Position numbers and translations under genes: made by a program. From Rubripirellula sp. (GTDB taxonomy: Bacteria; Planctomycetota; Planctomycetia; Pirellulales; Pirellulaceae), in contig OZ244207.1 of assembly GCA_965216875.1 (NCBI GenBank), positions 1,760,001 to 1,824,000 on the forward strand: a stretch of 64,000 nt of DNA, in the 5' to 3' direction. The notes beneath the pieces are model-generated. The model was not told the DNA's origin, made no database searches, and saw only the letters and a program-made list of their open reading frames with translations. This document shows, one piece after another, positions 1 to 64,000 of this stretch (positions within the stretch are counted from its first letter, which is position 1; every line of letters begins with the position of its first letter).

Positions 1-536
1 GTGCGAGCGCCTTCTTGCCAGTTGGCTGGGCAAACTTCGCCGTGCTCTTGGTGGTAGTTCAGAGCCTTGACCATGCGAAGTGCTTCATCAACGCTGCGGC
101 CGAGTGGCAAGTTGTTGATCACTTGATGTTGAACGTCGCCGTTTTCGTCGATCAGGAACAGGCCGCGAAGCGCGACACCGTCGTCAAGCAACACGTCGTA
201 GTCGCGTGCGATCTGCTTGTTCAGGTCCGAAACCAACGGGTATTCGACTTTGCCAATGCCACCTTCGTTACGAGCTTGTTGCGTCCAAGCCAAGTGGGTG
301 AAGTGGCTGTCGACCGAAACGCCAAGCACTTGTGCGCCGAGTGCTTCGAAATCAGCGGCACGGTCACTGAAGGCGATGATTTCGGTTGGGCAAACGAACG
401 TGAAATCGAGTGGCCAGAAGAACAAGACGACTTTCTTGCCGCGGTAATCTGCCAGCGACAACTCTTTGAACGAACCGTCGGGCATGACGGCTTGAGCTTT
501 GAATCCAGGAGCTTGTTGAGCAACCAAAACACTCAT
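1..536 (-). CDS. ahpC: 2-Cys peroxiredoxin (AhpC/Prx1 family); 3' end runs off the window
   Basis: Not in the ORF track. Manual minus-strand translation from ATG 536 gives [17 protein letters not shown]...[15 protein letters not shown]...GEVCPANW, with both VCP motifs. Confidence 0.95.
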
Positions 537-584
537 GAGGTTTCTTTCTTGCTGAGTTAGATGTTTTGCAAAATGGAATCGGCC

Positions 585-734
585 GACCGGGGGATCCGGG
601 ACCGTCTTTGGTGGAGGTCGTTGGGAAGCGTCGTGTCCTCGTGAGACCCAATGAGTTCCCCCGGAGAGGGCTCAAACCCAACCCGGTCGAAAGGTCAGCG
701 GTAGGCTTCCGCCAAGAGCCGATCCAGCGAGGTC
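585..734. ncRNA. candidate structured non-coding RNA or leader (unidentified)
   Basis: Nested complementary segments: 585-588/731-734, 592-596/721-725, 605-617/706-717, 620-625/677-682 and 652-658/668-674. G-U pairs favour the + strand. Confidence 0.3.
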
Positions 735-796
735 AAAACGCTTCAAACACTATCGAGGGATTTGCGAATTCGGGCAAGCGGGTGCAACCGAATTGA

Positions 797-2290
797 CTAC
801 TCGATTCGGGCCGATGGATCGATCTTTTTGCCCTCCCAATAGAAACCATCACTACGTTTTTCCAGGATTCTCGCTCTGCTGCCCGGTGCCAGCGGCTTTT
901 CCTCCTTGGGCAACCAGCGGCTTAAACGTGCGATGACGGGCGCATACTCGATTCGGTCCACGTCGCGAGCCAGCAGATTGTGCTGCTCGAAACGATCGGC
1001 GGCTCGATCGTAAAGTTCCTCGCCGCCGTCGGCATAACGGATGTAACGCCATCGCGTGTCGCAAACGCTGTGGTTTCCAGCGTTGTGTGAACAAATCGCC
1101 GGCTTTTCTCGCGTCGCGGCGGGATCGCGGATCTGCGGTCCCAGACTGATCCCCTCGAGCACATCGTTTGGCTCGAGTCGCGCGAGCTCGATCAGAGTTG
1201 GGTACAGATCGAGTAGTTCGACCGGCTGACCACAGCGTGTCGATTGGGGAATCCCTGGACCCGCCACGATAAGTGGCACACGCGTCGAATGTGTCCACAG
1301 GCTGTTCTTGCCCGAAATCGCTTTCTCCCCAAGATGGTACCCGTGGTCGCTCCACAGCACGACGATCGTGTTGTCGGCGTACGGCGAATTCTCCAACGCA
1401 TCGAGCACACGCCCAACCTGGCTGTCCACAAAGCTGACACATGCGAGGTAGGATCGAACAAGAGGCACGAGCTGGTTGTTTTCTTCGAGCCAACTTGTTC
1501 GCGGTTCGGGCAACTTCCAATGCACGTACCAAGAGGAATCGGGAGTGTCACTCCGATCGTCCTGCAAGATCGGTGGCATCGCGAAGCTGCCCTCGGGATA
1601 CAAGTCAAACCACTTCTGTGTTGCAAAGCACGGAACGTGTGGAAGGAAGAACCCAACCGACAAAAAGAATGGTTTGTCATCGGGCATGTTGTTGATTTCG
1701 TCGACCGCCCACGAGGCAACTTGCCAATCGCCTTTGTCCTCATCGCGGTGCGGAAAGGTTCCCCAGTCCATCAGCGGATGGTTGCCGCCTGGAGTTGGTG
1801 GAATCAGTTTCTGCTTGGGCCGAACACCAACCTTTGCCGGTGGTCCCAGTACGTCGCATTCACCTCTTCCTTGATTCGCTCGACCGTTGCCCCCGTGGTA
1901 GATCTTGCCACCGATGAGTGTTCGGTAACCCGCTTGATGAAAATGCTGCGGCATCGTGACGAGGTCGGCAAGTTCGGGCACGTTGCGGAGCCAAGGCGAC
2001 AGTCCATAAACGCCTGTACTCGTCGGCCGCAAACCAGTCATCAACGATGTTCGTGACGGGTTGCAAAGCGGCGCCTGGCAATGCGCATTGGTGAAGGTCA
2101 TCCCACGCGCCGCCAATTGTTTCATTGCTGGCGTCTTGACGTCGGGATGGCCGCCCAAGGGTTCGACCCAATCATTCAAGTCATCGATCGCGATCATCAA
2201 GACGTTGGGACGCTCGTCGGCCTGAAGGCGACCGTGCGAGTAGGCGGTCAAAGCGATTGCGATCGCTGCAGTGAGGAGAGTTTTGCACAT
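797..2290 (-). CDS. sulfatase (choline/iduronate sulfatase-like), secreted
   Basis: PNVLMIAIDDL, formylglycine motif CNPSR, WSDHG and a signal peptide. Start moved to MCKTLL. Confidence 0.92.
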   Translation of the reverse strand: MCKTLLTAAIAIALTAYSHGRLQADERPNVLMIAIDDLNDWVEPLGGHPDVKTPAMKQLAARGMTFTNAHCQAPLCNPSRTSLMTGLRPTSTGVYGLSPWLRNVPELADLVTMPQHFHQAGYRTLIGGKIYHGGNGRANQGRGECDVLGPPAKVGVRPKQKLIPPTPGGNHPLMDWGTFPHRDEDKGDWQVASWAVDEINNMPDDKPFFLSVGFFLPHVPCFATQKWFDLYPEGSFAMPPILQDDRSDTPDSSWYVHWKLPEPRTSWLEENNQLVPLVRSYLACVSFVDSQVGRVLDALENSPYADNTIVVLWSDHGYHLGEKAISGKNSLWTHSTRVPLIVAGPGIPQSTRCGQPVELLDLYPTLIELARLEPNDVLEGISLGPQIRDPAATREKPAICSHNAGNHSVCDTRWRYIRYADGGEELYDRAADRFEQHNLLARDVDRIEYAPVIARLSRWLPKEEKPLAPGSRARILEKRSDGFYWEGKKIDPSARIE

Positions 2291-2515
2291 AAGAGGGGCG
2301 GCATGGTGGGAAGCGAGTGGTGGGCAGAGAGGGAACAAAAATCGTAACCGAAATCGCTAGGACCTGCACATTCACCACAATCGTCAACAATGCCGACGCA
2401 ACCAACATGCTCGGCAATCACGGGTTTGTCACGGGGCGCAAGCGTCGATGTCGTGGGCTAGACCTAAATGAGTCTCGGTCTACTCGCACCACGGTCACGC
2501 TGGAATACCATCGAC

Positions 2516-3436
2516 ATGTCACCGCTTCATCGAGCCGCACTTGCCGCCCGAGCCACGCTCACCGCGCCTGCCCGTTCAAGGCGTCTGCAGCGAATGTGCG
2601 ACCAAAACCATGCGCCGATGTCCGTGTTGTTCTATCACCGCGTTGCGGACGATCATCCGAATAGCTGGAGCATCAGTCGAAGCGATTTTCAAAAGCACAT
2701 CGAGTACTGCCAGGACAACTTCGAACTGATCGCACTCGATGAACTTCAACGCCGCGTGCGCAGCGGTGAATCTCCGCGAGCCACCGTCTCGATCACGTTC
2801 GATGATGGCTACGCCGATAACTGCGACTTTGCGTTTCCGCTAATGATCGAGCGCAACGTTCCCTGTACGTATTTCGTGACGACGACGCACATTCTTAAGG
2901 GCGAGTCGTTTCCGCACGATGTCGAGGCGGGCGTGCCCCTGCAGCCGAATACCGTTGCGCAACTTCGCGAAGCAGCCGATGCCGGGATCGAGATCGGACT
3001 CCATACGCGAGACCACGTCGATTTCTCTCGCATCCATGATCCTGATGTCGTTCACGCCGAGATCGTTGAAGCAAAAGACGTCTTGGAGCAAATGATCGGA
3101 CGGGCCGTCCGCTACTTTGCCTTTCCCTACGGAATGCCTTGGCAATTGACTCAGCAAGCCATTGAAGCGGTGCACGAAGCTGGACTGCTCGGCTTCTGTA
3201 GTGCCTATGGCGCGTACAACCTAGCCAGCACAACGGAAACTCAACGCGACCCGTTTCATATTCGTCGCTGTCATGGCGATGCCGAACTTTCAAGGCTCCG
3301 CAATTGGTTGACGTTTGATCCGGCAAAGGTGCGTACGGAACCGGATGTGCGATACAGCTTGCCTTTGAGCAATGACGCTAGCGAATCCCTGAGCGGCAAG
3401 ACGCGAGTGCCGGAGCTCGGAGTTACTGTGCCATGA
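2516..3436 (+). CDS. polysaccharide deacetylase (CE4/NodB)
   Basis: Motifs LFYHRV, ITFDDG, HTRDH and FAFPYG. Confidence 0.9.
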   Translation: MSPLHRAALAARATLTAPARSRRLQRMCDQNHAPMSVLFYHRVADDHPNSWSISRSDFQKHIEYCQDNFELIALDELQRRVRSGESPRATVSITFDDGYADNCDFAFPLMIERNVPCTYFVTTTHILKGESFPHDVEAGVPLQPNTVAQLREAADAGIEIGLHTRDHVDFSRIHDPDVVHAEIVEAKDVLEQMIGRAVRYFAFPYGMPWQLTQQAIEAVHEAGLLGFCSAYGAYNLASTTETQRDPFHIRRCHGDAELSRLRNWLTFDPAKVRTEPDVRYSLPLSNDASESLSGKTRVPELGVTVP

Positions 3437-3468
3437 GTTGAAGTGCCTGCCCAAGATATTGCCAACAG

Positions 3469-3578
3469 TCATCCTCTCGCTTGCGGCATGGTCGGACGCA
3501 AAGTTCGGAGAGGGAAAGGTTTTCGCAGAACAAACCCTCTCCGGGCCTTAGAGCCCGACCCTCCCAAGGGAGAGTGTT
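3469..3578 (+). repeat. REP-like element (CCCTCCCGCAAGCGGGAGGG family)
   Basis: Related copies at 6381-6427, 8826-8850, 9922-10032 and 23875-23980, all intergenic. Confidence 0.8.
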
Positions 3579-3658
3579 GATTTCAAAAAGCGTACTCGTC
3601 CACGACCGACAATACCAACCCGTTTCACTCCGCCCTTCCATCCAACCGAGTCACGTTC

Positions 3659-4885
3659 ATGCTTTTCACACGCAAGAGGTTTTGGCGAACCGTCCCGCCT
3701 CGCGCCGAGGCAGGGCCGCTGCGGTGTCTGTTCTTGATCACGAGCATGCCGGTTGGAGGTGCCGAAACGTTGTTGGTCAACATGATTCGGCGGTTCGATC
3801 GGTCCAAAATCGATCCTCAAGTGGTTTGCCTGAAAGAAGCGGGGCCGCTTGGCGAGAAGATTGCTGAAGAGTATCCGGTTCATACGCATCTTCTGGCCGG
3901 CAAATGGGATCTCCGTGTTCTGCCTCGTCTGTGTCGCTTGATGCACAAGCAACGCGCTGATGTGGTCGTCACGGTTGGCGCAGGCGACAAGATGTTTTGG
4001 GGGCGATTGGCGGCGCATCTGGCGGGCGTTCCCGTGATCGCCTCGGCGCTCCATTCGACCGGTTGGCCCGATGGCGTGGGCCGGCTCAATCGGATGCTCA
4101 CTGGCATGACCGACGCGTTCATTGCCGTCGCCGATTCGCATGGTCAGTTTCTGGGTGACTTTGAGCGGTTCCCAAAAGACAAAGTGCATGTCATTCGCAA
4201 CGGAGTGGACTGCGATCGCTTCCAACCGAATGCCGGCGCTCCGGCTTGGCTGCGCAATGAGCTCGGCCTTTCGGGCGATTGCCAACTGGCTGGAATCGTC
4301 GCTGCGTTGCGCTCGGAAAAGAACCATACCCTATTGGTTCAGGCAGCTGCCGAATTGCGTGATCGGTGCCCCCTCCTTCATTGGGTTATCGTCGGCGATG
4401 GTCCCGAGCGAGAAACGATCGAAGAGGCTGCGAGAGACCGAGGTGTCGCTGACCGCATTCATCTGCTGGGCACACGCCACGATACCGATCGAATCGTGGC
4501 GGGACTCGACCTCTTCGCACTTTGCTCGTTGAACGAAGCGTCGCCCGTTTCGATTTTGGAAGCACTCGCCTGCCAGGTACCCGTGGTGGCAACGGACGTT
4601 GGGTCGGTGTCTGAGTCGATTCGCGAAGGTGAAACGGGGTACTTGGTCGAATCCGAGGACGCCAGCGCGCTCGCCGACCGAGTCGCGAAGTTGATTGAGA
4701 ATCCGCAACAGCGTTTGGCTTTTGGTCAAGCAGGACGTGAGCTCGTGCTGAGGACTGGATCACTTGCTTCGATGGTTGACGGCTACACGCACCTAGCGAC
4801 CAGTCTTTACGATCGCTTCCAAACGGCATCTCTTCGCCAACCCGATTCGTCGCCGGTCCGCAGGGCGACCCCCGCCAAACAATAA
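3659..4885 (+). CDS. glycosyltransferase family 4 (GT-B)
   Basis: GGAE, VIRNGVD, EASPVSILEALA and PVVATDVG. Confidence 0.92.
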   Translation: MLFTRKRFWRTVPPRAEAGPLRCLFLITSMPVGGAETLLVNMIRRFDRSKIDPQVVCLKEAGPLGEKIAEEYPVHTHLLAGKWDLRVLPRLCRLMHKQRADVVVTVGAGDKMFWGRLAAHLAGVPVIASALHSTGWPDGVGRLNRMLTGMTDAFIAVADSHGQFLGDFERFPKDKVHVIRNGVDCDRFQPNAGAPAWLRNELGLSGDCQLAGIVAALRSEKNHTLLVQAAAELRDRCPLLHWVIVGDGPERETIEEAARDRGVADRIHLLGTRHDTDRIVAGLDLFALCSLNEASPVSILEALACQVPVVATDVGSVSESIREGETGYLVESEDASALADRVAKLIENPQQRLAFGQAGRELVLRTGSLASMVDGYTHLATSLYDRFQTASLRQPDSSPVRRATPAKQ

Positions 4886-5001
4886 CCCCGTAGGGTGTGT
4901 GCCTGCACGCGCCAAAACTCTCTCGGTGCATTTTTGCTGCGCCACAATTGCACGGCTCACTTCCCTTCGCAAAGGCTCTGGCGGCGGTTAGACTTCACTT
5001 T

Positions 5002-5607
5002 ATGACGCTAACCAGCCATGTGATCGTCGTTTTGGCAAAGCTTTTTAGCGGGTTTACGGTGCGTTGGGTCGATTGCCAGCCCGATACGTGCCAGCGAATC
5101 TACTTTGCCAATCACACCAGCCACCTCGACGCCGTCGTGTTGTGGTCGGCTCTGCCGCGCGAATTGCGAAACGTCACGCGTCCGGTCGCAGCGAAGGACT
5201 ATTGGACGAGCGGTTGGTTCAAGCAACATATCGCGAGCAGTTTTAACGCGTTGCTGATCGATCGCAAGGAAATCAAGGTCCACAAAAGCCCGATCGACAG
5301 CATGTTGTCGCAGATGGGGGACGTCTACTCGTTGATTGTCTTTCCCGAGGGTGGGCGATCGTCGGGCGAGGAAATGTCCGACTTCAAGAGTGGGCTCTAC
5401 TACATCGGCAAGAAGCGTCCCGACCTCGAACTGGTGCCGGTTTACATCGACAACGTCAATCGCATTTTGCCGCGTGGCGAAGTGTTACCTGTGCCGCTGC
5501 TCAGTTGCATCACGATCGGCCCACCGATCTTCCTCGAGTCGGGCGAACCAAAGAATGAGTTCCTCAAGCGAGCACGCGAGTCGGTGCAAGCGTTGAAAGA
5601 GATGTAA
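5002..5607 (+). CDS. lysophospholipid acyltransferase (PlsC-like)
   Basis: NHTSHLD (HX4D) and FPEGGRS motifs. Confidence 0.9.
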   Translation: MTLTSHVIVVLAKLFSGFTVRWVDCQPDTCQRIYFANHTSHLDAVVLWSALPRELRNVTRPVAAKDYWTSGWFKQHIASSFNALLIDRKEIKVHKSPIDSMLSQMGDVYSLIVFPEGGRSSGEEMSDFKSGLYYIGKKRPDLELVPVYIDNVNRILPRGEVLPVPLLSCITIGPPIFLESGEPKNEFLKRARESVQALKEM

Positions 5608-5609
5608 TT

Positions 5610-6380
5610 GTGTCGAACTGGGACGCTCAGCATTACTTGCGGTATGACGATGAGCGTTCACGTGCGGCTGACGATTTGATCGCCCGCATCAAGCTCGCCG
5701 CACCCAAGACGATCACGGATCTCGGCTGCGGTCCGGGCAACAGCACAAAGCTCCTTCGCGGCCGTTGGCCAGACGCGAGGATCGTCGGTGTCGACAACTC
5801 GGCAGAGATGCTCGAAAAGGCCAAGACACAGTGGCCCGACGAGCCGTGGAGCCTCGAAGATATCGGGTCCTGGCAACCCGAGTCCCCGCAAGAGCTGGTC
5901 TTTTCGAACGCTGCGATTCAGTGGCTCGGCGACCATCGAACACTGTTGCGGCGGCTTGCCAGCTTCGTTGCACCACACGGAGCCATTGCGTTTCAGATTC
6001 CAAGTAGTACCTATGCAACCATCCGCACTCTGATTCACGACGTCTCACGCGACCCGCGGTGGACGAACCGGATGGTCGGAGCTCGTGAGATCCTGACGAT
6101 GGAGCCGCCCGAGTTCTACTACGACGTCTTTGCCGATCTCGGATGGCGCATCGATCTATGGGAAACGGAGTATTGCCACGTCCTCGAGTCACCTGCAGCG
6201 GTAATCGATTGGATATCGAGCACAGGCCTACGTCCCTTTCTTGATGCGATTGAATCGGACAATGAGCGTGACGAGTTCATGGGAAGACTGCAGCAGCTCG
6301 CGGTGGATGCGTATCCGCGGCGCGTCGATGGTCGTGTGCTCTTCCCTTTTCGGCGCACGTTCCTCGTCGCCTACCAGTGA
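5610..6380 (+). CDS. tam: trans-aconitate 2-methyltransferase
   Basis: WDAQHYLRY, DLGCGPGNST, FSNAAIQW and C-terminal LFPFRR, typical of Tam. Confidence 0.85.
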   Translation: MSNWDAQHYLRYDDERSRAADDLIARIKLAAPKTITDLGCGPGNSTKLLRGRWPDARIVGVDNSAEMLEKAKTQWPDEPWSLEDIGSWQPESPQELVFSNAAIQWLGDHRTLLRRLASFVAPHGAIAFQIPSSTYATIRTLIHDVSRDPRWTNRMVGAREILTMEPPEFYYDVFADLGWRIDLWETEYCHVLESPAAVIDWISSTGLRPFLDAIESDNERDEFMGRLQQLAVDAYPRRVDGRVLFPFRRTFLVAYQ

Positions 6381-6567
6381 TGACCCTCCCGCTTGCGGGA
6401 GTATCGGACGCAAAGTCCGGGGAGGGATTGATCTTTTCAAATCAAACACTCTCCAGGCCTTGCGAGATGCACAAGAGAATGAAAGGCCCGACGCTAGCGC
6501 GTACGGCTCATGGAGGTGTTGTCACGCGAACCAAAATGCGTCTATTCACTTCCGATGATCGTCCGGC

Positions 6568-6936
6568 TCATGGTTCCCATACCTTTGCATCTTCGGCTCC
6601 TTCGACCGAGACGCATTGAACCACTTTCCTCTCTTTCTGACACACTGCCACGAGGTACATCCTTGAATGCTCGCGGCAGTTGCCTCGATAGAAACGTGAG
6701 GCAATCAAGAAGACGGCACTTCGTTCGTCATCGATCTCGCCGATGAACTCGGACGATCGCAGGACACCGAGGTTGCTGCCGGCGGCAATCAGGCCTTCGT
6801 CGATATCTGGTTCCGCAACTCTCGCAATGAACCCCAATGCAATCTCACGCAATCGACTACGACGCATGCTTGGTGCGATGTGCAAGTAGATCGAAAACAA
6901 AAGCAACAACACCGTGAATGCAAACGCGTACTGCAT
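6568..6936 (-). CDS. hypothetical membrane-anchored protein
   Basis: 122-aa ORF with an N-terminal hydrophobic helix, downstream of the RraB-like gene. Confidence 0.5.
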   Translation of the reverse strand: MQYAFAFTVLLLLFSIYLHIAPSMRRSRLREIALGFIARVAEPDIDEGLIAAGSNLGVLRSSEFIGEIDDERSAVFLIASRFYRGNCREHSRMYLVAVCQKERKVVQCVSVEGAEDAKVWEP

Positions 6937-6980
6937 GATTTACCCCAGAGGATTCAAGTCGCAGCTTGGTATCGAGGTGG

Positions 6981-7352
6981 TCACCCGCCGAGCATGACAC
7001 CCCAACCATCAAGGATTCCGCCGAGTGGTTCAACGACCTCACGTACTTCACTTTGAACGCGCATCAAGTCGTTGTAATCAGGAACCATTTTGACGCCGAC
7101 GTAGACGGTCCAAGCCGGACCAAATTCTTCGTCATCGGGATCGATTTCACCCTCCTCGTCAGGTTCTCCTTCGTCAAATTCGACGGTTGCTTGGTACCCA
7201 GCCGACTCAAGTGCCGCTTTTGTGTCGTTGGCGCTCGCCTCGTCAGCAACGTCGATGGTGAACTCAAACGCAAGCGGTTGACTCATGTCGACGCCAGATG
7301 CAGCAATTTGCTCGAGCACTTGGCCGTCCGCGTCGTCAGGGTAATCTGTCAT
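6981..7352 (-). CDS. RraB-like (regulator of RNase E activity) domain protein
   Basis: Acidic 123-aa protein with D..VL..I...G.D.S.P..FEF and C-terminal GG..DGWG. Confidence 0.75.
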   Translation of the reverse strand: MTDYPDDADGQVLEQIAASGVDMSQPLAFEFTIDVADEASANDTKAALESAGYQATVEFDEGEPDEEGEIDPDDEEFGPAWTVYVGVKMVPDYNDLMRVQSEVREVVEPLGGILDGWGVMLGG

Positions 7353-7529
7353 TCATTTTCTCCTAGGCGTGCAGTCGGCACGTTGGTGTCCGACGGCGTT
7401 CATCATACGCGAAGCCAGTCTATGAACTGGCTTCACGCAACAGGGCATTGGTGATCCACACCAAAGTGTAAGGTCTGGCCGCTTGTGCGATGGCGGCACA
7501 AAGGATTTCGGTCTTGAAGCAAGGGACGC

Positions 7530-8723
7530 CTATTTGCGTCGCACGATTGATTCGACTTCGCCTTTTTGCAAACATGTTCGGATCACATCGCCATCGTTCA
7601 GCCTCTCCGCGTCACTGGCGGCTTTGCCGTCTGGGCCGATCGTGACGCTGTAACCACGCGACAAAACATCAAGTGGTGAAAGTGCCGAAAGTGCAGCTGC
7701 GGATGCGGCAAGTTTCGCTCGGCTGCCATTGACGTGTCCGCGGATCGCGACCCGTGCTCGATGGTCAAGCCCGTCAAGCACACGTGATCGGTCGTGGATC
7801 ATTTCGTGAGGGCGGCTGATGACGGTGCGTTGGGCGATCGATTCAAGCCGCGCACGTCGCGTCTGCATCGCATGTTGCATGGCGCGTTTGAGCCGCAAAC
7901 GTAATTCGGCGGTGGATCGATCAATCAGCTCATGGTCCGGCAAGATCCTGGTTGCCCCATCCGTTGGCGTCAAAGCGCGAACGTCCGCCGCCAGGTCGCA
8001 AAGGGTTACGTCGACTTCATGGCCGACTGCGGACACCGTGGGCACCTCTGATTCAGCCACCGCCCGGACCACCGGTTCTTCGTTGAAACACCAAAGGTCT
8101 TCCAGGCTGCCACCGCCGCGAGTCAACAGGATCACGTCGGGTTCGAGTTGTCGCGCTGCTCGCATCGCGCGCACAATCGAACGAGATGCCGTTTCGCCTT
8201 GCACCACTGCTGGAACGATCGTGATCCTCGTCCCTTGCCAGCGGTTCGCGGCTGCTTTGAGAAAGTCTCGGATCGCAGCGCCGCTTGGACTCGTGACGAC
8301 CGCGACATGTTTCGGAAACGACGGGAGATGCTTTTTGCGTTCCGCTGCAAACAACCCTTCGGCGTGAAGCTTTGCTTGAAGCTTTTGAAAGGCAAGCTGA
8401 AGCGAGCCAATCCCTTGCGCTTGGATTTTACGAATCACCAACTGGTACGTGCCACGTGCAGCGTAGACTTCGAGACCGCCGAAGCAGAAGACGGATTGCC
8501 CATCTTTGAGCTCTTCCTTGAGCTGCTGGGCAGTGCTGCGCCAAATGATGCCGCGAATCTGTGCAACATCATCTTTGAGCGTCAGGTAGATATGGCCGCT
8601 ACGAGCGCGAACAAGGTCCGAGATCTCGCCAGAGACCCACATCATCGGAAACGTCTCTTCGACGACCGCTTTGATATGCCCAGTTAGCTCGCCGACTGAA
8701 ATCGCGTCGACCGGTTCTTCCAT
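7530..8723 (-). CDS. xseA: exodeoxyribonuclease VII large subunit
   Basis: WVSGEIS, SGHIYLTLKD, RGGGSLEDLWCFNEE, VGHEVD and LSPLDVLSRGY. Confidence 0.97.
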   Translation of the reverse strand: MEEPVDAISVGELTGHIKAVVEETFPMMWVSGEISDLVRARSGHIYLTLKDDVAQIRGIIWRSTAQQLKEELKDGQSVFCFGGLEVYAARGTYQLVIRKIQAQGIGSLQLAFQKLQAKLHAEGLFAAERKKHLPSFPKHVAVVTSPSGAAIRDFLKAAANRWQGTRITIVPAVVQGETASRSIVRAMRAARQLEPDVILLTRGGGSLEDLWCFNEEPVVRAVAESEVPTVSAVGHEVDVTLCDLAADVRALTPTDGATRILPDHELIDRSTAELRLRLKRAMQHAMQTRRARLESIAQRTVISRPHEMIHDRSRVLDGLDHRARVAIRGHVNGSRAKLAASAAALSALSPLDVLSRGYSVTIGPDGKAASDAERLNDGDVIRTCLQKGEVESIVRRK

Positions 8724-8900
8724 CCCGTTGCTCCGATTTCGTTTAGCCGAGTGGTGGTGACAAGTGAGCCGCTGGCCGTGAGGCCTCGGGGCCCTTGTCA
8801 CCATCGACAGTCAATGCCACCGATTGACCTCCCGCAAGCGGGAGGGTGATTTTAAGGCCCGGCCGCTTAGCCTATGGCGGCTGAGTTGTTGAGTCACCAT

Positions 8901-9758
8901 TCAGGCGTTGAGATCCCAGTTGCCGGAAAAGACCTCTGACGCCCCGCCGGTCATCATCACGTGGTTAGTGGCTTCGTCCCACTCAAGGATCAAGTCACCG
9001 CCAAGTAAATGGTTCAGGATCCGCCGCTCAGTGCGACCAGTCAAAACACCCGCCACGCAGACCGCCGATGCGCCGGTACCGCAGGCCCACGTCTCGCCCG
9101 ATCCACGTTCCCAAGTGCGCTGCCTGACCTCGGTTGGCGAGATCACTTCGATGAACTCGATGTTGGTGCGTTGTGGAAAGCGCGGGTCGTTTTCAATCTT
9201 GGGACCGATGCCGAGGACCAAATCATCGTCCGCCCTATCGACGAACACGATGCAGTGCGGGTTACCCATCGAAACGCATGTCGCTTCAAAGGCACGTCCG
9301 GCAAACTCGACTTTGTGATTGATGACTTGCCCACTTTCGACAAGCGTGGTGGGGATGCGAGATGCTTCCAGCTCAGGCTCACCCATGTCGACGGTGACTT
9401 GCGAAACCAGGTCGGTGCCGCCCGTTTCGAGGCTCAGGTCAAGAACACCCGCGCCGGTTTCAATCCGCAGTTCCGGTTTCTTGGCAATCCCGTGATCGTA
9501 AACGTACTTCGCAACACAACGAATCCCGTTGCCGCACATCTCTGCTTCGCTGCCATCAGCGTTCAGCATTTGCATCCGGGCGTCGGCGACTTCGCTGGGA
9601 CGAATCAAAATCAGGCCGTCACCGCCAACGCCAAAGTGGCGGTGTGAAATCTTTTGGGCGAGCGACGCAATGTCGTCGGGCAACTCTTCTTCAAAACAGT
9701 TGACGTAGACGTAGTCGTTGCCGGCACCATGCATTTTTGTGAATCTCATGGCGGACAT
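8901..9758 (-). CDS. dapF: diaminopimelate epimerase
   Basis: [25 protein letters not shown] and [13 protein letters not shown]. Confidence 0.97.
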
Positions 9759-9921
9759 GCTATCGACAATTGAGGATCTGGGGAACCTTTGGAGGGGGAT
9801 GCGGCCACGAAGTGACGACACTTCTGCTGCCCGTTCGGTTCAGGCAAAGTTTCGCGAGTGAGCCAGTTCGTAGTACCGAGCTTTAGCCGGAATTCTTACT
9901 ACCCGTGAGCCAAAAGCGCCT

Positions 9922-10032
9922 CAACACTCTCCCGCGGGATAGTCGGGCTCTCAGGCCCGGAGAGGGTCCGTTCTTCAAAGGTCATTCCCTCCCCGGACTT
10001 TGCGTCCGACCCTCCCGCAAGCGGGAGGGTGA
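9922..10032 (-). repeat. REP-like element, same family
   Basis: GTCGGGCTCTCAGGCCCGGAGAGGG...CCGGACTTTGCGTCCGACCCTCCCGC shared with 23875-23980. Confidence 0.85.
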
Positions 10033-10361
10033 TCGTTGGTGCGCGAACCACGTGACCATGTGAGCGAACCTCACCGGCTTGATTGGGGGGATTGAGGCAA
10101 CACCGCACAAAGTTGCTCTGCAGTGGCTGGTCGATGGCGTGTTCTGCGCCCACCCAGTGGCATCAGGGTGACCTAACCGGCGCTGTCGCAAGATGGCGAC
10201 TTAAGTTGGGCAAGTTGACAACGTTTCCCTACACAGAATCTTCAACAGCTTTCGCTGACTAATTTGAAAAAACGCTTGCAAATACCGCAAATCACTCGAG
10301 GTCTTCGATATCATTTTCGCGTAGTCCCAAGTACCGACGCCTCATCCATTTGGAGCCATTG

Positions 10362-10550
10362 ATGGTCACTACGTTGCGCGCGGCGACGTGTTTTAGTTTC
10401 GTCCTTATTGCGACGTCATTCATTGTTGGTTGCAACAAAGAAAACACAGTCGTTCAACCTACTGAAGATTTCCAGCCGACGGCGGAGCAGGCTGCTTTCG
10501 AACAGGAACAGAACGAGCTGCGTGAGCAACGAAATCAGATCGATCAATAG
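10362..10550 (+). CDS. small lipoprotein upstream of the DUF1559 gene
   Basis: Signal peptide with lipobox IVGC; usual position next to a DUF1559 gene. Confidence 0.65.
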   Translation: MVTTLRAATCFSFVLIATSFIVGCNKENTVVQPTEDFQPTAEQAAFEQEQNELREQRNQIDQ

Positions 10551-10595
10551 CGTCGAACTTTATCCGCACTTTCCTTATTCCAACGGACCTTTGTC

Positions 10596-11831
10596 ATGAA
10601 GCACAAGAAACCCGTTAACGGCTTTACGCTCGTAGAGCTTCTCGTTGTGATCGCTATTATTGGCGTCTTGGTCGGACTGCTGTTGCCAGCTGTCCAGGCT
10701 GCACGTGAAGCGGCCCGTCGCATGAGTTGCAGCAACAACTTTAAGCAGATCGGCTTGGCCATTCACAACTACCACTCGGCGTACAAACAATTGCCGATGC
10801 ACCTCGGTGGTACAGGCGATGACCTGCAAGGTGCGGATCGCTATTACTTGGCGTCGGACCGTACCAATAATCGTCAGCTCAGCATTTTCGTTGGCTTGAC
10901 CCCATTCTTCGAACAACAAGCACTCTGGGAACAGATTGCTAACCCCAACACGGTTGACCTTTCTAACCCCGGTACGCCGCGTAGTCCTGCTTGGCCGCCG
11001 ATGGGGCCGACACCAACCGACGAAGACAACATCGGGCCTTCGACCAACACGCGTAACACGGCCTACCAGCCTTGGATGACGGAAATTCCAACACTTCGTT
11101 GCCCGAGCGATCCTGGACGTGGTACGCCAGCAATGGGCCGTACGAATTACGCCGCTTGCTTGGGCGATGCCAATCGCTTCCATGACGCTGGGCCTTACTC
11201 CAGCCGATTGGTGCTCGACAGCTACCGTGCTCAAGAGATTCGTGCTTCCGGACGCGGTGTCTTTGTTTCGCGAACGGAATCAAAGTTCCGCGATGTACTT
11301 GATGGTATGTCCAACACGATCATGGCGGCCGAGATCGCCACGGACTTGGGTGACCGCAACATTCGCACGCGGCCAAACAGTTCACCCAGCCCAACAGACA
11401 TTCAAGACTTGCCGACCTTCTGTCGTCCTGACATTGATCCGGAACGACCTCAGTTTTGGGCTCCCGGCGTTTCGACGTTGGTCGCCGAGAACCAATGCCG
11501 CGGTTATCGCTGGGCGAGCGGCAACGCGCCCTTTTCGATGATGAACACCATTTTGCCGCCCAACAAAGAGGTTTGCCTTGCCTTCGGCGCAACTGGGCTC
11601 GGAATTGCTCCTCCAAGCAGCCAGCATCAAGGTGGCGTTCACGTCTTGATGGCGGATGCAGCGGTGATCTTCATTTCCGATTCGATCGAAGCCGGCAACT
11701 CAGATCAGGGTACCGTTCGACGAAGCCGCACTGGCCCACGTGCTCCTGGTCAAGTCAGTCCTTATGGCTTGTGGGGCGCACTTGGCACCAAGGCGAGCAA
11801 AGAGACCATTTCCGAAGAACTCAACCAGTAG
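10596..11831 (+). CDS. DUF1559 family prepilin-type N-terminal cleavage protein
   Basis: [44 protein letters not shown] and an H-X9-D(A) motif. Confidence 0.95.
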
Positions 11832-11850
11832 TCTTCGTTGCAAAAAGAGT

Positions 11851-11882
11851 AAAACGGCGGCCCTCATGGCCGCCGTTTTTTT
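11851..11882 (+). terminator. intrinsic terminator (possibly bidirectional)
   Basis: AAAACGGCGGCC-ctcat-GGCCGCCGTTTTTTT immediately after the DUF1559 stop. Confidence 0.85.
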
Positions 11883-11980
11883 GTGTCCCCATTGAACGAT
11901 TGCTTGTGCGATGGCGGGTGAAATGTCTCGCCGCCCATCACCAAGTGACTCGCCTTTCTCGCTCCATAGGATCTCGATCG

Positions 11981-12496
11981 ATGACCGCTCGACTATTTGC
12001 CGCTTCCTACCTAGCGTTGGTTTCTATCAGCTTCCTCGCCGCCGACGAGATTAAGGTTGGGCAAGCGGCACCTGATTTCGAGGTGACAGGCATCGACGGC
12101 AAGAGCTTCAAACTCTCCGACAAAACGAAAGCGGGCAAGCACGTGGCATTGATGTTTAGCCGCGCTCACTGGTGACCCCATTGCATGAGGCAACTGGTCG
12201 AGTTGCAACGACATGCCGATGAATTCAAAGCACTCGGAGCTGAGCTGGTCTTTGTCTTCCGCGAAGAGGCCGATGGAGTCGATGGGCTTACGAAGATTCG
12301 AGAACGTAGCAAAACGAAGTTCACTCTCGCATTCGAACCCGGCAAGAAATCAACCAAGTTGTACAGCCCGAAGCGGATGACGTTCGACAACTATGTGATT
12401 GACGCTTCAGGTAACGTGCGAGCGATCATCGATGGCACGCTACGCGATCGAGCCACGGCCGCAGAACTCCTCAAGGCGCTGAAGTCCATCGAGTAG
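11981..12496 (+). CDS. secreted AhpC/TSA-type redoxin, probable selenoprotein (UxxC, TGA at 12173-12175)
   Basis: The frame reads ...GQAAPDF...FSRAHW-TGA-P-H-C-MRQLVEL... The TGA sits at the first Cys position of CxxC, and a hairpin follows. Confidence 0.85.
12183..12216 (+). promoter_or_regulatory. putative bacterial SECIS element
   Basis: Apical stem-loop GCAACT-GGTCG-AGTTGC (12190-12206) plus lower stem GCATG/CATGC. The loop G is 21 nt after the TGA. Confidence 0.7.
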
Positions 12497-12506
12497 ACAT
12501 GCTGTG

Positions 12507-14021
12507 TCAGGACCGAGCCGCAGAGGCATCCAGCTCGGCGGCGTCAAAAAGATTCTTCTGTCGCCGATTTTGGTAGGCGGCAATGATGCGATCGCCACCC
12601 ACGATCGCGACAACCATCGCCAATGCGAACGAAGCTGCTAAACCGTGGCCTGGGCCAACGGCTGGAGCGATGACGCCAATCAAACCGGCGATGATCGTAT
12701 TGGGGACCAAGGCACAGATGAAGACGAAATAGGCGATCGCGAGTTGATTGATGCTATTGCGCACCAGCGCCCATGGGATCCAAAGGAATCGGATTCCAAC
12801 CCCAATCGCAATGCCGCTTGCGATGGCGACGAGAACGTCCTCGCTTGGTTTGGAAAGCCAGATCATTAGCGCCCCGGACGGAAACACGATCAGTGACATG
12901 AGGAACAGGTCATCAGCGACGCCACGTAGGCTGATGCGCATCAAGGCACTGAAGTTGACAAGCCCCGTGTTCATCAATGTCACGCCCTTGGTCATTGCAT
13001 AGGTCGATGTAAAGCCGACGATAAAGCAGGCGTTTGCGAATTGAAGCGGACGGGGAATGTTTGCGAGTACGTTCATTGCATCCGTTGCGGTCATGGCCAG
13101 GGTCAAGAAGAGGGCGGCCGCAACCGCGAACCATCGACATCGGCGCCATTGGGACGCTGGCAAAAACTCAGAAGGTTTGGGCGTTCTGATCTCGCGTCGG
13201 ATCCGCCTTCGCAACGGTTCAACTTGCTGCTCGTTTTGGCAGTCTTTTTGCTGTGGGTTCACGAAGTTCAAGTTGCCCAGGATGGGCTGATCACGGTCAG
13301 GCAGATTTCGCCGCGCCTCTGAGAGACGTCGCAGATAGAGAGGCGATGGTCGGACACACCGTACCGCGAGAAGTTTCGAGGAGAGCACGGCGATGCCTAG
13401 CGGCAGGCGCGCGTCGCCTGTCAATTCGATCAGCCACGTTGGGACGGCTGCCAATAGAACGGACGGAGTCGCGACAAAGACGGCGAAATGAAAGTCGCCA
13501 ATCAGCGGCAGACCATGGAGCGCAACAAAGAGTAGGGAGATTTCCACCCAGAAGAAAACAACGAACACTCGGCTCAGCCGTCCACTGCGCACAAGCGCCC
13601 ATCGTCCGACCGACAACGCAATGCCAATCATCATCCATTGCCACACGAGGTTTGCCAGGACGGTCAACAATGGTGCTCGCGACGCCAGGGCCAAGCACGC
13701 GATCGCAGCGACCAACACCACGGCGCACACCCCATAGCTGCGCTGGCGATTGACGATCTCTCGGACCAGATCACTGTGGCGGACGGGGATATTCAACTGC
13801 AATCGGCGCATCCGCGTTTGCGTCGGCACAACAGCCGGTCCGACGACCATCAACGTCAACGCCTGGATGATGACGCCACCAATACTTGCCAACGCTTCGA
13901 TTGGACGAGCGATCGGATCTTTGGCGACCAACCAGAGCAAAAAGCCAAAGAACGCCGCCAGGAAAATGCCAACCACGGCGATCGCCAGACGATCGGCTTG
14001 CGATGATTCCTTTCGCGTCAC
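12507..14021 (-). CDS. multi-pass membrane protein, likely ABC permease partner
   Basis: Many hydrophobic helices; start overlaps the ABC ATPase stop. Confidence 0.7.
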   Translation of the reverse strand: MTRKESSQADRLAIAVVGIFLAAFFGFLLWLVAKDPIARPIEALASIGGVIIQALTLMVVGPAVVPTQTRMRRLQLNIPVRHSDLVREIVNRQRSYGVCAVVLVAAIACLALASRAPLLTVLANLVWQWMMIGIALSVGRWALVRSGRLSRVFVVFFWVEISLLFVALHGLPLIGDFHFAVFVATPSVLLAAVPTWLIELTGDARLPLGIAVLSSKLLAVRCVRPSPLYLRRLSEARRNLPDRDQPILGNLNFVNPQQKDCQNEQQVEPLRRRIRREIRTPKPSEFLPASQWRRCRWFAVAAALFLTLAMTATDAMNVLANIPRPLQFANACFIVGFTSTYAMTKGVTLMNTGLVNFSALMRISLRGVADDLFLMSLIVFPSGALMIWLSKPSEDVLVAIASGIAIGVGIRFLWIPWALVRNSINQLAIAYFVFICALVPNTIIAGLIGVIAPAVGPGHGLAASFALAMVVAIVGGDRIIAAYQNRRQKNLFDAAELDASAARS

Positions 14022-14788
14022 CGTAAGGCGTCCTCTTGCGCGACGGCAGCGGTCAACCCGCGAACGATGGCCGCCAGTTGTTCGTCACGCATGTCGACGC
14101 GATCGACAATTCCGTGGGCCGGACCGTCATAAGCCAGGTGAGTGTCATGAATCACAAGCACTTGGTCTGCAAGTCGCGCCGCATGTGCAGGCCACTGACT
14201 TGTGAAGACAACCGTGCCACCCCGCGCGACCTGCTTGCCTATCTGGTCTTCAAGCACTTCGATTCCTTGAGCGTCGAGGCCCCATTGGTGCGGTTCATCA
14301 AGAAACCAAATCGGCGGCGCGACGACGAATAGTGTCGCGAGCCAAAGTTTCATCGCCTCCCCACGCGAGAAACGTTCCTTGTTGCTGGTCTTGGCCGCTA
14401 AACGAAAATGGTCCAGCCACTTCTCCACCTCGTCCTCAACGCCAACCTCATCGCGACCGTACATGGACAGCACGCGGCCGACATGTTTTGCCGCCGATTG
14501 TGTGACGAGCGGCAAATCGGGCTCGAGAAACATGAACTGCTTGCGAAGACCAAAGGTGCCCAAACGTATTTTTCGGCCGTCGTATTGGACCGATCCTTCG
14601 GTGGGCCGCAGGTTCCCCGCGATGGCTTTCAAGAGCGTGGTTTTGCCGGCGCCGTTTGCGCCGAGGATGCAAACGCTGGTTCCCGGATCGATCGTGGTCG
14701 AGATCTCGTGCAGTACCCAGTGGGTCGAAAAGATCCGCCCAAAACGATCAAGTTCAATCTTCACCAACAACTCCCTGTTTCTGTCCAT
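14018..14788 (-). CDS. ABC transporter ATP-binding protein
   Basis: Walker A GANGAGKTT, signature FSRGE and Walker B WFLDEP. Confidence 0.9.
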   Translation of the reverse strand: MDRNRELLVKIELDRFGRIFSTHWVLHEISTTIDPGTSVCILGANGAGKTTLLKAIAGNLRPTEGSVQYDGRKIRLGTFGLRKQFMFLEPDLPLVTQSAAKHVGRVLSMYGRDEVGVEDEVEKWLDHFRLAAKTSNKERFSRGEAMKLWLATLFVVAPPIWFLDEPHQWGLDAQGIEVLEDQIGKQVARGGTVVFTSQWPAHAARLADQVLVIHDTHLAYDGPAHGIVDRVDMRDEQLAAIVRGLTAAVAQEDALR

Positions 14789-14935
14789 CTGTTGGGCACA
14801 AAACAGTCAGGCCTTGGGCGCGCAGGGACGCATTGATTTTGCAACGGTCTGCTCTTGAAATGTGGGTTGATGCCGACACCATTGTGCACGACATTGTCCG
14901 CCCATTCTTTTCGCCTCGTTCCCATCACCCTACGC

Positions 14936-16075
14936 ATGCCCGCAACCGAGAAGACACCGTCGTTCAGTTTGAAGGATGAACTATTCAATCGCGAACGGAT
15001 CAAGTTCCTTGCATCCTGCTTCGGCGGAAGTGATGCAAGTTTCGACGAAGCACGGTTTGTGCGCACTTCGATGAAAGGCCTCAAGGCTCTCGAATTGAAA
15101 CAGCGGATCGTCCACATCTCGAAGTGCCTTGACGGGCAACTTGATGATCGTTTTCCAGTGGCGGCCAAACAAATCGTTGCCGCTCTTCCGGCGCCACTCG
15201 ATCCAACCAAGTCAGATGACGACTTTGGGGATTTCATTATCGCACCGCTCGGTGATTACGTGGTCCGCCATGGGCTAACGAAGAAGCACCTGGCAACTTC
15301 GCTGCGGACACTCAAGCAATTGACGATGCGTTTCTCGATGGAAGATGCAATTCGCTACTTCATCAACGCGTTCCCCAGCGAGACGCTCGAGACGCTTGGG
15401 AAATGGTCACGCGACAAGAACTATCACGTTCACCGGTTGGTAAGTGAAGGCACGCGTCCCAAGCTGCCTTGGTCGGGTCGAGTTTCAATCGACCCCGCCG
15501 TGCCCTTGCCGCTGTTGGACACGCTACACAGCGACCCGACACGTTACGTCACGCGATCAGTGGCCAACCACTTGAATGACATCGCCAAAGACGATCCGGC
15601 CACGGTCATCAAAACGCTTCGTGGATGGAAACAGGCGAAACGGCAGGATGCGGTGGAATTGCAGTGGATGACCGGGCACGCACTCCGGACCCTTGTGAAA
15701 CGCGGCGATCGTGATGCTTTGAAGCTGCTGGGGTTTCGTGACAATCCCAAGATCTCGGTTAGCAATTTCTCGCTTGCGCCCGCGTCGGTCCGGCCGGGAG
15801 AGGCGATCGAATTTGAATTTGACATCAGCGCGCAGCGCAATGAATCGCTGCTCATTGATTACCAAGTCTTTTTTGTGAAGGCCAACGGCACGTTGGCGCC
15901 CAAAGTCCACAAGCTGCGGACGCTCGAACTGGGCAAGGGCGACACCGTGACTGTCAAAAAGCGGCATCCTTTTCGGGCAAACGCGACGACCTACACGCTC
16001 TATCCCGGCACACACAAGATCGTATTGCAGATCAACGGCAAAGCATTTGGCGAGTTGGCGTTTGAGATGACTTGA
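14936..16075 (+). CDS. DNA alkylation repair protein (AlkC-like HEAT-repeat glycosylase)
   Basis: LELKQR, RLVSEGTRPKLPW and YVTRSVANHLNDIAKD, with a C-terminal Ig-like extension. Confidence 0.85.
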   Translation: MPATEKTPSFSLKDELFNRERIKFLASCFGGSDASFDEARFVRTSMKGLKALELKQRIVHISKCLDGQLDDRFPVAAKQIVAALPAPLDPTKSDDDFGDFIIAPLGDYVVRHGLTKKHLATSLRTLKQLTMRFSMEDAIRYFINAFPSETLETLGKWSRDKNYHVHRLVSEGTRPKLPWSGRVSIDPAVPLPLLDTLHSDPTRYVTRSVANHLNDIAKDDPATVIKTLRGWKQAKRQDAVELQWMTGHALRTLVKRGDRDALKLLGFRDNPKISVSNFSLAPASVRPGEAIEFEFDISAQRNESLLIDYQVFFVKANGTLAPKVHKLRTLELGKGDTVTVKKRHPFRANATTYTLYPGTHKIVLQINGKAFGELAFEMT

Positions 16076-16172
16076 TCGAGTTGTGACGGGGCGTTTGCTT
16101 CATCAGTGTGCGTTTCACTACAATTCGGCCTGTCACTCTTCGATAAACACCACTTTTGTTCATGCTCGAACC

Positions 16173-16370
16173 ATGCTCGATCCTTCAATCAGTCACGTTT
16201 TGGTTCGAGCAATTCAATATGGGCTGTGTGGCATGGTCGTCGCCCTGGCCATGCGTGCGATCCATCGCGATCAAAAAGAGCCGAGCCTCGGTCAGTCGGC
16301 GGCGGTCGGATTCTTGATTGGCGCCAGCTGGGGCGCCTTTGTCGGGATCTTTCAAGCGTTGACCAAGTGA
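16173..16370 (+). CDS. small two-helix membrane protein
   Basis: 65-aa hydrophobic ORF downstream of the AlkC-like gene. Confidence 0.45.
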   Translation: MLDPSISHVLVRAIQYGLCGMVVALAMRAIHRDQKEPSLGQSAAVGFLIGASWGAFVGIFQALTK

Positions 16371-16391
16371 ATGATTGGTCGCGGCTCGATC

Positions 16392-17093
16392 TTATTGCTG
16401 GTTCAGATCGATTAAGCCTTCCCCGGCCAGACGCACCGATTGCATTTGCACCGTCAGCACACGGTCGCGAGCGGCTTCGCGGCGAGCAAGATCCTCTTCG
16501 AGCTCGACGATGCGTTGTTTGATGCGGTTGAGCTCCTTGCGTCGGTTTTGAATCGATTCGTCGTAGCGTTTTTGGAATGCTTCTTGAACGTAAAGCATCA
16601 GTGTTGCTTTGACGTCCTGGTCTTTCGCTTCTCGCAGTTTGCGAATCGCTTGCTTGAGTCCCCGGCGAAATTGAGATTCGGCAGCCGAACTTGGCATCCC
16701 TCCCATCATCCCGGGCCCGCCCATCTCCATGCCCATCTCCATTTCCATGCCGTAGCCTTCGGCACCCATGCCGCCATCATCGTAGGTATCTTCGCCCATC
16801 ATCATGCCCATCATGTCCATTCCGCCCATCATTGCCTCGGACGGTTGCGGCTTGAAGGGATTGGGAACCTTCGGATTGGGAATGTTTTGATTCGTTTTGG
16901 GAGCTTGGTTTGCGTTGGCAGGCGCAGCATCGTAGACAGCGACCCCAAACTCGTCGGCGGCGATTGCGGCCTCGCCGAATTCTGCTCCGAAGCCAGGTGT
17001 CGATGCGCTACCGGGTTGCGTTCCGATCGATTGTGATTGGGCCGTCGCAAGCGGTACGACGACAAAGACGAGAAGGAAAAGGTGTCGAGTCAT
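16392..17093 (-). CDS. exported hypothetical protein with a Met/Gly-rich tract and coiled coil
   Basis: Signal peptide and MMGGMDMMGMMMG; third gene of the ECF-kinase operon. Confidence 0.75.
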   Translation of the reverse strand: MTRHLFLLVFVVVPLATAQSQSIGTQPGSASTPGFGAEFGEAAIAADEFGVAVYDAAPANANQAPKTNQNIPNPKVPNPFKPQPSEAMMGGMDMMGMMMGEDTYDDGGMGAEGYGMEMEMGMEMGGPGMMGGMPSSAAESQFRRGLKQAIRKLREAKDQDVKATLMLYVQEAFQKRYDESIQNRRKELNRIKQRIVELEEDLARREAARDRVLTVQMQSVRLAGEGLIDLNQQ

Positions 17094-17120
17094 GGTTCCC
17101 ACCGTTTGAGAGAAAAGGGT

Positions 17121-18677
17121 TTAGTTTTGGAGCACGAACGGACTTGGCGTCGACTCGAGTCGTTTGACGGACCGTTGAAGACGAAGAAGTTCGGTGTCGA
17201 AGCTAGTGAAATCAGGTTCCGAGACCACAAACGGGGCATCATTGACGTTCAGCCCGTCGATTCGGTTGCGGAGGTTTGCGGCTTCCTGTCGAAGTCGCGG
17301 GAAGGCTGATCGCAAGTCGAGACGGTTCGGTTGCACGCCGACTTGGTGTAGCGACTGATCAATGCGGCGGACGTCTTGCCTGAATTGGGCTTCGCCCGCA
17401 CCACTGCTGGTTGCGAGTTGGATCGAAACGCGATCGGCGTATTGTTCAAGCTGCTTCGAGTTCGAACGGCCGGCCTCGGAAGCGGAAGGACCACGGAAAC
17501 CTTGGCTCATTGAGATTCCTGCGATCGCAATCAGTAGGGTCCCGGCAATGGCCACAGCCGTTTTTCGCCAACGCGGGTGATGGAAGAAACGCACACTCTT
17601 TCCCTGTTCGTGTTCACGAATGGAGCGGGCAATTTGGTCGCTGACATCTTGGCAATCTTTCGGCCTTCGGTCGGGCGATTTGGACAATAGCCGGCGCACG
17701 AGAGAGACAAAGCTCGGCGGGAGGTCGGTGCGGTGATCCTGCAGCGGTTTCGCCGGTGCGTTGGCCACGGCGTGCAGCACGGCAAGCGTGCTGTCAGCGT
17801 CGAAGGGGGCTTTGCCAGTGGAAAGGAAGTAGAGCAACGCGCCGAGACTGAAGAGGTCGCTGCGATGGTCCACCGAGTCGCCGCGGATTTGTTCGGGACT
17901 CATGTAGTGGGGCGTCCCCGCGATCACACCCGTGCGAGTCAACATGGTGCTATCGGCTGCTTGTGCGAGACCAAAATCGGTGATCCATACCCGTTCGATG
18001 TTTTCACCGACCAAGACATTGCCCGGCTTGATGTCTCGATGAACGAGCCCGCGGCGATGGGCTGCGGCCAGTCCTTCGGCAAGTTGACCCGCAACACGCA
18101 AGATGGTTGAAACATCGGGATGGCCATTCCGTTGCACCCAGCGGTCAAGCGTTAGACCAGGGACGTAGCGCATGACCAAGTAGGGGAGGTTTGCCGTTGC
18201 TTCGACGTTGTAGATCGGGATCACGTTGTCATGCGAAACGCTCGCGGCCGCTTTGGCCTCGCGGGCGAAGCGACGACGCGCCGATTCCGAAGCCGCCCAA
18301 CAAGGGGCCATGACCTTGATCGCAACCGTGCGGTGAAGGTCGACGTCGTGGCCACGAAGCACGATGCCCATCCCACCATTGCCGATCACTCCTTCGACGT
18401 CGTACTTGCCGATGCGGCCAAGCATTTCGGGATGAGACGGCTCGTCAAGGAAACTCAAATCAATCGGAAGCGGGATCGGCTGATCCACGTCGGTGTCCTC
18501 GTCACCCGACAACCACGTACGAGCCTCTTGCCACCAATCAGGTTGGCCACCGATTTCAGCAAGCGCGTCTCGGCACTGCGGGCAATGCTCGAGGTGATCG
18601 GCAATGGCATCACATTCGCTGCCAGGGTCTTTCCCTTGAGTGACCAATTGCGTTAGAGCGGCGACATCGCACTTCAT
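17121..18677 (-). CDS. Hanks-type Ser/Thr kinase with N-terminal HxxxCxxC motif and a TM helix
   Basis: IGNGGMG, VAIK, HRDIKPGN, TDFGLA and GTPHYMSPE. ATGA overlap with the sigma factor stop. Confidence 0.93.
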   Translation of the reverse strand: MKCDVAALTQLVTQGKDPGSECDAIADHLEHCPQCRDALAEIGGQPDWWQEARTWLSGDEDTDVDQPIPLPIDLSFLDEPSHPEMLGRIGKYDVEGVIGNGGMGIVLRGHDVDLHRTVAIKVMAPCWAASESARRRFAREAKAAASVSHDNVIPIYNVEATANLPYLVMRYVPGLTLDRWVQRNGHPDVSTILRVAGQLAEGLAAAHRRGLVHRDIKPGNVLVGENIERVWITDFGLAQAADSTMLTRTGVIAGTPHYMSPEQIRGDSVDHRSDLFSLGALLYFLSTGKAPFDADSTLAVLHAVANAPAKPLQDHRTDLPPSFVSLVRRLLSKSPDRRPKDCQDVSDQIARSIREHEQGKSVRFFHHPRWRKTAVAIAGTLLIAIAGISMSQGFRGPSASEAGRSNSKQLEQYADRVSIQLATSSGAGEAQFRQDVRRIDQSLHQVGVQPNRLDLRSAFPRLRQEAANLRNRIDGLNVNDAPFVVSEPDFTSFDTELLRLQRSVKRLESTPSPFVLQN

Positions 18678-19309
18678 GAATCGCTCCTTGAATCGGTTGT
18701 CGGCGCACTCGACTCGGACTCCGTCCCAATCCAAGCCTGCACTTCTTTTCGTAAACGCGACATCACACGGCTTCGCGCGACGTACACCATGCCTTCTCGC
18801 CAGCCGAGAGTCTTTGCGACGTCTTGTGTGGACTGGCCTTCCACTGCCGTCATGTGAAACGCGTCCCAAGTTCTCGGCTGCACTTGCGATTGCACACGTT
18901 TGGCCGCCCAGCGGTAGACCTGTTGCTTCTGTTCAAAATCCCAGACGCTCTCCGAGGAACAGGGCGACGCTTGCTGATCGAGCCATTGATGAACGTCGCT
19001 GTCGCCGCTGCCTCGCTGTCGGAAACCGCGACTGGAAAGATGGTCGGCGAGCCTCCGTCGTGCGATGGTGGCGAGCCAACCGCGAAACGCGCCCTCGTGT
19101 TCGCGCTCGAAGCGGCCTACCGATTTTGAGACGGCGATGAGCGTCTCTTGCACGATTTCGCTGGCGTCGGAGTCTTGCAATCCCCACCGTCGTGCCAGTT
19201 GCAACAACATCGGTTGGTAGATTTCCAGAAACTCGGCCCAGGCTAATTCATCAACGGGGTCACCCAACCGAAGGATCAGGCTGTCGCGAGTATCAGGGTT
19301 TATGGCCAA
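18674..19309 (-). CDS. ECF sigma-70 factor (kinase-associated type)
   Basis: TRDSLILRL, AWAEF..IYQP, DASEIVQE, FRGWL and VYVARSRV. Confidence 0.9.
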   Translation of the reverse strand: MAINPDTRDSLILRLGDPVDELAWAEFLEIYQPMLLQLARRWGLQDSDASEIVQETLIAVSKSVGRFEREHEGAFRGWLATIARRRLADHLSSRGFRQRGSGDSDVHQWLDQQASPCSSESVWDFEQKQQVYRWAAKRVQSQVQPRTWDAFHMTAVEGQSTQDVAKTLGWREGMVYVARSRVMSRLRKEVQAWIGTESESSAPTTDSRSDS

Positions 19310-19519
19310 AGTTCACCTCCGCCAAGTTCTTCCGGGCGCTGAGAGTTCATCCGACTGATTTCGACAATCTTGCACGCCAAGCCTTCATTTTGACGAAAAA
19401 GTCGCGAACGGTCTTCGTTCGTAGTCCCAGCCATAGCCGAAATCTCGAGTCTTCGTTCGTAGTACCGGCTTCAGCCGGAATCTTCCGCACGCTCCGCTAG
19501 AAGCCGGGCGACAAACCGT

Positions 19520-20659
19520 TTACCGCTCATCGCGATTTCCGCTCAATTGGTCGGCGATTTTTCCGGCTAGGTATTCTGCGTCTCGCCCGACACCGTAAAG
19601 CAAGTGAGACCCGACGCTGTGCTGGAACTTGAGGCCAAGGAAATAGAGTCCCTTTCGCGCCGTGACGCCGCGCTGATGTCGCGGTTGCCCAAGTAGCGGT
19701 CGCTCGTCATCAAACACGTCACTGCGACGCTCGATTTGGATCCAGTCATAGCGAGGACGAAAGCCGGTGCACCAGATGATTTGCAGGTCATCCAACGGGA
19801 TCTTGTTTCCACATTTTGCGACCAGGTGATTGTCGTTTTGTCCCTCAATGCGCTCAGTCAGACGCACGCCGAACTGCTTTGCGAGTGCCTCGGGTGATGG
19901 AGCCATTGCAATGTCACCCCGGCTGGGATCAAACCCCAGTCGTTTCCAAAGTAGGGAACCACGCCGCACATTGAAGACGCCGGTGATCCGCGAAAGAACA
20001 CCGATCGGTATTCCCGCAACGCGCCATGGCAGCACTTTGTTTCCGCTCGTTGCCAACCAAACGTTCTCGAAGCGGTTGGAACGAACGAGGTCTTCGCAAA
20101 TCTGAATCCCGCTACTGCCGCTACCAACGACCATCACATTGCGAGCTTCGATTTGGTGAGCGTTTCGGAATTGAGACGAGTGAAGCTGTAGCGTCTGCGA
20201 AGGAAGGTCGTTTGCGAACGTAGGAATCTTGGGATGCGAAGCAATTCCCGTGCAGGCGACGACGGCGCGAACATGAAAAACGCCCGCTGTTGTTTCGCAC
20301 TTCCAGCCATCGTCTGATTCGGTGACGCGATGAACATTCACTCCTTCCCGAATGGGAAAACTGCCGCCAGCGAGATAGCGATCGAGATAGTTGAGCACTG
20401 CTTTGCGATCGGCAATGTCGTACCAACGTTGGTCCGGTGCAAAACGGGCATCGCAGCCCGCGAGTTGGTTCATCCAGTTCGCCGTGTTCATTCGGAATGA
20501 ATCCCAACGACCGTGCCATGCACTGAATGCACGATCTCGCTCCAACACCGCGTGATCGATCCCGGCTCGGCTCAGGAAATGGCTCAGCGAAAGTCCCGCT
20601 TGCCCGCCGCCCACGATCGCGACGTCATGACGGTGTTCAACGATATCTGAATCACTCAC
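19520..20659 (-). CDS. flavin-containing monooxygenase-like oxidoreductase
   Basis: GGGQAG, QLHSSQF, VVGSGSSG and WCTGF. Confidence 0.85.
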   Translation of the reverse strand: MSDSDIVEHRHDVAIVGGGQAGLSLSHFLSRAGIDHAVLERDRAFSAWHGRWDSFRMNTANWMNQLAGCDARFAPDQRWYDIADRKAVLNYLDRYLAGGSFPIREGVNVHRVTESDDGWKCETTAGVFHVRAVVACTGIASHPKIPTFANDLPSQTLQLHSSQFRNAHQIEARNVMVVGSGSSGIQICEDLVRSNRFENVWLATSGNKVLPWRVAGIPIGVLSRITGVFNVRRGSLLWKRLGFDPSRGDIAMAPSPEALAKQFGVRLTERIEGQNDNHLVAKCGNKIPLDDLQIIWCTGFRPRYDWIQIERRSDVFDDERPLLGQPRHQRGVTARKGLYFLGLKFQHSVGSHLLYGVGRDAEYLAGKIADQLSGNRDER

Positions 20660-20996
20660 GGTTGCTTCGGCGCGGCTTGGATAGGGAACTCATCGCGACC
20701 AAATGATGGGAAAGAACCCGATTTGTCCTTCATCATCAGCATGCGGTTGAGCGGCCCATTTGCAAGGAGGCGTATGCCCCACCAGGAGGGTTCTAGTGCG
20801 GAAATCGAACATTTTCCGGACAAATCGGAGGTGATTCTTTGCTTGCGCCTGCATTCAGCTTGAAGGCGCTAATTCACGTCACAATAATCATTTCTTAACA
20901 AACCACGACCTTTTCAAGACATTCTAGCCACCGAGTTACGTGGGTTTGTTCAACCTCGGTTGGCGATGACGTGCATTGATCTTCCCCTCCGGATTT

Positions 20997-21791
20997 ATGC
21001 CCAGCCTTATCCAATCGAGTCGAACGGAACTCAAATTCTCGATTAGCGAGCAGACCGCTGCTGGTATCAAGCAGTATTTGGGTTCGTCATTGCGCAGGGA
21101 CGCAAATGGGACGGGGCACGGCCCCGAAGGCTATCCGGTGTGTAGTGTCTATTTGGACAGCAATGACGCACGTTTGTACGGACAAACCATCGGCGGCAAT
21201 CGCAACCGCTTCAAGTTGCGGGTGCGAATCTATGACGACGACCCGAATCATCCGGCGTTCGCGGAAATCAAACGTCGCGATGGCCAAGTGATCAAAAAGC
21301 AGCGGGCGGCCGTCACTCGATCAGCGGCGTCGGCATTGTTGCGCGGCAGTCATCCGACTCACGATTTGTTGGCTCCTCAGGCATCCAAATCGGGTTCCGA
21401 TTTCAACGCCCTCCAGGAGTTTTGCCGGCTTCGAGACAAGATCGGTGCGATCGGAACGACCTACGTTTCCTACCTACGCGATGCTTATGTATCGCCAGAT
21501 GGCAACGATTGGCGTGCCACCTTTGATCGTCGATTGTGCACGATGCCCTATCGATGCGGCGAGGAGATCACGATCCCTGCGACGCCGTTGCATACCAAAC
21601 ATTACGACACGGTTGTGTTCGAATTGAAGTTCACAGATCGCTTTCCACAGTGGATGGTGGAGTTGGTCCGGACTTTCAACCTCCAACCGGTGTCGTTTCC
21701 GAAGTACGTCAACTGTTTTGACTCGCTAACCCAGCGACATTCGGCCGCAAATCCTCGGCTGCGCAACTATTCTAGACAGTACTCGGTATAG
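20997..21791 (+). CDS. VTC (polyphosphate polymerase) domain protein
   Basis: RTELKF, SVYLDS, RFKLRVRIY, EIKRR, RATFD and ELKF...FPKY. Confidence 0.88.
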   Translation: MPSLIQSSRTELKFSISEQTAAGIKQYLGSSLRRDANGTGHGPEGYPVCSVYLDSNDARLYGQTIGGNRNRFKLRVRIYDDDPNHPAFAEIKRRDGQVIKKQRAAVTRSAASALLRGSHPTHDLLAPQASKSGSDFNALQEFCRLRDKIGAIGTTYVSYLRDAYVSPDGNDWRATFDRRLCTMPYRCGEEITIPATPLHTKHYDTVVFELKFTDRFPQWMVELVRTFNLQPVSFPKYVNCFDSLTQRHSAANPRLRNYSRQYSV

Positions 21792-21830
21792 TCGCCCTTT
21801 CCCCTCCTTTTCTCGTTCGGTGTGTTCGCA

Positions 21831-22526
21831 ATGGTTCAGTGGATCGATGCATTTATGCAAACGGATCGATCCTATTCCGGAGAAACGTTGGCGTCGGTTC
21901 TGTTCACGTTTCTTCTCGCCTTTGTGATTGGCCAGATTGTCGGCTGGGTCTACCAGCGGACTCACCGAGGACTTTCCTATTCGCAATCGTTCGCCGCCAG
22001 CATGGTCGTGCTGCCGGTTTTGGTGGCGATGATGATGTTGTTGATGGCTGACAACTTCACGATCGCATTCGGCTTGCTTGCCGTTTTCGCCGTCGTTCGA
22101 TTTCGCAACGTCCTCAAAGACACGCGCGACACAATCTACGTGCTGTGGGCCATCATCGAAGGGATGGCGGCAGGCACCGGCAAATCATCCCTTGCGGTCG
22201 TTGGCGTTGTCATCGTTGCCGTGATCATGTTTTATCTTTCGGCAACCCGCTACGGTGCTCGGCGACAGTACGACACGATCGTCTCGCTGTTTTGTGTCGG
22301 AGGCCGCAGTGGATTGACCGACGTGGTCCAGCAGGTCCTGGCAAGGCATTGTCTGACAACCCAGCTTGCGTCGATCCAGGAGTTGGGTGGCGAGAGCTTT
22401 GACATGTCCTACCGACTCGCACTGCGCGACCCGAATCGTCGTGGCGAGTTGGAATCGGAACTGCGTGAACTCGATTCAGTCGAACGCGTTTCGGTCTTTG
22501 CCCATGATGACGAATCGGAGGTCTAG
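21831..22526 (+). CDS. DUF4956 membrane protein
   Basis: YSQSF and AFGLLAVFAVVRFRNVLKD; usual neighbour of a VTC gene. Confidence 0.85.
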   Translation: MVQWIDAFMQTDRSYSGETLASVLFTFLLAFVIGQIVGWVYQRTHRGLSYSQSFAASMVVLPVLVAMMMLLMADNFTIAFGLLAVFAVVRFRNVLKDTRDTIYVLWAIIEGMAAGTGKSSLAVVGVVIVAVIMFYLSATRYGARRQYDTIVSLFCVGGRSGLTDVVQQVLARHCLTTQLASIQELGGESFDMSYRLALRDPNRRGELESELRELDSVERVSVFAHDDESEV

Positions 22527-22529
22527 CCG

Positions 22530-23831
22530 ATGGCGTCATCAAACAAGAAAGTCGCAATCCCGATTGGCGTTCGAGTACGCTACCTCACGACACGTTGGCT
22601 CAAAGGCTTGCTGTTTGTCGCCAGTGTCGCCGCCCTCGGTTTTCTTTGGATGCGGCGCAGTCCTGGGATTGTCATTCGCGGCAAGGTCGAAGCGATCACC
22701 TTTACGGTGCCGGCCAGTGGTGACGGGATCTTGCTTGCCATCGATTCGCCTCCCGCGCCCTTTGATCGCGTCGAAAAGAACGAAAGCCTGATCGCTCGTT
22801 TGGACGTCACCAACGAGTTGATGGAAATGCAGGTCCTGACGGAAGAACGCGCACGCTTGCAGGCGGTCGTCGATGCCGAAGCCCAGCGTCTTGAATTGCA
22901 GACATGGCAAACGAGTCTCGATTTGCGCGGCCAAGAACTGACCTTTCAACGTAACCTCACGTCCATTCGCGGGCAGCTCGATCAGTTGCAACGCGAGCAG
23001 AACGATTTGCGTCAACGGCAACGTTCAGCCGAAATACGCAAGGCCGAGATCGAAACGGTGATCGCCTCGCTTGAAGTCGATGCGAAGCATTTAAGGAACG
23101 AGAAGGATCGACTCGTCGATTTGGCGTCACGACGATTGACGCCGGGTTACCGGGTCGATCAGGTTGCCGATCAGATTACCGCCAAAGAACTCGAAGTCGC
23201 TGATCAACGCCGACTGATTCAGCGGATCGACCAGCAATTGTCTGAAATTGTCGGCGAGTCAAATGAGGTTGCTGGTCGACATGCGGCACTGGTCACCTCG
23301 CTTCAAGCTCTCCAGCAGCGGCCGACATTGGACGTTTCGATCGACCAACCAAAATCGGATCTCGATATCTCTCTTGCCCCACTCCTAAACGCATTGAAGG
23401 TGCACGATTCCAAGGTTCGACAGCTTGCAACGCGGATCGCAGCCAACGAAATCGTCGCCCCGGTGTCGGGAATGATCTCTCAAGTTCATTTCCCGCCCGG
23501 GACCTTCGTGCGCAGTGGGGATCCAATCGTGACCATTTCGTCGGACCAATCGGAATGGATCGTCGCCTATGTCGAACCGAGCCTGACAGGGCAGCTTCAA
23601 CCCGGTGCACCTTTGAAGGTTCGTATTGCCCGCGACAAGCCTCTTATTGTGGATGCGTCGGTCAAAGAGCTGGGCACGCAAGTCGAATTGATGCCCGAGC
23701 CGCTGCGGCGCAACGCGGAAGTGTTGCAATGGGGGTTGCCGGTCAAGGTCGCCATTCCTGAGGGCGTGAACCTCTTGCCGGGCGAGATGGTCGACCTGCT
23801 TGTGCCGGGAACGCAACAAGAATTGTTCTAG
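22530..23831 (+). CDS. HlyD-family membrane fusion protein
   Basis: TM anchor, long coiled coil, IVAPVSG...PGTFV..GDPI and LLPGEMV. Confidence 0.85.
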   Translation: MASSNKKVAIPIGVRVRYLTTRWLKGLLFVASVAALGFLWMRRSPGIVIRGKVEAITFTVPASGDGILLAIDSPPAPFDRVEKNESLIARLDVTNELMEMQVLTEERARLQAVVDAEAQRLELQTWQTSLDLRGQELTFQRNLTSIRGQLDQLQREQNDLRQRQRSAEIRKAEIETVIASLEVDAKHLRNEKDRLVDLASRRLTPGYRVDQVADQITAKELEVADQRRLIQRIDQQLSEIVGESNEVAGRHAALVTSLQALQQRPTLDVSIDQPKSDLDISLAPLLNALKVHDSKVRQLATRIAANEIVAPVSGMISQVHFPPGTFVRSGDPIVTISSDQSEWIVAYVEPSLTGQLQPGAPLKVRIARDKPLIVDASVKELGTQVELMPEPLRRNAEVLQWGLPVKVAIPEGVNLLPGEMVDLLVPGTQQELF

Positions 23832-23874
23832 CCGCGCCGGCAGACGATTCCTGCAACCAGAGGCTTCGCATCCT

Positions 23875-23980
23875 AACACTCTCCCATGGGAGAGTCGGGC
23901 TCTCAGGCCCGGAGAGGGTTTGTCTAGACTGTTCCCTCCCCGGACTTTGCGTCCGACCCTCCCGCACGCAGGAGGGTGAT
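23875..23980 (-). repeat. REP-like element between the convergent HlyD and TolC genes
   Basis: Near-identical to 9922-10032. Confidence 0.85.
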
Positions 23981-24052
23981 TGTTTGAGTGCACGTTAACC
24001 TGGGCAAACATTGCACCTCATGGCCCGTAACTCCAAGCCGCGACACGGTGCT

Positions 24053-25609
24053 CTATCGACGGTGCTTTAGCCGCGCGAATTGGTACGCGAGTTCGAGCTC
24101 GTCGCTCAGACGTTGTGCGATGGCAATTTCGAGACGCAGGGCTTGCTGGCCGGTAAGAAGCTGTTGGTTCCTTTCGTCCGCAAGAAAGGTGCGTTGTGTG
24201 AGCACAAACGGGTCTTCGCGGTATTGCGAGATCTGCGCGGCCAGCACAGTAAGCTCTTGATGTCGGCGGCGAGCGAGCGCCGCGATTTCAGAACGCAACC
24301 GCTGCGACTCCTGGCGTCTGCCCTTGAGCAGCGCTGCCGATTCCGCAATCTGGCCTTGCCGCTTATCGTGGACCGGCAAGTCGGTCTGAAACCGCGCACC
24401 AATAAAGTCGTCGTCTTCGCCGAGCCGGTCCTGATAGAGCGGCCCGATTTCTTTTTCGACGCGAATCGCTCGCTGCAATCGGTAGTCCCAACATCTCACG
24501 TCGACCTCGGCGTTCGCTGCAGCCAGGTTGAGAGACTGTGCAATCGCAGTTTGAACCATCTCCTCTTCCGTTGGAAGGTCGAGCTCAAGTTGGTCGAAAT
24601 CAAATGCGACGGTCGGGGCGTGCGGGAAGTTGATGGCGATAGCAAGTCGTGATTGGGCGGCGATCAACGCACGTTCGGTTTCGAATCTCGCGGCGATGGC
24701 GTCTTGGGTCTCGAGTTGAGCGGCAACATGGTCGACAACATTGGCGCCCGGCTCACCCTCGACCAGCTCGGGGCGGGTCTGTTCGATTCGGCGCTCAGCC
24801 AATTGTTCGACGTGCTTTTGGAGTTCCAGTCGTCGTTGCAGGTAGGCGACTTCGATCCCGGCAAGCATCGCCTCGTCCGTTGCCCGCTCGACCGCAGCGG
24901 CGAACGTGAGTTGTGCCTGAGTGATCGCCATTCGCGCGGTTTGGCAGCGGATCGACCGAGCGCGAGACGTTCCGAATGGGAACGTGAGGCGAGTCGAGAT
25001 TTCGGTCGGGTCGTTGCGATCATAGATCGGCGTTTCCACATCGAAAACGAACTCGGGGTTCTCTTTTGTCTGGGCCGCGATCAGTTGCGCGCGTGCAACG
25101 TCGATCTGTTGTTGCGCCGCAATCACCTGAGGGTCATGGTCTTGCGCAAAGGCAACGATTTCTTGCAGCGTGTATGCGGACGACTCGATAACGTCGATCG
25201 GCGCTGCGTCTGCGGGTTCCATGCGTTCTGGTGCAGAAACATCCGTCTGCCCAAAATTCGCTGCGACTGGATTTGCTGCGACTGGATTTGAAGAGTCGCC
25301 CGCGGCTAGCGGATCGGCGCTGGCGATGAGATCGGCAAAGGCGGAACCAAGCGACTCATCCGCTTGCTGGTCGTTCGTTGGTCCTTCACTGATTTCGGAG
25401 TCGCCCAATGCGGCTGCCACGTCAACCAACTCGCCAGTGTCTGTGGTCGCCACTTCTTCAACGACTGCGGGCTGTGCTGATTCGGTCACGCCCAGTTGGC
25501 TGGCGGTGAACAGCGTTGCCATGCACCCAGGCGCACTGATGCTTAGCGCAGCAAGCAACACGAGCAGCGGCGTCGGTTTCGATCTATGTGGGCGGTGCGA
25601 GTTCGGCAT
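24053..25609 (-). CDS. TolC-like outer membrane efflux lipoprotein
   Basis: Lipobox APGC and OEP-like repeats (TLQEIV..A..HDP, ARAQL...NP, DLPVHD..QG.I). Confidence 0.75.
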   Translation of the reverse strand: MPNSHRPHRSKPTPLLVLLAALSISAPGCMATLFTASQLGVTESAQPAVVEEVATTDTGELVDVAAALGDSEISEGPTNDQQADESLGSAFADLIASADPLAAGDSSNPVAANPVAANFGQTDVSAPERMEPADAAPIDVIESSAYTLQEIVAFAQDHDPQVIAAQQQIDVARAQLIAAQTKENPEFVFDVETPIYDRNDPTEISTRLTFPFGTSRARSIRCQTARMAITQAQLTFAAAVERATDEAMLAGIEVAYLQRRLELQKHVEQLAERRIEQTRPELVEGEPGANVVDHVAAQLETQDAIAARFETERALIAAQSRLAIAINFPHAPTVAFDFDQLELDLPTEEEMVQTAIAQSLNLAAANAEVDVRCWDYRLQRAIRVEKEIGPLYQDRLGEDDDFIGARFQTDLPVHDKRQGQIAESAALLKGRRQESQRLRSEIAALARRRHQELTVLAAQISQYREDPFVLTQRTFLADERNQQLLTGQQALRLEIAIAQRLSDELELAYQFARLKHRR

Positions 25610-26093
25610 CGGGAGGCGGCGTGTCTAGAATCTCAATGTGCCGGTTAACCAATTGAGAAGTCCGCCGTCAAGCCGAATTGAGTTTCACGCTTCTTGTGGG
25701 CGATGAGTTTGGTCGCGAGCGTAAAGTCGGGGTGGAAATTCGATCGACCAACCAGTAGCGAGCGACCGTCCCATCCGGGTTCGCATGCAACTGTTCCATG
25801 CGACGTGGGAATGATCTGACTGCAATCGTGCCGTAGCTACGCTCGCCAGAGCGTGGTGTGCGGAGTGCGGTCGTCTAAAGCGTCACCACCTCAGGCGAAA
25901 GTAGCTGCGTGTAAGGACACGCTACTTTCGCGGAGCGAAAGGCGACAAACAATGAACGGGTAACAATCCAGGCACCTCGCCTGACTCATTGCTGTTGTTC
26001 CTGTGGAGCGATTGGGTTCAGCATTGCTTGACGGCGGTGCGTGTTGCCGCGTGCGAAAACGGGTGAATTGGCGGCTACGCATTCATGCCGTTG

Positions 26094-26792
26094 TTACGTG
26101 CCTTGCAAAGGGAGGTCGCCGTGATCGAGGTCGTAGGCTTGCACATTTTTGACAGCTTGAACGATGTTCGATCCGTGTGCAACTAGCTCTTCCATGCCAG
26201 AAGCCGCTAACACATTCTCTTTGTGCATGAGGATCGCAGTGCCATGGTCTAAATCCCAACCGGTTTGGAACTCGAAAGAGCTGAATCCGCAATCGTCGAG
26301 ACCGTCGTCGACGAGCCCGATACGGACTAGTTTGTACAAATGGTCTACTGCAGTGGCGTCATTCCAATCGATGTCGTCCTGGATCTTCTTCCAGTAGTTC
26401 TGTGTGCGACGATCGGTCGGCAGGTCCTCGTCGAGGAACTGTTGCAGAGCCTTCTTGTGCTGCGCGAACAGTTTTCGGCGTAGATTTGTTTCGAGAATTG
26501 CGGTGTTCTCAAGGAGGAAATGCCAGCTTTGCTCTTGGATTTCGCAAAACCCATTTCCTGCGCTCGAGTACATGACGACTTCAACGCAGTCGCTTACATC
26601 TCGGGCCGAAGGGCAGCTCGGGTCGCACGAGGGTTGTTTTCGCTCCAACTTCAGTTTGGAGTAATGCGGGTACGGTGGGGCGTGCGAAACAATTGCTTCT
26701 CGCAACAGTGGTTTCTCCGTCCGCCACAATCGCCTGAAGTCGGACATGTCAGGATCAGGATCTGGCTGGAATCGTTCGTGAAACGCATTCAT
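26094..26792 (-). CDS. hypothetical, probable decayed cassette gene (WDxDHG motif)
   Basis: Stop lies in ACGTAAC followed by a half-attC-like sequence. Shares WD..H with 40380-40787. Confidence 0.65.
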   Translation of the reverse strand: MNAFHERFQPDPDPDMSDFRRLWRTEKPLLREAIVSHAPPYPHYSKLKLERKQPSCDPSCPSARDVSDCVEVVMYSSAGNGFCEIQEQSWHFLLENTAILETNLRRKLFAQHKKALQQFLDEDLPTDRRTQNYWKKIQDDIDWNDATAVDHLYKLVRIGLVDDGLDDCGFSSFEFQTGWDLDHGTAILMHKENVLAASGMEELVAHGSNIVQAVKNVQAYDLDHGDLPLQGT

Positions 26793-26811
26793 CGACTGAT
26801 CTCTGACAAAA

Positions 26812-27537
26812 CTAAAAATAGGTGGCGATGAAGTTGACGGCAACGTGCACGAGCATGATGTAAACAATACTTCCGGTCCATTGCCGAATGATTCCCATAA
26901 GGCAGGCACCCAAAAAGGTGTACGCCAATTGGAACCAAATGAATGATCCGATTCCGTAGGCAACTCCGGGGATGTGCCAGATTGAAAAACACGATGCGGT
27001 CAGCAGGATGCATCGATTGATCTTGATCGACTCAGTGATTGTCCCCGGAAAATGAATGGAGAACCAGCGATACAGGTAGCCAGCGAAAAATAGATCCTGC
27101 GCCGGCGGCGATATCAACCAAATCGCAATCGGCCCGCCGCTGAATGGTTTGGACGGCAAGAACGGGTAAACGAGGGCCGTTATACCGATCGGTGTGACGC
27201 ATAACCCCAACAATCGGGGCCACTTTTTCCGGAGGTTGTCACCCAGGCGTAGCCCATATCCGGTCGGGTCATGAGCGACAAGAGCGATCGCGAAAATCAG
27301 GAACAGCAGTTGCTCCGAATTGACAGTGCCGAGCGTCTTAACCAATGGCCACTCGAAGTACTTAGCCATACCAACAAGCCAAGCTGGCAGCGCGTGCGAC
27401 GAGAACACAAGCACGATCGCCAAGGTTAGAAAACCGACCGGTTGCCTTTGTGGTACCTCTTTCAGCACTTTGCTTCCCTGCAAATCGAAACATTTTGGCC
27501 AAACGGTAGGTGTCACCGACGCCCGCGAGTTGAGCAT
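26812..27537 (-). CDS. CPBP/Abi-family intramembrane metalloprotease-like protein
   Basis: Q-D-L-F-F-A-G (degenerate EExxxRG), FSIWH and MLVHVAVN. Start uncertain. Confidence 0.65.
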   Translation of the reverse strand: MLNSRASVTPTVWPKCFDLQGSKVLKEVPQRQPVGFLTLAIVLVFSSHALPAWLVGMAKYFEWPLVKTLGTVNSEQLLFLIFAIALVAHDPTGYGLRLGDNLRKKWPRLLGLCVTPIGITALVYPFLPSKPFSGGPIAIWLISPPAQDLFFAGYLYRWFSIHFPGTITESIKINRCILLTASCFSIWHIPGVAYGIGSFIWFQLAYTFLGACLMGIIRQWTGSIVYIMLVHVAVNFIATYF

Positions 27538-27752
27538 ACCCGATCAAGTCTTGTCACGTTGTGAGCGAATGTTCAATTTCGGGAAAGTCGGTTTGGGAAC
27601 ACAGGCAAAGGTACTACGATGAATCTTCATCAACGGGAAGCTGATTGAACAGTTCGGTATCCCTGTAGCGAAACGCATGACAACAGTTTGATGCCTGGTA
27701 CGCAATGGTGCAAGAAAGCTCACCCGGACCGCCGATCGGGGGCAATTGATCG

Positions 27753-28421
27753 TTATGTGGCTCTGAGTCCATAAAGCGTGTTGCCGCGTTTGCTGACAAT
27801 CGTATCGATCTGGCCAGCCGCTAAAAGGAGGCGAAGGCGTTTGTCGATCTGGCTCGTGTTCCAATTTGCAAGTGATTCGAATCCTTTTCTTTTTGCGCCC
27901 CAATTGCGAATTCGCGGTGCGTTGAAGAACTGTCCGTAATACCGTTCAAAGAACTCCATTATCTTCTGAGACAACTCATCCTCAAGCATCACGCTTTCTG
28001 CGTCTCGGCGCGTGACCTCAGTTGGTGCAGATCCACTCGCATGCTTGAGTTCCGCTACCGCATTCTTGAGTTCCTCTACTTGGAGCTCCAGCGGTGCGAG
28101 GACTGCGTTGTGTTCTCTGTTTTGTTCCGCGAGCGCATCCTGAAACTCAACGGGCCCAACTTTGGAAAACACGCGAGCCACTCGAAGCCACGGAATGTTG
28201 ACGAATAGGATCGCGATGATCGACCAAAAGGCAATGGAATCGAGACCGAGATTGTGGATGTGTTCGGCGTCCTCCGGTCTTTGATACGCCGCTTTGTAAA
28301 TGGGGATCGCTGCGGACACAAAAAAGATGGCGAAAACCACACTGACGATGGCGCGAATCGGAGCGGATAAGATCGCTAGATTCGACTGGTTGTTGAGTTG
28401 GTCTTCTTGCGTTCCGTCCAT
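27753..28421 (-). CDS. hypothetical membrane protein, probable decayed cassette gene
   Basis: Two TM helices and a coiled coil; stop within an ACATAAC R''-like core. Confidence 0.7.
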   Translation of the reverse strand: MDGTQEDQLNNQSNLAILSAPIRAIVSVVFAIFFVSAAIPIYKAAYQRPEDAEHIHNLGLDSIAFWSIIAILFVNIPWLRVARVFSKVGPVEFQDALAEQNREHNAVLAPLELQVEELKNAVAELKHASGSAPTEVTRRDAESVMLEDELSQKIMEFFERYYGQFFNAPRIRNWGAKRKGFESLANWNTSQIDKRLRLLLAAGQIDTIVSKRGNTLYGLRAT

Positions 28422-28743
28422 CGCCCTACTCCTAGCGGCCCACGTGAGCGCGGCCTGTGAGTTGAAGATTCACGATTGAAGAAGTGGGCAAGTTGCCCGT
28501 TTCTCGTTCACGCATCCCAATTGTGGACTTCGTCCGGATGGCATGAGTCGCAGACGTAATCGACTCCGGAATCGTGCAATCGTCATCAGGGAATCGGGAT
28601 GAAGATGGTTTAATGTCCCGAATTGGCGATCGTACCGCAAGTCATTAGCGTTTGCTCCCTTTCGGGTACGGGCAGCGATCACGCGCAGCTTAGGAGAACA
28701 AACCTTCAACTCAAAGTGAATGGCGCTGCTACCACGGTAGCAG

Positions 28744-29169
28744 CTACTCATTTCGGATCAAAGCTTCAATATCCATCGCCGATGCGACATAGACTGGCGG
28801 TTTTTCGTCCGTCCCCCGATCAATTGGGTTGTAGTTTCGATACGTGCGGATGCGCCACTGCTCAATGAGTTGCTTTTCGTTCTCGGGGAGGCTTTGCCAG
28901 TTCTCCCTGATCACAGCATTGTGCCATTCGTGAATCGGTTTCGCGTTGTCGCGGGAATTCAATCCTCGCCAAGTTGGCACGTCATATGGCCAGTATGGCA
29001 AAAACTCAAAGGCCACGCACGGTTCATGGGTTACGGAAACCCAAAGACCGTCGCACGTGGTGCAGCGTTTGATTTCGTTCCAATTGCCAGTTTCAACCTC
29101 ATCCAACTTGGGGAGTTTGCCGAAGGTCCAAAGCAGCCGCTGAGGTGCTTGGCAGTTGCTACAGCTCAT
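28744..29169 (-). CDS. hypothetical Cys-motif protein (cassette-derived)
   Basis: CSNC and CTTC motifs; preceded by a GTTATGC core at 29199. Confidence 0.65.
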   Translation of the reverse strand: MSCSNCQAPQRLLWTFGKLPKLDEVETGNWNEIKRCTTCDGLWVSVTHEPCVAFEFLPYWPYDVPTWRGLNSRDNAKPIHEWHNAVIRENWQSLPENEKQLIEQWRIRTYRNYNPIDRGTDEKPPVYVASAMDIEALIRNE

Positions 29170-29490
29170 GATCTTGGTGTCCGACTCTTGAGGCATAACG
29201 GCGGCAAGGAAATCGTGTAACGAATCATTGACCAGTTCCGGGGCTACTGAGCCAAATGGGTCATGTCCGCACTGGAGCTGACGCAGTGGTCCAGCCACGA
29301 TCGTTGCCAACCATTTGACTTCAGCGATCGAGGATTAGATTTTGAGCGCCATCTAGGTATTCTCTGAAGACTGTGCGGATTCCTTTCTTCGCCGAGAGGC
29401 TGGCTACGTGAGTTTGTTTGCAGCTTCCGTTTGTCTCAAAACAAATAAAGTAATACCGGTGGCGGGTTTTTGTGGTTGCAGCCTACCATG

Positions 29491-29910
29491 TTACAGACCT
29501 TCAGAAAACGAAAAGTCCGGCTCGGCGTATTCATCAACGTCCGGTCTGCAAAATGCAAAGTGATCGGAGAGGCCTTCGATCAGTCGCGTACTGAATCGCA
29601 AGACTCGCATCCTCGAACCTTGCGGCGTTGCCTCTTCGCGAACCGTTATTGAGTGATTGGCGTCATGCGCCCAGGAGCGGGTGACCACGCGGCCATCACA
29701 ATGATAGGCGAGGTCTCCGACAACGTGGATTGTGCGGTCGTCAAGGATCGACCAATGGAAGGACCAGGCGTTGCACAGAACTGGATTGTGAAAGTCGAGT
29801 CGCCCCTTCCCGTCTTCGAAGAAGATCAGCACGTCATCCGACTGCGCGCCTGGGCCGTACATGGCATCGGCACTCCAAAGACCAACCAAGTCGGAGGGAA
29901 TCAACGTCAC
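29491..29910 (-). CDS. hypothetical protein (cassette-derived)
   Basis: 139-aa ORF downstream of a truncated attC at 29931-29986. Confidence 0.65.
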   Translation of the reverse strand: MTLIPSDLVGLWSADAMYGPGAQSDDVLIFFEDGKGRLDFHNPVLCNAWSFHWSILDDRTIHVVGDLAYHCDGRVVTRSWAHDANHSITVREEATPQGSRMRVLRFSTRLIEGLSDHFAFCRPDVDEYAEPDFSFSEGL

Positions 29911-30007
29911 GATCTTTGTTGCTCTCGTTGGTGGAACGACGTCAGCACGCCACGGTCACGTGCTTCGGTTCTTGTGATGGTTCTCGCATGTTACAAGAAC
30001 GGATCTG

Positions 30008-30913
30008 TTAGGGGCGAAGATCCCGTTCCTCGATGCAATGCAGTTTTGGGACGTCCGAGATTTCGATGACGTACGACCAGCGATTTGTGCGATCGTAGTC
30101 GAACGCATGTCCCTTGATCGTTGCTTTTCGGCCAACGTATTGCGACATTGAACCATTCTTGGCAGCAACTACGACCGCGTCACCTAATTCGTAGGCTGGA
30201 AGCACGCCCATGGAACGCCCCCAGTCAAGCGGCTCAATAGAAAGGAAGATGTCGCGAACGCCTTCGAGCGGAGCTTGGGATTGCACGTTGACGTGGGCGA
30301 AATCGTCGTGCTCACTCCAGTCATCACCGATTGTTTGCTGCAGAGATTGAAAAGCCTCGGTCGGGTGGTTACGCGGCGAAAAGGCCCAACGGTACTCGTC
30401 AATCCCCGGGATCTTTGCGTAGTTGAATCCGTTCAGCCAGCTGATCCCCGCGGGTGGATCCGATACAAAGTAAGGAAGCCGCTCATAGGCTCCGTCCTCG
30501 TAGTCCTTGTAGAGTCGGAACAACGCATCTGAATCAGAAAACGCAAGGTGATCGGCAAGTTGCTGAAACTCGTCCGATGGCGCATCTAGATCGCTGTCAA
30601 TCGCTGAAACTAACAACCGTGCGGCCAACTGTTTCTCATTCCGCGCGAATTCCCACAGCATGTAATTGTTCTCAACGGAGCATTCGACAAACACGGGCGT
30701 TCGATCGATAAACCAATGTTTGAGGACACCGAAGTAATGGGGTCCCGTGCCAGCTCGCTCGAGCACCGGGACGAAGCAAGGAGGGAATGCTCGCTCGTCG
30801 TTCAGTTGACTGTAGCTATCGGCCACGGCGGGATGACCATCGACGGGTAGACGCTGAATCCAGCTGGCGAATCCGAGATCGTTAAGTACGCCGGGATATG
30901 GGTTCATATTCAT
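30008..30913 (-). CDS. hypothetical, possibly fused cassette ORFs
   Basis: 301-aa ORF between degenerate attC remnants (about 31000 and about 29980). Confidence 0.55.
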   Translation of the reverse strand: MNMNPYPGVLNDLGFASWIQRLPVDGHPAVADSYSQLNDERAFPPCFVPVLERAGTGPHYFGVLKHWFIDRTPVFVECSVENNYMLWEFARNEKQLAARLLVSAIDSDLDAPSDEFQQLADHLAFSDSDALFRLYKDYEDGAYERLPYFVSDPPAGISWLNGFNYAKIPGIDEYRWAFSPRNHPTEAFQSLQQTIGDDWSEHDDFAHVNVQSQAPLEGVRDIFLSIEPLDWGRSMGVLPAYELGDAVVVAAKNGSMSQYVGRKATIKGHAFDYDRTNRWSYVIEISDVPKLHCIEERDLRP

Positions 30914-31178
30914 TGCAAATTGCAGCCAAAATTATCGGGTTGCCGCCAGGGAAGCTGATTGCAGATTTGGCCTGTCCGGCATTTTCGGTGCATTTCTTTG
31001 TTATGCCGATTCTGGTTGACCGTGACAGTCTTCAATTGGCCCCGGCCAGAACAGGCCGCTGAACTGAAACACCCAATACTTTGAAGTGCAATGCAGGCAA
31101 TGGAACAGAGACGTTGCTGGGAGAGTCAGGTTTCCAATTGAAAAAACACGCAAGCCCGGCTGCGTGTGAATGCGGTGG

Positions 31179-31613
31179 TTATCCGCCGTCTGTTGTTGAC
31201 GGCAAAGACTCGATTGCATGTTGAATCCGTGCTCCGTAGCGTCGAATGTATTCGCGATCTGAATCAATGGCAATGGATGCAGCAAGCTCAAGTCTGTCAG
31301 GCGAGAATCGAATCGCCATCGAAAGCTGGTCAAAGAACTGTTCGTAGAAGTACCCGCCCAGCAAACGGTCAACTATTGCACCGACTAGTCGGTCGCAGTC
31401 GTCGGGTGAGGGAGGGTGGTTCTTGAAATGACGGCAAAGTTTCGCACGAGCGCGGTTGTGCCAGTAACCGAAGCTCTCTGCGGTCACAAAGAAAATCGAG
31501 CGAGAGATCGCGTCACCATCGCCCCGTTTCACGTCAGCGATCAAACATTCGAGATCGGTCTTGGAAAGTGACCGAATCCAAATTGAGGCGTACGAGGGTC
31601 GTATCGTCGTCAT
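31179..31613 (-). CDS. cassette hypothetical protein (paralog of 34013-34447)
   Basis: 144 aa with 4 substitutions versus the other copy; stop in GGATAAC. Confidence 0.75.
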   Translation of the reverse strand: MTTIRPSYASIWIRSLSKTDLECLIADVKRGDGDAISRSIFFVTAESFGYWHNRARAKLCRHFKNHPPSPDDCDRLVGAIVDRLLGGYFYEQFFDQLSMAIRFSPDRLELAASIAIDSDREYIRRYGARIQHAIESLPSTTDGG

Positions 31614-31634
31614 TCGAGCAACAGGGTTTCAGAC

Positions 31635-31723
31635 GGATAAAGGTGGCCAAAACCAGGATCGCCCAATGTGTTATCTACTTGGAACCGCGTCATGGCGATC
31701 TCCCGGGCAATTCATGGTTCGTC
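31635..31723 (-). repeat. attC, degenerate
   Basis: R'' GACGAAC; R' mutated to TTTATCC. Confidence 0.7.
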
Positions 31724-33658
31724 GACGTTTGGGCGCGAAGCTCCACTCTCGATCTGCACCAAGGGCGATTCAAGCACACCGACAACTGATCTTACACTTT
31801 TCATGAGCGCCAGATTGTTACGTTGTTCAACCGCAGATCGGGCGACGACAAAACTCAACTTACTCGATCGAACACATAATGGCACTTGGCCGTTTGAGTC
31901 AATGAGGCGGTTAGCGGGAACGACGACTAGATCTGCCTTGGGCGAGATAGTGCCTAGGTCATCTCCATCAATGATGTCTCCAGGGCCTAACACCTGGGCA
32001 ACTCGAACATCTACATGCCCGAAGTGTTCACGAAACGACTCCAGTTGTTCTCGCTTAAGGAACGCAACGATGCATGCATCCCGCTTACCCAAGTAACCCC
32101 CGGCAAAACATGCGTCCGCGATCTCTCTACCTAGACCCTCGTCATTTGCAATGAAGAAGACACCTCGCCGAAGTCTTCGCTCGCGATTTTCGGATCGCAC
32201 GGCCTCGACCGCTTCCTCGAACGGGTAATATCCGAGTTGCTTGAGTTCGTCACTCTTCGGTCTCTCGTTGTGTAACCGTTGACCTCGCCAACGAGCGAAC
32301 ACTCGGTAGTCGCTGGAGTAAAACAGGTCAATGTGCACCATATTGATATCAGGTGATGAACCATCATCTGAAATGATGAGCGGTCCCTCAGATTTGTCGT
32401 CGAACTCAATGGGCGGGATTTCGATTGACCTTCTGTTCGGTACCATGACTCGGGTTGCGTCGCGGTCGACACGCGACGGGTCTTCGCCACGTTCGGTGGC
32501 GCGAAAGTCATCAGCGATTTTGCGCCGGGTTGTCAGGACGTAATCCCGAATATTCGCTATCTGTTGGGCGTGAGTGAAGTCGCCTTGATCGACGGCAATC
32601 GTTTCCAATCGATTGAGCACGCGGTCAACGCTTCCGGCGGTGATCCCATACAGAAACCGATTTGAATTGACCAAGTGAACTCCAACGCCAGCGAACGCGC
32701 GCAGGTACCGCACGTCGGCTTCGGCTGATAGCCGATGAGAACGACTCAACACAAGCGTTCCCAAATCGCGAAGCGACGATTCAGAAATGGTTGCGCCGCC
32801 TCCGATCGCATCGATCTGAAAAAACATCTCCTCCACGATCGTACGGAACTGGTTCGGACTTACGGGCTTGCTCGCGAAATCGGCAAGATCAGCGGGCACT
32901 GAACTTGGAAACACCAAGCTGAACTCGGTAGGCCACGGTTCATCCGGCGCCGTGCAGAATGGTCGGGCGTTACCATGTTCCAACGCCTCGATGGCGCCGA
33001 TGTCGATTTCGCTTGTGCCGATCGGTTTCGCGTCGCGAGTGAGAATGACTGCCTTCCCGTAAAGCGGCAACGCGTTGCCCGGTTCTTGACTTGCCCACGC
33101 GTCTGCAGCCGTCAGCGCGATGGTCGTGTCAGAGCTTTCCAACAGCGCCGCCCATGCCGCAATCAGGCCAGGGTCATGAGATACCGCTTTGAGTAACGAC
33201 GACTCGAACGCGTTGGTAGCGTCATCAACCGATACTTCTTTCGCACGCTGTTCGATCCGTTTGCCGATCGTCTCTGCGCAGCTTCGCATATTGCGCAGTT
33301 TCCTTCGAACGGACGGATCGGAAATCTCGGATTCGGCAAGCGGGGGATTGGACAGTGTTTTAAGAGTCTCCGTCAATTGACTGAAAACCTGCGCTCGATT
33401 TGACGCGTAGACGCCGAATCTCCCTCGCCAGTAGGCAACTCTCGCCGAATTGGGAAAAGCAGTCTCGGCTTTCCTGAATGCTGTGTGAACATCAGCGGTC
33501 TTGCCCGAACCGAGGTCGACCAACGACCAAATTGCTTCGGCAATCAGTTGATCCTCGGAAATGTCAGCGGATGTCGACTCACTTGCCTCCTGAGCGAGGA
33601 TAGACGTTTGAAGAAGCGAAATCACAAGGATCGCTATGCTTCGCCGAAAAGCGGCCAC
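31712..33658 (-). CDS. large exported helical-repeat-like cassette protein (648 aa)
   Basis: Signal peptide. Cassette starts GTTCGTCGA and ends with the complementary TCGACGAAC. Confidence 0.75.
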   Translation of the reverse strand: MAAFRRSIAILVISLLQTSILAQEASESTSADISEDQLIAEAIWSLVDLGSGKTADVHTAFRKAETAFPNSARVAYWRGRFGVYASNRAQVFSQLTETLKTLSNPPLAESEISDPSVRRKLRNMRSCAETIGKRIEQRAKEVSVDDATNAFESSLLKAVSHDPGLIAAWAALLESSDTTIALTAADAWASQEPGNALPLYGKAVILTRDAKPIGTSEIDIGAIEALEHGNARPFCTAPDEPWPTEFSLVFPSSVPADLADFASKPVSPNQFRTIVEEMFFQIDAIGGGATISESSLRDLGTLVLSRSHRLSAEADVRYLRAFAGVGVHLVNSNRFLYGITAGSVDRVLNRLETIAVDQGDFTHAQQIANIRDYVLTTRRKIADDFRATERGEDPSRVDRDATRVMVPNRRSIEIPPIEFDDKSEGPLIISDDGSSPDINMVHIDLFYSSDYRVFARWRGQRLHNERPKSDELKQLGYYPFEEAVEAVRSENRERRLRRGVFFIANDEGLGREIADACFAGGYLGKRDACIVAFLKREQLESFREHFGHVDVRVAQVLGPGDIIDGDDLGTISPKADLVVVPANRLIDSNGQVPLCVRSSKLSFVVARSAVEQRNNLALMKSVRSVVGVLESPLVQIESGASRPNVDEP

Positions 33659-33754
33659 TTAAGTTCTCCGTCGAGAGTTGGTATTACCCTTCACTCGGCC
33701 CGATTTAGAGCATCATGGGGCGCCCGCGGCGTCGAAGCTCGCGGAATGTCGATC

Positions 33755-33846
33755 GACGAACGGACGAAATCACGGGAGCGGGCGAACGACTTGCAAGCAG
33801 ACGAGAAAACGAACGACCCGTCCTCCCGTTCATTTCATGGTTCGCC
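33755..33846 (-). repeat. attC
   Basis: R'' GGCGAAC ... R' GTTCGTC; same family as 53638-53730. Confidence 0.8.
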
Positions 33847-34012
33847 GGTCTTCTTACGGTCAGATGAAGTTACCGTGTGAGTATCAGAACAACTTCGGCT
33901 GCATCACAAATCACTGGCTGAGATTGTGCCGAAGCCATACTGAGACGGCCTCGTCAATTGAGTCAAACCATCTCCCCGGCGGGACAAGCCCGGCTCCGTG
34001 TGAATGCGGTGG

Positions 34013-34447
34013 TTATCCGCCGTCTGTTGTTGGCGGCAAAGACTCGATTGCATGTTGAATCCGTGCTCCGTAGCGTCGAACGTATTCGCGATCTGAATCA
34101 ATGGCAATGGATGCAGCAAGCTCAAGTCTGTCAGGCGAGAATCGAATCGCCATCGAAAGCTGGTCAAAGAACTGTTCGTAGAAGTACCCGCCCAGCAAAC
34201 GGTTAACTATTGCAACGACTAGTCGGTCGCAGTCATCGGGTGAGGGAGGGTGGTTCTTGAAATGACGGCAAAGTTTCGCACGAGCGCGGTTGTGCCAGTA
34301 ACCGAAGCTCTCTGCGGTCACAAAGAAAATCGAGCGAGAGATCGCGTCACCATCGCCCCGTTTCACGTCAGCGATCAAACATTCGAGATCGGTCTTGGAG
34401 AGTGACCGAATCCAAATAGAGGCGTACGAGGGTCGTATCGTCGTCAT
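34013..34447 (-). CDS. cassette hypothetical protein (paralog of 31179-31613)
   Basis: 144 aa; followed by only half an attC (33985-34018). Confidence 0.75.
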   Translation of the reverse strand: MTTIRPSYASIWIRSLSKTDLECLIADVKRGDGDAISRSIFFVTAESFGYWHNRARAKLCRHFKNHPPSPDDCDRLVVAIVNRLLGGYFYEQFFDQLSMAIRFSPDRLELAASIAIDSDREYVRRYGARIQHAIESLPPTTDGG

Positions 34448-34468
34448 TCGAGCAACAGGGTTTCAGTC

Positions 34469-34557
34469 GGATAACGGTGGCCACAGCCAGGATCGCCCAA
34501 TGTGTTGTCGACTTGGAACCGCGCCATGGCGATTTCCGGTTCATGGTATGGTTATGT
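34469..34557 (-). repeat. attC, partly degenerate
   Basis: R'' ACATAAC ... R' GTTATCC. Confidence 0.75.
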
Positions 34558-34637
34558 GGCCTGTGTCAGCACATTTCGTGATTGCCCTTGATGCTACCGC
34601 ATTCATCGCATTTGTACACGTATGGGCCACCACAGCC

Positions 34638-34997
34638 TTAGCGCGACTTCGGTTCAGCGCATTGTTCTGTCGTCTTTGTTTGAACGCTGAATACACCGCC
34701 CGAGTAATTGATGTTTAGGTCTGCGGCTGAATCGTTTGGTGTCCAGCCCGAGAGCAATGCGAATTCGATTGCACTGCGCACAAATGACGGAGTAACAGTA
34801 TTGGGGCCTCGCGTCTCATCAGATCGGTGATCGGGCTCGCACCAGTCAATCCAGCCCCAGTCTACAACTAAGCGTTGACCACGCCGACTTGTATCAGCTT
34901 CCGCGAGTACGTGAAGTTTTCCATCGAATCGCCATCGGAATTTGTCCGGGCCAATGGTGATCGGGGAGAAGCGGCGTTTCTTGGCAGGTCGGGCCAT
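34638..34997 (-). CDS. cassette hypothetical protein (KKRR...FRW...VTP..VR.AI..AL..GW.P family)
   Basis: Reads into a half attC at 34641-34670. Confidence 0.7.
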   Translation of the reverse strand: MARPAKKRRFSPITIGPDKFRWRFDGKLHVLAEADTSRRGQRLVVDWGWIDWCEPDHRSDETRGPNTVTPSFVRSAIEFALLSGWTPNDSAADLNINYSGGVFSVQTKTTEQCAEPKSR

Positions 34998-35100
34998 TTG
35001 CTTCCAACCGTTTGTCTTGACTAGTGATCGCTACGCTGAAGCACAATGGGCTCAGGGCTATCGCTTGTGACGAACGAATGTGTGTTGATCCGCTTAGTTG

Positions 35101-35189
35101 CGATAACGTCGGTCCTCACCGAGGACGGCCAAAGTGGTTTCAATCTGTAACAGCGTCATGCGGTCCTGCGGACTGCGACATTGTTACGC
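35101..35189 (-). repeat. attC, partly degenerate
   Basis: R'' GCGTAAC ... R' GTTATCG. Confidence 0.7.
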
Positions 35190-35636
35190 GGACTTTCCAA
35201 AGTAGTCGATGCGAAAGTTGAGCCAATCATCAAGGTAATCGAAATCCCCTGCTTCCTTGCATACGCGAATATAGTCGACGGCGTCGGATGCGTCAGGGTC
35301 GTTGTTCTGAGTCAAATACTCAATGGTTGCGTCGACACCTGCACCAACCAGAAACTGAATGTCGAAAGAGCAACCAGTGTCGAAGTCGGTGTGTTTCGCT
35401 CTCCACATTGGTAGGACGTCGCCTAAGTCAGCGAGTTGATAGAGCAGCAAGGCGCACCAAAACAGATTCTCAAAATAGTCATCGTGGGTCGGCGAGGAAT
35501 CATACACACGATAGACACACTCGATCGGAAGCAGTTGGCGTAGAAGTCGACCGTCAGCATCGGTCGGTCGCGGGTGCAATGATGCGTAGATCTCGTCACG
35601 GGTAACAGAATCCGCTAACTCCGCGTCATCGAACAC
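35184..35636 (-). CDS. cassette hypothetical protein
   Basis: 150 aa. An in-frame ATA after AAGGA upstream suggests a lost original ATG. Confidence 0.7.
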   Translation of the reverse strand: MFDDAELADSVTRDEIYASLHPRPTDADGRLLRQLLPIECVYRVYDSSPTHDDYFENLFWCALLLYQLADLGDVLPMWRAKHTDFDTGCSFDIQFLVGAGVDATIEYLTQNNDPDASDAVDYIRVCKEAGDFDYLDDWLNFRIDYFGKSA

Positions 35637-35694
35637 AGTGCCCTCGCGTGAACGCCGGACAATTTCCTTGGCATCTATTGCTCTAAGTCCTTAG

Positions 35695-35784
35695 GCGTAA
35701 CGATACCGATCACCGATCACCGACAGTTGAGTTTCCATTGCCAGAACGCGACGCCCGGTCCTTCGACGCATCGGATGGTTCTGC
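35695..35784 (-). repeat. attC, partly degenerate
   Basis: R'' GCAGAAC ... R' GTTACGC. Confidence 0.75.
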
Positions 35785-36195
35785 CAAGACGTCGGGCGCG
35801 TCTTTGGCAGCACTCTTTTTCGCCAGTTCGGTCATGTACTCGCACATGTCGATGTACCCTTGGTACAGAGTCGAAGGCATCAGGTCACGAAACTCGTCTT
35901 CTGTCAAGCGATTGTATGCAAACCACTCTAGGAACGATACGTTGATCGCTTTCTGCAGCTCGTTCTTGGAACGGCAATAAAATGAGTCAACGAACTCAAA
36001 GCAGTCTCTGATCTCTGGCAATTTGCGTTCAAGGCAAAGGTCGACCGCGTATCGATACAATGCCTCCATCGAGCAGTAAATGCCTTCGTCTTCGGTCCAC
36101 GGCAACTCGGGGTATCTCTTCACAAGTTCGCATCGAAACTCCGAAATCAACTTCGCGTCAGAAACGTTCGGATTCAATTCTGGAGTATTCAACAA
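35710..36195 (-). CDS. cassette hypothetical, immunity-like helical protein
   Basis: AINVSFLE motif; reads into attC. Confidence 0.65.
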   Translation of the reverse strand: MLNTPELNPNVSDAKLISEFRCELVKRYPELPWTEDEGIYCSMEALYRYAVDLCLERKLPEIRDCFEFVDSFYCRSKNELQKAINVSFLEWFAYNRLTEDEFRDLMPSTLYQGYIDMCEYMTELAKKSAAKDAPDVLAEPSDASKDRASRSGNGNSTVGDR

Positions 36196-36228
36196 ACCCT
36201 TCGTTACAAGAATGAGGTGGTGTTAAAG

Positions 36229-36319
36229 CCAGAACGGTACAGATCACGCGGTCGCCGCGAGCGATCCTTCACTTCAACAACCGCGACTCGGCGACTCGTC
36301 TTGCATCCGATGGTTACCC
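36229..36319 (-). repeat. attC
   Basis: R'' GGGTAAC ... R' GTTCTGG. Confidence 0.85.
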
Positions 36320-36848
36320 GCCCTTGGAAACCGGCAGCCCGTTGCGAGCGATATCAACGTATTCGTCAGACAAGACAAATGCAACAATCTCATCGCGAGT
36401 CCGTTCGAGCAGGTGGTCATCGTCGGCAACCGCCAGAGCCTCGAGGGCGGCAGAGTCCATTGGCAAGTTTCGCGCGAGTCGACGCAGGTCTTCCAGGTCA
36501 AGTAAGGAAATTGAGGCGTCTTTTAGGAGGGCAATCAAACGTTCTTCCTCGGATGAACGCACTTCGATCAGAGAATCGTTGAAAAATAAACGTCCGGGTG
36601 AAATGTCCGCGTTGAGGGAACTCGCCCGCGATCGCATGCTGATTCAGCCGGATTGAGCAAAGATATCCCTCATTGGTAACTGCACCTAATGTTGACGTTC
36701 CTCCATCAAGCGTGAATTCCCAGGTGACAAGCGTAATGGTGTTGACGTCGTTGAGCTCAACGGATTGCGTTGACCGGTAATACGGTACTTCAGGCGCACA
36801 GCCAATGAAGAGCGGAATGCAGGCGACGGCAGACACGAGAAGCTTCAT
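36314..36848 (-). pseudogene. frameshifted lipoprotein cassette gene
   Basis: MKLLVSAVACIPLFIGC starts in one frame, while the ORF whose stop lies in R'' (36314-36637) is in another frame. Confidence 0.6.
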
Positions 36849-36856
36849 CTTTGATC

Positions 36857-36947
36857 GGGTAACGTTACGGATCACGGAGCGGCGGGAGCTCCGTCGCCAT
36901 TTGAAAAAGCTGTCCACCGTTGCTTCGTGTGCATCTGATGGTTATCC
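36857..36947 (-). repeat. attC
   Basis: R'' GGATAAC ... R' GTTACCC. Confidence 0.85.
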
Positions 36948-37298
36948 GCCGTTTTGAGTAGCAGTGGTATCAGAACCAAACTTCGTCCAGTATGGCGGAT
37001 CAGTTGCGTGCCGCACAACAAAACGACTCTCCGGTTGAACTCGGTCCGCGAATCCAATCCAAAACGGTGGCCCAGATTCGTCTGGCAGCCATCCAGTTGC
37101 GAGCGCAAATCTTATCGCGTCTGGAACTTCGTCGTCGGTGATGCGCCCGTAGGGATCGACCATCAATTTTGAGCCAGTGCCAGTCGCTAGCTGAATCGTC
37201 ACGACGCCACGTCCATTGTCACCACGAGAGCCCTTGACCCAGTGAAAGTGGACGCCATCGATATGAGCATTTCGGCGATTGCGTTTGGGGAGCGACAT
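36942..37298 (-). CDS. cassette hypothetical protein (same family as 34638-34997)
   Basis: MSLPKRNRR..IDG..FHW...IT...V..AI.FAL..GW.P. Confidence 0.75.
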   Translation of the reverse strand: MSLPKRNRRNAHIDGVHFHWVKGSRGDNGRGVVTIQLATGTGSKLMVDPYGRITDDEVPDAIRFALATGWLPDESGPPFWIGFADRVQPESRFVVRHATDPPYWTKFGSDTTATQNGG

Positions 37299-37336
37299 AG
37301 TGCTGAGCAAAGTTAGAACGCGATCACCAATCAGTC

Positions 37337-37426
37337 GGGTGCCGTCCGCAATCACCGGGCCGCGACGAGCAATTGTCTATTTGAAAACGGCCGGCTTCGC
37401 AACTCCGGTGCATTGCATCGTTGTGC
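37337..37426 (-). repeat. attC, inactive core
   Basis: R'' GCACAAC; R' mutated to GGCACCC; L boxes still recognisable. Confidence 0.7.
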
Positions 37427-37454
37427 GACGATTCTCCGTGACGGGACGCCGGTA

Positions 37455-37838
37455 TCAATTTACGCTTGATTGATCGGACCTGCTGGTATTGCTGCCACAT
37501 TCGTAAGATTGCTCGTTTCCGTCCTCGTCGATCCAAGTAGCGATGCGATCTTCGTAGTCGTAATTGAACTGTCGCTTTTCTGCCAGGTGCCACGAGTAGC
37601 TGTGCAGGAGGTTTCCCACGATCGCGATCGCAAATGGAACGACGAGCAGCCAAAGCATGCTCAAAGCGAAGCGGCCGCGAATGCCCACATAGACGAGGTA
37701 GATGGGAATGCCAAGCAGCAAGATGATCGCGTTCAAGTCGATCAGGTCCGAAATCACATGAAGCGCATATCCGGCTGGCGTGCACCTTTGCTTGCCAATT
37801 CTTTGGGATTCGTTGTCCCACATCGGGTTGATGAACAT
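37455..37838 (-). CDS. cassette membrane protein
   Basis: 127 aa with two TM helices, lying between attC sites. Confidence 0.7.
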   Translation of the reverse strand: MFINPMWDNESQRIGKQRCTPAGYALHVISDLIDLNAIILLLGIPIYLVYVGIRGRFALSMLWLLVVPFAIAIVGNLLHSYSWHLAEKRQFNYDYEDRIATWIDEDGNEQSYECGSNTSRSDQSSVN

Positions 37839-37869
37839 GAGACGAGAGGCGTGCCGCAATGGCTTAGTG

Positions 37870-37960
37870 GCGTATCGGCCCGCGTCACCGAGGCCCCTGA
37901 GTTGACATTCCATTTGTGAAGACGAACCAACGGGCCTCCGCGTGCACGCGATGGTTATGC
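37870..37960 (-). repeat. attC, inactive core
   Basis: R'' GCATAAC; R' mutated to GATACGC. Confidence 0.7.
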
Positions 37961-38506
37961 CTCATATTGAGCCGCGGCTGTGGTCAATTTCGGAAAACGC
38001 GCCGCCAAATCTTCGTAGTGCCACTTATCTCCGACTGGGGAGTTGGGGTGTTGAAATGTCATTAGCCCAGTATCATCGTCCAGTATCTCTTTTTCATTCA
38101 ATACTTGATCGGCGACATATCCAAACTCTTCAAATTGAGTGCACTCAATGCCAGGAGCGAAAGCAACCTCAGCAAGCGATTCGGCATCAGCTAGTGCGGC
38201 ATCAAATACCGTTCTTCCCATTGAGATGAGCCAATATCGAAAGTCCGTAAAACCGTCGTCGCTGCAACCACCTTCGATGATGTAACCAGCGGCCCATAAA
38301 TCCCAGCGGTAGGCACTGTGATGCAATTCCGAAAACCGGTTGGAGAAAGCACGCAGGTCACAAGGTTCAAGTTGGGAAAGAACCGTCCTGAGACGTGCAA
38401 GTTGCGCGGACATGTTTCCATCGCGAATCGTGTTCGGACGCGAAGGATCGAAGTCGGACCGCGACTCCTCAATGATCGACCAGAAGCGATCGAGTTCCAT
38501 CAACAT
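37955..38506 (-). CDS. DUF4240 domain cassette protein
   Basis: FWSIIE...LWAAGYIIEGGCSDDGFTDFRYWLISMGR. Confidence 0.85.
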   Translation of the reverse strand: MLMELDRFWSIIEESRSDFDPSRPNTIRDGNMSAQLARLRTVLSQLEPCDLRAFSNRFSELHHSAYRWDLWAAGYIIEGGCSDDGFTDFRYWLISMGRTVFDAALADAESLAEVAFAPGIECTQFEEFGYVADQVLNEKEILDDDTGLMTFQHPNSPVGDKWHYEDLAARFPKLTTAAAQYEA

Positions 38507-38527
38507 TGGACGTTCAATTTTTCAGTG

Positions 38528-38620
38528 GCGTAACGGCAGTGATCAGCGGGGACGGGCGTACGACTTGCAAGCAGGCGAGAACATGGACCACCCGTCCTCC
38601 GTTGCATCACATGGTTCTGC
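38528..38620 (-). repeat. attC (cassette 28)
   Basis: R'' GCAGAAC ... R' GTTACGC. Confidence 0.9.
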
Positions 38621-38633
38621 CCTCGTCTACGAT

Positions 38634-39065
38634 TTAGTTGAGCGCCCAGGCAATTAGCGAACTTATAGCAACGATTAGAGCCCCGATCATTCCGGACGCA
38701 ATCCAATTGCACCACCAGCCTTTAACTGGGGCTCTACCGCTTCCAATCAGTTGGCCATCAGCGAAAAGACTGTAACCGCCGTCACGGACTCCCCGTCGCT
38801 CGAATCGCCCAACGGTTTCAACGTCTTGATGCGTAAACTTGAACTCAAAGTGTTCCCGAACACGCAGCTTCATCGACGTGAAAGTTTCGTTGTTGTCAAT
38901 CGTCACGTAGTAGGCGATAGCAAGCCACATGAAGTTAGGTAACGCCTTTGCTCGCACCACAAACAAGCGGTCGTCCCAAATGTGTTCGCTCGAACCGTGT
39001 GACACTGGAGCAATGCGATGTTCCAGTGGCGAAGGCTGATAAGGGTTCATGCTATCGGCGAACAT
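38634..39065 (-). CDS. cassette membrane protein with NPYQ.SP N-terminus
   Basis: Single ORF in the cassette; C-terminal TM helix. Confidence 0.7.
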   Translation of the reverse strand: MFADSMNPYQPSPLEHRIAPVSHGSSEHIWDDRLFVVRAKALPNFMWLAIAYYVTIDNNETFTSMKLRVREHFEFKFTHQDVETVGRFERRGVRDGGYSLFADGQLIGSGRAPVKGWWCNWIASGMIGALIVAISSLIAWALN

Positions 39066-39070
39066 TGCTG

Positions 39071-39613
39071 TCAATAATGGCAGAACGGCGGACGGACAAA
39101 AGACTCTCCACTTCCACAACCGTGCAAGCCGTCCTCCCGTGCATGTTTTTGTTCTGCTTTCTTCTCAGCGGCCCATTGTTGATGTGATGGAGGGACATCG
39201 TCCGCCCACCGAGGATCATTGCGTTCGTGCAGCGAAGGTGAATCAGATATCGCGTAGGCGTAAGCCGCGACCAATTTATCGTAATCGGCCTTGGTTTCGT
39301 ATCCCGGCTCTAGCTTTGAGTTTAGTACCCGAAGTTCAGCGACGACTTGATCCACGTTGCCGTTCTCCAACTCCGCAATTGTGTTCTCGATCAAGTCCTT
39401 GGATGCGGCACCGTACCAAGCGTTCGCGTTCCAAATTTGAAATGATCCAGCAACACTGCCCGCGATCCAGGCGACACCGAATGACATCGCCAGCGATGCG
39501 ACTCCAAGACCAATCCGAACAATCCTTCGCGGCTGAAACTCGGACGCGAGCCATGCAAGCGAAGTAAAAAAAACAACGATGCCGACAAGTCCAACCATTG
39601 GTGTGAGGATCAT
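39071..39613 (-). CDS. cassette membrane protein
   Basis: Two N-terminal TM helices; reads through the truncated attC. Confidence 0.75.
   Translation of the reverse strand: MILTPMVGLVGIVVFFTSLAWLASEFQPRRIVRIGLGVASLAMSFGVAWIAGSVAGSFQIWNANAWYGAASKDLIENTIAELENGNVDQVVAELRVLNSKLEPGYETKADYDKLVAAYAYAISDSPSLHERNDPRWADDVPPSHQQWAAEKKAEQKHAREDGLHGCGSGESFVRPPFCHY
39080..39157 (-). repeat. attC (cassette 27), truncated by 12 bp
   Basis: 78 bp; the L' arm and spacer are missing compared with its relative at 41885-41974. Confidence 0.75.
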
Positions 39614-39640
39614 GTGTAGTTGATCTGGGGATGGTCAGTT

Positions 39641-39730
39641 GCAGAACGGTAGGCATCACCGAGCACGGCCCATGTGGTAACCATTTGCAAACGCCCCATG
39701 CCGTGCTTCGAGTGCATGCCATGGTTATCT
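39641..39730 (-). repeat. attC (cassette 26)
   Basis: R'' AGATAAC ... R' GTTCTGC. Confidence 0.9.
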
Positions 39731-39735
39731 GGCTA

Positions 39736-40257
39736 CTACGTGTAATTGTACAGTTCAGCATCACCATGAGTGTAGGTGATTCCGTGCCAGGTCATGGAGT
39801 CTTGGTCAGGCCGAATCATCGGCGTTGATTGTCGCGTTCCCAGCAAGATCTGTTCGATACCCTCCGCGAATGTGTTGGCCTGAAAGCCCATCGCATCATG
39901 CACCAAGCTGCGAACAAAAAGTCGTCCGTCACCCGCAATTGATATCGCACCATGTGAATGGTGATACTCTGCAATACATACAAGCGGTGATCCTAGCAGT
40001 TTAGACCAGCTTGAAATCGTGGTGATTGATTCAATTGGACGATGGCGAAGATCTCCAAGTTCTGACAGGCGTCGAAATTCGATATCGCTGGGTACGGTAA
40101 CGCCATCCGAATCTGGCGGCACAACATGAAGCCCTCTAAACTGCTCAAGTATGTAGACCGCAGGATGAAGAGTTCGATCCGAATCGGCGATCTGCCCACG
40201 TTGCCAACCAGCATCATGAAAGAACTGCATTACAGAATCGGTCGGCGTTAGGTTCAT
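39736..40257 (-). CDS. SUKH-3-like immunity protein (cassette)
   Basis: AGW..G...HPA..IL.QF.GL.V...GRLF pattern. Confidence 0.75.
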   Translation of the reverse strand: MNLTPTDSVMQFFHDAGWQRGQIADSDRTLHPAVYILEQFRGLHVVPPDSDGVTVPSDIEFRRLSELGDLRHRPIESITTISSWSKLLGSPLVCIAEYHHSHGAISIAGDGRLFVRSLVHDAMGFQANTFAEGIEQILLGTRQSTPMIRPDQDSMTWHGITYTHGDAELYNYT

Positions 40258-40279
40258 AGGATAGGAACGAATCAGATCC

Positions 40280-40370
40280 AGATAACGCTACACATCACCG
40301 AGCACGCGGAGTTGATGTGCCATTGTTGAAACGCCCAGACCGCGTGCTTCGGTGCATGTGATGGTTATCT
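40280..40370 (-). repeat. attC (cassette 25)
   Basis: R'' AGATAAC ... R' GTTATCT. Confidence 0.9.
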
Positions 40371-40379
40371 GACCGTGCG

Positions 40380-40787
40380 CTACATCGGTCCAACGCCAGC
40401 AATTTTCGCTCCCTCTATCACAATATCCCAAATGTGTTCCTGATCCCAAGAAACGCTTGCGCGTAATTTGATGTGGTTTAGGCTCAAATCAACGTGAAGC
40501 ATTGGCAGCAACGACCACTCGATTTCGGGGAGTTCATCGATGCCTGGAAGTTGGTCGATTAACTCGAATTCAGCTTCTGCAGGCATCACCCGTTCGAGTT
40601 CAGTGGCGATCGATTCTTGGTCGTCAGCAAAACGCTCGACTAATGCGTAGTGGCTGTCCTTGACCCCGGACTTGGCGAAATCGCGGAACTCGACTTCAAG
40701 GTCACCGAACGCATTCGTTGCAAGCGGCTTCCCGGCGCGCCAGTGACTCGTGCTATCGTCCCACGTAATTTCCCCAAGGTCCAGCAT
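40380..40787 (-). CDS. acidic cassette protein with WDxEH motif (immunity-like)
   Basis: C-terminal SWDQEH...GVG. Confidence 0.7.
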   Translation of the reverse strand: MLDLGEITWDDSTSHWRAGKPLATNAFGDLEVEFRDFAKSGVKDSHYALVERFADDQESIATELERVMPAEAEFELIDQLPGIDELPEIEWSLLPMLHVDLSLNHIKLRASVSWDQEHIWDIVIEGAKIAGVGPM

Positions 40788-40801
40788 TACGATGGTCTTT
40801 C

Positions 40802-40891
40802 AGATAACGGCGACAATCACCGAGGACGGACGGTGGACTGTCCACCTGAAAAACCTCGCAAGCCGTCCTTCGGTGCATTGTATTGTTCTGT
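40802..40891 (-). repeat. attC (cassette 24)
   Basis: R'' ACAGAAC ... R' GTTATCT. Confidence 0.9.
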
Positions 40892-40921
40892 GTCTTTACA
40901 CTCGCGAGAGGTTCAATGAAG

Positions 40922-41410
40922 TCAAGCACCCGTCCGCACCAACGCACCGTCGCTATCATACCGCAAAACCTCAACATCGACGTTTGGTGCCTGCTCACGA
41001 AACTCAATTGCAGTTGAAAGCAGTTCGGTGACACGGTTAGCGTGATCGCGACGATAGGTCGGTTCGAGCCAGACCGATTTCAGTTGGTTAAAATTGTGTA
41101 AATGATCGAACACGCGCGGATCGATATCACCAACTAATTTGATCATCGTAACGCGGCGACAGATGTCAAATCCGTAGAATGAACCGAGCGCTGGGCCGGT
41201 CTGCTGGAGCCAAATGACGCCACCGTCTGTCTGGTAGGTTACACCTGGTTCGGAAACAATCGTCTGTCCAGGCCCGGAAAGTCCAACGATAGCTTCGATG
41301 CTCTTAATTTCTTTCGCGCGAGTATTCGCGTTGTATGTATAGACACTGAATCCCAGAGCAGTCAGCACTGTGACGAAAAGTAGGAAGCGAATAGAGAATC
41401 GACGCTTCAT
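40922..41410 (-). CDS. membrane-anchored cassette protein (RFSIRFLL N-terminus)
   Basis: Single ORF between attC sites. Confidence 0.75.
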   Translation of the reverse strand: MKRRFSIRFLLFVTVLTALGFSVYTYNANTRAKEIKSIEAIVGLSGPGQTIVSEPGVTYQTDGGVIWLQQTGPALGSFYGFDICRRVTMIKLVGDIDPRVFDHLHNFNQLKSVWLEPTYRRDHANRVTELLSTAIEFREQAPNVDVEVLRYDSDGALVRTGA

Positions 41411-41427
41411 GCTGTTCTTGCTGGTAC

Positions 41428-41517
41428 ACAGAACGTTAACGATCACGTGGTCGCCGCGAACGACTCACCACTTCAATAAACTCAACTCGGCGACTCACGT
41501 GCATCGTCTGGTTCGCC
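41428..41517 (-). repeat. attC (cassette 23)
   Basis: R'' GGCGAAC ... R' GTTCTGT; same sequence as 53181-53270 up to the crossover. Confidence 0.9.
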
Positions 41518-41877
41518 GCGATTCTGCAATTGACGTTCGAGTTCGTCAACAATGTCGTTCAACGATTGCCGCATGCAGCCCAATGAGCACCAGAATATAT
41601 TGAATTGCCCGCCGCGAATATTGTCCACAATCATATTCCGCTGCTCGACGAACCTGCCGTCGATTGTCTCTTGCACAAAGGTCATCAGGTAACCGGCGAG
41701 TCGGTCGGATGGCCCTCCGGATCGTCGGTCCTCGGACATGAGGTGTGCCCCGCCCTGAAGTGAAATCAAGCCGTCGACTTCGGCAGTATCCCGTCCGCAA
41801 GAAGGACAGACCGAGACAAAGCAGTCGTCGTCACCGGCAGCTATGGGAAATTCAGTTGGCATTTCGGTTGATGACAT
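41482..41877 (-). CDS. cassette Cys-motif protein (duplicate of 53235-53630)
   Basis: CPSC and WCSLGC; identical translation to the other copy. Confidence 0.8.
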   Translation of the reverse strand: MSSTEMPTEFPIAAGDDDCFVSVCPSCGRDTAEVDGLISLQGGAHLMSEDRRSGGPSDRLAGYLMTFVQETIDGRFVEQRNMIVDNIRGGQFNIFWCSLGCMRQSLNDIVDELERQLQNRGEPDDARESPS

Positions 41878-41884
41878 TTCAGTC

Positions 41885-41974
41885 GGCGAACGTCAGACAT
41901 CACGGGGGACGGAGGGTGGACTATCCATTGCGAAAACGCCGCAAGCCGTCCTCCCGTGCATGTCATTGTTCTGT
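41885..41974 (-). repeat. attC (cassette 22)
   Basis: R'' ACAGAAC-5-CATGCACG...CGTGATG-6-GTTCGCC. Confidence 0.9.
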
Positions 41975-42535
41975 CATTTCTTCGATTGGTGAAATATCGG
42001 GAGCCCATCGTTGCATCGTGTCCAGACGCAACAAGGTGTACTCATCCTCGACGCCCCAGTTGCTGAATTCTATTGTCACGCCACAAGGCATGTCAAAACT
42101 TCGCCACGTTGGGTTGGGGCCCGCATCTATGAATTCGATCTCACGAGCGTCGGCCAGAAAGTCGTCATACAGGTCTACAAGACGGGTGCCGGGTAGAAAT
42201 GGGCCGAGCGCTACGTCAAACCGCGAGTCAGGCCAGTCGTATAGCATCTTGTTCCAGCTATGCTGTGCGTTTTCGCGCCAGCGTTCGTACGGTAGGTGGA
42301 AAAGTTCAGCGTGTTGAAATGCGAAGCTGACGCGAAGCCGAAACTCCGGATCAAGGATGTCGTCATCAACAATTTCGAAACCGACGCAACCGTAGCCGTA
42401 CATTCCAGGGTAAGTCACCCACGAGTCTGACGTGCCCAATCTGGAAAGAACAGTTTCGCGACGCGTATTGCGATCAAAAACGCCAAAGCGACCGTTGGTT
42501 ACAAAGTCGGTGAGGTCAACGCGGAACGGTGGCAT
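41963..42535 (-). CDS. cassette hypothetical protein
   Basis: 190 aa; F..NG.FG...LG..D N-terminus. Confidence 0.75.
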   Translation of the reverse strand: MPPFRVDLTDFVTNGRFGVFDRNTRRETVLSRLGTSDSWVTYPGMYGYGCVGFEIVDDDILDPEFRLRVSFAFQHAELFHLPYERWRENAQHSWNKMLYDWPDSRFDVALGPFLPGTRLVDLYDDFLADAREIEFIDAGPNPTWRSFDMPCGVTIEFSNWGVEDEYTLLRLDTMQRWAPDISPIEEMTEQ

Positions 42536-42544
42536 CGCTTATTG

Positions 42545-42635
42545 ACAGAACGGCACGGATCACGCGGTCGGCGCGAGTGATCTTCCACTTCAATAACGAC
42601 GGCTCGCCGACTCGTCGTGCATCCGATTGTTATGT
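42545..42635 (-). repeat. attC (cassette 21)
   Basis: R'' ACATAAC ... R' GTTCTGT. Confidence 0.9.
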
Positions 42636-42639
42636 CGTC

Positions 42640-43173
42640 TCAGAATCGATTCTCGTGCAGGATCAGAGCAACGCGTTTGGAAGAGTCGTGGCACACCAAG
42701 AACAAATCGACAAGCTCAGCATGCTCGTATCCATACTCTGGAGTTGCGTACCAAACAGCGGAATCAAAATCGGGTTTAGTCCATGCGGAGGGCCTCGATT
42801 GGACCAGTAGATCAGCCATGGGGTGAGAGCCATCTACTAACACGAGCGATTGAGTCGCAATCAATCGATTGATGAAATCATCATCGTCAAGAACCAGCGT
42901 GATCGACCGTTGATCCAATATGCGGTCGAGGGCACACACGGTAATGCCATCGTTGGGAGTCGCAGAATCACCCATGAGCTCGAGGAAGGGTTTTGGCCAT
43001 AGCGCTGGATCGTTAACAGGGCCTGCATTTGAGAACATGGGAGCAGAAAGAACCCATGCGACCGCCAGACAGGGTAGGAGTGAAGCAAACCCAATCAAGA
43101 CGAGCAAGTTGACGATGGGTTTCTTAGACCTGGGCGGCGAACCTTCGAACGGCTTGGAGTTGCTATTCGACAT
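42640..43173 (-). CDS. membrane-anchored cassette protein
   Basis: The ATG lies inside the GTTATGT core; one TM helix. Confidence 0.7.
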   Translation of the reverse strand: MSNSNSKPFEGSPPRSKKPIVNLLVLIGFASLLPCLAVAWVLSAPMFSNAGPVNDPALWPKPFLELMGDSATPNDGITVCALDRILDQRSITLVLDDDDFINRLIATQSLVLVDGSHPMADLLVQSRPSAWTKPDFDSAVWYATPEYGYEHAELVDLFLVCHDSSKRVALILHENRF

Positions 43174-43259
43174 AACGTCCAGCATAACCGAGTGGCGACG
43201 ATTAGCTAACCATTGTAAAACCGCATGCTTCGCCACTTCGGTTCATGCGTTTGTTATGT
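43170..43259 (-). repeat. attC (cassette 20)
   Basis: R'' ACATAAC ... R' GTTATGT. Confidence 0.9.
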
Positions 43260-43607
43260 GTCTTTTTTTTGGGCATCGAACTCCGGTGCCCATTTTTCAT
43301 AGTCCATTTGATGTACGGAAATTGTATCGTTTGTCGAGTGCGAGACCATCACCGTAAGTTTTGAATCGTGAGGTTTGGTCCACCGTGGAACACCGTCATC
43401 ACCATCATCCGGCACATAAATAATTTCTAAGAACGCAGGGATTCCGCAGCCAACATCTAAATAAATGCCAGTTGGCGCATTTGCGACGACGTGACCGCCA
43501 ATTATTGCATCGTCCGCAGGCGGATCGGTCCGACGACATTGCGCGAAGTGCGATTCAACGCGTTGCTGCCAGTCTTCATCAACGTGATTAATGGCGTTGG
43601 GTTCCAC
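43254..43607 (-). CDS. cassette hypothetical protein (possible S1-like OB fold)
   Basis: IIGGHVV...PTGIYLDVG...PAFL; start uncertain. Confidence 0.6.
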   Translation of the reverse strand: MEPNAINHVDEDWQQRVESHFAQCRRTDPPADDAIIGGHVVANAPTGIYLDVGCGIPAFLEIIYVPDDGDDGVPRWTKPHDSKLTVMVSHSTNDTISVHQMDYEKWAPEFDAQKKDT

Positions 43608-43619
43608 AATTGCAAAGAC

Positions 43620-43710
43620 ACATAACGGTAGCGATGTGCGGGCGGCGGGAAATGATTTTCCATTTGAGAACGGCGACCACCGCCGCTCCGTCACCATCGC
43701 ATGGTTATCC
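43620..43710 (-). repeat. attC (cassette 19)
   Basis: R'' GGATAAC ... R' GTTATGT. Confidence 0.9.
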
Positions 43711-44034
43711 CGGATTTTCGCCAAGGTTGGAATCAAGGTGAGCGTAGATCGCTTCATGTGCATCAGCAACAACATCCGTATAAGTCGTCGACTGATTCAA
43801 GCCGAGCAAAAAATCTGCAAGCTGTCCCGCCATCGCCCAAAATCGAGCGTTGATTGTAACCGCGTTTTCGAGGTGCGCTTCAGCGATATAGACAATCGCA
43901 TCGAGCGCCAATTCTGGTTCGTTGTGATCGATGAAATGATCTAACGTGTGAAAACCGTGTTCACCTGCCAATCTGTTTGGGGTATCGCCGGGAAGCAACG
44001 TCTTCAGTTGCTCCAAGGTTGCAATAGCATTCAT
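43705..44034 (-). CDS. small helical cassette protein, MafI-like immunity candidate
   Basis: FIDHNE.ELALD motif; stop in R''. Confidence 0.65.
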   Translation of the reverse strand: MNAIATLEQLKTLLPGDTPNRLAGEHGFHTLDHFIDHNEPELALDAIVYIAEAHLENAVTINARFWAMAGQLADFLLGLNQSTTYTDVVADAHEAIYAHLDSNLGENPG

Positions 44035-44090
44035 GTCAACGGATCAAGGCAGTGGGATGTAGGTCATGCTTATGGTTGCGCATCTACAAG

Positions 44091-44183
44091 GGATAACGGT
44101 AGTGATCAGCGGGGACGGGCGAACGACATGCAAGCAGACGAGAAAACTGACCACCCGTCCTCCGTTGCATCACATGGTTACCC
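44091..44183 (-). repeat. attC (cassette 18)
   Basis: R'' GGGTAAC ... R' GTTATCC. Confidence 0.9.
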
Positions 44184-44594
44184 GCCGTTTTGAACCCAAT
44201 CAGCGATCCGTTCACCGGGTTTCAATTCCTCACGGGCGTAATAGTACACCATCCCTTCGGCGAGCGCAATTTCGCGCGCAGCAACGTAGTAGCGATGGCC
44301 ATGGAGAGCTGGATCGTGGTGAATCTCGAACAAAGTCTCGTCCGCATCGAGTTCAATGTGCGAGTACGATTGTCGTATCGGGTCGCCAGCAATCGAAAAT
44401 ACGGGCGAGTCAAGTCCGCAGGTCGGCAGTTCGATGTAAACGACACCGCGAAAGTGAACCTCAAACTCGTGGTAGTAGCAGTGGTCAAAGCTGCCAGTAA
44501 GCAGCAGCGTATCTCGTGCATACGAATACACGACGAGATCGGTCGCGTTTGTCGTTTGCACGATCTCGTTAATGCGATCAAGTGTTGGTTGCAT
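44178..44594 (-). CDS. cassette hypothetical protein
   Basis: 138 aa with GSFD..YYH..EV.F; stop in R''. Confidence 0.75.
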   Translation of the reverse strand: MQPTLDRINEIVQTTNATDLVVYSYARDTLLLTGSFDHCYYHEFEVHFRGVVYIELPTCGLDSPVFSIAGDPIRQSYSHIELDADETLFEIHHDPALHGHRYYVAAREIALAEGMVYYYAREELKPGERIADWVQNGG

Positions 44595-44624
44595 TTCGAG
44601 CGTCAACGATGTTCGATCTTTGTC

Positions 44625-44715
44625 GGGTAACGACCGCGATAACCGAGTCGCGGCGATTGATTTTCCATTGTTAAAACCGACGACTCCGCGACTTCGGTTC
44701 ATCGCATGGTTCGTC
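44625..44715 (-). repeat. attC (cassette 17)
   Basis: R'' GACGAAC ... R' GTTACCC. Confidence 0.9.
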
Positions 44716-44720
44716 GGTCA

Positions 44721-45242
44721 TCAGTTGTACCAATTCTGAATGTGCACATCCGGTCTTGCGGCGTGAAATCTGGCGATGCCCTGCGGCGTGACTTCGGATT
44801 GAAAAACGTCAACCACTCGCAGTGATTTCAAGGGAACCAGGGAGAGTAAGCCTTGGTCAGCGATATTGGTGCCGCCGAAACCAATCAGTTCGATCGATGT
44901 GCTCGTATGCAGGCGTCGAAAGGAATCGCGATCTATGGTTGAACGATCGAAGGATACGACACGTAAGTTTGGCATGGCCAGCAACGCGTCGATCGTCCGA
45001 CTGTCAATTTTAGAGTCTCCAGAGAAACATGCTGCCGCGACATCACCAAGTGATTCAGGTTTGTCATCGGAGAGAGCTACCGAAATGTTCGCATTTGTGT
45101 CGAACCAAACATCGTCAGCAATGTAGAGCTCAGCCTCGCTGCGACCGAGCGCCGTCTCGTAGCTAAACTCGCGAATTGTCCAGCCGGCGATCAGGCCAAA
45201 CACCGGGCACGCGATCAAAAGTGCTTTGAGGCTGAGCTTCAC
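44721..45242 (-). CDS. membrane-anchored leucine-rich-repeat cassette protein
   Basis: PNLRVV, GTNIADQGL..L..LKSLR and VT..GI..F..ARP.V.I. Confidence 0.7.
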   Translation of the reverse strand: MKLSLKALLIACPVFGLIAGWTIREFSYETALGRSEAELYIADDVWFDTNANISVALSDDKPESLGDVAAACFSGDSKIDSRTIDALLAMPNLRVVSFDRSTIDRDSFRRLHTSTSIELIGFGGTNIADQGLLSLVPLKSLRVVDVFQSEVTPQGIARFHAARPDVHIQNWYN

Positions 45243-45253
45243 GCTTTCAATCC

Positions 45254-45344
45254 GACGAACGGTACGGATCACGCGGTCGCCGCGAGTGATCAACCACTTC
45301 AAAAACCACGACTCGGCGACTCGTCGTGCATCCGATGGTTATCC
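45254..45344 (-). repeat. attC (cassette 16)
   Basis: R'' GGATAAC-5-GATGCACG...CGTGATC-6-GTTCGTC. Confidence 0.9.
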
Positions 45345-45713
45345 GACGTTCCCAGTACGATTACCATCGGCCACAAAGCTGTTGTCGATTGTATCATCGT
45401 CGTGCCATCCAAGGTGCAGTGTTGCAATTCCAATCATTTGGCGAAGTTCGGAACGGTCTCGCGAAAACAGCGTGATCGTATTACCGTCAGTCTGATGAAG
45501 AACAGTCCAGTGATGCGACGCTAATGCCTTGTGAATGTCGAATAGATCGTTGCGCGGTGGCGGAACAAGCGGAAGCTCAACCGACACGCTCATTTGCGCA
45601 GAACGCACAAAGTCGATTACAAAAGGCTGTTGTGCGCAAGTGAGTCGAAGCACAGGCTGGGTCTGGCCGTTGAGGAATGCGGTGATGTCGTCTGGCGAAA
45701 TCTGTGCAGTCAT
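45339..45713 (-). CDS. cassette hypothetical protein
   Basis: 124 aa; stop in R''. Confidence 0.7.
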   Translation of the reverse strand: MTAQISPDDITAFLNGQTQPVLRLTCAQQPFVIDFVRSAQMSVSVELPLVPPPRNDLFDIHKALASHHWTVLHQTDGNTITLFSRDRSELRQMIGIATLHLGWHDDDTIDNSFVADGNRTGNVG

Positions 45714-45743
45714 TGCTTTGCCTGGGTTTGCGAATCCTCATTC

Positions 45744-45835
45744 GGATAACGGTGGCAATCACCGAGCGGGCGCGAGAATCACTGTCTTCACCAAAAACGC
45801 CACCACGCCCGCTTCGGTGCATTGCTTGGTTCGCC
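45744..45835 (-). repeat. attC (cassette 15)
   Basis: R'' GGCGAAC ... R' GTTATCC. Confidence 0.9.
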
Positions 45836-46384
45836 GATCTCGATAAGTGACGCCGAGTTCGGATTAGCGTAAAACGCCAATTGGTCCATTGTATACGTAA
45901 CATCGATGCCAAGTGCACGAGCGATTCCGAGTACTCGTTGCTGTTCATCTGGCAATTCCAATGAATCGCGTTCCCCAGGCAACGCGGTGCCATCGTCTCT
46001 CACTACGATCCCTTTGTGGTAAGTCGGGTCTTCGACGACGTATTCACGGGTGATCGCACCATGGGAAAAGTACCGAAAATCGAAAGAGTGATCACAATCG
46101 CCTACCGAACACTGATAGATGTCATGATCACATGAGAGTTCTATAAGGGAGTCCCTGGTCGACGGGGCATGCCAGAGCGTGTATGACCAATCGTCAGCAA
46201 GATGCAACCAGTTGGGTTCCCTACGTACGACCACGTGATTGCGGAGTTTGGGAGGCGAAGATACGAGTTCGTAGTCACCGATTGTGAGTCGCTCCAACAA
46301 CGAGCGATCGGTCAATTCGTCCGATGGGTTTCGGATGAAAATGAAATGGGGAGCGTGAAGTCTGCCGTCTATGATTCGAGGCAT
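45788..46384 (-). CDS. cassette hypothetical protein
   Basis: 198 aa; reads into attC. Confidence 0.75.
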
Positions 46385-46393
46385 GCTTGATAC

Positions 46394-46484
46394 GGCGAAC
46401 GGTGGAAATCACCCGGTCGCGACGAAAGATTGTCAATTGTCAAAACGCCTGACTTCGCGACTCGGGTGCATTTTTTTGTTATCC
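46394..46484 (-). repeat. attC (cassette 14)
   Basis: R'' GGATAAC ... R' GTTCGCC. Confidence 0.9.
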
Positions 46485-46501
46485 CGCGTTTGGTGTTTAG
46501 G

Positions 46502-47377
46502 TCAATACTGCGATTCCATTTCTTCACGATACCGTTGTGTGGTCCAAATGTCAGTGTCCCAAAAGTCCCTGACAATCAGATTGTAGTCGGCGTCATGATC
46601 GAGCGCCCAATGATAGTGATTAATGGGCAACGCACTATCGTCGAAGCCAATGCGAACGCACCGACCAACGATTTTCCATTCTTGGCATGCGTTCCAAAAC
46701 GCTTCGGCATTGCCGGCAACTGGTTCTGGCAACGATTCGTTGAGTAGGTCATTGAATGTTGCAACGAACTGAAGAGCACGAGTTTGGACAATATCATCGA
46801 CCTGCCAAACGTATTCAGGTTCGGCAAAGAATGCGGATCCACCAACTGCCATCGCATACAGTACTACTGATTCGCGAAGCGCAGCCAGCACCACCGAATC
46901 GCGTGACAATGCCGCCAACGCAACCAACGAAAACTCGTCAGAACGCAAGGCGTGTTCATATGCGGTGTTTGTCAGATTGTCGATCGTCCAATCTGGGAAC
47001 GTATCTTTCAACGCCACGGACAACGAGTCCTCGCCAACAGACAGCAAGGAATCGCCGTCGAAAGGGGGGCCAAAGAGCGGCGATTCGGTGACCTGCTTCA
47101 GCCGCGTAAACTGATGCACAGATTGCAATTCGGAATCACGATGCTTGGGCACTTTCTGGAGTGCCCGAACAACACGAAAGTACTCTGTGAGTTCTTCGTC
47201 TTCTGAGTAGTACCCCTCGATAGGTACGTCCGCCGGTTCGACACACAACGCGTTAGCGGTTGCACGAGCGCACAGTAACAACTCGCCGCGTTCGTGCGTC
47301 TTCATTGCCTCGCGGTAAAGTTCGTCGAGACCGAGTAAGAATGTGCGATTGTCTACGACTCGATGTTCGATTGTCAT
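46502..47377 (-). CDS. cassette hypothetical protein (291 aa)
   Basis: Single ORF between attC sites. Confidence 0.75.
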
Positions 47378-47392
47378 ACGAGTTGTTGAGTG

Positions 47393-47483
47393 GGATAACG
47401 GTAGCGATGTGCGGGCGGCGGGAGTTGATTGTCCAATTGCGAGCGGCGACCACCGCCGTTCCGTCACGATCGCATGGTTATCG
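47393..47483 (-). repeat. attC (cassette 13, ORF-less cassette)
   Basis: R'' CGATAAC ... R' GTTATCC. Confidence 0.9.
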
Positions 47484-47683
47484 CGGGTGAACTCGTTTGG
47501 GCAGCGATCGACGGTCTACCTCGGTGACATTCGAATCGAGCCGGCACCTCACCAGCCTCAGACTCAGTTAACATGCTAACAGGCCGCCGGCCAAAGTGGC
47601 TGTTCGATCGGCGCTCCTTCGATCCAACCTCGGCAATCGAAGCGAAAGACGAAGCCGATCGTAGCGACGTTCTAGCAACAGAG

Positions 47684-47778
47684 CGATAACGGTCGAAATC
47701 ACCGGGCCGGGTGTAAACGTGACCGAGCGCAGCGAGCCAGCCCGGCTGTTCCGGCTCCGGTGCATTTCTTGGTTCTGC
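47684..47778 (-). repeat. attC (cassette 12)
   Basis: R'' GCAGAAC ... R' GTTATCG. Confidence 0.9.
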
Positions 47779-47796
47779 GTTTCTAAGCGGCTTCGA

Positions 47797-48201
47797 TCAG
47801 CGTACACGATCCCATATTACATTTCCTTCGGCGTCGTACCAGTCTTGTGGCGTGTGGCCGATAAATTCTTCGTAGTCATTGCCGCATGGAGTTGTCACAG
47901 CGTCGTCTTGCATCCACTTCAGACGATCGTGGAAGCAAATCAAATCTTTGCCATCGCATATCGGAATGGCACAGTCGATGAACTGGATTACAGCAGCACG
48001 CACCCGTCTGTTGCCATTATCGGTGAGCATGCCAAGTGTTGCGGGTATGTCGTAGTTGTTTGATTGGCGAACGAACGCTTCCATGAGCGCGTTGCCCACC
48101 TGTTCGCGAGCCTCCGAATCGAAGACCTCGCCATGATCGTCGCCAATCTGCTCAAGCGCGGTCAACAGCTCAACGAGGCATACACGAATCGGATTCATCA
48201 A
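47797..48201 (-). CDS. cassette hypothetical protein
   Basis: 134 aa with an AGGAG RBS after the core site. Confidence 0.78.
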   Translation of the reverse strand: MMNPIRVCLVELLTALEQIGDDHGEVFDSEAREQVGNALMEAFVRQSNNYDIPATLGMLTDNGNRRVRAAVIQFIDCAIPICDGKDLICFHDRLKWMQDDAVTTPCGNDYEEFIGHTPQDWYDAEGNVIWDRVR

Positions 48202-48215
48202 CGCAGACTCCTATC

Positions 48216-48305
48216 GCAGAACGTTCGCGGATAACCGGGGACGAGCGGAACTGTAACCATCACCAAACGGCCACGCGAGTCCTCCGGTTCATCCGGTTGT
48301 TATTG
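48216..48305 (-). repeat. attC (cassette 11)
   Basis: R'' CAATAAC ... R' GTTCTGC. Confidence 0.9.
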
Positions 48306-48314
48306 GATTCTCGG

Positions 48315-48899
48315 CTATTTCCAAGTTAGTACGAAGTCATCGTCAATGTCTATCGGGCCAACGTATGATCCGCTCAACGCGGAAACCCTTAAGTGAATTT
48401 TCACTTCATCTTGGTCAATGTGGTTGATCGTCACTTCAGCAAAAGCTTTGCCCATGGGATCGACCCAGTCCGTTATCGGATTTGCAAACTGGCATGCTGT
48501 GAATTCTCCAACACAGAGCCGCGAAATCGTATCGTCATTCACATCGATCTCGTAAATAGTGCGTGGTTCGGCGTTGGGAGACAGACGGACTTTCTGGCCC
48601 GCGGTTAGATCTTCCGGCAGCTGAAGTCCGATCGAGTAATGCGATGAACCGTCAGTCATCGGTAGGGCGAGTCTGTCGCGGAAAAGATAGAGGTACGTTC
48701 CAGTTCCAGCCTCAACTCCGTGGTGCTGCCAATCGGTGTCATCAACCTTCCGGATCAGTCCGGTGGCGTTCCGATACGCTGCGAGCTCTACGACTGCGAG
48801 TGAAGACGTTTCTTGATTCAACGCCGCGACAATGACAAAAACCACGGCTGCAAGTGCCGTCAAAGCAAGGAGATACGTTATCGAAAATCGAACGAACAA
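48315..48899 (-). CDS. membrane-anchored cassette protein (RFSITYLL N-terminus)
   Basis: One TM helix; start codon uncertain. Confidence 0.7.
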   Translation of the reverse strand: MFVRFSITYLLALTALAAVVFVIVAALNQETSSLAVVELAAYRNATGLIRKVDDTDWQHHGVEAGTGTYLYLFRDRLALPMTDGSSHYSIGLQLPEDLTAGQKVRLSPNAEPRTIYEIDVNDDTISRLCVGEFTACQFANPITDWVDPMGKAFAEVTINHIDQDEVKIHLRVSALSGSYVGPIDIDDDFVLTWK

Positions 48900-48908
48900 C
48901 TCACATTC

Positions 48909-49000
48909 CAATAACGGTTGCGTTGACCGGGCCGCGGCCAACCAACTTTGATTTCAGAAACCGCGCGGCCCGCGGCTCCGTGCCCAACGCTTTGTTCTGC
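48909..49000 (-). repeat. attC (cassette 10)
   Basis: R'' GCAGAAC ... R' GTTATTG. Confidence 0.9.
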
Positions 49001-49009
49001 CGTTTTCGT

Positions 49010-49432
49010 TTAGTCGTGCTTTAGCAAACCTTTATCTTCGAGTTGCTTTGTTTGGTGGCTGTTTTCTCGCCAGTTCGACCAAACAAACATAACGAAGCAG
49101 GCACCAATCATCCACGGCAGTATGGGGGTGAATGAATTGCGAGGGACGAACAGAAGAATAAGCGACGTCCACCCACCTATCATCGCTACACCACGCACTC
49201 CAGCCGCTGTGCGTTCCACGGAATCCTCACCGCCACTACCCGTGGCGGCGATCCACAGATTCATTGCGCCAGGCATTATGACCGCAAAGATGTATGTCGC
49301 GATCATGACTGCGGCGCCGAAGTTCAGGTCAAACGGGATACCGACCACAAAGACAAACGCCGCGAGCACTACAATCACGACGAATGCCACGACGCTGAAG
49401 ATCAACAGTTCAAATGTCATGATTCGTAGCAA
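49010..49432 (-). CDS. cassette integral membrane protein
   Basis: About four hydrophobic helices. Confidence 0.75.
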   Translation of the reverse strand: MLRIMTFELLIFSVVAFVVIVVLAAFVFVVGIPFDLNFGAAVMIATYIFAVIMPGAMNLWIAATGSGGEDSVERTAAGVRGVAMIGGWTSLILLFVPRNSFTPILPWMIGACFVMFVWSNWRENSHQTKQLEDKGLLKHD

Positions 49433-49441
49433 GCATCAAAG

Positions 49442-49533
49442 GCAGAACGGTAGGCATAACCGGGCGACCGTAATCCGGTTTCTAACTACCCAAGAACACG
49501 ATCGGTCGCTCCGTGTTCATGCCATGGTTATGC
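49442..49533 (-). repeat. attC (cassette 9)
   Basis: R'' GCATAAC ... R' GTTCTGC. Confidence 0.9.
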
Positions 49534-49537
49534 GGCA

Positions 49538-50161
49538 CTAAATTGGGTTCTGCGCGTCGAGGCGTTTCGCGAGTTGTTTGAATTCACGAAATGTCATCGG
49601 GAAGTGCAGACGCAGTCCCTTAAAAATGTTCTGTTGGTTATCGCGTTTGCCGGACGGGCGAAAACGCAGATGCAAGTAAAGTGCGTCAGGTCCAGAGCGA
49701 ATAGCGTCAGCGAGTCCATCGAGGTACTCCCGATACTCGCGTGACAACGAGGGAGACCGTCGATTACGTGATTCTATCGCCGATGCGATTGCGGCAAGGG
49801 CATCAGGCGCAAATGCGGGGTCACAATTTAGAGTAGTTGTCCACCATTCTTGGATCCGTGCTTGCCGTTCTTCAAGTTCTTGCATCTGGGTTACGGATGG
49901 CCGCCCCATCATTACCAATTGCAAGGTGGATGGTGAATGACCGTCTGGTATCGCGACACAATTACCAGCGTTGCCGAGCCGAACAAATTCTTCTGGCGTG
50001 GTGCAGTAAGTAACGTATTCGTCACAGACATTGCAGTGCCGAACACCGTTCGTATCAGTGTGTTCAAGTGACTCCCATGATTTGGGACAGAGGTTCTGAA
50101 ATGCATGATCGCAATTCCAGACTTGAGAGATGTCAAGGATAGTTAGTTGAGGTTTCGACAT
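49538..50161 (-). CDS. cassette protein with Cys-rich N-terminal domain
   Basis: F..LCPK.W..L..T....VRHC..C...V..C...G.CVA. Confidence 0.78.
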   Translation of the reverse strand: MSKPQLTILDISQVWNCDHAFQNLCPKSWESLEHTDTNGVRHCNVCDEYVTYCTTPEEFVRLGNAGNCVAIPDGHSPSTLQLVMMGRPSVTQMQELEERQARIQEWWTTTLNCDPAFAPDALAAIASAIESRNRRSPSLSREYREYLDGLADAIRSGPDALYLHLRFRPSGKRDNQQNIFKGLRLHFPMTFREFKQLAKRLDAQNPI

Positions 50162-50185
50162 CGCATTGGATCAAAGGACAACGCC

Positions 50186-50276
50186 GCATAACGGTAGCGA
50201 TAACCGAGTCGCGGCGGTTGATTCTCAATTGTCAAAAACGGCGACTCCGCGACTTCGGTTCATCGCATGGTTCTGC
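50186..50276 (-). repeat. attC (cassette 8)
   Basis: R'' GCAGAAC ... R' GTTATGC. Confidence 0.9.
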
Positions 50277-50301
50277 CCGATAGCATTTGGGTTCTGGGCA
50301 A

Positions 50302-50703
50302 TCAGCAATCTAGCAATTCGTTACGCAAAACACCAGTTTCCAAGCACCACTCAATCACTGATCGAACAAAACCTGGGGTGACCTCAAAAGCCGAAATCAG
50401 TCCTAGTTCCCAGCATCGTCGCATCCCCATTGGTGCGAACGCTGACGTTCGTTCAACACGTGTCTCGTCCTCCAGCGTGATTGGTGTAGTTGGAACCGGA
50501 ATGTTGTAACCGCTGGACGTGAGACGTGACACGAAGGAGTGATGCTCCCCGCGTCCCATCGGGTACCAGAAGTGGAGTCTCTTGTCATTCGAGACGACAA
50601 GTAGACCGGCCTCATGATCGCCGGGCCTGTGCGGCTGCACCTGCCAGTAAAACGTTTCGTCACCGACTTTGATTGCAGTCTTTCGTCGCTTGGCTACAGA
50701 CAA
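50302..50703 (-). CDS. cassette hypothetical protein (same family as 34638 and 36942)
   Basis: KRRK.I.VG..TFYW...VTPGFVR.VI; start uncertain. Confidence 0.7.
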   Translation of the reverse strand: MSVAKRRKTAIKVGDETFYWQVQPHRPGDHEAGLLVVSNDKRLHFWYPMGRGEHHSFVSRLTSSGYNIPVPTTPITLEDETRVERTSAFAPMGMRRCWELGLISAFEVTPGFVRSVIEWCLETGVLRNELLDC

Positions 50704-50735
50704 AACTAGGCCACGAGGTTGAGGTGCATTTGTTG

Positions 50736-50824
50736 GCAGAACGGCGGCCATCACCGAGGACGGCCAATGTGGTTTCCATTTTTGAACGCGACATGCCGTC
50801 CTTCGGTGGATGGCATGGTTATGT
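50736..50824 (-). repeat. attC (cassette 7)
   Basis: R'' ACATAAC ... R' GTTCTGC. Confidence 0.9.
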
Positions 50825-51298
50825 GCTCACTGGGATTACCGGAGCGGCCAAGTTAATCATAGCAACGATCCGCAACCAAAGAAATGATTGATCGTTCGTT
50901 GGTTTGTGAGCAGTGAAAAATGAGATCGGAATCGCCATCACTGCGTAGCCCCATGCGGCAATGAGAAACAGCATTGGCACGAACGAATCGCCAACCGACA
51001 AGTTGACACCCATTGCGTCGAGCAGCAGCGAAACCATGACGTAGAGCCACGCGACAATCGGCACGAAGCAAGCTGGATACGCGATCACGTAGGAAGCGAA
51101 TCTCGCTCGGTCTCTCTCGTTTGGTGCGGAAGACCACGACTTGCGAAACAGCAAGAGCTGCACGCCGCAAATTGCTGTCCATCCTGCGAGCGCAAGTTGC
51201 ACACGAAATCCAGTGCGCGGCCAGAGTTGAATTGCGAGTGCAACTCCAGTTGTCAAAAGCAGAAGATCAATGATTCGTAGTTGATACGGACGTCGCAT
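50819..51298 (-). CDS. cassette integral membrane protein
   Basis: Multiple TM helices; stop in R''. Confidence 0.78.
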   Translation of the reverse strand: MRRPYQLRIIDLLLLTTGVALAIQLWPRTGFRVQLALAGWTAICGVQLLLFRKSWSSAPNERDRARFASYVIAYPACFVPIVAWLYVMVSLLLDAMGVNLSVGDSFVPMLFLIAAWGYAVMAIPISFFTAHKPTNDQSFLWLRIVAMINLAAPVIPVST

Positions 51299-51309
51299 TC
51301 ATGTCATGC

Positions 51310-51399
51310 ACATAACGTTTAGCGTAACCGGGTGGCGACGGTTGACGTTGATTTCAAGTTCGGCGTGAATCGCCACTCCGGTTCACGCTGTTGTTATGC
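51310..51399 (-). repeat. attC (cassette 6)
   Basis: R'' GCATAAC ... R' GTTATGT. Confidence 0.9.
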
Positions 51400-51412
51400 G
51401 GCTGGCGACGAC

Positions 51413-51952
51413 TCAGGCTAAAACTTGGAATGGCTCAGGGTCGTCAGTCTGAACATCCATGTCGTGCCGAAATCCGACTAAGAGGCGTCCAAGTTCAGCC
51501 GTGAGATCGTAAACGTAATCCGCTCCGGTGTCAGCTCTTTGCTGCTCCGTAAGGCGGGCCAATATTTCATTAGCAACCGCAGGAACATCGCCATTCATTG
51601 CGGGTTGCTTTGCGGTGTCATTACAATCGTATTGGATTGACCACGCTTCATGACCGTTTTCAAATCCTACGATTTCTGTTGCCATCACGGTATCGGAGCA
51701 CCAGAAGTAGATCGTTGAAGCACCGTGTTTCGAAAGCTCTTGTGCGTCCGACGCCTCAAGGTCAGCAAAGTGGTCGGACCCGTCTGCAATTAGCACGACC
51801 CACGCATGTGCTTCTGGGTTTGGTAACTCGAGAAGATACCAACCGGTATCAGGAAAGTCGTGTCGCTCGCCAGTGATTGCTCGTTTGGATACTGCAAGCA
51901 GCTGATCCGTCGCGACTCCAGCTTGTGCTATCCAAGAAACGCGGAATCCCAT
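51413..51952 (-). CDS. cassette hypothetical protein (MGFRVSW...)
   Basis: 179 aa with a GGAG RBS. Confidence 0.78.
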   Translation of the reverse strand: MGFRVSWIAQAGVATDQLLAVSKRAITGERHDFPDTGWYLLELPNPEAHAWVVLIADGSDHFADLEASDAQELSKHGASTIYFWCSDTVMATEIVGFENGHEAWSIQYDCNDTAKQPAMNGDVPAVANEILARLTEQQRADTGADYVYDLTAELGRLLVGFRHDMDVQTDDPEPFQVLA

Positions 51953-51971
51953 GTGAAGCTCCGTAGTTGCC

Positions 51972-52061
51972 GCATAACGGTACCGATCACCGAGGACCGG
52001 CGGACGAGTTTCCGTTGTCAATTGACGACGCACGGTCCTTCGGTGCATCGGATGGTTCGTC
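51972..52061 (-). repeat. attC (cassette 5)
   Basis: R'' GACGAAC ... R' GTTATGC. Confidence 0.9.
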
Positions 52062-52125
52062 GTCTTGTCCTGTTCGGTCGGGATTGGATAGCGAAGTCCT
52101 AACCAGAGCAAACAACAACTCCGGG

Positions 52126-52392
52126 TCATAGGACGGGAGGAAAAAGTAAAGGCGAGAGCAATAGAATGATCAGCACGATCGCGATGAGAACTCTCATCGC
52201 CGCGCCGGGCCTAGTGAGGACAATCGATGCCACAAACAAAACTGTGAACAGCACGAGAAGTGCCCCAGCGAAAATGCCATATCCGTAGAAAACGGAACCC
52301 ACACGCATACCCGAAGCGATAAGTCCCGCACTTACACCAAACAGGGTCGTCGTCAAGAGCAGATGGCGTAGCCCGAAGCGAACTCGATCCAT
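52126..52392 (-). CDS. small membrane protein, second ORF of cassette 5
   Basis: MDRVRFGLRHLLL; three hydrophobic helices. Confidence 0.6.
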   Translation of the reverse strand: MDRVRFGLRHLLLTTTLFGVSAGLIASGMRVGSVFYGYGIFAGALLVLFTVLFVASIVLTRPGAAMRVLIAIVLIILLLSPLLFPPVL

Positions 52393-52409
52393 CTGTGCAT
52401 TTGGATTGG

Positions 52410-52595
52410 TCAATGGATATGCCCAAAATCCCAGATTGGATGTCCGTGCATCTGTCCACCGATTCCACCGTGGCGATGCCAAATCGGAAGACAGCCGACT
52501 ACGAAAAGTGAAACAATCGAGGTCACGAATATGAACGAACGAAGGGAAAACTGAAATTGCGGGTTGCGGTTCACAACAGAAGCCACATTTCTCAT
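52410..52595 (-). CDS. small His/Gly-rich membrane peptide, first ORF of cassette 5
   Basis: QFQFSLRSFIFV followed by a TM helix. Confidence 0.5.
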   Translation of the reverse strand: MRNVASVVNRNPQFQFSLRSFIFVTSIVSLFVVGCLPIWHRHGGIGGQMHGHPIWDFGHIH

Positions 52596-52596
52596 C

Positions 52597-52686
52597 GACG
52601 AACGTTAGCCGTCACCGGGGACGGCGGGTTGGTATTCCGTTTGTGACGACCGCATGCCGTCCTCCGTGTGAACGGCATTGTTCTGC
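52597..52686 (-). repeat. attC (cassette 4)
   Basis: R'' GCAGAAC ... R' GTTCGTC. Confidence 0.9.
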
Positions 52687-53174
52687 TCTTGTATTGTGAA
52701 GCGCATGCACAGATCCCAGATTGCTTCGTTTGAGTGCAAGAAGACAGCGGTGTCCCATGATGCATAGTCCTTGTACTCGATACGCACACGCTTCGGAGGG
52801 GCGTCATCAACGGCGAAATATATCTGCACGCCGTCGTCAATATAGACGCGTTTGCCATCAATGAGGCAATCGAATACTACGCCCTCACCGAAACTTCGGT
52901 CATCAAGCCATGCAGGATATTCGCTTGGCTGTCGATATACCGGACCGGGATCGTGTTCCGCTGAAGTAGCACGGTGAAGCACAACTACGCGAGCACGCTT
53001 GTCGTGAAAACAGATTGCGTTCGTGACCGGGTATCCGTTCGACCGCGTTCCGAGGCGGACATCCCCTTGGATGTTGGACGCGGCCGTGATTCTCCACAGC
53101 AATGGTGTCCCAAACGCAACAGCGATCGCTGCTAACGCGACGACGCTCAATAGTGTCCGAAGGGTAAATCGCAT
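52605..53174 (-). CDS. membrane-anchored cassette protein (MRFTLRTLL)
   Basis: Single ORF; reads into attC. Confidence 0.78.
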   Translation of the reverse strand: MRFTLRTLLSVVALAAIAVAFGTPLLWRITAASNIQGDVRLGTRSNGYPVTNAICFHDKRARVVVLHRATSAEHDPGPVYRQPSEYPAWLDDRSFGEGVVFDCLIDGKRVYIDDGVQIYFAVDDAPPKRVRIEYKDYASWDTAVFLHSNEAIWDLCMRFTIQEQNNAVHTEDGMRSSQTEYQPAVPGDG

Positions 53175-53180
53175 TCTGTA

Positions 53181-53270
53181 GCAGAACGTTAACGATCACG
53201 TGGTCGCCGCGAACGACTCACCACTTCAATAAACTCAACTCGGCGACTCACGTGCATCGTCTGGTTCGCC
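53181..53270 (-). repeat. attC (cassette 3)
   Basis: R'' GGCGAAC ... R' GTTCTGC. Confidence 0.9.
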
Positions 53271-53630
53271 GCGATTCTGCAATTGACGTTCGAGTTCGTC
53301 AACAATGTCGTTCAACGATTGCCGCATGCAGCCCAATGAGCACCAGAATATATTGAATTGCCCGCCGCGAATATTGTCCACAATCATATTCCGCTGCTCG
53401 ACGAACCTGCCGTCGATTGTCTCTTGCACAAAGGTCATCAGGTAACCGGCGAGTCGGTCGGATGGCCCTCCGGATCGTCGGTCCTCGGACATGAGGTGTG
53501 CCCCGCCCTGAAGTGAAATCAAGCCGTCGACTTCGGCAGTATCCCGTCCGCAAGAAGGACAGACCGAGACAAAGCAGTCGTCGTCACCGGCAGCTATGGG
53601 AAATTCAGTTGGCATTTCGGTTGATGACAT
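53235..53630 (-). CDS. cassette Cys-motif protein (duplicate of 41482-41877)
   Basis: Identical 131-aa translation. Confidence 0.8.
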   Translation of the reverse strand: MSSTEMPTEFPIAAGDDDCFVSVCPSCGRDTAEVDGLISLQGGAHLMSEDRRSGGPSDRLAGYLMTFVQETIDGRFVEQRNMIVDNIRGGQFNIFWCSLGCMRQSLNDIVDELERQLQNRGEPDDARESPS

Positions 53631-53637
53631 TTCAGTC

Positions 53638-53730
53638 GGCGAACGAAAGAAATCACGGGGGACGGGCGAAAGGCTTGCAAGCAGACTAAAAAACGCGACT
53701 CCCGTCCTCCCGTGCATTTCATGGTTCGCC
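53638..53730 (-). repeat. attC (cassette 2)
   Basis: R'' GGCGAAC ... R' GTTCGCC. Confidence 0.9.
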
Positions 53731-53742
53731 AGTTCAGTAACG

Positions 53743-54192
53743 CTAGAGTCTCAGGGACGACCTGAGAATCTCAGCAGTGAAGAAGGATAGTGTATCAGCG
53801 ACAACATTCGGCGTCGAAGGATTGCTTGTATTCAGGGACAAGCCGTACACCGGCGGGTCGTCAGTCCCGTCTGCGGAAAAGTAGTAGTTGTCCTCTGCAC
53901 CGGGGGCAACCGCAAAGATCACGTCACTCGGAGAGAGTGTCCAGATCGTACCGCGATGGAAGTCGTCGGGTGCAGTCCGTGTCCACTCGTGCAATTCGGA
54001 AACAGGGACGAAGATTTCAGTGTTGTAGAGGCGATATGCGTCAAGCAGCATCATGTCGCGATATAACTGCGGTAGTGATACCGCTAGCTGATTCTCAACG
54101 GCGTCAAGTTCGTCTACCGAACAACCACGGTGTTGAGGCAACTCGCGGAAGAAATCGAGCACATCTTGTGTCGACAATCGATGTTCGGTCAT
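53743..54192 (-). CDS. SMI1/KNR4 (SUKH-1) family cassette protein
   Basis: GCS..EL..VE..L.V.LP..YR..M and YYF.....DDPPVY. Confidence 0.8.
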   Translation of the reverse strand: MTEHRLSTQDVLDFFRELPQHRGCSVDELDAVENQLAVSLPQLYRDMMLLDAYRLYNTEIFVPVSELHEWTRTAPDDFHRGTIWTLSPSDVIFAVAPGAEDNYYFSADGTDDPPVYGLSLNTSNPSTPNVVADTLSFFTAEILRSSLRL

Positions 54193-54217
54193 CAATCGCA
54201 GTTTGAGGCTTTGTGTT

Positions 54218-54307
54218 GGCGAACGGCACGGTTCAGCGGGCCGGGGGAGTTGATTGTCCATTTGAGAAAGCGCGCAAGCCCGGCTCCGTTGCAACCGATG
54301 GTTCCCC
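54218..54307 (-). repeat. attC (cassette 1)
   Basis: R'' GGGGAAC (complement of the attI core GTTCCCC) ... R' GTTCGCC. Confidence 0.92.
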
Positions 54308-54325
54308 GCCGTTTGGGTCGCTCCG

Positions 54326-54709
54326 CTACGAGTCGGCGCGCGCCGCCAAGCGACGTTCCATTTCGGGATCCGATTTCTCCGGCAGGTCAATCAGTTCCAA
54401 TTCGTAGACCAACAATGCGTTGGCTGGAAGTTCAGGGTATGTCTTGCGTTCATCATAGGTCAAGTTGGGCGGCGCGATGACGGTCCGTCGTCCGCCAGAG
54501 CGCATCCCCAGCAATCCGTATTCAATGCCAGCGTAGCAGTCACGTCCGCCAACTCGGATTGGATATGGGGAGTCGGTATCAGAGGCAAACAGCACATCGC
54601 CTTTGCGTCGCGTACAAACGCATTGGCAGAGAGCGAGGTCACCCGGCACGCATGGCCGTCCAGAACCGATTTTGTGGTCCGTAAACTTGAGGCTACGTGG
54701 CGGCTTCAT
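54326..54709 (-). CDS. FKBP-type peptidyl-prolyl isomerase-like cassette protein
   Basis: G.G...PGD, GL.GM..GG.R...PP.L.Y and LPANA.L.YELEL. Confidence 0.85.
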   Translation of the reverse strand: MKPPRSLKFTDHKIGSGRPCVPGDLALCQCVCTRRKGDVLFASDTDSPYPIRVGGRDCYAGIEYGLLGMRSGGRRTVIAPPNLTYDERKTYPELPANALLVYELELIDLPEKSDPEMERRLAARADS

Positions 54710-54718
54710 TCTTCAGTC

Positions 54719-54745
54719 GGGGAACTTATTTATCAGCTGTTGAAC
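54719..54745 (-). other. attI recombination site (crossover G|TT at 54725)
   Basis: Minus strand CAGCTGATAAATAA-GTTCCCCG. The core matches R'' CGGGGAAC of cassette 1, and there is no attC hairpin upstream. Confidence 0.85.
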
Positions 54746-55044
54746 GGGTGAGAATAGGGCGTGCTGGCTGTTCTCACTGGGTGGACCTTCGGTAGGGTCG
54801 GTGACACGCGCCTTGATCCTCGTATTCTCACTGGTCGCTCCAGTATTCTCACCGGGTAGGTGACAACCACTCTGGGGGTATTCTCGCCGTTGGCTTTCAG
54901 GTTGTCAAATTTCGAATCGTTTCCAGTGAATAGGGTTATCGCGGATTACCGCAGTTATGTGAACAAGTGTTGACTGTACCTTTGGAGGGGGTCATAAAGC
55001 CTGGGTATTGGAGTCAATCACCGCGAACGGGGCAGGGTTTTCTC

Positions 55045-56538
55045 ATGCCGTTTTTTGAGCGAAAGGGGCGCAGGGATCGCGACTCAAAATGGGCGAAGAT
55101 TTGGTTTGGCAAGCTCGCGAAGTTCCACAACGAGAAAGAGAGTCCTTTGTGGGAGTTTTCGCGAGAGCAGGTGATCGCGTTCCTGCGCGATCGGCTCGCT
55201 GCCGGATACCCTGCGTGGAAGCGACAGAGCATCGTCAAAGGTTTGATTGCTTATCGGCGTGACATTCAATGCCAACCCTACGACGATCTGCTTGATCTTC
55301 AAGACACACTTCGAGAGCTCGCGGTTAAGGAACGAGTGAGGGATCAGGGTGTGAAGGACATTGAGGATCTGGTTGGCAAGATCAATCCCAATGAACCGGA
55401 CATCATCCAAGACTTGCGGCGAAAATTGCGGCGCGAAGGCAAGGCGTATGCAACTGAGCGAGCCTACGTTGGTAAGTTGAAAGCGTTCATGCAGGCGCGC
55501 GGGTTAAAATGCCGCTCCGATTTTGCCACGATTTCAGGGGCCGATGTGGAGGCACATTTGACCGATCTCGCGGTTGACGGCAACGTTGCTCCATCGACTC
55601 AAAACCAGGCGTTCCATGCTTTGTTGTTTTTGTTCGAGCATGTGCTTAAGCGAGACATCGGTCGAATCCAGGCGATTCGCGCGTCCAAGGGCAAACAGAT
55701 TCCGACGGTCTTGAGTGCATCAGAAGTGGAGAAGGTGTTCTCGCATTTGACCGGCGTCCATTTGACCATCGCCAAGTTGCTTTACGGTTGTGGCATGCGG
55801 ATCGGGGAAGCGATGCGGCTTCGTGTGAAAGACATCGATTTTGAAAACGGACGGATTGAAATCCACCAGTCCAAAGGGGGCAAGAGCCGATTGGTCGGGC
55901 TGCCCTTGGACTTGATTGAGCCGCTCAAGCGTGCGTTGCGCTCAAGGCGAGTCCTCTATGAAAACGATGTCGCGGATGGGACGGCATCAGTATGGCTGCC
56001 ATACGCGCTTTGGCGCAAGTATCCGAACGCGGCCAAAGATTGGCGCTGGCAATTCGTATTTGCATCCGATCGACTCTCTCGCGATCCACAAACCAATCAA
56101 TTGCACCGACATCATCTGCATAAGGATACTTTCTCGACTCACTTGAGGTGTGCCGTCGAACGCTCCGCTGTTGAAAAGGCGGTAAGTACTCATACATTCC
56201 GTCATTCATTTGCGACTCACCTGCTGAAACAGGGGACTGATCTTCGCGTGATTCAGGAATTATTGGGGCATCAGGATATTGCAACGACAACGATCTACAC
56301 TCACGTCTTCGATGATGAGCGGGTTCGATTTGTGAGTCCCCTTGACCGGATCCCCAAAAAGTCACCCGTAAAGGAAATGGCCGGATCGTGTGATGATCAG
56401 CAAGCGGAACGCAAGTCGCAAAGCGGTGTTGCGAAGTTCCTGGAGTTATCGACCCGTCTCTTTGCGTGGAGCGAGATTCTGAGAGAACGCAAGCTGCAAA
56501 AACGTGCCGATGTCGAGCAGATTGTCGCGCCGAGGTGA
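55045..56538 (+). CDS. intI: integron integrase (tyrosine recombinase) with N-terminal extension
   Basis: [12 protein letters not shown], IntI insertion [14 protein letters not shown]...W.WQFVF...RDP....RHH, HTFRH, LGH and IYTH. Confidence 0.96.
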
Positions 56539-56559
56539 ATCGCATCGCGGTGGATTTCG

Positions 56560-57091
56560 TTAACTCGGGAGGGCGAGGCTCGTGCAGAGAGTCTTGGGGA
56601 ATGGGTGGCCACGAAAAACACGAGAAGACACAAAAGGGAGAACGATGCGATTGGTGTGTACTGAGCTTCTTGTGCCTTTTCGTGTTTCTTGTGGCTGATG
56701 CTTTGGGCGGAAAAGGGGGAACCACGAATTGAACGAATGACACGAATGGGGTTGGCGGGAGGGCGAGGCTCGTGCAGAGAGTGCTGAGGATTGTTTGGCC
56801 ACGAAAAACGCGAGAAGACACAAAAGGGTGATGGGTAGGGCCCGGCCGCTTGCGCGTTCACGGCTCACTGGGAATCGACCTCCTTCTGGCGAAGGTAGCT
56901 ACGGATGCGCGAGGGGAAGTAGGGCCCGCGGCTAGCGCCGTCGGCTCAGGAGTGTGGGAAAAAAGTGGGTGGAGCCCGGCCGCTTACGCGTTCGCGGCTC
57001 ACTGGGATTCGACCACCTTCTGGCGAAGGTAGCTACGGATGCGCGAGGGGAAGTAGGGCCCGCGGCTAGCGCCGTCGGCTCAGGAGTGTGG
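56560..57091. repeat. REP-rich cluster with two tandem duplications
   Basis: 56566-56640 repeats at +190 bp and 56841-56957 repeats at +134 bp. Contains TGGCGAAGGTAGCTAC, also found inverted near 25835 and 62330. Confidence 0.85.
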
Positions 57092-57194
57092 CGGTTGGGG
57101 GGGAGAGCGTGGTGAGGTGATTGTGCCGGATCTGTGTCGCTGTCGCTCCTTGATCCGGCCTACGGGCGCGCAGGGTGCGTCGTCGGCTCAGGGG

Positions 57195-57899
57195 TTAGAG
57201 GGCGGCGCCTTGTCCTGAGAGGTCGAAGCGGTAGCCGATGTCTCGGATGGTGATGATCCAGCGTGGATTGCGCGGGTCTTCTTCGATTTTTGCGCGCAGC
57301 GTTGTGATGCAACGATCAACGCTGCGTGTGGTCACGATGACGTTGTTTCCCCACACCTGATTAAGAATCTCACCGCGTGTTAACGCGCGCCCCGGGCGAT
57401 TGACAAACAGAGCCAGAAGACCGAATTCTTTGGTCGTTAGCTCGACGGCTTGGCCAGCTCGCTGCAACACATGCGCATCGAGGTCAAGCTGGCAATCTCC
57501 AAATCGCACGATCGTTTCGTCGGGCGTTGAGGTTCGTCTTGAAAGGGCCCCCACGCGGGCGACAAGTTCACGAATGCTGAACGGTTTGGTGACATAATCG
57601 TCAGCGCCGAGATCGAGGCCGCGGATGATATCGTCTTCGTGGTCTTTTGCGGTCAGCATGACGATCGGTGTTTCGATTCCAGCCTTGCGGATCGATTGAC
57701 AGATTTCGAAACCATTTCGGTTAGGCAACATGATGTCAAGCAAGATCATGTCGAACGATTCGCTTGCCGCCGTCTGCATCGCTTGATCACCTTCGGTTGC
57801 GACAATTACGTCGTAACCGCGCGCGACAAAACAGTCGGTCAGGACGCGCACGAGAGCGTCGTCGTCTTCGATAATCAAAATGCGCTTCAACGGATTCAT
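57195..57899 (-). CDS. OmpR-family response regulator
   Basis: ILIIEDD, LLDIMLP, GADDYVTKPF and winged-helix TIRDIGYRF. Confidence 0.95.
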   Translation of the reverse strand: MNPLKRILIIEDDDALVRVLTDCFVARGYDVIVATEGDQAMQTAASESFDMILLDIMLPNRNGFEICQSIRKAGIETPIVMLTAKDHEDDIIRGLDLGADDYVTKPFSIRELVARVGALSRRTSTPDETIVRFGDCQLDLDAHVLQRAGQAVELTTKEFGLLALFVNRPGRALTRGEILNQVWGNNVIVTTRSVDRCITTLRAKIEEDPRNPRWIITIRDIGYRFDLSGQGAAL

Positions 57900-57903
57900 T
57901 CCT

Positions 57904-59844
57904 CTATCGTGGGCGCGGGAGCGTGACGGTAACGGTCGTGCCAACGCCCAACTCGGATTCCATTGCAACGTGTCCGCCATGAGCCTTGACGATTGTGTGG
58001 ACGAGGCTCAGACCAAGACCGCATCCGCCTCGATGTTCGTCCAGGCCACGGTGCGATTGGTAGTACTTGCGATGGACCCGTTTGGTTTCGGATTGCGTCA
58101 TGCCGATCCCATGATCCGTGACGGTGATCGACGTTTGGTCCGGGGTCGTTTGGCAATCGACATTAATCTTCTTGGAGGTGTCGCTGAACTTGATTGCGTT
58201 GTCAATCAAATTGGTCAAAACGATGACCATCGCATCCTCGTCGGCGCGTATGTCTGGGGCATCGGTAAAGCCAGAGGGGGTGAGTTCGCATTGTTGATTC
58301 TTAATGCGCTGGCCCAGTGCATTGATCGTTCGTTGGTAGATCGTTGCCGGGGAAGTGTCCGCCATGACGAAGCCCTGACCTCTTTCGGCACGCGACAGGG
58401 TGAGCACATCTTCGACGAGCCGGGAGAGTCGCGCGTTCTCGCCGGCAATTAGATGTAGGTATTCGTTCTTTTGTTCGTCGCCGAGCGCGGTCTCGTCGTC
58501 GAGCATTAGGTCGACCATGGCACGCATGGACGCAAGTGGAGTGCGCAATTCGTGAGCGACGATTGCGGCGAGGTCATTCTTCAAACGCGCCGTGTTGAGT
58601 TGCCTGCGGACAATGCTCGCAAGGACAATCGCAAGGAGCGAGGCAATCAAAATGGTGGTGATGCCGGCGGTTGAGTAAAGCGCAGACTGGGACGCCTCGG
58701 CGTCAGGAAAACGGGCCGCATCGGGAATGGCAACGAGGTCGTAGTGGGGCGCGGAGAGCAACGGTGTCGAGTATGCATTCTCAGAGGCAGCTTGGAGTGG
58801 ATTTGCGACCGCGTGGTCCGATTTTGGTTTCAGCTGAAATTCAACTCCGTCGTCAAAGCCTGCAGATAACAACAACTTCTTCGTAGACGTTTCGAGCGAT
58901 CCAGGCGAAAACAGCAACACAATGCCTGACTCGCGGAGCAGAACCGTGGCCATTTCGTCCGAAGGCCCATTCCGCAAGCCCTCTCGCAGGTCCTCGCGGG
59001 ATGTAAAGCGGACCGCTAAGCGTTCGGAGGCTTCGGTTGCAAACGGTTTGCACGCTGGGGCAAATTGCCGAAGCAGGCTCATCGCCATCAAACGCTGCTC
59101 GGATGGGAGCCTAAGTTCGTAATTGGAAAGATGCTGATGAAATGAGGAGGCGAACGCGGGCAATTCATCCGACTGGATCTCCTTCATCCATTGTGCAACG
59201 GCGAGGTGTGCATCAACCCAGATCTGCCTTTGAGTCAAAGAGTAGGCTTCGTTTGGAAGAGTCTCAAATTGACTCCTCAGTGCGTGGATTGCATCAGCGA
59301 TTCGTCCGCTCTTGTGAAGGCATCGGGCGTGCGCTTGCCATGCCAACGCTTCCTCGCGAGGATCGTCTTCGACCAGCGCGATTGCTTTGTAGGCGTCCGC
59401 GGCAACAGCGAATTCCTGTTCGGCATACTCAAGCCGACTCGCATCTTGCCATGCACGTTGGTTCATTCGCAGCGGAGTTCCGGTGCGGTCAGTCGCGCTG
59501 GTGCTTGTGGTTGGGTAGGCAACTTCGCCGCTTGGGTGAAGCACGATGGCGCTATCGGCGATGCCTGAGGCGACGATGGTTGCGAAACGTTTTTGCGGAG
59601 ACACTTGCTTTGTGTCGCGAGCAAGGGACAGGTCGAGTTGCTGCCAATGGTTGTCAACGTGCGCCCCAGCGAGACGCAGCGTTTGGTGGACGAGATTCTC
59701 TTGGCGGTTACCAATCGCATCTCGCTCGTTACGTACCGCTTCCGCTGTCAGCCAAAGCACGGTGGCTGAAGGAACAAGGACAACGGCGGACAAGGTCGCG
59801 ACGAGCAGAAATTGCCCGTCGCGACCACTCTTCCAGAATCTCAA
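57904..59844 (-). CDS. sensor histidine kinase with large periplasmic domain
   Basis: AHELRTPL, NLIDNAIKF, DHGIG and GLGL; two TM helices. Confidence 0.93.
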   Translation of the reverse strand: MRFWKSGRDGQFLLVATLSAVVLVPSATVLWLTAEAVRNERDAIGNRQENLVHQTLRLAGAHVDNHWQQLDLSLARDTKQVSPQKRFATIVASGIADSAIVLHPSGEVAYPTTSTSATDRTGTPLRMNQRAWQDASRLEYAEQEFAVAADAYKAIALVEDDPREEALAWQAHARCLHKSGRIADAIHALRSQFETLPNEAYSLTQRQIWVDAHLAVAQWMKEIQSDELPAFASSFHQHLSNYELRLPSEQRLMAMSLLRQFAPACKPFATEASERLAVRFTSREDLREGLRNGPSDEMATVLLRESGIVLLFSPGSLETSTKKLLLSAGFDDGVEFQLKPKSDHAVANPLQAASENAYSTPLLSAPHYDLVAIPDAARFPDAEASQSALYSTAGITTILIASLLAIVLASIVRRQLNTARLKNDLAAIVAHELRTPLASMRAMVDLMLDDETALGDEQKNEYLHLIAGENARLSRLVEDVLTLSRAERGQGFVMADTSPATIYQRTINALGQRIKNQQCELTPSGFTDAPDIRADEDAMVIVLTNLIDNAIKFSDTSKKINVDCQTTPDQTSITVTDHGIGMTQSETKRVHRKYYQSHRGLDEHRGGCGLGLSLVHTIVKAHGGHVAMESELGVGTTVTVTLPRPR

Positions 59845-59856
59845 CGTTCGGGATCT

Positions 59857-61362
59857 CTACTTTTGGTCACCAAACTGTTCAAGTGCTTTCGCGATCGCTT
59901 GATCGTCGAACTCGACTTCCGACTTGCCGAACGTCTCCAGTTCGGTGCGGTACTGATTGAACTGTTCGATCTGTTCATCGGTCGACTCGACTCGGCAGTT
60001 GTCACTCGGATCGACTCCCCAGCGGTCATCGTCGGTTGCCCCGACGGGCTTTTCTAAGTAGGCGCCGCTTGGCAAATAGAAGCGAGCCGTTGTCAGCGTG
60101 ATGGCTCCGCCGCTATCGAGTGGGAAGAGCCGCTGGACGGTACCTTTGCCAAACGTACGACCACCGACCACGATCGCTCGCTGGCGATCCTTCAATGCGC
60201 CGGCAAGGATCTCGGCCGACGAGGCGGTGTTGCGATTGACCAAAACGGCAATCGGAACTCCTTCGAGCGTGACGCTGGCGTCGGAGGTGAACGATTGGTC
60301 TTTGTCGCGTCCTTTGACGTCAAGGAGTTTGCCGTCGGCCAGGAACATGTCGGCGATATCGAGCGACGTGTCCAGGATCCCGCCACCGTTGTTACGAAGG
60401 TCGATGATCAAGCCGCTGAGTTTGCGATTGGCCAGCGTGTTGAGGGCGACGCGGAAATCGTTCTTGGTTGACTGATTGAATTGAGCGATGCGAATGTAGC
60501 CAACGTCATCATGGTCGCGTAGCACGAACTGCCATTGTCCGTCTTCGGATTTTGAGACGCCGGTAACGCTTGTTAGATGAATCTCGTCCCTGCGGACGGT
60601 GACTTGAAACGGAGGTTGCTCGCCGCGCTCGATGGTCAAAACCACATCGGTTCCCTTCTTGCCTCGAATCGCTTTGATGGCGGCGGCCACGCGCGACGGC
60701 TGGGGCAATGGTTCGATCGCCGTCTCGCCAATCGCGGCGATGGTGTCGTTGGCCACTAAGCCCGCTTTGGCTGCGGGCGAACCGGCGAGGGGCGCTTTGA
60801 CCTTTACCTTGCCATCGGCCAAATCGAGAATGACCCCGATGCCAACGAGCTTTCCGGTGGTGTTGATTGTGAGCGATTCGTATTGCTCGGGATTCATATA
60901 GTTGGAATAGGCATCCAAGTTCCCAAGCACGCCTTGCAGCGCGGCTTCGTTGAGTGCCGTGTCACTTTCGAATTCGTCAACATAATGCTGCTGGATGTGC
61001 TCGATGACCTGGCCAAGCATTGGCGGGGCATCGCCCTGCAGTTGACGTTGGATGTTCAACTTTTGCGGGTAGGTGTCGGCGAGTTGACGCAGCACCTTGG
61101 TCGCTTCTTGCTGTTTGCCCTTCTTGAGAAGGATCAGTCCGACGCGAAGTTTGGCCTCGCTCGCGACTTGGTTAGTTTCGGCGTTGGTGCGGATGATCTG
61201 TCGGTACGTTGCTAAAGCAGCGTCAAGATCACCCAGCGCGTTTTCTTGATAGATTCCTTTCTCAAGAAGTTCGGCGACGGTCGGTTTTTGCGCCGCAGCT
61301 GGTAAGACGAGCATGCCGGCACAGAGGATGGCGGGTAGTGAGTAACGAGCAATTCGGCTCAT
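59857..61362 (-). CDS. S41 carboxyl-terminal protease with PDZ and N-terminal TPR-like segment
   Basis: LDAYSNY, GIG, DLRNNGGG, TASSAEI and TFGKGTVQ. Confidence 0.92.
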   Translation of the reverse strand: MSRIARYSLPAILCAGMLVLPAAAQKPTVAELLEKGIYQENALGDLDAALATYRQIIRTNAETNQVASEAKLRVGLILLKKGKQQEATKVLRQLADTYPQKLNIQRQLQGDAPPMLGQVIEHIQQHYVDEFESDTALNEAALQGVLGNLDAYSNYMNPEQYESLTINTTGKLVGIGVILDLADGKVKVKAPLAGSPAAKAGLVANDTIAAIGETAIEPLPQPSRVAAAIKAIRGKKGTDVVLTIERGEQPPFQVTVRRDEIHLTSVTGVSKSEDGQWQFVLRDHDDVGYIRIAQFNQSTKNDFRVALNTLANRKLSGLIIDLRNNGGGILDTSLDIADMFLADGKLLDVKGRDKDQSFTSDASVTLEGVPIAVLVNRNTASSAEILAGALKDRQRAIVVGGRTFGKGTVQRLFPLDSGGAITLTTARFYLPSGAYLEKPVGATDDDRWGVDPSDNCRVESTDEQIEQFNQYRTELETFGKSEVEFDDQAIAKALEQFGDQK

Positions 61363-61542
61363 GTCCTAGCTCCTTCGTAATGGGATAGAGTTGCCAATTC
61401 ATGGAAACTCTAGCCGGCTGATGTTACCCGCATGTTACCTGTGCGCAACCAGTCTGTCCGATTTGTTGTTTTGTGGGTGGCGTTCGTTGTCCGCTCTTAG
61501 GCGGAAGGGGGATGAAGATTCCGGCTGCCTTGTCGCTCTGAG

Positions 61543-61680
61543 TGTCGCCTTTCGCTCCGCGAAAGTTGCGTTGGTTTGGCGCTGCTTTCGCGGAGCGAAA
61601 GGCGACTATGGGCGTTCGTAGTCCCGCCTTTGGGCGGACGGTGGATGAAGATTCCGGCTGAACCTCGGTACTACGAACGG
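61543..61680. repeat. REP-like inverted repeats
   Basis: GTCGCCTTTCGCTCCGCGAAAG...CTTTCGCGGAGCGAAAGGCGAC (also near 25926). A GTAGT-flanked pair similar to those near 9870 and 19460 follows. Confidence 0.75.
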
Positions 61681-61795
61681 GTGACTCGGTTGAAGCTCGA
61701 TGTTGAGAGGACGGGAGATTCAGCTCGCAGAGCCGATGCGTTAACATGGCGACTGTGCACCGCCGGATTCCTCTTTTGTAAGCTCGTGTCGTTCG

Positions 61796-62227
61796 ATGTT
61801 GACGGTTTTTTTGTTCACATCTGCTCTCGTCATCATGTGCGTGTTCGTGCATTACGAGGTGCTCGTCTCTGTGGCGAAACTGCGGCGAAAATTTGGGATC
61901 ACCCACCGCCGCTGGATCATCAACTTGATCCTTTGCGCGCTGATCGCCCATGTCTTCGAGATTTCAATTTTTGCATTGGGCTATTCGATCATGGACCCAA
62001 TGGCAGAGCTGGGGCATCTGATCGACAAGAGTGGTGCCGACTCGACCGATTACTGGTACTTTTCGGCCGTCACTTACACCTCGCTCGGGTTCGGTGACAT
62101 TACGCCGGACGGCCCGATGCGTTTTGCCGTTGGCGTCGAAACGCTCACCGGTCTCGTCTTGATCGCTTGGACTTCGTCGATGGTTTTCGTGGAGATGCAG
62201 AATTCCTGGAAGGATCAGGATTCATAG
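61796..62227 (+). CDS. two-TM ion channel family protein (Ion_trans_2)
   Basis: YFSAVTYTSLGFGDITP pore motif. Confidence 0.88.
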   Translation: MLTVFLFTSALVIMCVFVHYEVLVSVAKLRRKFGITHRRWIINLILCALIAHVFEISIFALGYSIMDPMAELGHLIDKSGADSTDYWYFSAVTYTSLGFGDITPDGPMRFAVGVETLTGLVLIAWTSSMVFVEMQNSWKDQDS

Positions 62228-62496
62228 GGGCGACGCTGTCGATCGGTACGCGATTATTTCGTGGTGGCGTTGGAGGGTGGGGACTCGTGGCCTCGTCCAC
62301 TACGAAGAAAGCGTCGACCACGAAGAAATGTAGCTACCTTCGCCAGAAGGTGGATTGGGTTGGCTGGTTTGCTTTCGGAAAAGAGGAGCAGGCTCTGGTG
62401 TGCGTTGATAGTGGAGAGGAAAGGTGGGTGGGGACTCGTGGCCTCGTCCACTACGGAGAGAGTTGGACGTTGCTTCGAGTTTTGCGAACGGCTGCT

Positions 62497-63915
62497 TTAG
62501 GTTTCGGCTGTCGTCGGGAAGATCGGTTCTTTGGGCAAGCGGCCGGCCATGATGTCGGCGACGGGGCGCGTCATTTCGATGCGTTCGAGGATGATCTTTA
62601 GTCCCGCCATGATCGGTGTTGCGAGGAACATGCCGACGATCCCCCACATCATTCCCCAAAACATGAGCGCGAGCAAAATGGTCACTGGGTGGAGATCGGA
62701 CGAGTCCCCCATGATCTTGGGTTCGACAATGTTGCCACTGATCAATTGAATCGAACAGGTGACGGCGATGACTGAGATCATCCAGCCAACGGAGCCTGAT
62801 GGGTCGAGAAGGATAAGTGGAATGGGCAGCAGGCTCGCCACCAGCGGGCCGACATTCGGGATGAAATTCAACAGGAATGCGAGGACGCCAAAGGTGAGTG
62901 CCATCGGCACGCCAAAGAGACGCAGTGACAGCCCGAACGCAAATCCGGTGAAGATCGAGATGATGGTTTTGAGCGTCAGGTAGGATCGGATTTGATGGTC
63001 GACTTCGCGCCACGTTCCCGACGAGTTTAGGTCGGAAGGGGTGCCCAACAGCAGGAAGAAGACATAAATCAAGACCACGACACTTGTTGAAACGAGCGAG
63101 ATCATCGTTTGGGAAACGACCGCGATGCCCTCGCTAATGAAGCGATCGACAAATTCGGCAACCTTCTCGTGGCTTTTTGGGCGAATGGTTGGGACGACGG
63201 GATTGGGCGTCGGAGCGATTGGGGCAACAATCGGGCTCCTCTCAGGGCGCTGTTGCGTGGTTGAAACCACCGACTGCGGCGGCTCGGTTTGGTCTGTCGC
63301 GGTGGCACCTGGTTCGCGATCTCCACCATCGGCGCCGCCTTGTGTCGCCTCTGTTACGGACTTGTCGTCGTCGTTGCTTGGGGGGACTAACGCTTGCGGC
63401 TCTTCCCCATCGCTGGGCTCTTCCGCTGTGTCCGCCTCAGCTGCGCCAGTAGCGGATTGTTGTTTGTCGCTCTTGGTTTGATCGGTGGCGGGATTGCTTC
63501 GTGCATCCTTTTCGCTTTCAGAAGGAGCGTCTTCGCGCCGCATCATGTCGGCGTCTTTCAAAGACAACTCCATGGGGAACATGTTCTCAACCCTGTCGAC
63601 CAATTCTTTGACACGCGCGCGGTAGCGATCCGAGTTGTTGGAAAGGTCGAGCACGGACACCCAAAGTGAACAGCCAAAGACAACAAGGACTGCCAGTCCC
63701 GCGATGAAAGTCAGGACGGCCGCCACAAGTCGTGAGACGCCGAGGCGAACTTCGAGCGTCTTCAAAATCGGACCGACACCGCTGACCACGAACACAGCCA
63801 CGACCAAAGGGACGAGGACCGGTCGCAGCCAATAGATCATGTAGGTGGCGATCGCTGCCGTCAGGACGACAAGGCAAATGGTTTGGGTGTTTGAGCGTGA
63901 TTCGGCAGTTTGCAT
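62497..63915 (-). CDS. AI-2E (PerM) family transporter
   Basis: LNFIPNVG, GNIVEPKIMG, LHPV and WG..GMFLATP. Confidence 0.92.
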   Translation of the reverse strand: MQTAESRSNTQTICLVVLTAAIATYMIYWLRPVLVPLVVAVFVVSGVGPILKTLEVRLGVSRLVAAVLTFIAGLAVLVVFGCSLWVSVLDLSNNSDRYRARVKELVDRVENMFPMELSLKDADMMRREDAPSESEKDARSNPATDQTKSDKQQSATGAAEADTAEEPSDGEEPQALVPPSNDDDKSVTEATQGGADGGDREPGATATDQTEPPQSVVSTTQQRPERSPIVAPIAPTPNPVVPTIRPKSHEKVAEFVDRFISEGIAVVSQTMISLVSTSVVVLIYVFFLLLGTPSDLNSSGTWREVDHQIRSYLTLKTIISIFTGFAFGLSLRLFGVPMALTFGVLAFLLNFIPNVGPLVASLLPIPLILLDPSGSVGWMISVIAVTCSIQLISGNIVEPKIMGDSSDLHPVTILLALMFWGMMWGIVGMFLATPIMAGLKIILERIEMTRPVADIMAGRLPKEPIFPTTAET

Positions 63916-64000
63916 GGCGTGCCAAAGCGTGATGATTGGTTGGCGATAGGATGTGAGGGATCACCCATTTTCGGGGTGAGTATAGAGCAACCTCCGGTTG

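Follow-up and report, generated by a model that had tools for sequence, protein, structure and literature searches.

A sedentary chromosomal integron with probable recent activity in a Pirellulaceae-like planctomycete, and its attI-headed satellite arrays

The locus described here lies in a window of 64,000 nucleotides (the whole stretch of DNA that was analysed) from a Rubripirellula species. It is chromosomal, being part of an 8.26-Mb contig, and is flanked by an efflux operon and a two-component system; no transposase families were encountered among the 53 proteins scanned. It comprises an intact integron integrase gene facing an attI site (54725), and an array of at least 39 attC sites. 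The integrase gene, intI (54967..56538, + strand), is divergent from the array and unusually long, forming an open frame of 523 residues, with a likely start at ATG 55045 that gives 497 residues. Its product, IntI, is a tyrosine recombinase with the IntI-specific insertion and intact catalytic residues (R278, K303, H409, R412, H435 and Y444, conserved in 55 homologues), and it matches TIGR02249 over positions 1-315 with 412.6 bits, the cut-off being 265. The best match of its predicted fold is VchIntIA (2A3V). In the tree it shares one branch with IntIs from Rhodopirellula europaea, a member of the Pirellulaceae, and from a Planctomycetaceae MAG, and the assembly of R. europaea yields 142 matches to the attC model; the planctomycete origin proposed in the first-pass annotation is thereby upheld.

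Between intI and the first cassette lies the attI simple site (54719..54737, - strand), which consists of an L box GCTGATA, a 5-nt spacer and an R box G|TTCCCC. The crossover falls between 54725 and 54724, within the core GTTCCCC, whose G is at 54725 on the - strand, and the position and register of this site are the same in clade-A relatives. A Pc-like promoter (TTGACA-17-GAGAAT; 54880..54908, - strand) is directed into the array; it agrees with the consensus at 10 of 12 positions, where 0.2 such matches are expected by chance, and the cassette ORFs are oriented away from intI. The leader also holds five repeats of the form G(T/C)GAGAA(T/C)A (54748..54887, - strand), which are putative accessory IntI sites: four are direct (54879-54887, 54844-54852, 54823-54831 and 54769-54777) and one is inverted (54748-54756).

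Cassettes 1-28 occupy 38534..54724 on the - strand, measure 291-999 bp each, and carry ORFs directed away from attI. Every one ends in an attC of 89-95 bp, with the sole exception of the truncated attC 27 (39080..39157, 78 bp), which lacks its L' arm, so the uniformity of length noted earlier stands. It had also been noted that each R'' is the exact reverse complement of the first seven bases of its own cassette, and this is indeed the case in all 28. When the R' of the same attC was used as a control, complementarity was found in only 4 of 28, and among 100,000 shufflings of these 28 cores none gave more than 12. The complete series is explained by each cassette retaining its own 7-bp core. 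The perfect run stops at cassette 29, and 31 of the 39 are perfect overall. The distal, decayed array (26000..38533, - strand) contributes 11 more attC matches (19-65 bits), together with a 648-residue gene, a pair of 553-bp cassettes that are 97% identical (33985-34537 and 31151-31703), and R''-only remnants near 34,018, 29,985, 27,758 and 26,095. In total, the covariance model matches 39 sites, all on the + strand, reaching about position 26,000 in the decayed state. A defence or toxin-antitoxin cargo was considered and rejected: PADLOC returned 0 of 41, and NCBIfam gave two weak families only.

The attC sites contain AAC/GTT triplets, L and R boxes, and a bottom-strand hairpin with extrahelical bases. 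The arrangement R''-5-L''(8)...L'(7)-6-R' proposed for them holds generally, the departure being attC 11 (48216..48305, - strand), whose 7-nt L'-R' spacer is absent from the earlier description. Several L boxes pair imperfectly. Folding of the + strand into attC-type hairpins had been named as a decisive test, and this strand does fold as an attC bottom strand. In the attC alignment 98.4% of 494 cells are paired, and 14 of 19 pairs have changes on both sides; covariation is 0.645, while shuffles give 0.149 and slid alignments no more than 0.115. The extrahelical bases are a C (24/27) and a T (invariant in 26), separated by 6 bp, and the recombinogenic form has a median folding probability of 0.65, exceeding 0.1 in 25 of 26 sites under an approximate constraint. 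A greater stability of the bottom strand relative to the top was not borne out, its minimum free energy being lower in 16 of 28 only, which speaks against a strong strand bias.

Two sets of duplicated cassettes have boundaries exactly at G|TT points. Cassette 3 (53187..53643, - strand) is identical over 457/457 positions to cassette 23 (41434..41890, - strand), which has different neighbours. Cassette 2, which carries an SMI1/KNR4 gene (53644..54223, - strand), is identical over 580/580 positions to the second cassette of another array in the same genome (237-246 kb). Both neighbour junctions of cassette 2 occur in a public sequencing run of the same organism, where its depth is about the sum of two copies, and the satellite junction also occurs in a run of another study. 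These observations bear on a trivial explanation, in which the intergenic repeats would belong to a family of REP-like elements or terminators, and assembly errors or homologous recombination would account for the duplicated segments. The genome is indeed rich in REP-like palindromes; yet the covariance model matches on one strand and in four arrays only, the duplicates stop at G|TT, the depth of cassette 2 accords with two copies, and the complementarity of R'' to the start of its own cassette (28 versus 4 of 28) refutes this explanation, whose probability we consider negligible. Thus, at the level of sequence, the locus is confirmed as a genuine gene-capturing planctomycete integron. The original claim of a sedentary integron that bears the traces of insertion by IntI is substantiated by the TIGR02249 match, the complementarity, the attC covariation, the predicted fold matching 2A3V and the duplicates ending at G|TT.

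The cores were rightly described as unusual: none of 29 fits the extended consensus GTTRRRY / RYYYAAC, which is typical of integrons though not universal, and position 4 is occupied by C in 15 of them and by A in the other 14. Among relatives with the long integrase, 0 of 207 cores are RRRY, and comparison of these sequences indicates that the non-RRRY cores are a family trait. The corresponding outgroup control, a contig scan by catalytic motifs that does not define the range of the long IntI, yielded among the matches listed no more than 10 sites with chain support, spread over 5 of 35 loci; of these sites three were RRRY and three GTTC, the latter all from one Planctomycetia locus, a sample too small to use. 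Only the AAC/GTT triplet is universal among attCs, and its sequence is reported not to be important per se (PMC5027507). Hence the lack of GTTRRRY does not exclude membership among integrons, and the pyrimidine-rich cores are less surprising than had been held; they are probably mechanistically neutral, a lineage trait that would be tolerated by an IntI that reads structure. More unusual than the cores are the satellite attI platforms, the integrase with its two apparent core-binding (CB) domains, the repeat-rich attI and the orientation of the array.

The suggestion that this is a lineage-specific attC family under-called by standard models is borne out indirectly by the supplement of IntegronFinder 2016 and a published Planctomycetes model. 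Such cores appear already, weakly called, in the IntegronFinder tables: in R. baltica only four such attCs are listed, with E values of 0.0002-0.29 (PMC4889954, file 12), and the locus, with its 2.3-kb gap, is divided into a CALIN and an In0. The Planctomycetes model of Ghaly et al. 2021 (PMC8352920) was built from 188 attCs and has 103 positions. Read by eye, it resembles the sites in the window in that L'' has an extrahelical G (top strand, fourth position) followed by GGA, with L' alike, and differs from them in its canonical R boxes (R'' GCCTAAC, R' GTTAGGC). C at R' position 4 and G at R'' position 4 account for about 7% and 5% in that model, whereas the window has C in 15/29, its sites measuring 89-95 bp with about half of the cores GTTC. 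Given that IntI occurs in 164 of 301 genomes of the family, and that arrays reach 142 attC matches in one assembly, the cassette pool is large and probably undercounted by standard models.

IntI belongs to a clade with what sequence profiles and structure prediction identify as a second, diverged core-binding-like domain at the N-terminus. This four-helix, SAM-like domain (55057..55356, + strand) is kept across one whole branch, in 65 of 140 IntIs. Comparison with the CB domain of IntI using hhalign gave a probability of 88.7 (E 2.5e-6), against 0.3 and 0.1 for catalytic-domain controls. The predicted structure has a pLDDT of 90, and the best 4 of 48,161 chains are all CB regions of tyrosine recombinases (Z 6.6-8.2), headed by that of Cre (Z 8.2, rmsd 3.5, 93 aligned); the CB domain of IntIA gave Z 7.3 (rmsd 3.9, 87 aligned). 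Such Z values are middling for a helical fold. Foldseek with the isolated domain returned no match at E <= 0.001 (E >= 0.12), so that hhalign and the fold support each other and neither suffices alone. Against the Pfam SAM families, PF02899 scored 17.4 bits, below 22.3, and no SAM family was recovered among 51 members. If the predicted fold is a guide to its role, this domain would add non-catalytic DNA binding to the enzyme.

All five leader repeats align across the four platforms of the genome, and in many relatives a copy of the repeat stands at the position of the attI L box (-13 to -17). We favour the reading that they act as further half-sites for IntI, of the same type as the L box of attI, and may form an enlarged version of attI1 DR1/DR2. 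Against this reading, equating the repeats with the attC L' box was rejected: they were not the best matches to a weight matrix of such boxes, the score being weak (1.6 bits), with 2% of the background equally high. One alternative is that a transcription regulator, or an autoregulating IntI, uses the repeats as operators to control Pc and Pint, and that they are not accessory recombination sites. The Pc -10 box shares positions with the first repeat, which also counts against the half-site reading; the motif resembles a -10 hexamer, two copies in inverted orientation stand 22-52 bp ahead of the crossover, and the LexA of planctomycetes works without the E. coli box (PMC3108266). However, clusters of the motif are confined to the four platforms, with no regulon, and the motif shifts between lineages in step with the attI L box, which makes the operator reading unlikely. 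A second alternative, which we regard as doubtful, holds that the extra domain of IntI is a dedicated 'arm-binding' module for the repeats, akin to the lambda type, and that it confers a control of directionality or site selection new to integrons. In its favour are the predicted CB-like DNA-binding fold of the domain, its conservation on the whole branch, and the presence of at least four repeats in 19 of 24 clade-A leaders. Yet clade B, with a homologous domain, has 0 of 12 such leaders, while 3 of 16 short IntIs reach four repeats (all these counts are descriptive, as kin are not independent); the repeats follow a subclade and not the domain, and the notion that the extra domain tracks them was discarded. 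The combination of a clade of IntIs with two CB-like domains and attI sites with 4-6 repeats offers a natural handle on the recognition of attI in its double-stranded form, of which a 2016 paper had no structure to draw on (PMC5027507).

The genome contains a single intI and four arrays: that of the window and three at 237 kb, 1,147 kb and 3,542 kb, with 14, 8 and 26 attC matches, respectively, which with the 39 of the window make 87. All three of the latter (3/3) have at least two attCs and no intact intI nearby, which is the definition of a CALIN, and begin with the same platform of about 190 bp, comprising promoter, repeats and attI, with the Pc-like promoter as its upstream edge. The four platforms are 88-93% alike (7-12% different). 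The leading run of perfect complementarity comprises 28 cassettes in the window, 9 at 237 kb, 2 at 1,147 kb and 0 at 3,542 kb; in the last array the attI G is mutated to A, decay begins by cassette 4, and an intI fragment precedes the array (residues 25-71 of the frame, 47 codons, 72% identical). A REP-like palindromic repeat cluster behind intI (56582..57091, unstranded) has related clusters before all three satellite platforms. It was examined as a platform-specific mobility signal and set aside, since the repeat families recur at 29 and 353 clusters genome-wide and are therefore not integron-specific. Across four further complete genomes, an attI platform heads 9 of the 11 integrase-less arrays examined, none being found before the other two (L165 and L171), and direct complementarity of cassette 1 was seen in 7. 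In one of these genomes (G182), attI is intact and the first cassette matches it in five of five satellites, and the 8-kb stretches examined hold no remnant of intI; another (G074) has a 3' intI fragment (95%) beside one platform, and a further one (G025) has one platform only.

The cassette common to the window and the 237-kb array is second from attI in both, and its identity stops at G|TT. As it is 100% identical while the platforms are 88-93% alike, its sharing postdates platform duplication. We propose that the whole platform was copied around the genome, with intI lost and Pc, repeats and attI kept, and that cassettes travel between the four arrays in trans, through the one IntI that is left; the identical cassette and the gradient of freshness are the grounds for inferring that the distant arrays are so served. 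Conversely, the satellites might be frozen relics of complete integrons that donate cassettes, as any CALIN can, and no longer receive them, their platforms persisting through recent intI loss or through selection on Pc for the first cassettes. This would accord with the intI fragments at the 3,542-kb array and beside the G074 platform, with every satellite being more decayed than the window array, and with the recognised fact that CALINs can arise through loss of intI (PMC4889954). The shared cassette may have passed in either direction, so the satellite may be a donor only. Relics would nevertheless leave unexplained the identical cassette next to platforms 7-12% apart, the nine fresh cassettes heading the 237-kb array, the conservation of attI crossover and repeats beyond the promoter alone, and the five G182 satellites, and we therefore consider them quite unlikely. 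The platform being kept in 3/3 satellites here and 9/11 in relatives, insertion in trans becomes directly testable by PCR in culturable Pirellulaceae.

By the established mechanism, IntI recombines the folded attC bottom strand with attI, or with a second attC. The anatomy of the locus suggests that insertion at G|TT next to Pc would be a reaction of attC (bottom, here the + strand) with attI, and excision one of attC with attC. The earlier description of the integron as active stands in so far as the sequences point to recent activity; excision itself was not seen, with no excised circle or new junction in the assembled contigs of four public runs, where six joints with short sides (26-33 letters) are explained by other arrays. 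We conclude that this is probably a sedentary chromosomal integron with recent activity, carried by a Pirellulaceae-like planctomycete and arranged as a distributed system. A stronger version, which we put forward only tentatively, would combine, throughout a planctomycete clade, a duplicated-CB IntI acting in trans, autonomous Pc-attI stations, and an insertion-favouring attI bound by the extra domain. Every station would then capture and express cassettes independently, and the repeat-rich attI would favour insertion and so sustain a 40-cassette array despite its excision-prone orientation. If true, many 'CALINs' would be live sites of insertion and expression, not relics.

A literature search, covering few subscription papers, found no account of attI-headed satellite arrays, of a two-CB IntI, or of the anatomy of Pirellulaceae integrons. 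The closest counterparts of the satellites are the CALINs of Cury et al. 2016 (PMC4889954), which are likewise attC clusters without a neighbouring intI, beside a complete integron. Four possibilities for their origin were given there, and their excision in trans was proposed both there and in PMC9668308. Integrase-less attC clusters are common, and their definition omits attI, which was not searchable; here attI is recognisable, and since the satellites keep it along with Pc and the repeats, they could in principle receive and express cassettes. Like the leader in the window, the attI1 of class 1 integrons has extra core-like sites, DR1 and DR2, upstream of its simple site, and sites at about -22 to -30 and about -44 to -52 are shared; however, attI1 has two direct repeats within 65 bp, whereas the five sites in the window extend across 160 bp and mostly have the orientation of an L box (PMC3146285, PMC8946536). 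RitA and the arm-binding integrases are likewise tyrosine recombinases with a further DNA-binding domain at the N-terminus. In the accessible part of PMC8138268, RitA are the sole recombinases listed with two CB domains and integron integrases are classed as simple CB+CAT enzymes, whereas the window appears to encode tandem CB-like helical domains on a true IntI, unlike the arm-binding fold. With sedentary chromosomal integrons (SCIs) such as the Vibrio cholerae superintegron (VchIntIA, 2A3V) and those of Xanthomonas, the locus shares the divergent intI, a candidate Pc and an attI with G|TT, a long array of promoterless genes mostly of unknown function, and attC hairpins with 5- and 6-nt spacers and extrahelical bases. 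It differs from them in attCs that are 55% identical on average, with cores that are never RRRY; in a first extrahelical base that is C, elsewhere 'usually a G' (PMC5027507); in an IntI with a second CB-like domain; in an attI with five repeats, where attIA has none (PMC8946536); and in having at least 39 attCs whose bottom strands lie on the template for lagging-strand synthesis, a number that does not exceed 22 among 30 SCIs (PMC5371416).

The integron lies in an 8.26-Mb single-contig genome, with the window corresponding to G000:C1:1760001-1824000, and is headed by an integron integrase gene, intI, at 54967-56538 on the + strand. Its product matches TIGR02249 over residues 146-462, scoring 412.6 bits where the cut-off is 265, and no other intI in the whole genome exceeds this cut-off. 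Residues R278, K303, H409, R412, H435 and Y444 are all present and are invariant or nearly so across 55 homologues, and the best match of the predicted structure (pLDDT 86) is VchIntIA (2A3V). The attI crossover G lies at 54725, beyond which the cassette genes occupy the - strand and point away from intI; G+C is about 52% over 26-54 kb versus about 57% in the flanks. The distal border of the array (20976-25609) carries VTC-domain, DUF4956, HlyD-like and outer-membrane efflux genes, and a two-component system and an S41 peptidase are found past intI. REP-like palindromic repeats of at least three families, each with 29-353 genomic clusters, occur at 25780-26010, 23830-24050 and 56582-57200.

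The first-pass annotation had described an apparently active sedentary integron with unusual attC sites, and its observations on these sites were borne out. In cassettes 1-28, R'' and the first seven bases of its own cassette are exact reverse complements in 28/28 cases, the best of 100,000 shuffles reaching 12; R'' and R' of the same attC match in only 4/28. The attC sites measure 89-95 bp, with one exception of 78 bp, and none of 29 cores fits GTTRRRY, position 4 being C in 15 and A in 14. The attC-type fold also holds: in an alignment of the 26 intact, non-duplicate sites 98.4% of cells are paired and 14 of 19 pairs vary on both sides, with scores far above those of shuffled and slid controls, the structure being drawn from the same sequences and so favoured over slid forms of itself. 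C (24/27) and T are the extrahelical bases, separated by 6 bp; in the accessible text of PMC5027507 the usual extrahelical base is G, the T is conserved, and IntI1 needs the 6-bp distance. The spacer of attC 11 is 7 nt. The sites fold readily (median pfold 0.65). The bottom strand is lower in energy than the top for only 16 of 28. A covariance model detects 39 + strand sites across the window, with decay beginning at site 29. Partial attC remnants within distal cassettes (34638-34676, 33930-34018 and 30917-31105) suggest that fusion or deletion events took place between attC sites in the course of decay.

Cassettes 3 and 23 share 457 identical bp, with differing neighbours and an identity that stops at G|TT, and a distal pair is 97% identical across 553 bp. 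Judging by such sequence footprints, the array is almost certainly a true integron that was recently active. Neither a cassette circle nor a new junction was found in the contigs of four public runs. Runs from three other studies (X5, X6 and X7) contain short pieces at least 99% identical to intI and many cassettes; other samples therefore contain this lineage or one very close to it. Few cassettes encode proteins named by Pfam: FKBP (cassette 1), SMI1/KNR4 (2), DUF6985 (25 and the last gene), SUKH-3 (26), DUF4240 (29), DUF7674 (33) and a CAAX protease. Scans of the cassette proteins detected no toxin-antitoxin, defence or resistance families. Cassette 13 (47399-47689, 291 bp), which lacks a convincing ORF, may carry no gene or serve as a promoter cassette.

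The single integrase is accompanied by three satellite arrays without an integrase, at 237-246 kb, 1,143-1,147 kb and 3,525-3,542 kb, with 14, 8 and 26 model matches, respectively. Each is headed by a unit shared with the window array (88-93% identity), which we term the platform; it consists of a TTGACA-17-GAGAAT promoter match, five repeats and the attI crossover, in that order, and occurs at exactly four sites in the genome. Cassette 2 of the window is identical to cassette 2 of the 237-kb array over 580/580 bases bounded by G|TT, and in one public run from this organism its depth is 2,256, versus 1,314-1,437 for its neighbours; the satellite junction of this cassette also occurs in a run from another study. 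Because the platforms differ by 12% and the cassette is identical, the sharing is later than the platform duplication. The perfect leading run spans 28 cassettes in the window, 9 at 237 kb, 2 at 1,147 kb and none at 3,542 kb, where attI has a G-to-A change, an intI fragment is present and decay begins early. We consider it likely that this is a distributed arrangement, in which one IntI serves the arrays in trans. CALINs are defined in PMC4889954 without attI, as attI could not be searched for, and mobilisation of their cassettes by an IntI elsewhere is mentioned there, in PMC9668308 and in bioRxiv 10.1101/2025.06.18.660453; the accessible portions of all three are silent on a retained attI at CALINs.

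Eleven integrase-less arrays of other complete genomes were chosen among 150 listed of 357 matches and from platform searches. All five arrays of G182 have an intact attI and a matching first cassette, and none of the five has an intI remnant in the 8-kb stretches examined. The platform is present at three of four arrays in G074, two of them with a matching first cassette and one of these two beside an intI fragment, at the only array of G281 (100% identical) and not at the single array of G132; G025 has a single platform only. Partial platform matches at L167 and L172 lack attC nearby. The G281 array (L166), whose platform is identical to the intI-linked one, is broken by an apparent IS transposase and another, non-IntI tyrosine recombinase. 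Among the loci of clade A, one of two groups of long integrases, intI and the platform are about 150 to 1,550 bp apart, and REP-like repeats can fill this gap (L066, L124, L126, L128); the platform therefore acts as a module separable from intI. Several genomes of the family (G096, G247, G159 and G331) have 4-6 intI matches each, suggesting that whole platforms multiply inside genomes.

In the long integrases about 115 extra residues precede the usual IntI. Homologous long forms occur at 44 (clade A, including the window) and 23 (clade B) of 134 loci, and fall on one side, of 65 rows, of an SH-aLRT 100 branch in a midpoint-rooted 140-row quick tree. Frameshifted or truncated copies of clade A (three) and a truncated one of clade B are on this side too, along with R. 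europaea, a Planctomycetaceae MAG and a second G074 integrase. The extra domain passes the cut-off of no Pfam family; in profile alignment it matches the IntI core-binding (CB) domain with a probability of 88.7% (E 2.5e-6), with catalytic controls below 1%. Its predicted fold has four helices (pLDDT 90), and its best four structural matches are the CB regions of Cre, IntIA, the Brujita integrase and XerA, at Z of 8.2-6.6, middling for a helical fold. Its profile matches 636 cluster representatives. Outside both clades, the IntI of L016 (G009), one of the short-IntI group, shows a recent, easily recognised tandem CB-domain duplication, in which the two-CB layout arose independently. In the part of PMC8138268 available, two CB domains are reported for RitA only.

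The five platform repeats, G(T/C)GAGAA(T/C)A, lie 22-162 bp upstream of the crossover, the closest being inverted, and clusters of the motif are confined to the four platforms. By analogy with DR1/DR2 of attI1, which favour attI x attC recombination and are lacking in attIA (PMC8946536 and PMC3146285, in part), we lean towards regarding them as putative accessory IntI sites. At the 53 of 113 loci with a located attI, at least four copies of a 9-mer within 200 bp occur in 19/24 clade-A, 0/12 clade-B and 3/16 short-IntI leaders; on these counts the repeats do not track the extra domain. Its binding to them is uncertain. The motif shifts by lineage together with the attI L box, with a frequent copy at -13 to -17; comparison with attC L' boxes gave a weak result. 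A palindrome between the repeats, ACC-GAA-GGT (54793-54801, - strand), often preceded by GTGTCAC, is kept in about half of clade-A platforms and is possibly a mini-hairpin or an architectural-protein site.

The cumulative GC skew is lowest at 6,254,227 and peaks at 2,113,611, and what we take to be a dif-like arm lies at 2,113,418. If the skew is followed, the replication fork moves through the window in the + direction, which puts the attC bottom strands on the lagging-strand template; strand counts of long ORFs, KOPS and tRNA do not support this reading and lean weakly the opposite way. This orientation is reported for 5/30 SCIs, of at most 22 cassettes (PMC5371416), and is costly in V. cholerae (PMC11023631); in the window, at least 39 readily folding sites occur together with an intact integrase. 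The lack of detected toxin-antitoxin, defence and resistance cargo may lower the cost.

The 134 intI loci of relatives (113 once duplicates are removed) are a non-random set from listed best-scoring matches with long contigs. Among their called 85-100-bp attCs, found by a window-seeded profile and hence biased towards its attC type, RRRY cores number 0/154 in clade A, 0/53 in clade B and 2/38 with short IntIs, and adjacent complementarity 118/122, 34/39 and 8/17. The attC model also has matches in 19 of a further 120 genomes taken from the phylum, and it finds 142 sites in the R. europaea assembly. Given these near-nil counts and model matches, the pyrimidine-rich cores are a family trait. At L133 (G159) one R'' is common to 7 of the first 11 attCs, spaced 325-345 bp, which looks like one small cassette inserted repeatedly. 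L196, a Planctomycetia MAG locus, has an inverted-integrase layout, in which intI is followed downstream, on its own strand, by a chain of five 88-89-bp attCs with GTTCG-type cores. Since AAC alone is conserved in all attCs and strand choice survives R-box swapping, according to the sections of PMC5027507 at hand, non-RRRY cores are probably neutral.

Cores of this type are already published as data, in the accessible entries of the IntegronFinder supplement (PMC4889954, file 12): R. baltica has four attCs of 89-90 bp with cores GTTATCC, GTTATTC and GTTCGTC (twice) at E of 0.0002-0.29, a 2,347-bp gap containing several short ORFs, and an intI entered apart as In0, 8 kb off. This pattern suggests that standard models under-call the family, as the first-pass annotation had suspected. 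The Planctomycetes attC model of PMC8352920, to the extent available, has its L boxes in common with the window; its R boxes, unlike those of the window, are canonical, with G at R'' position 4 at about 5% and C at R' position 4 at about 7%, as converted from its emission table.
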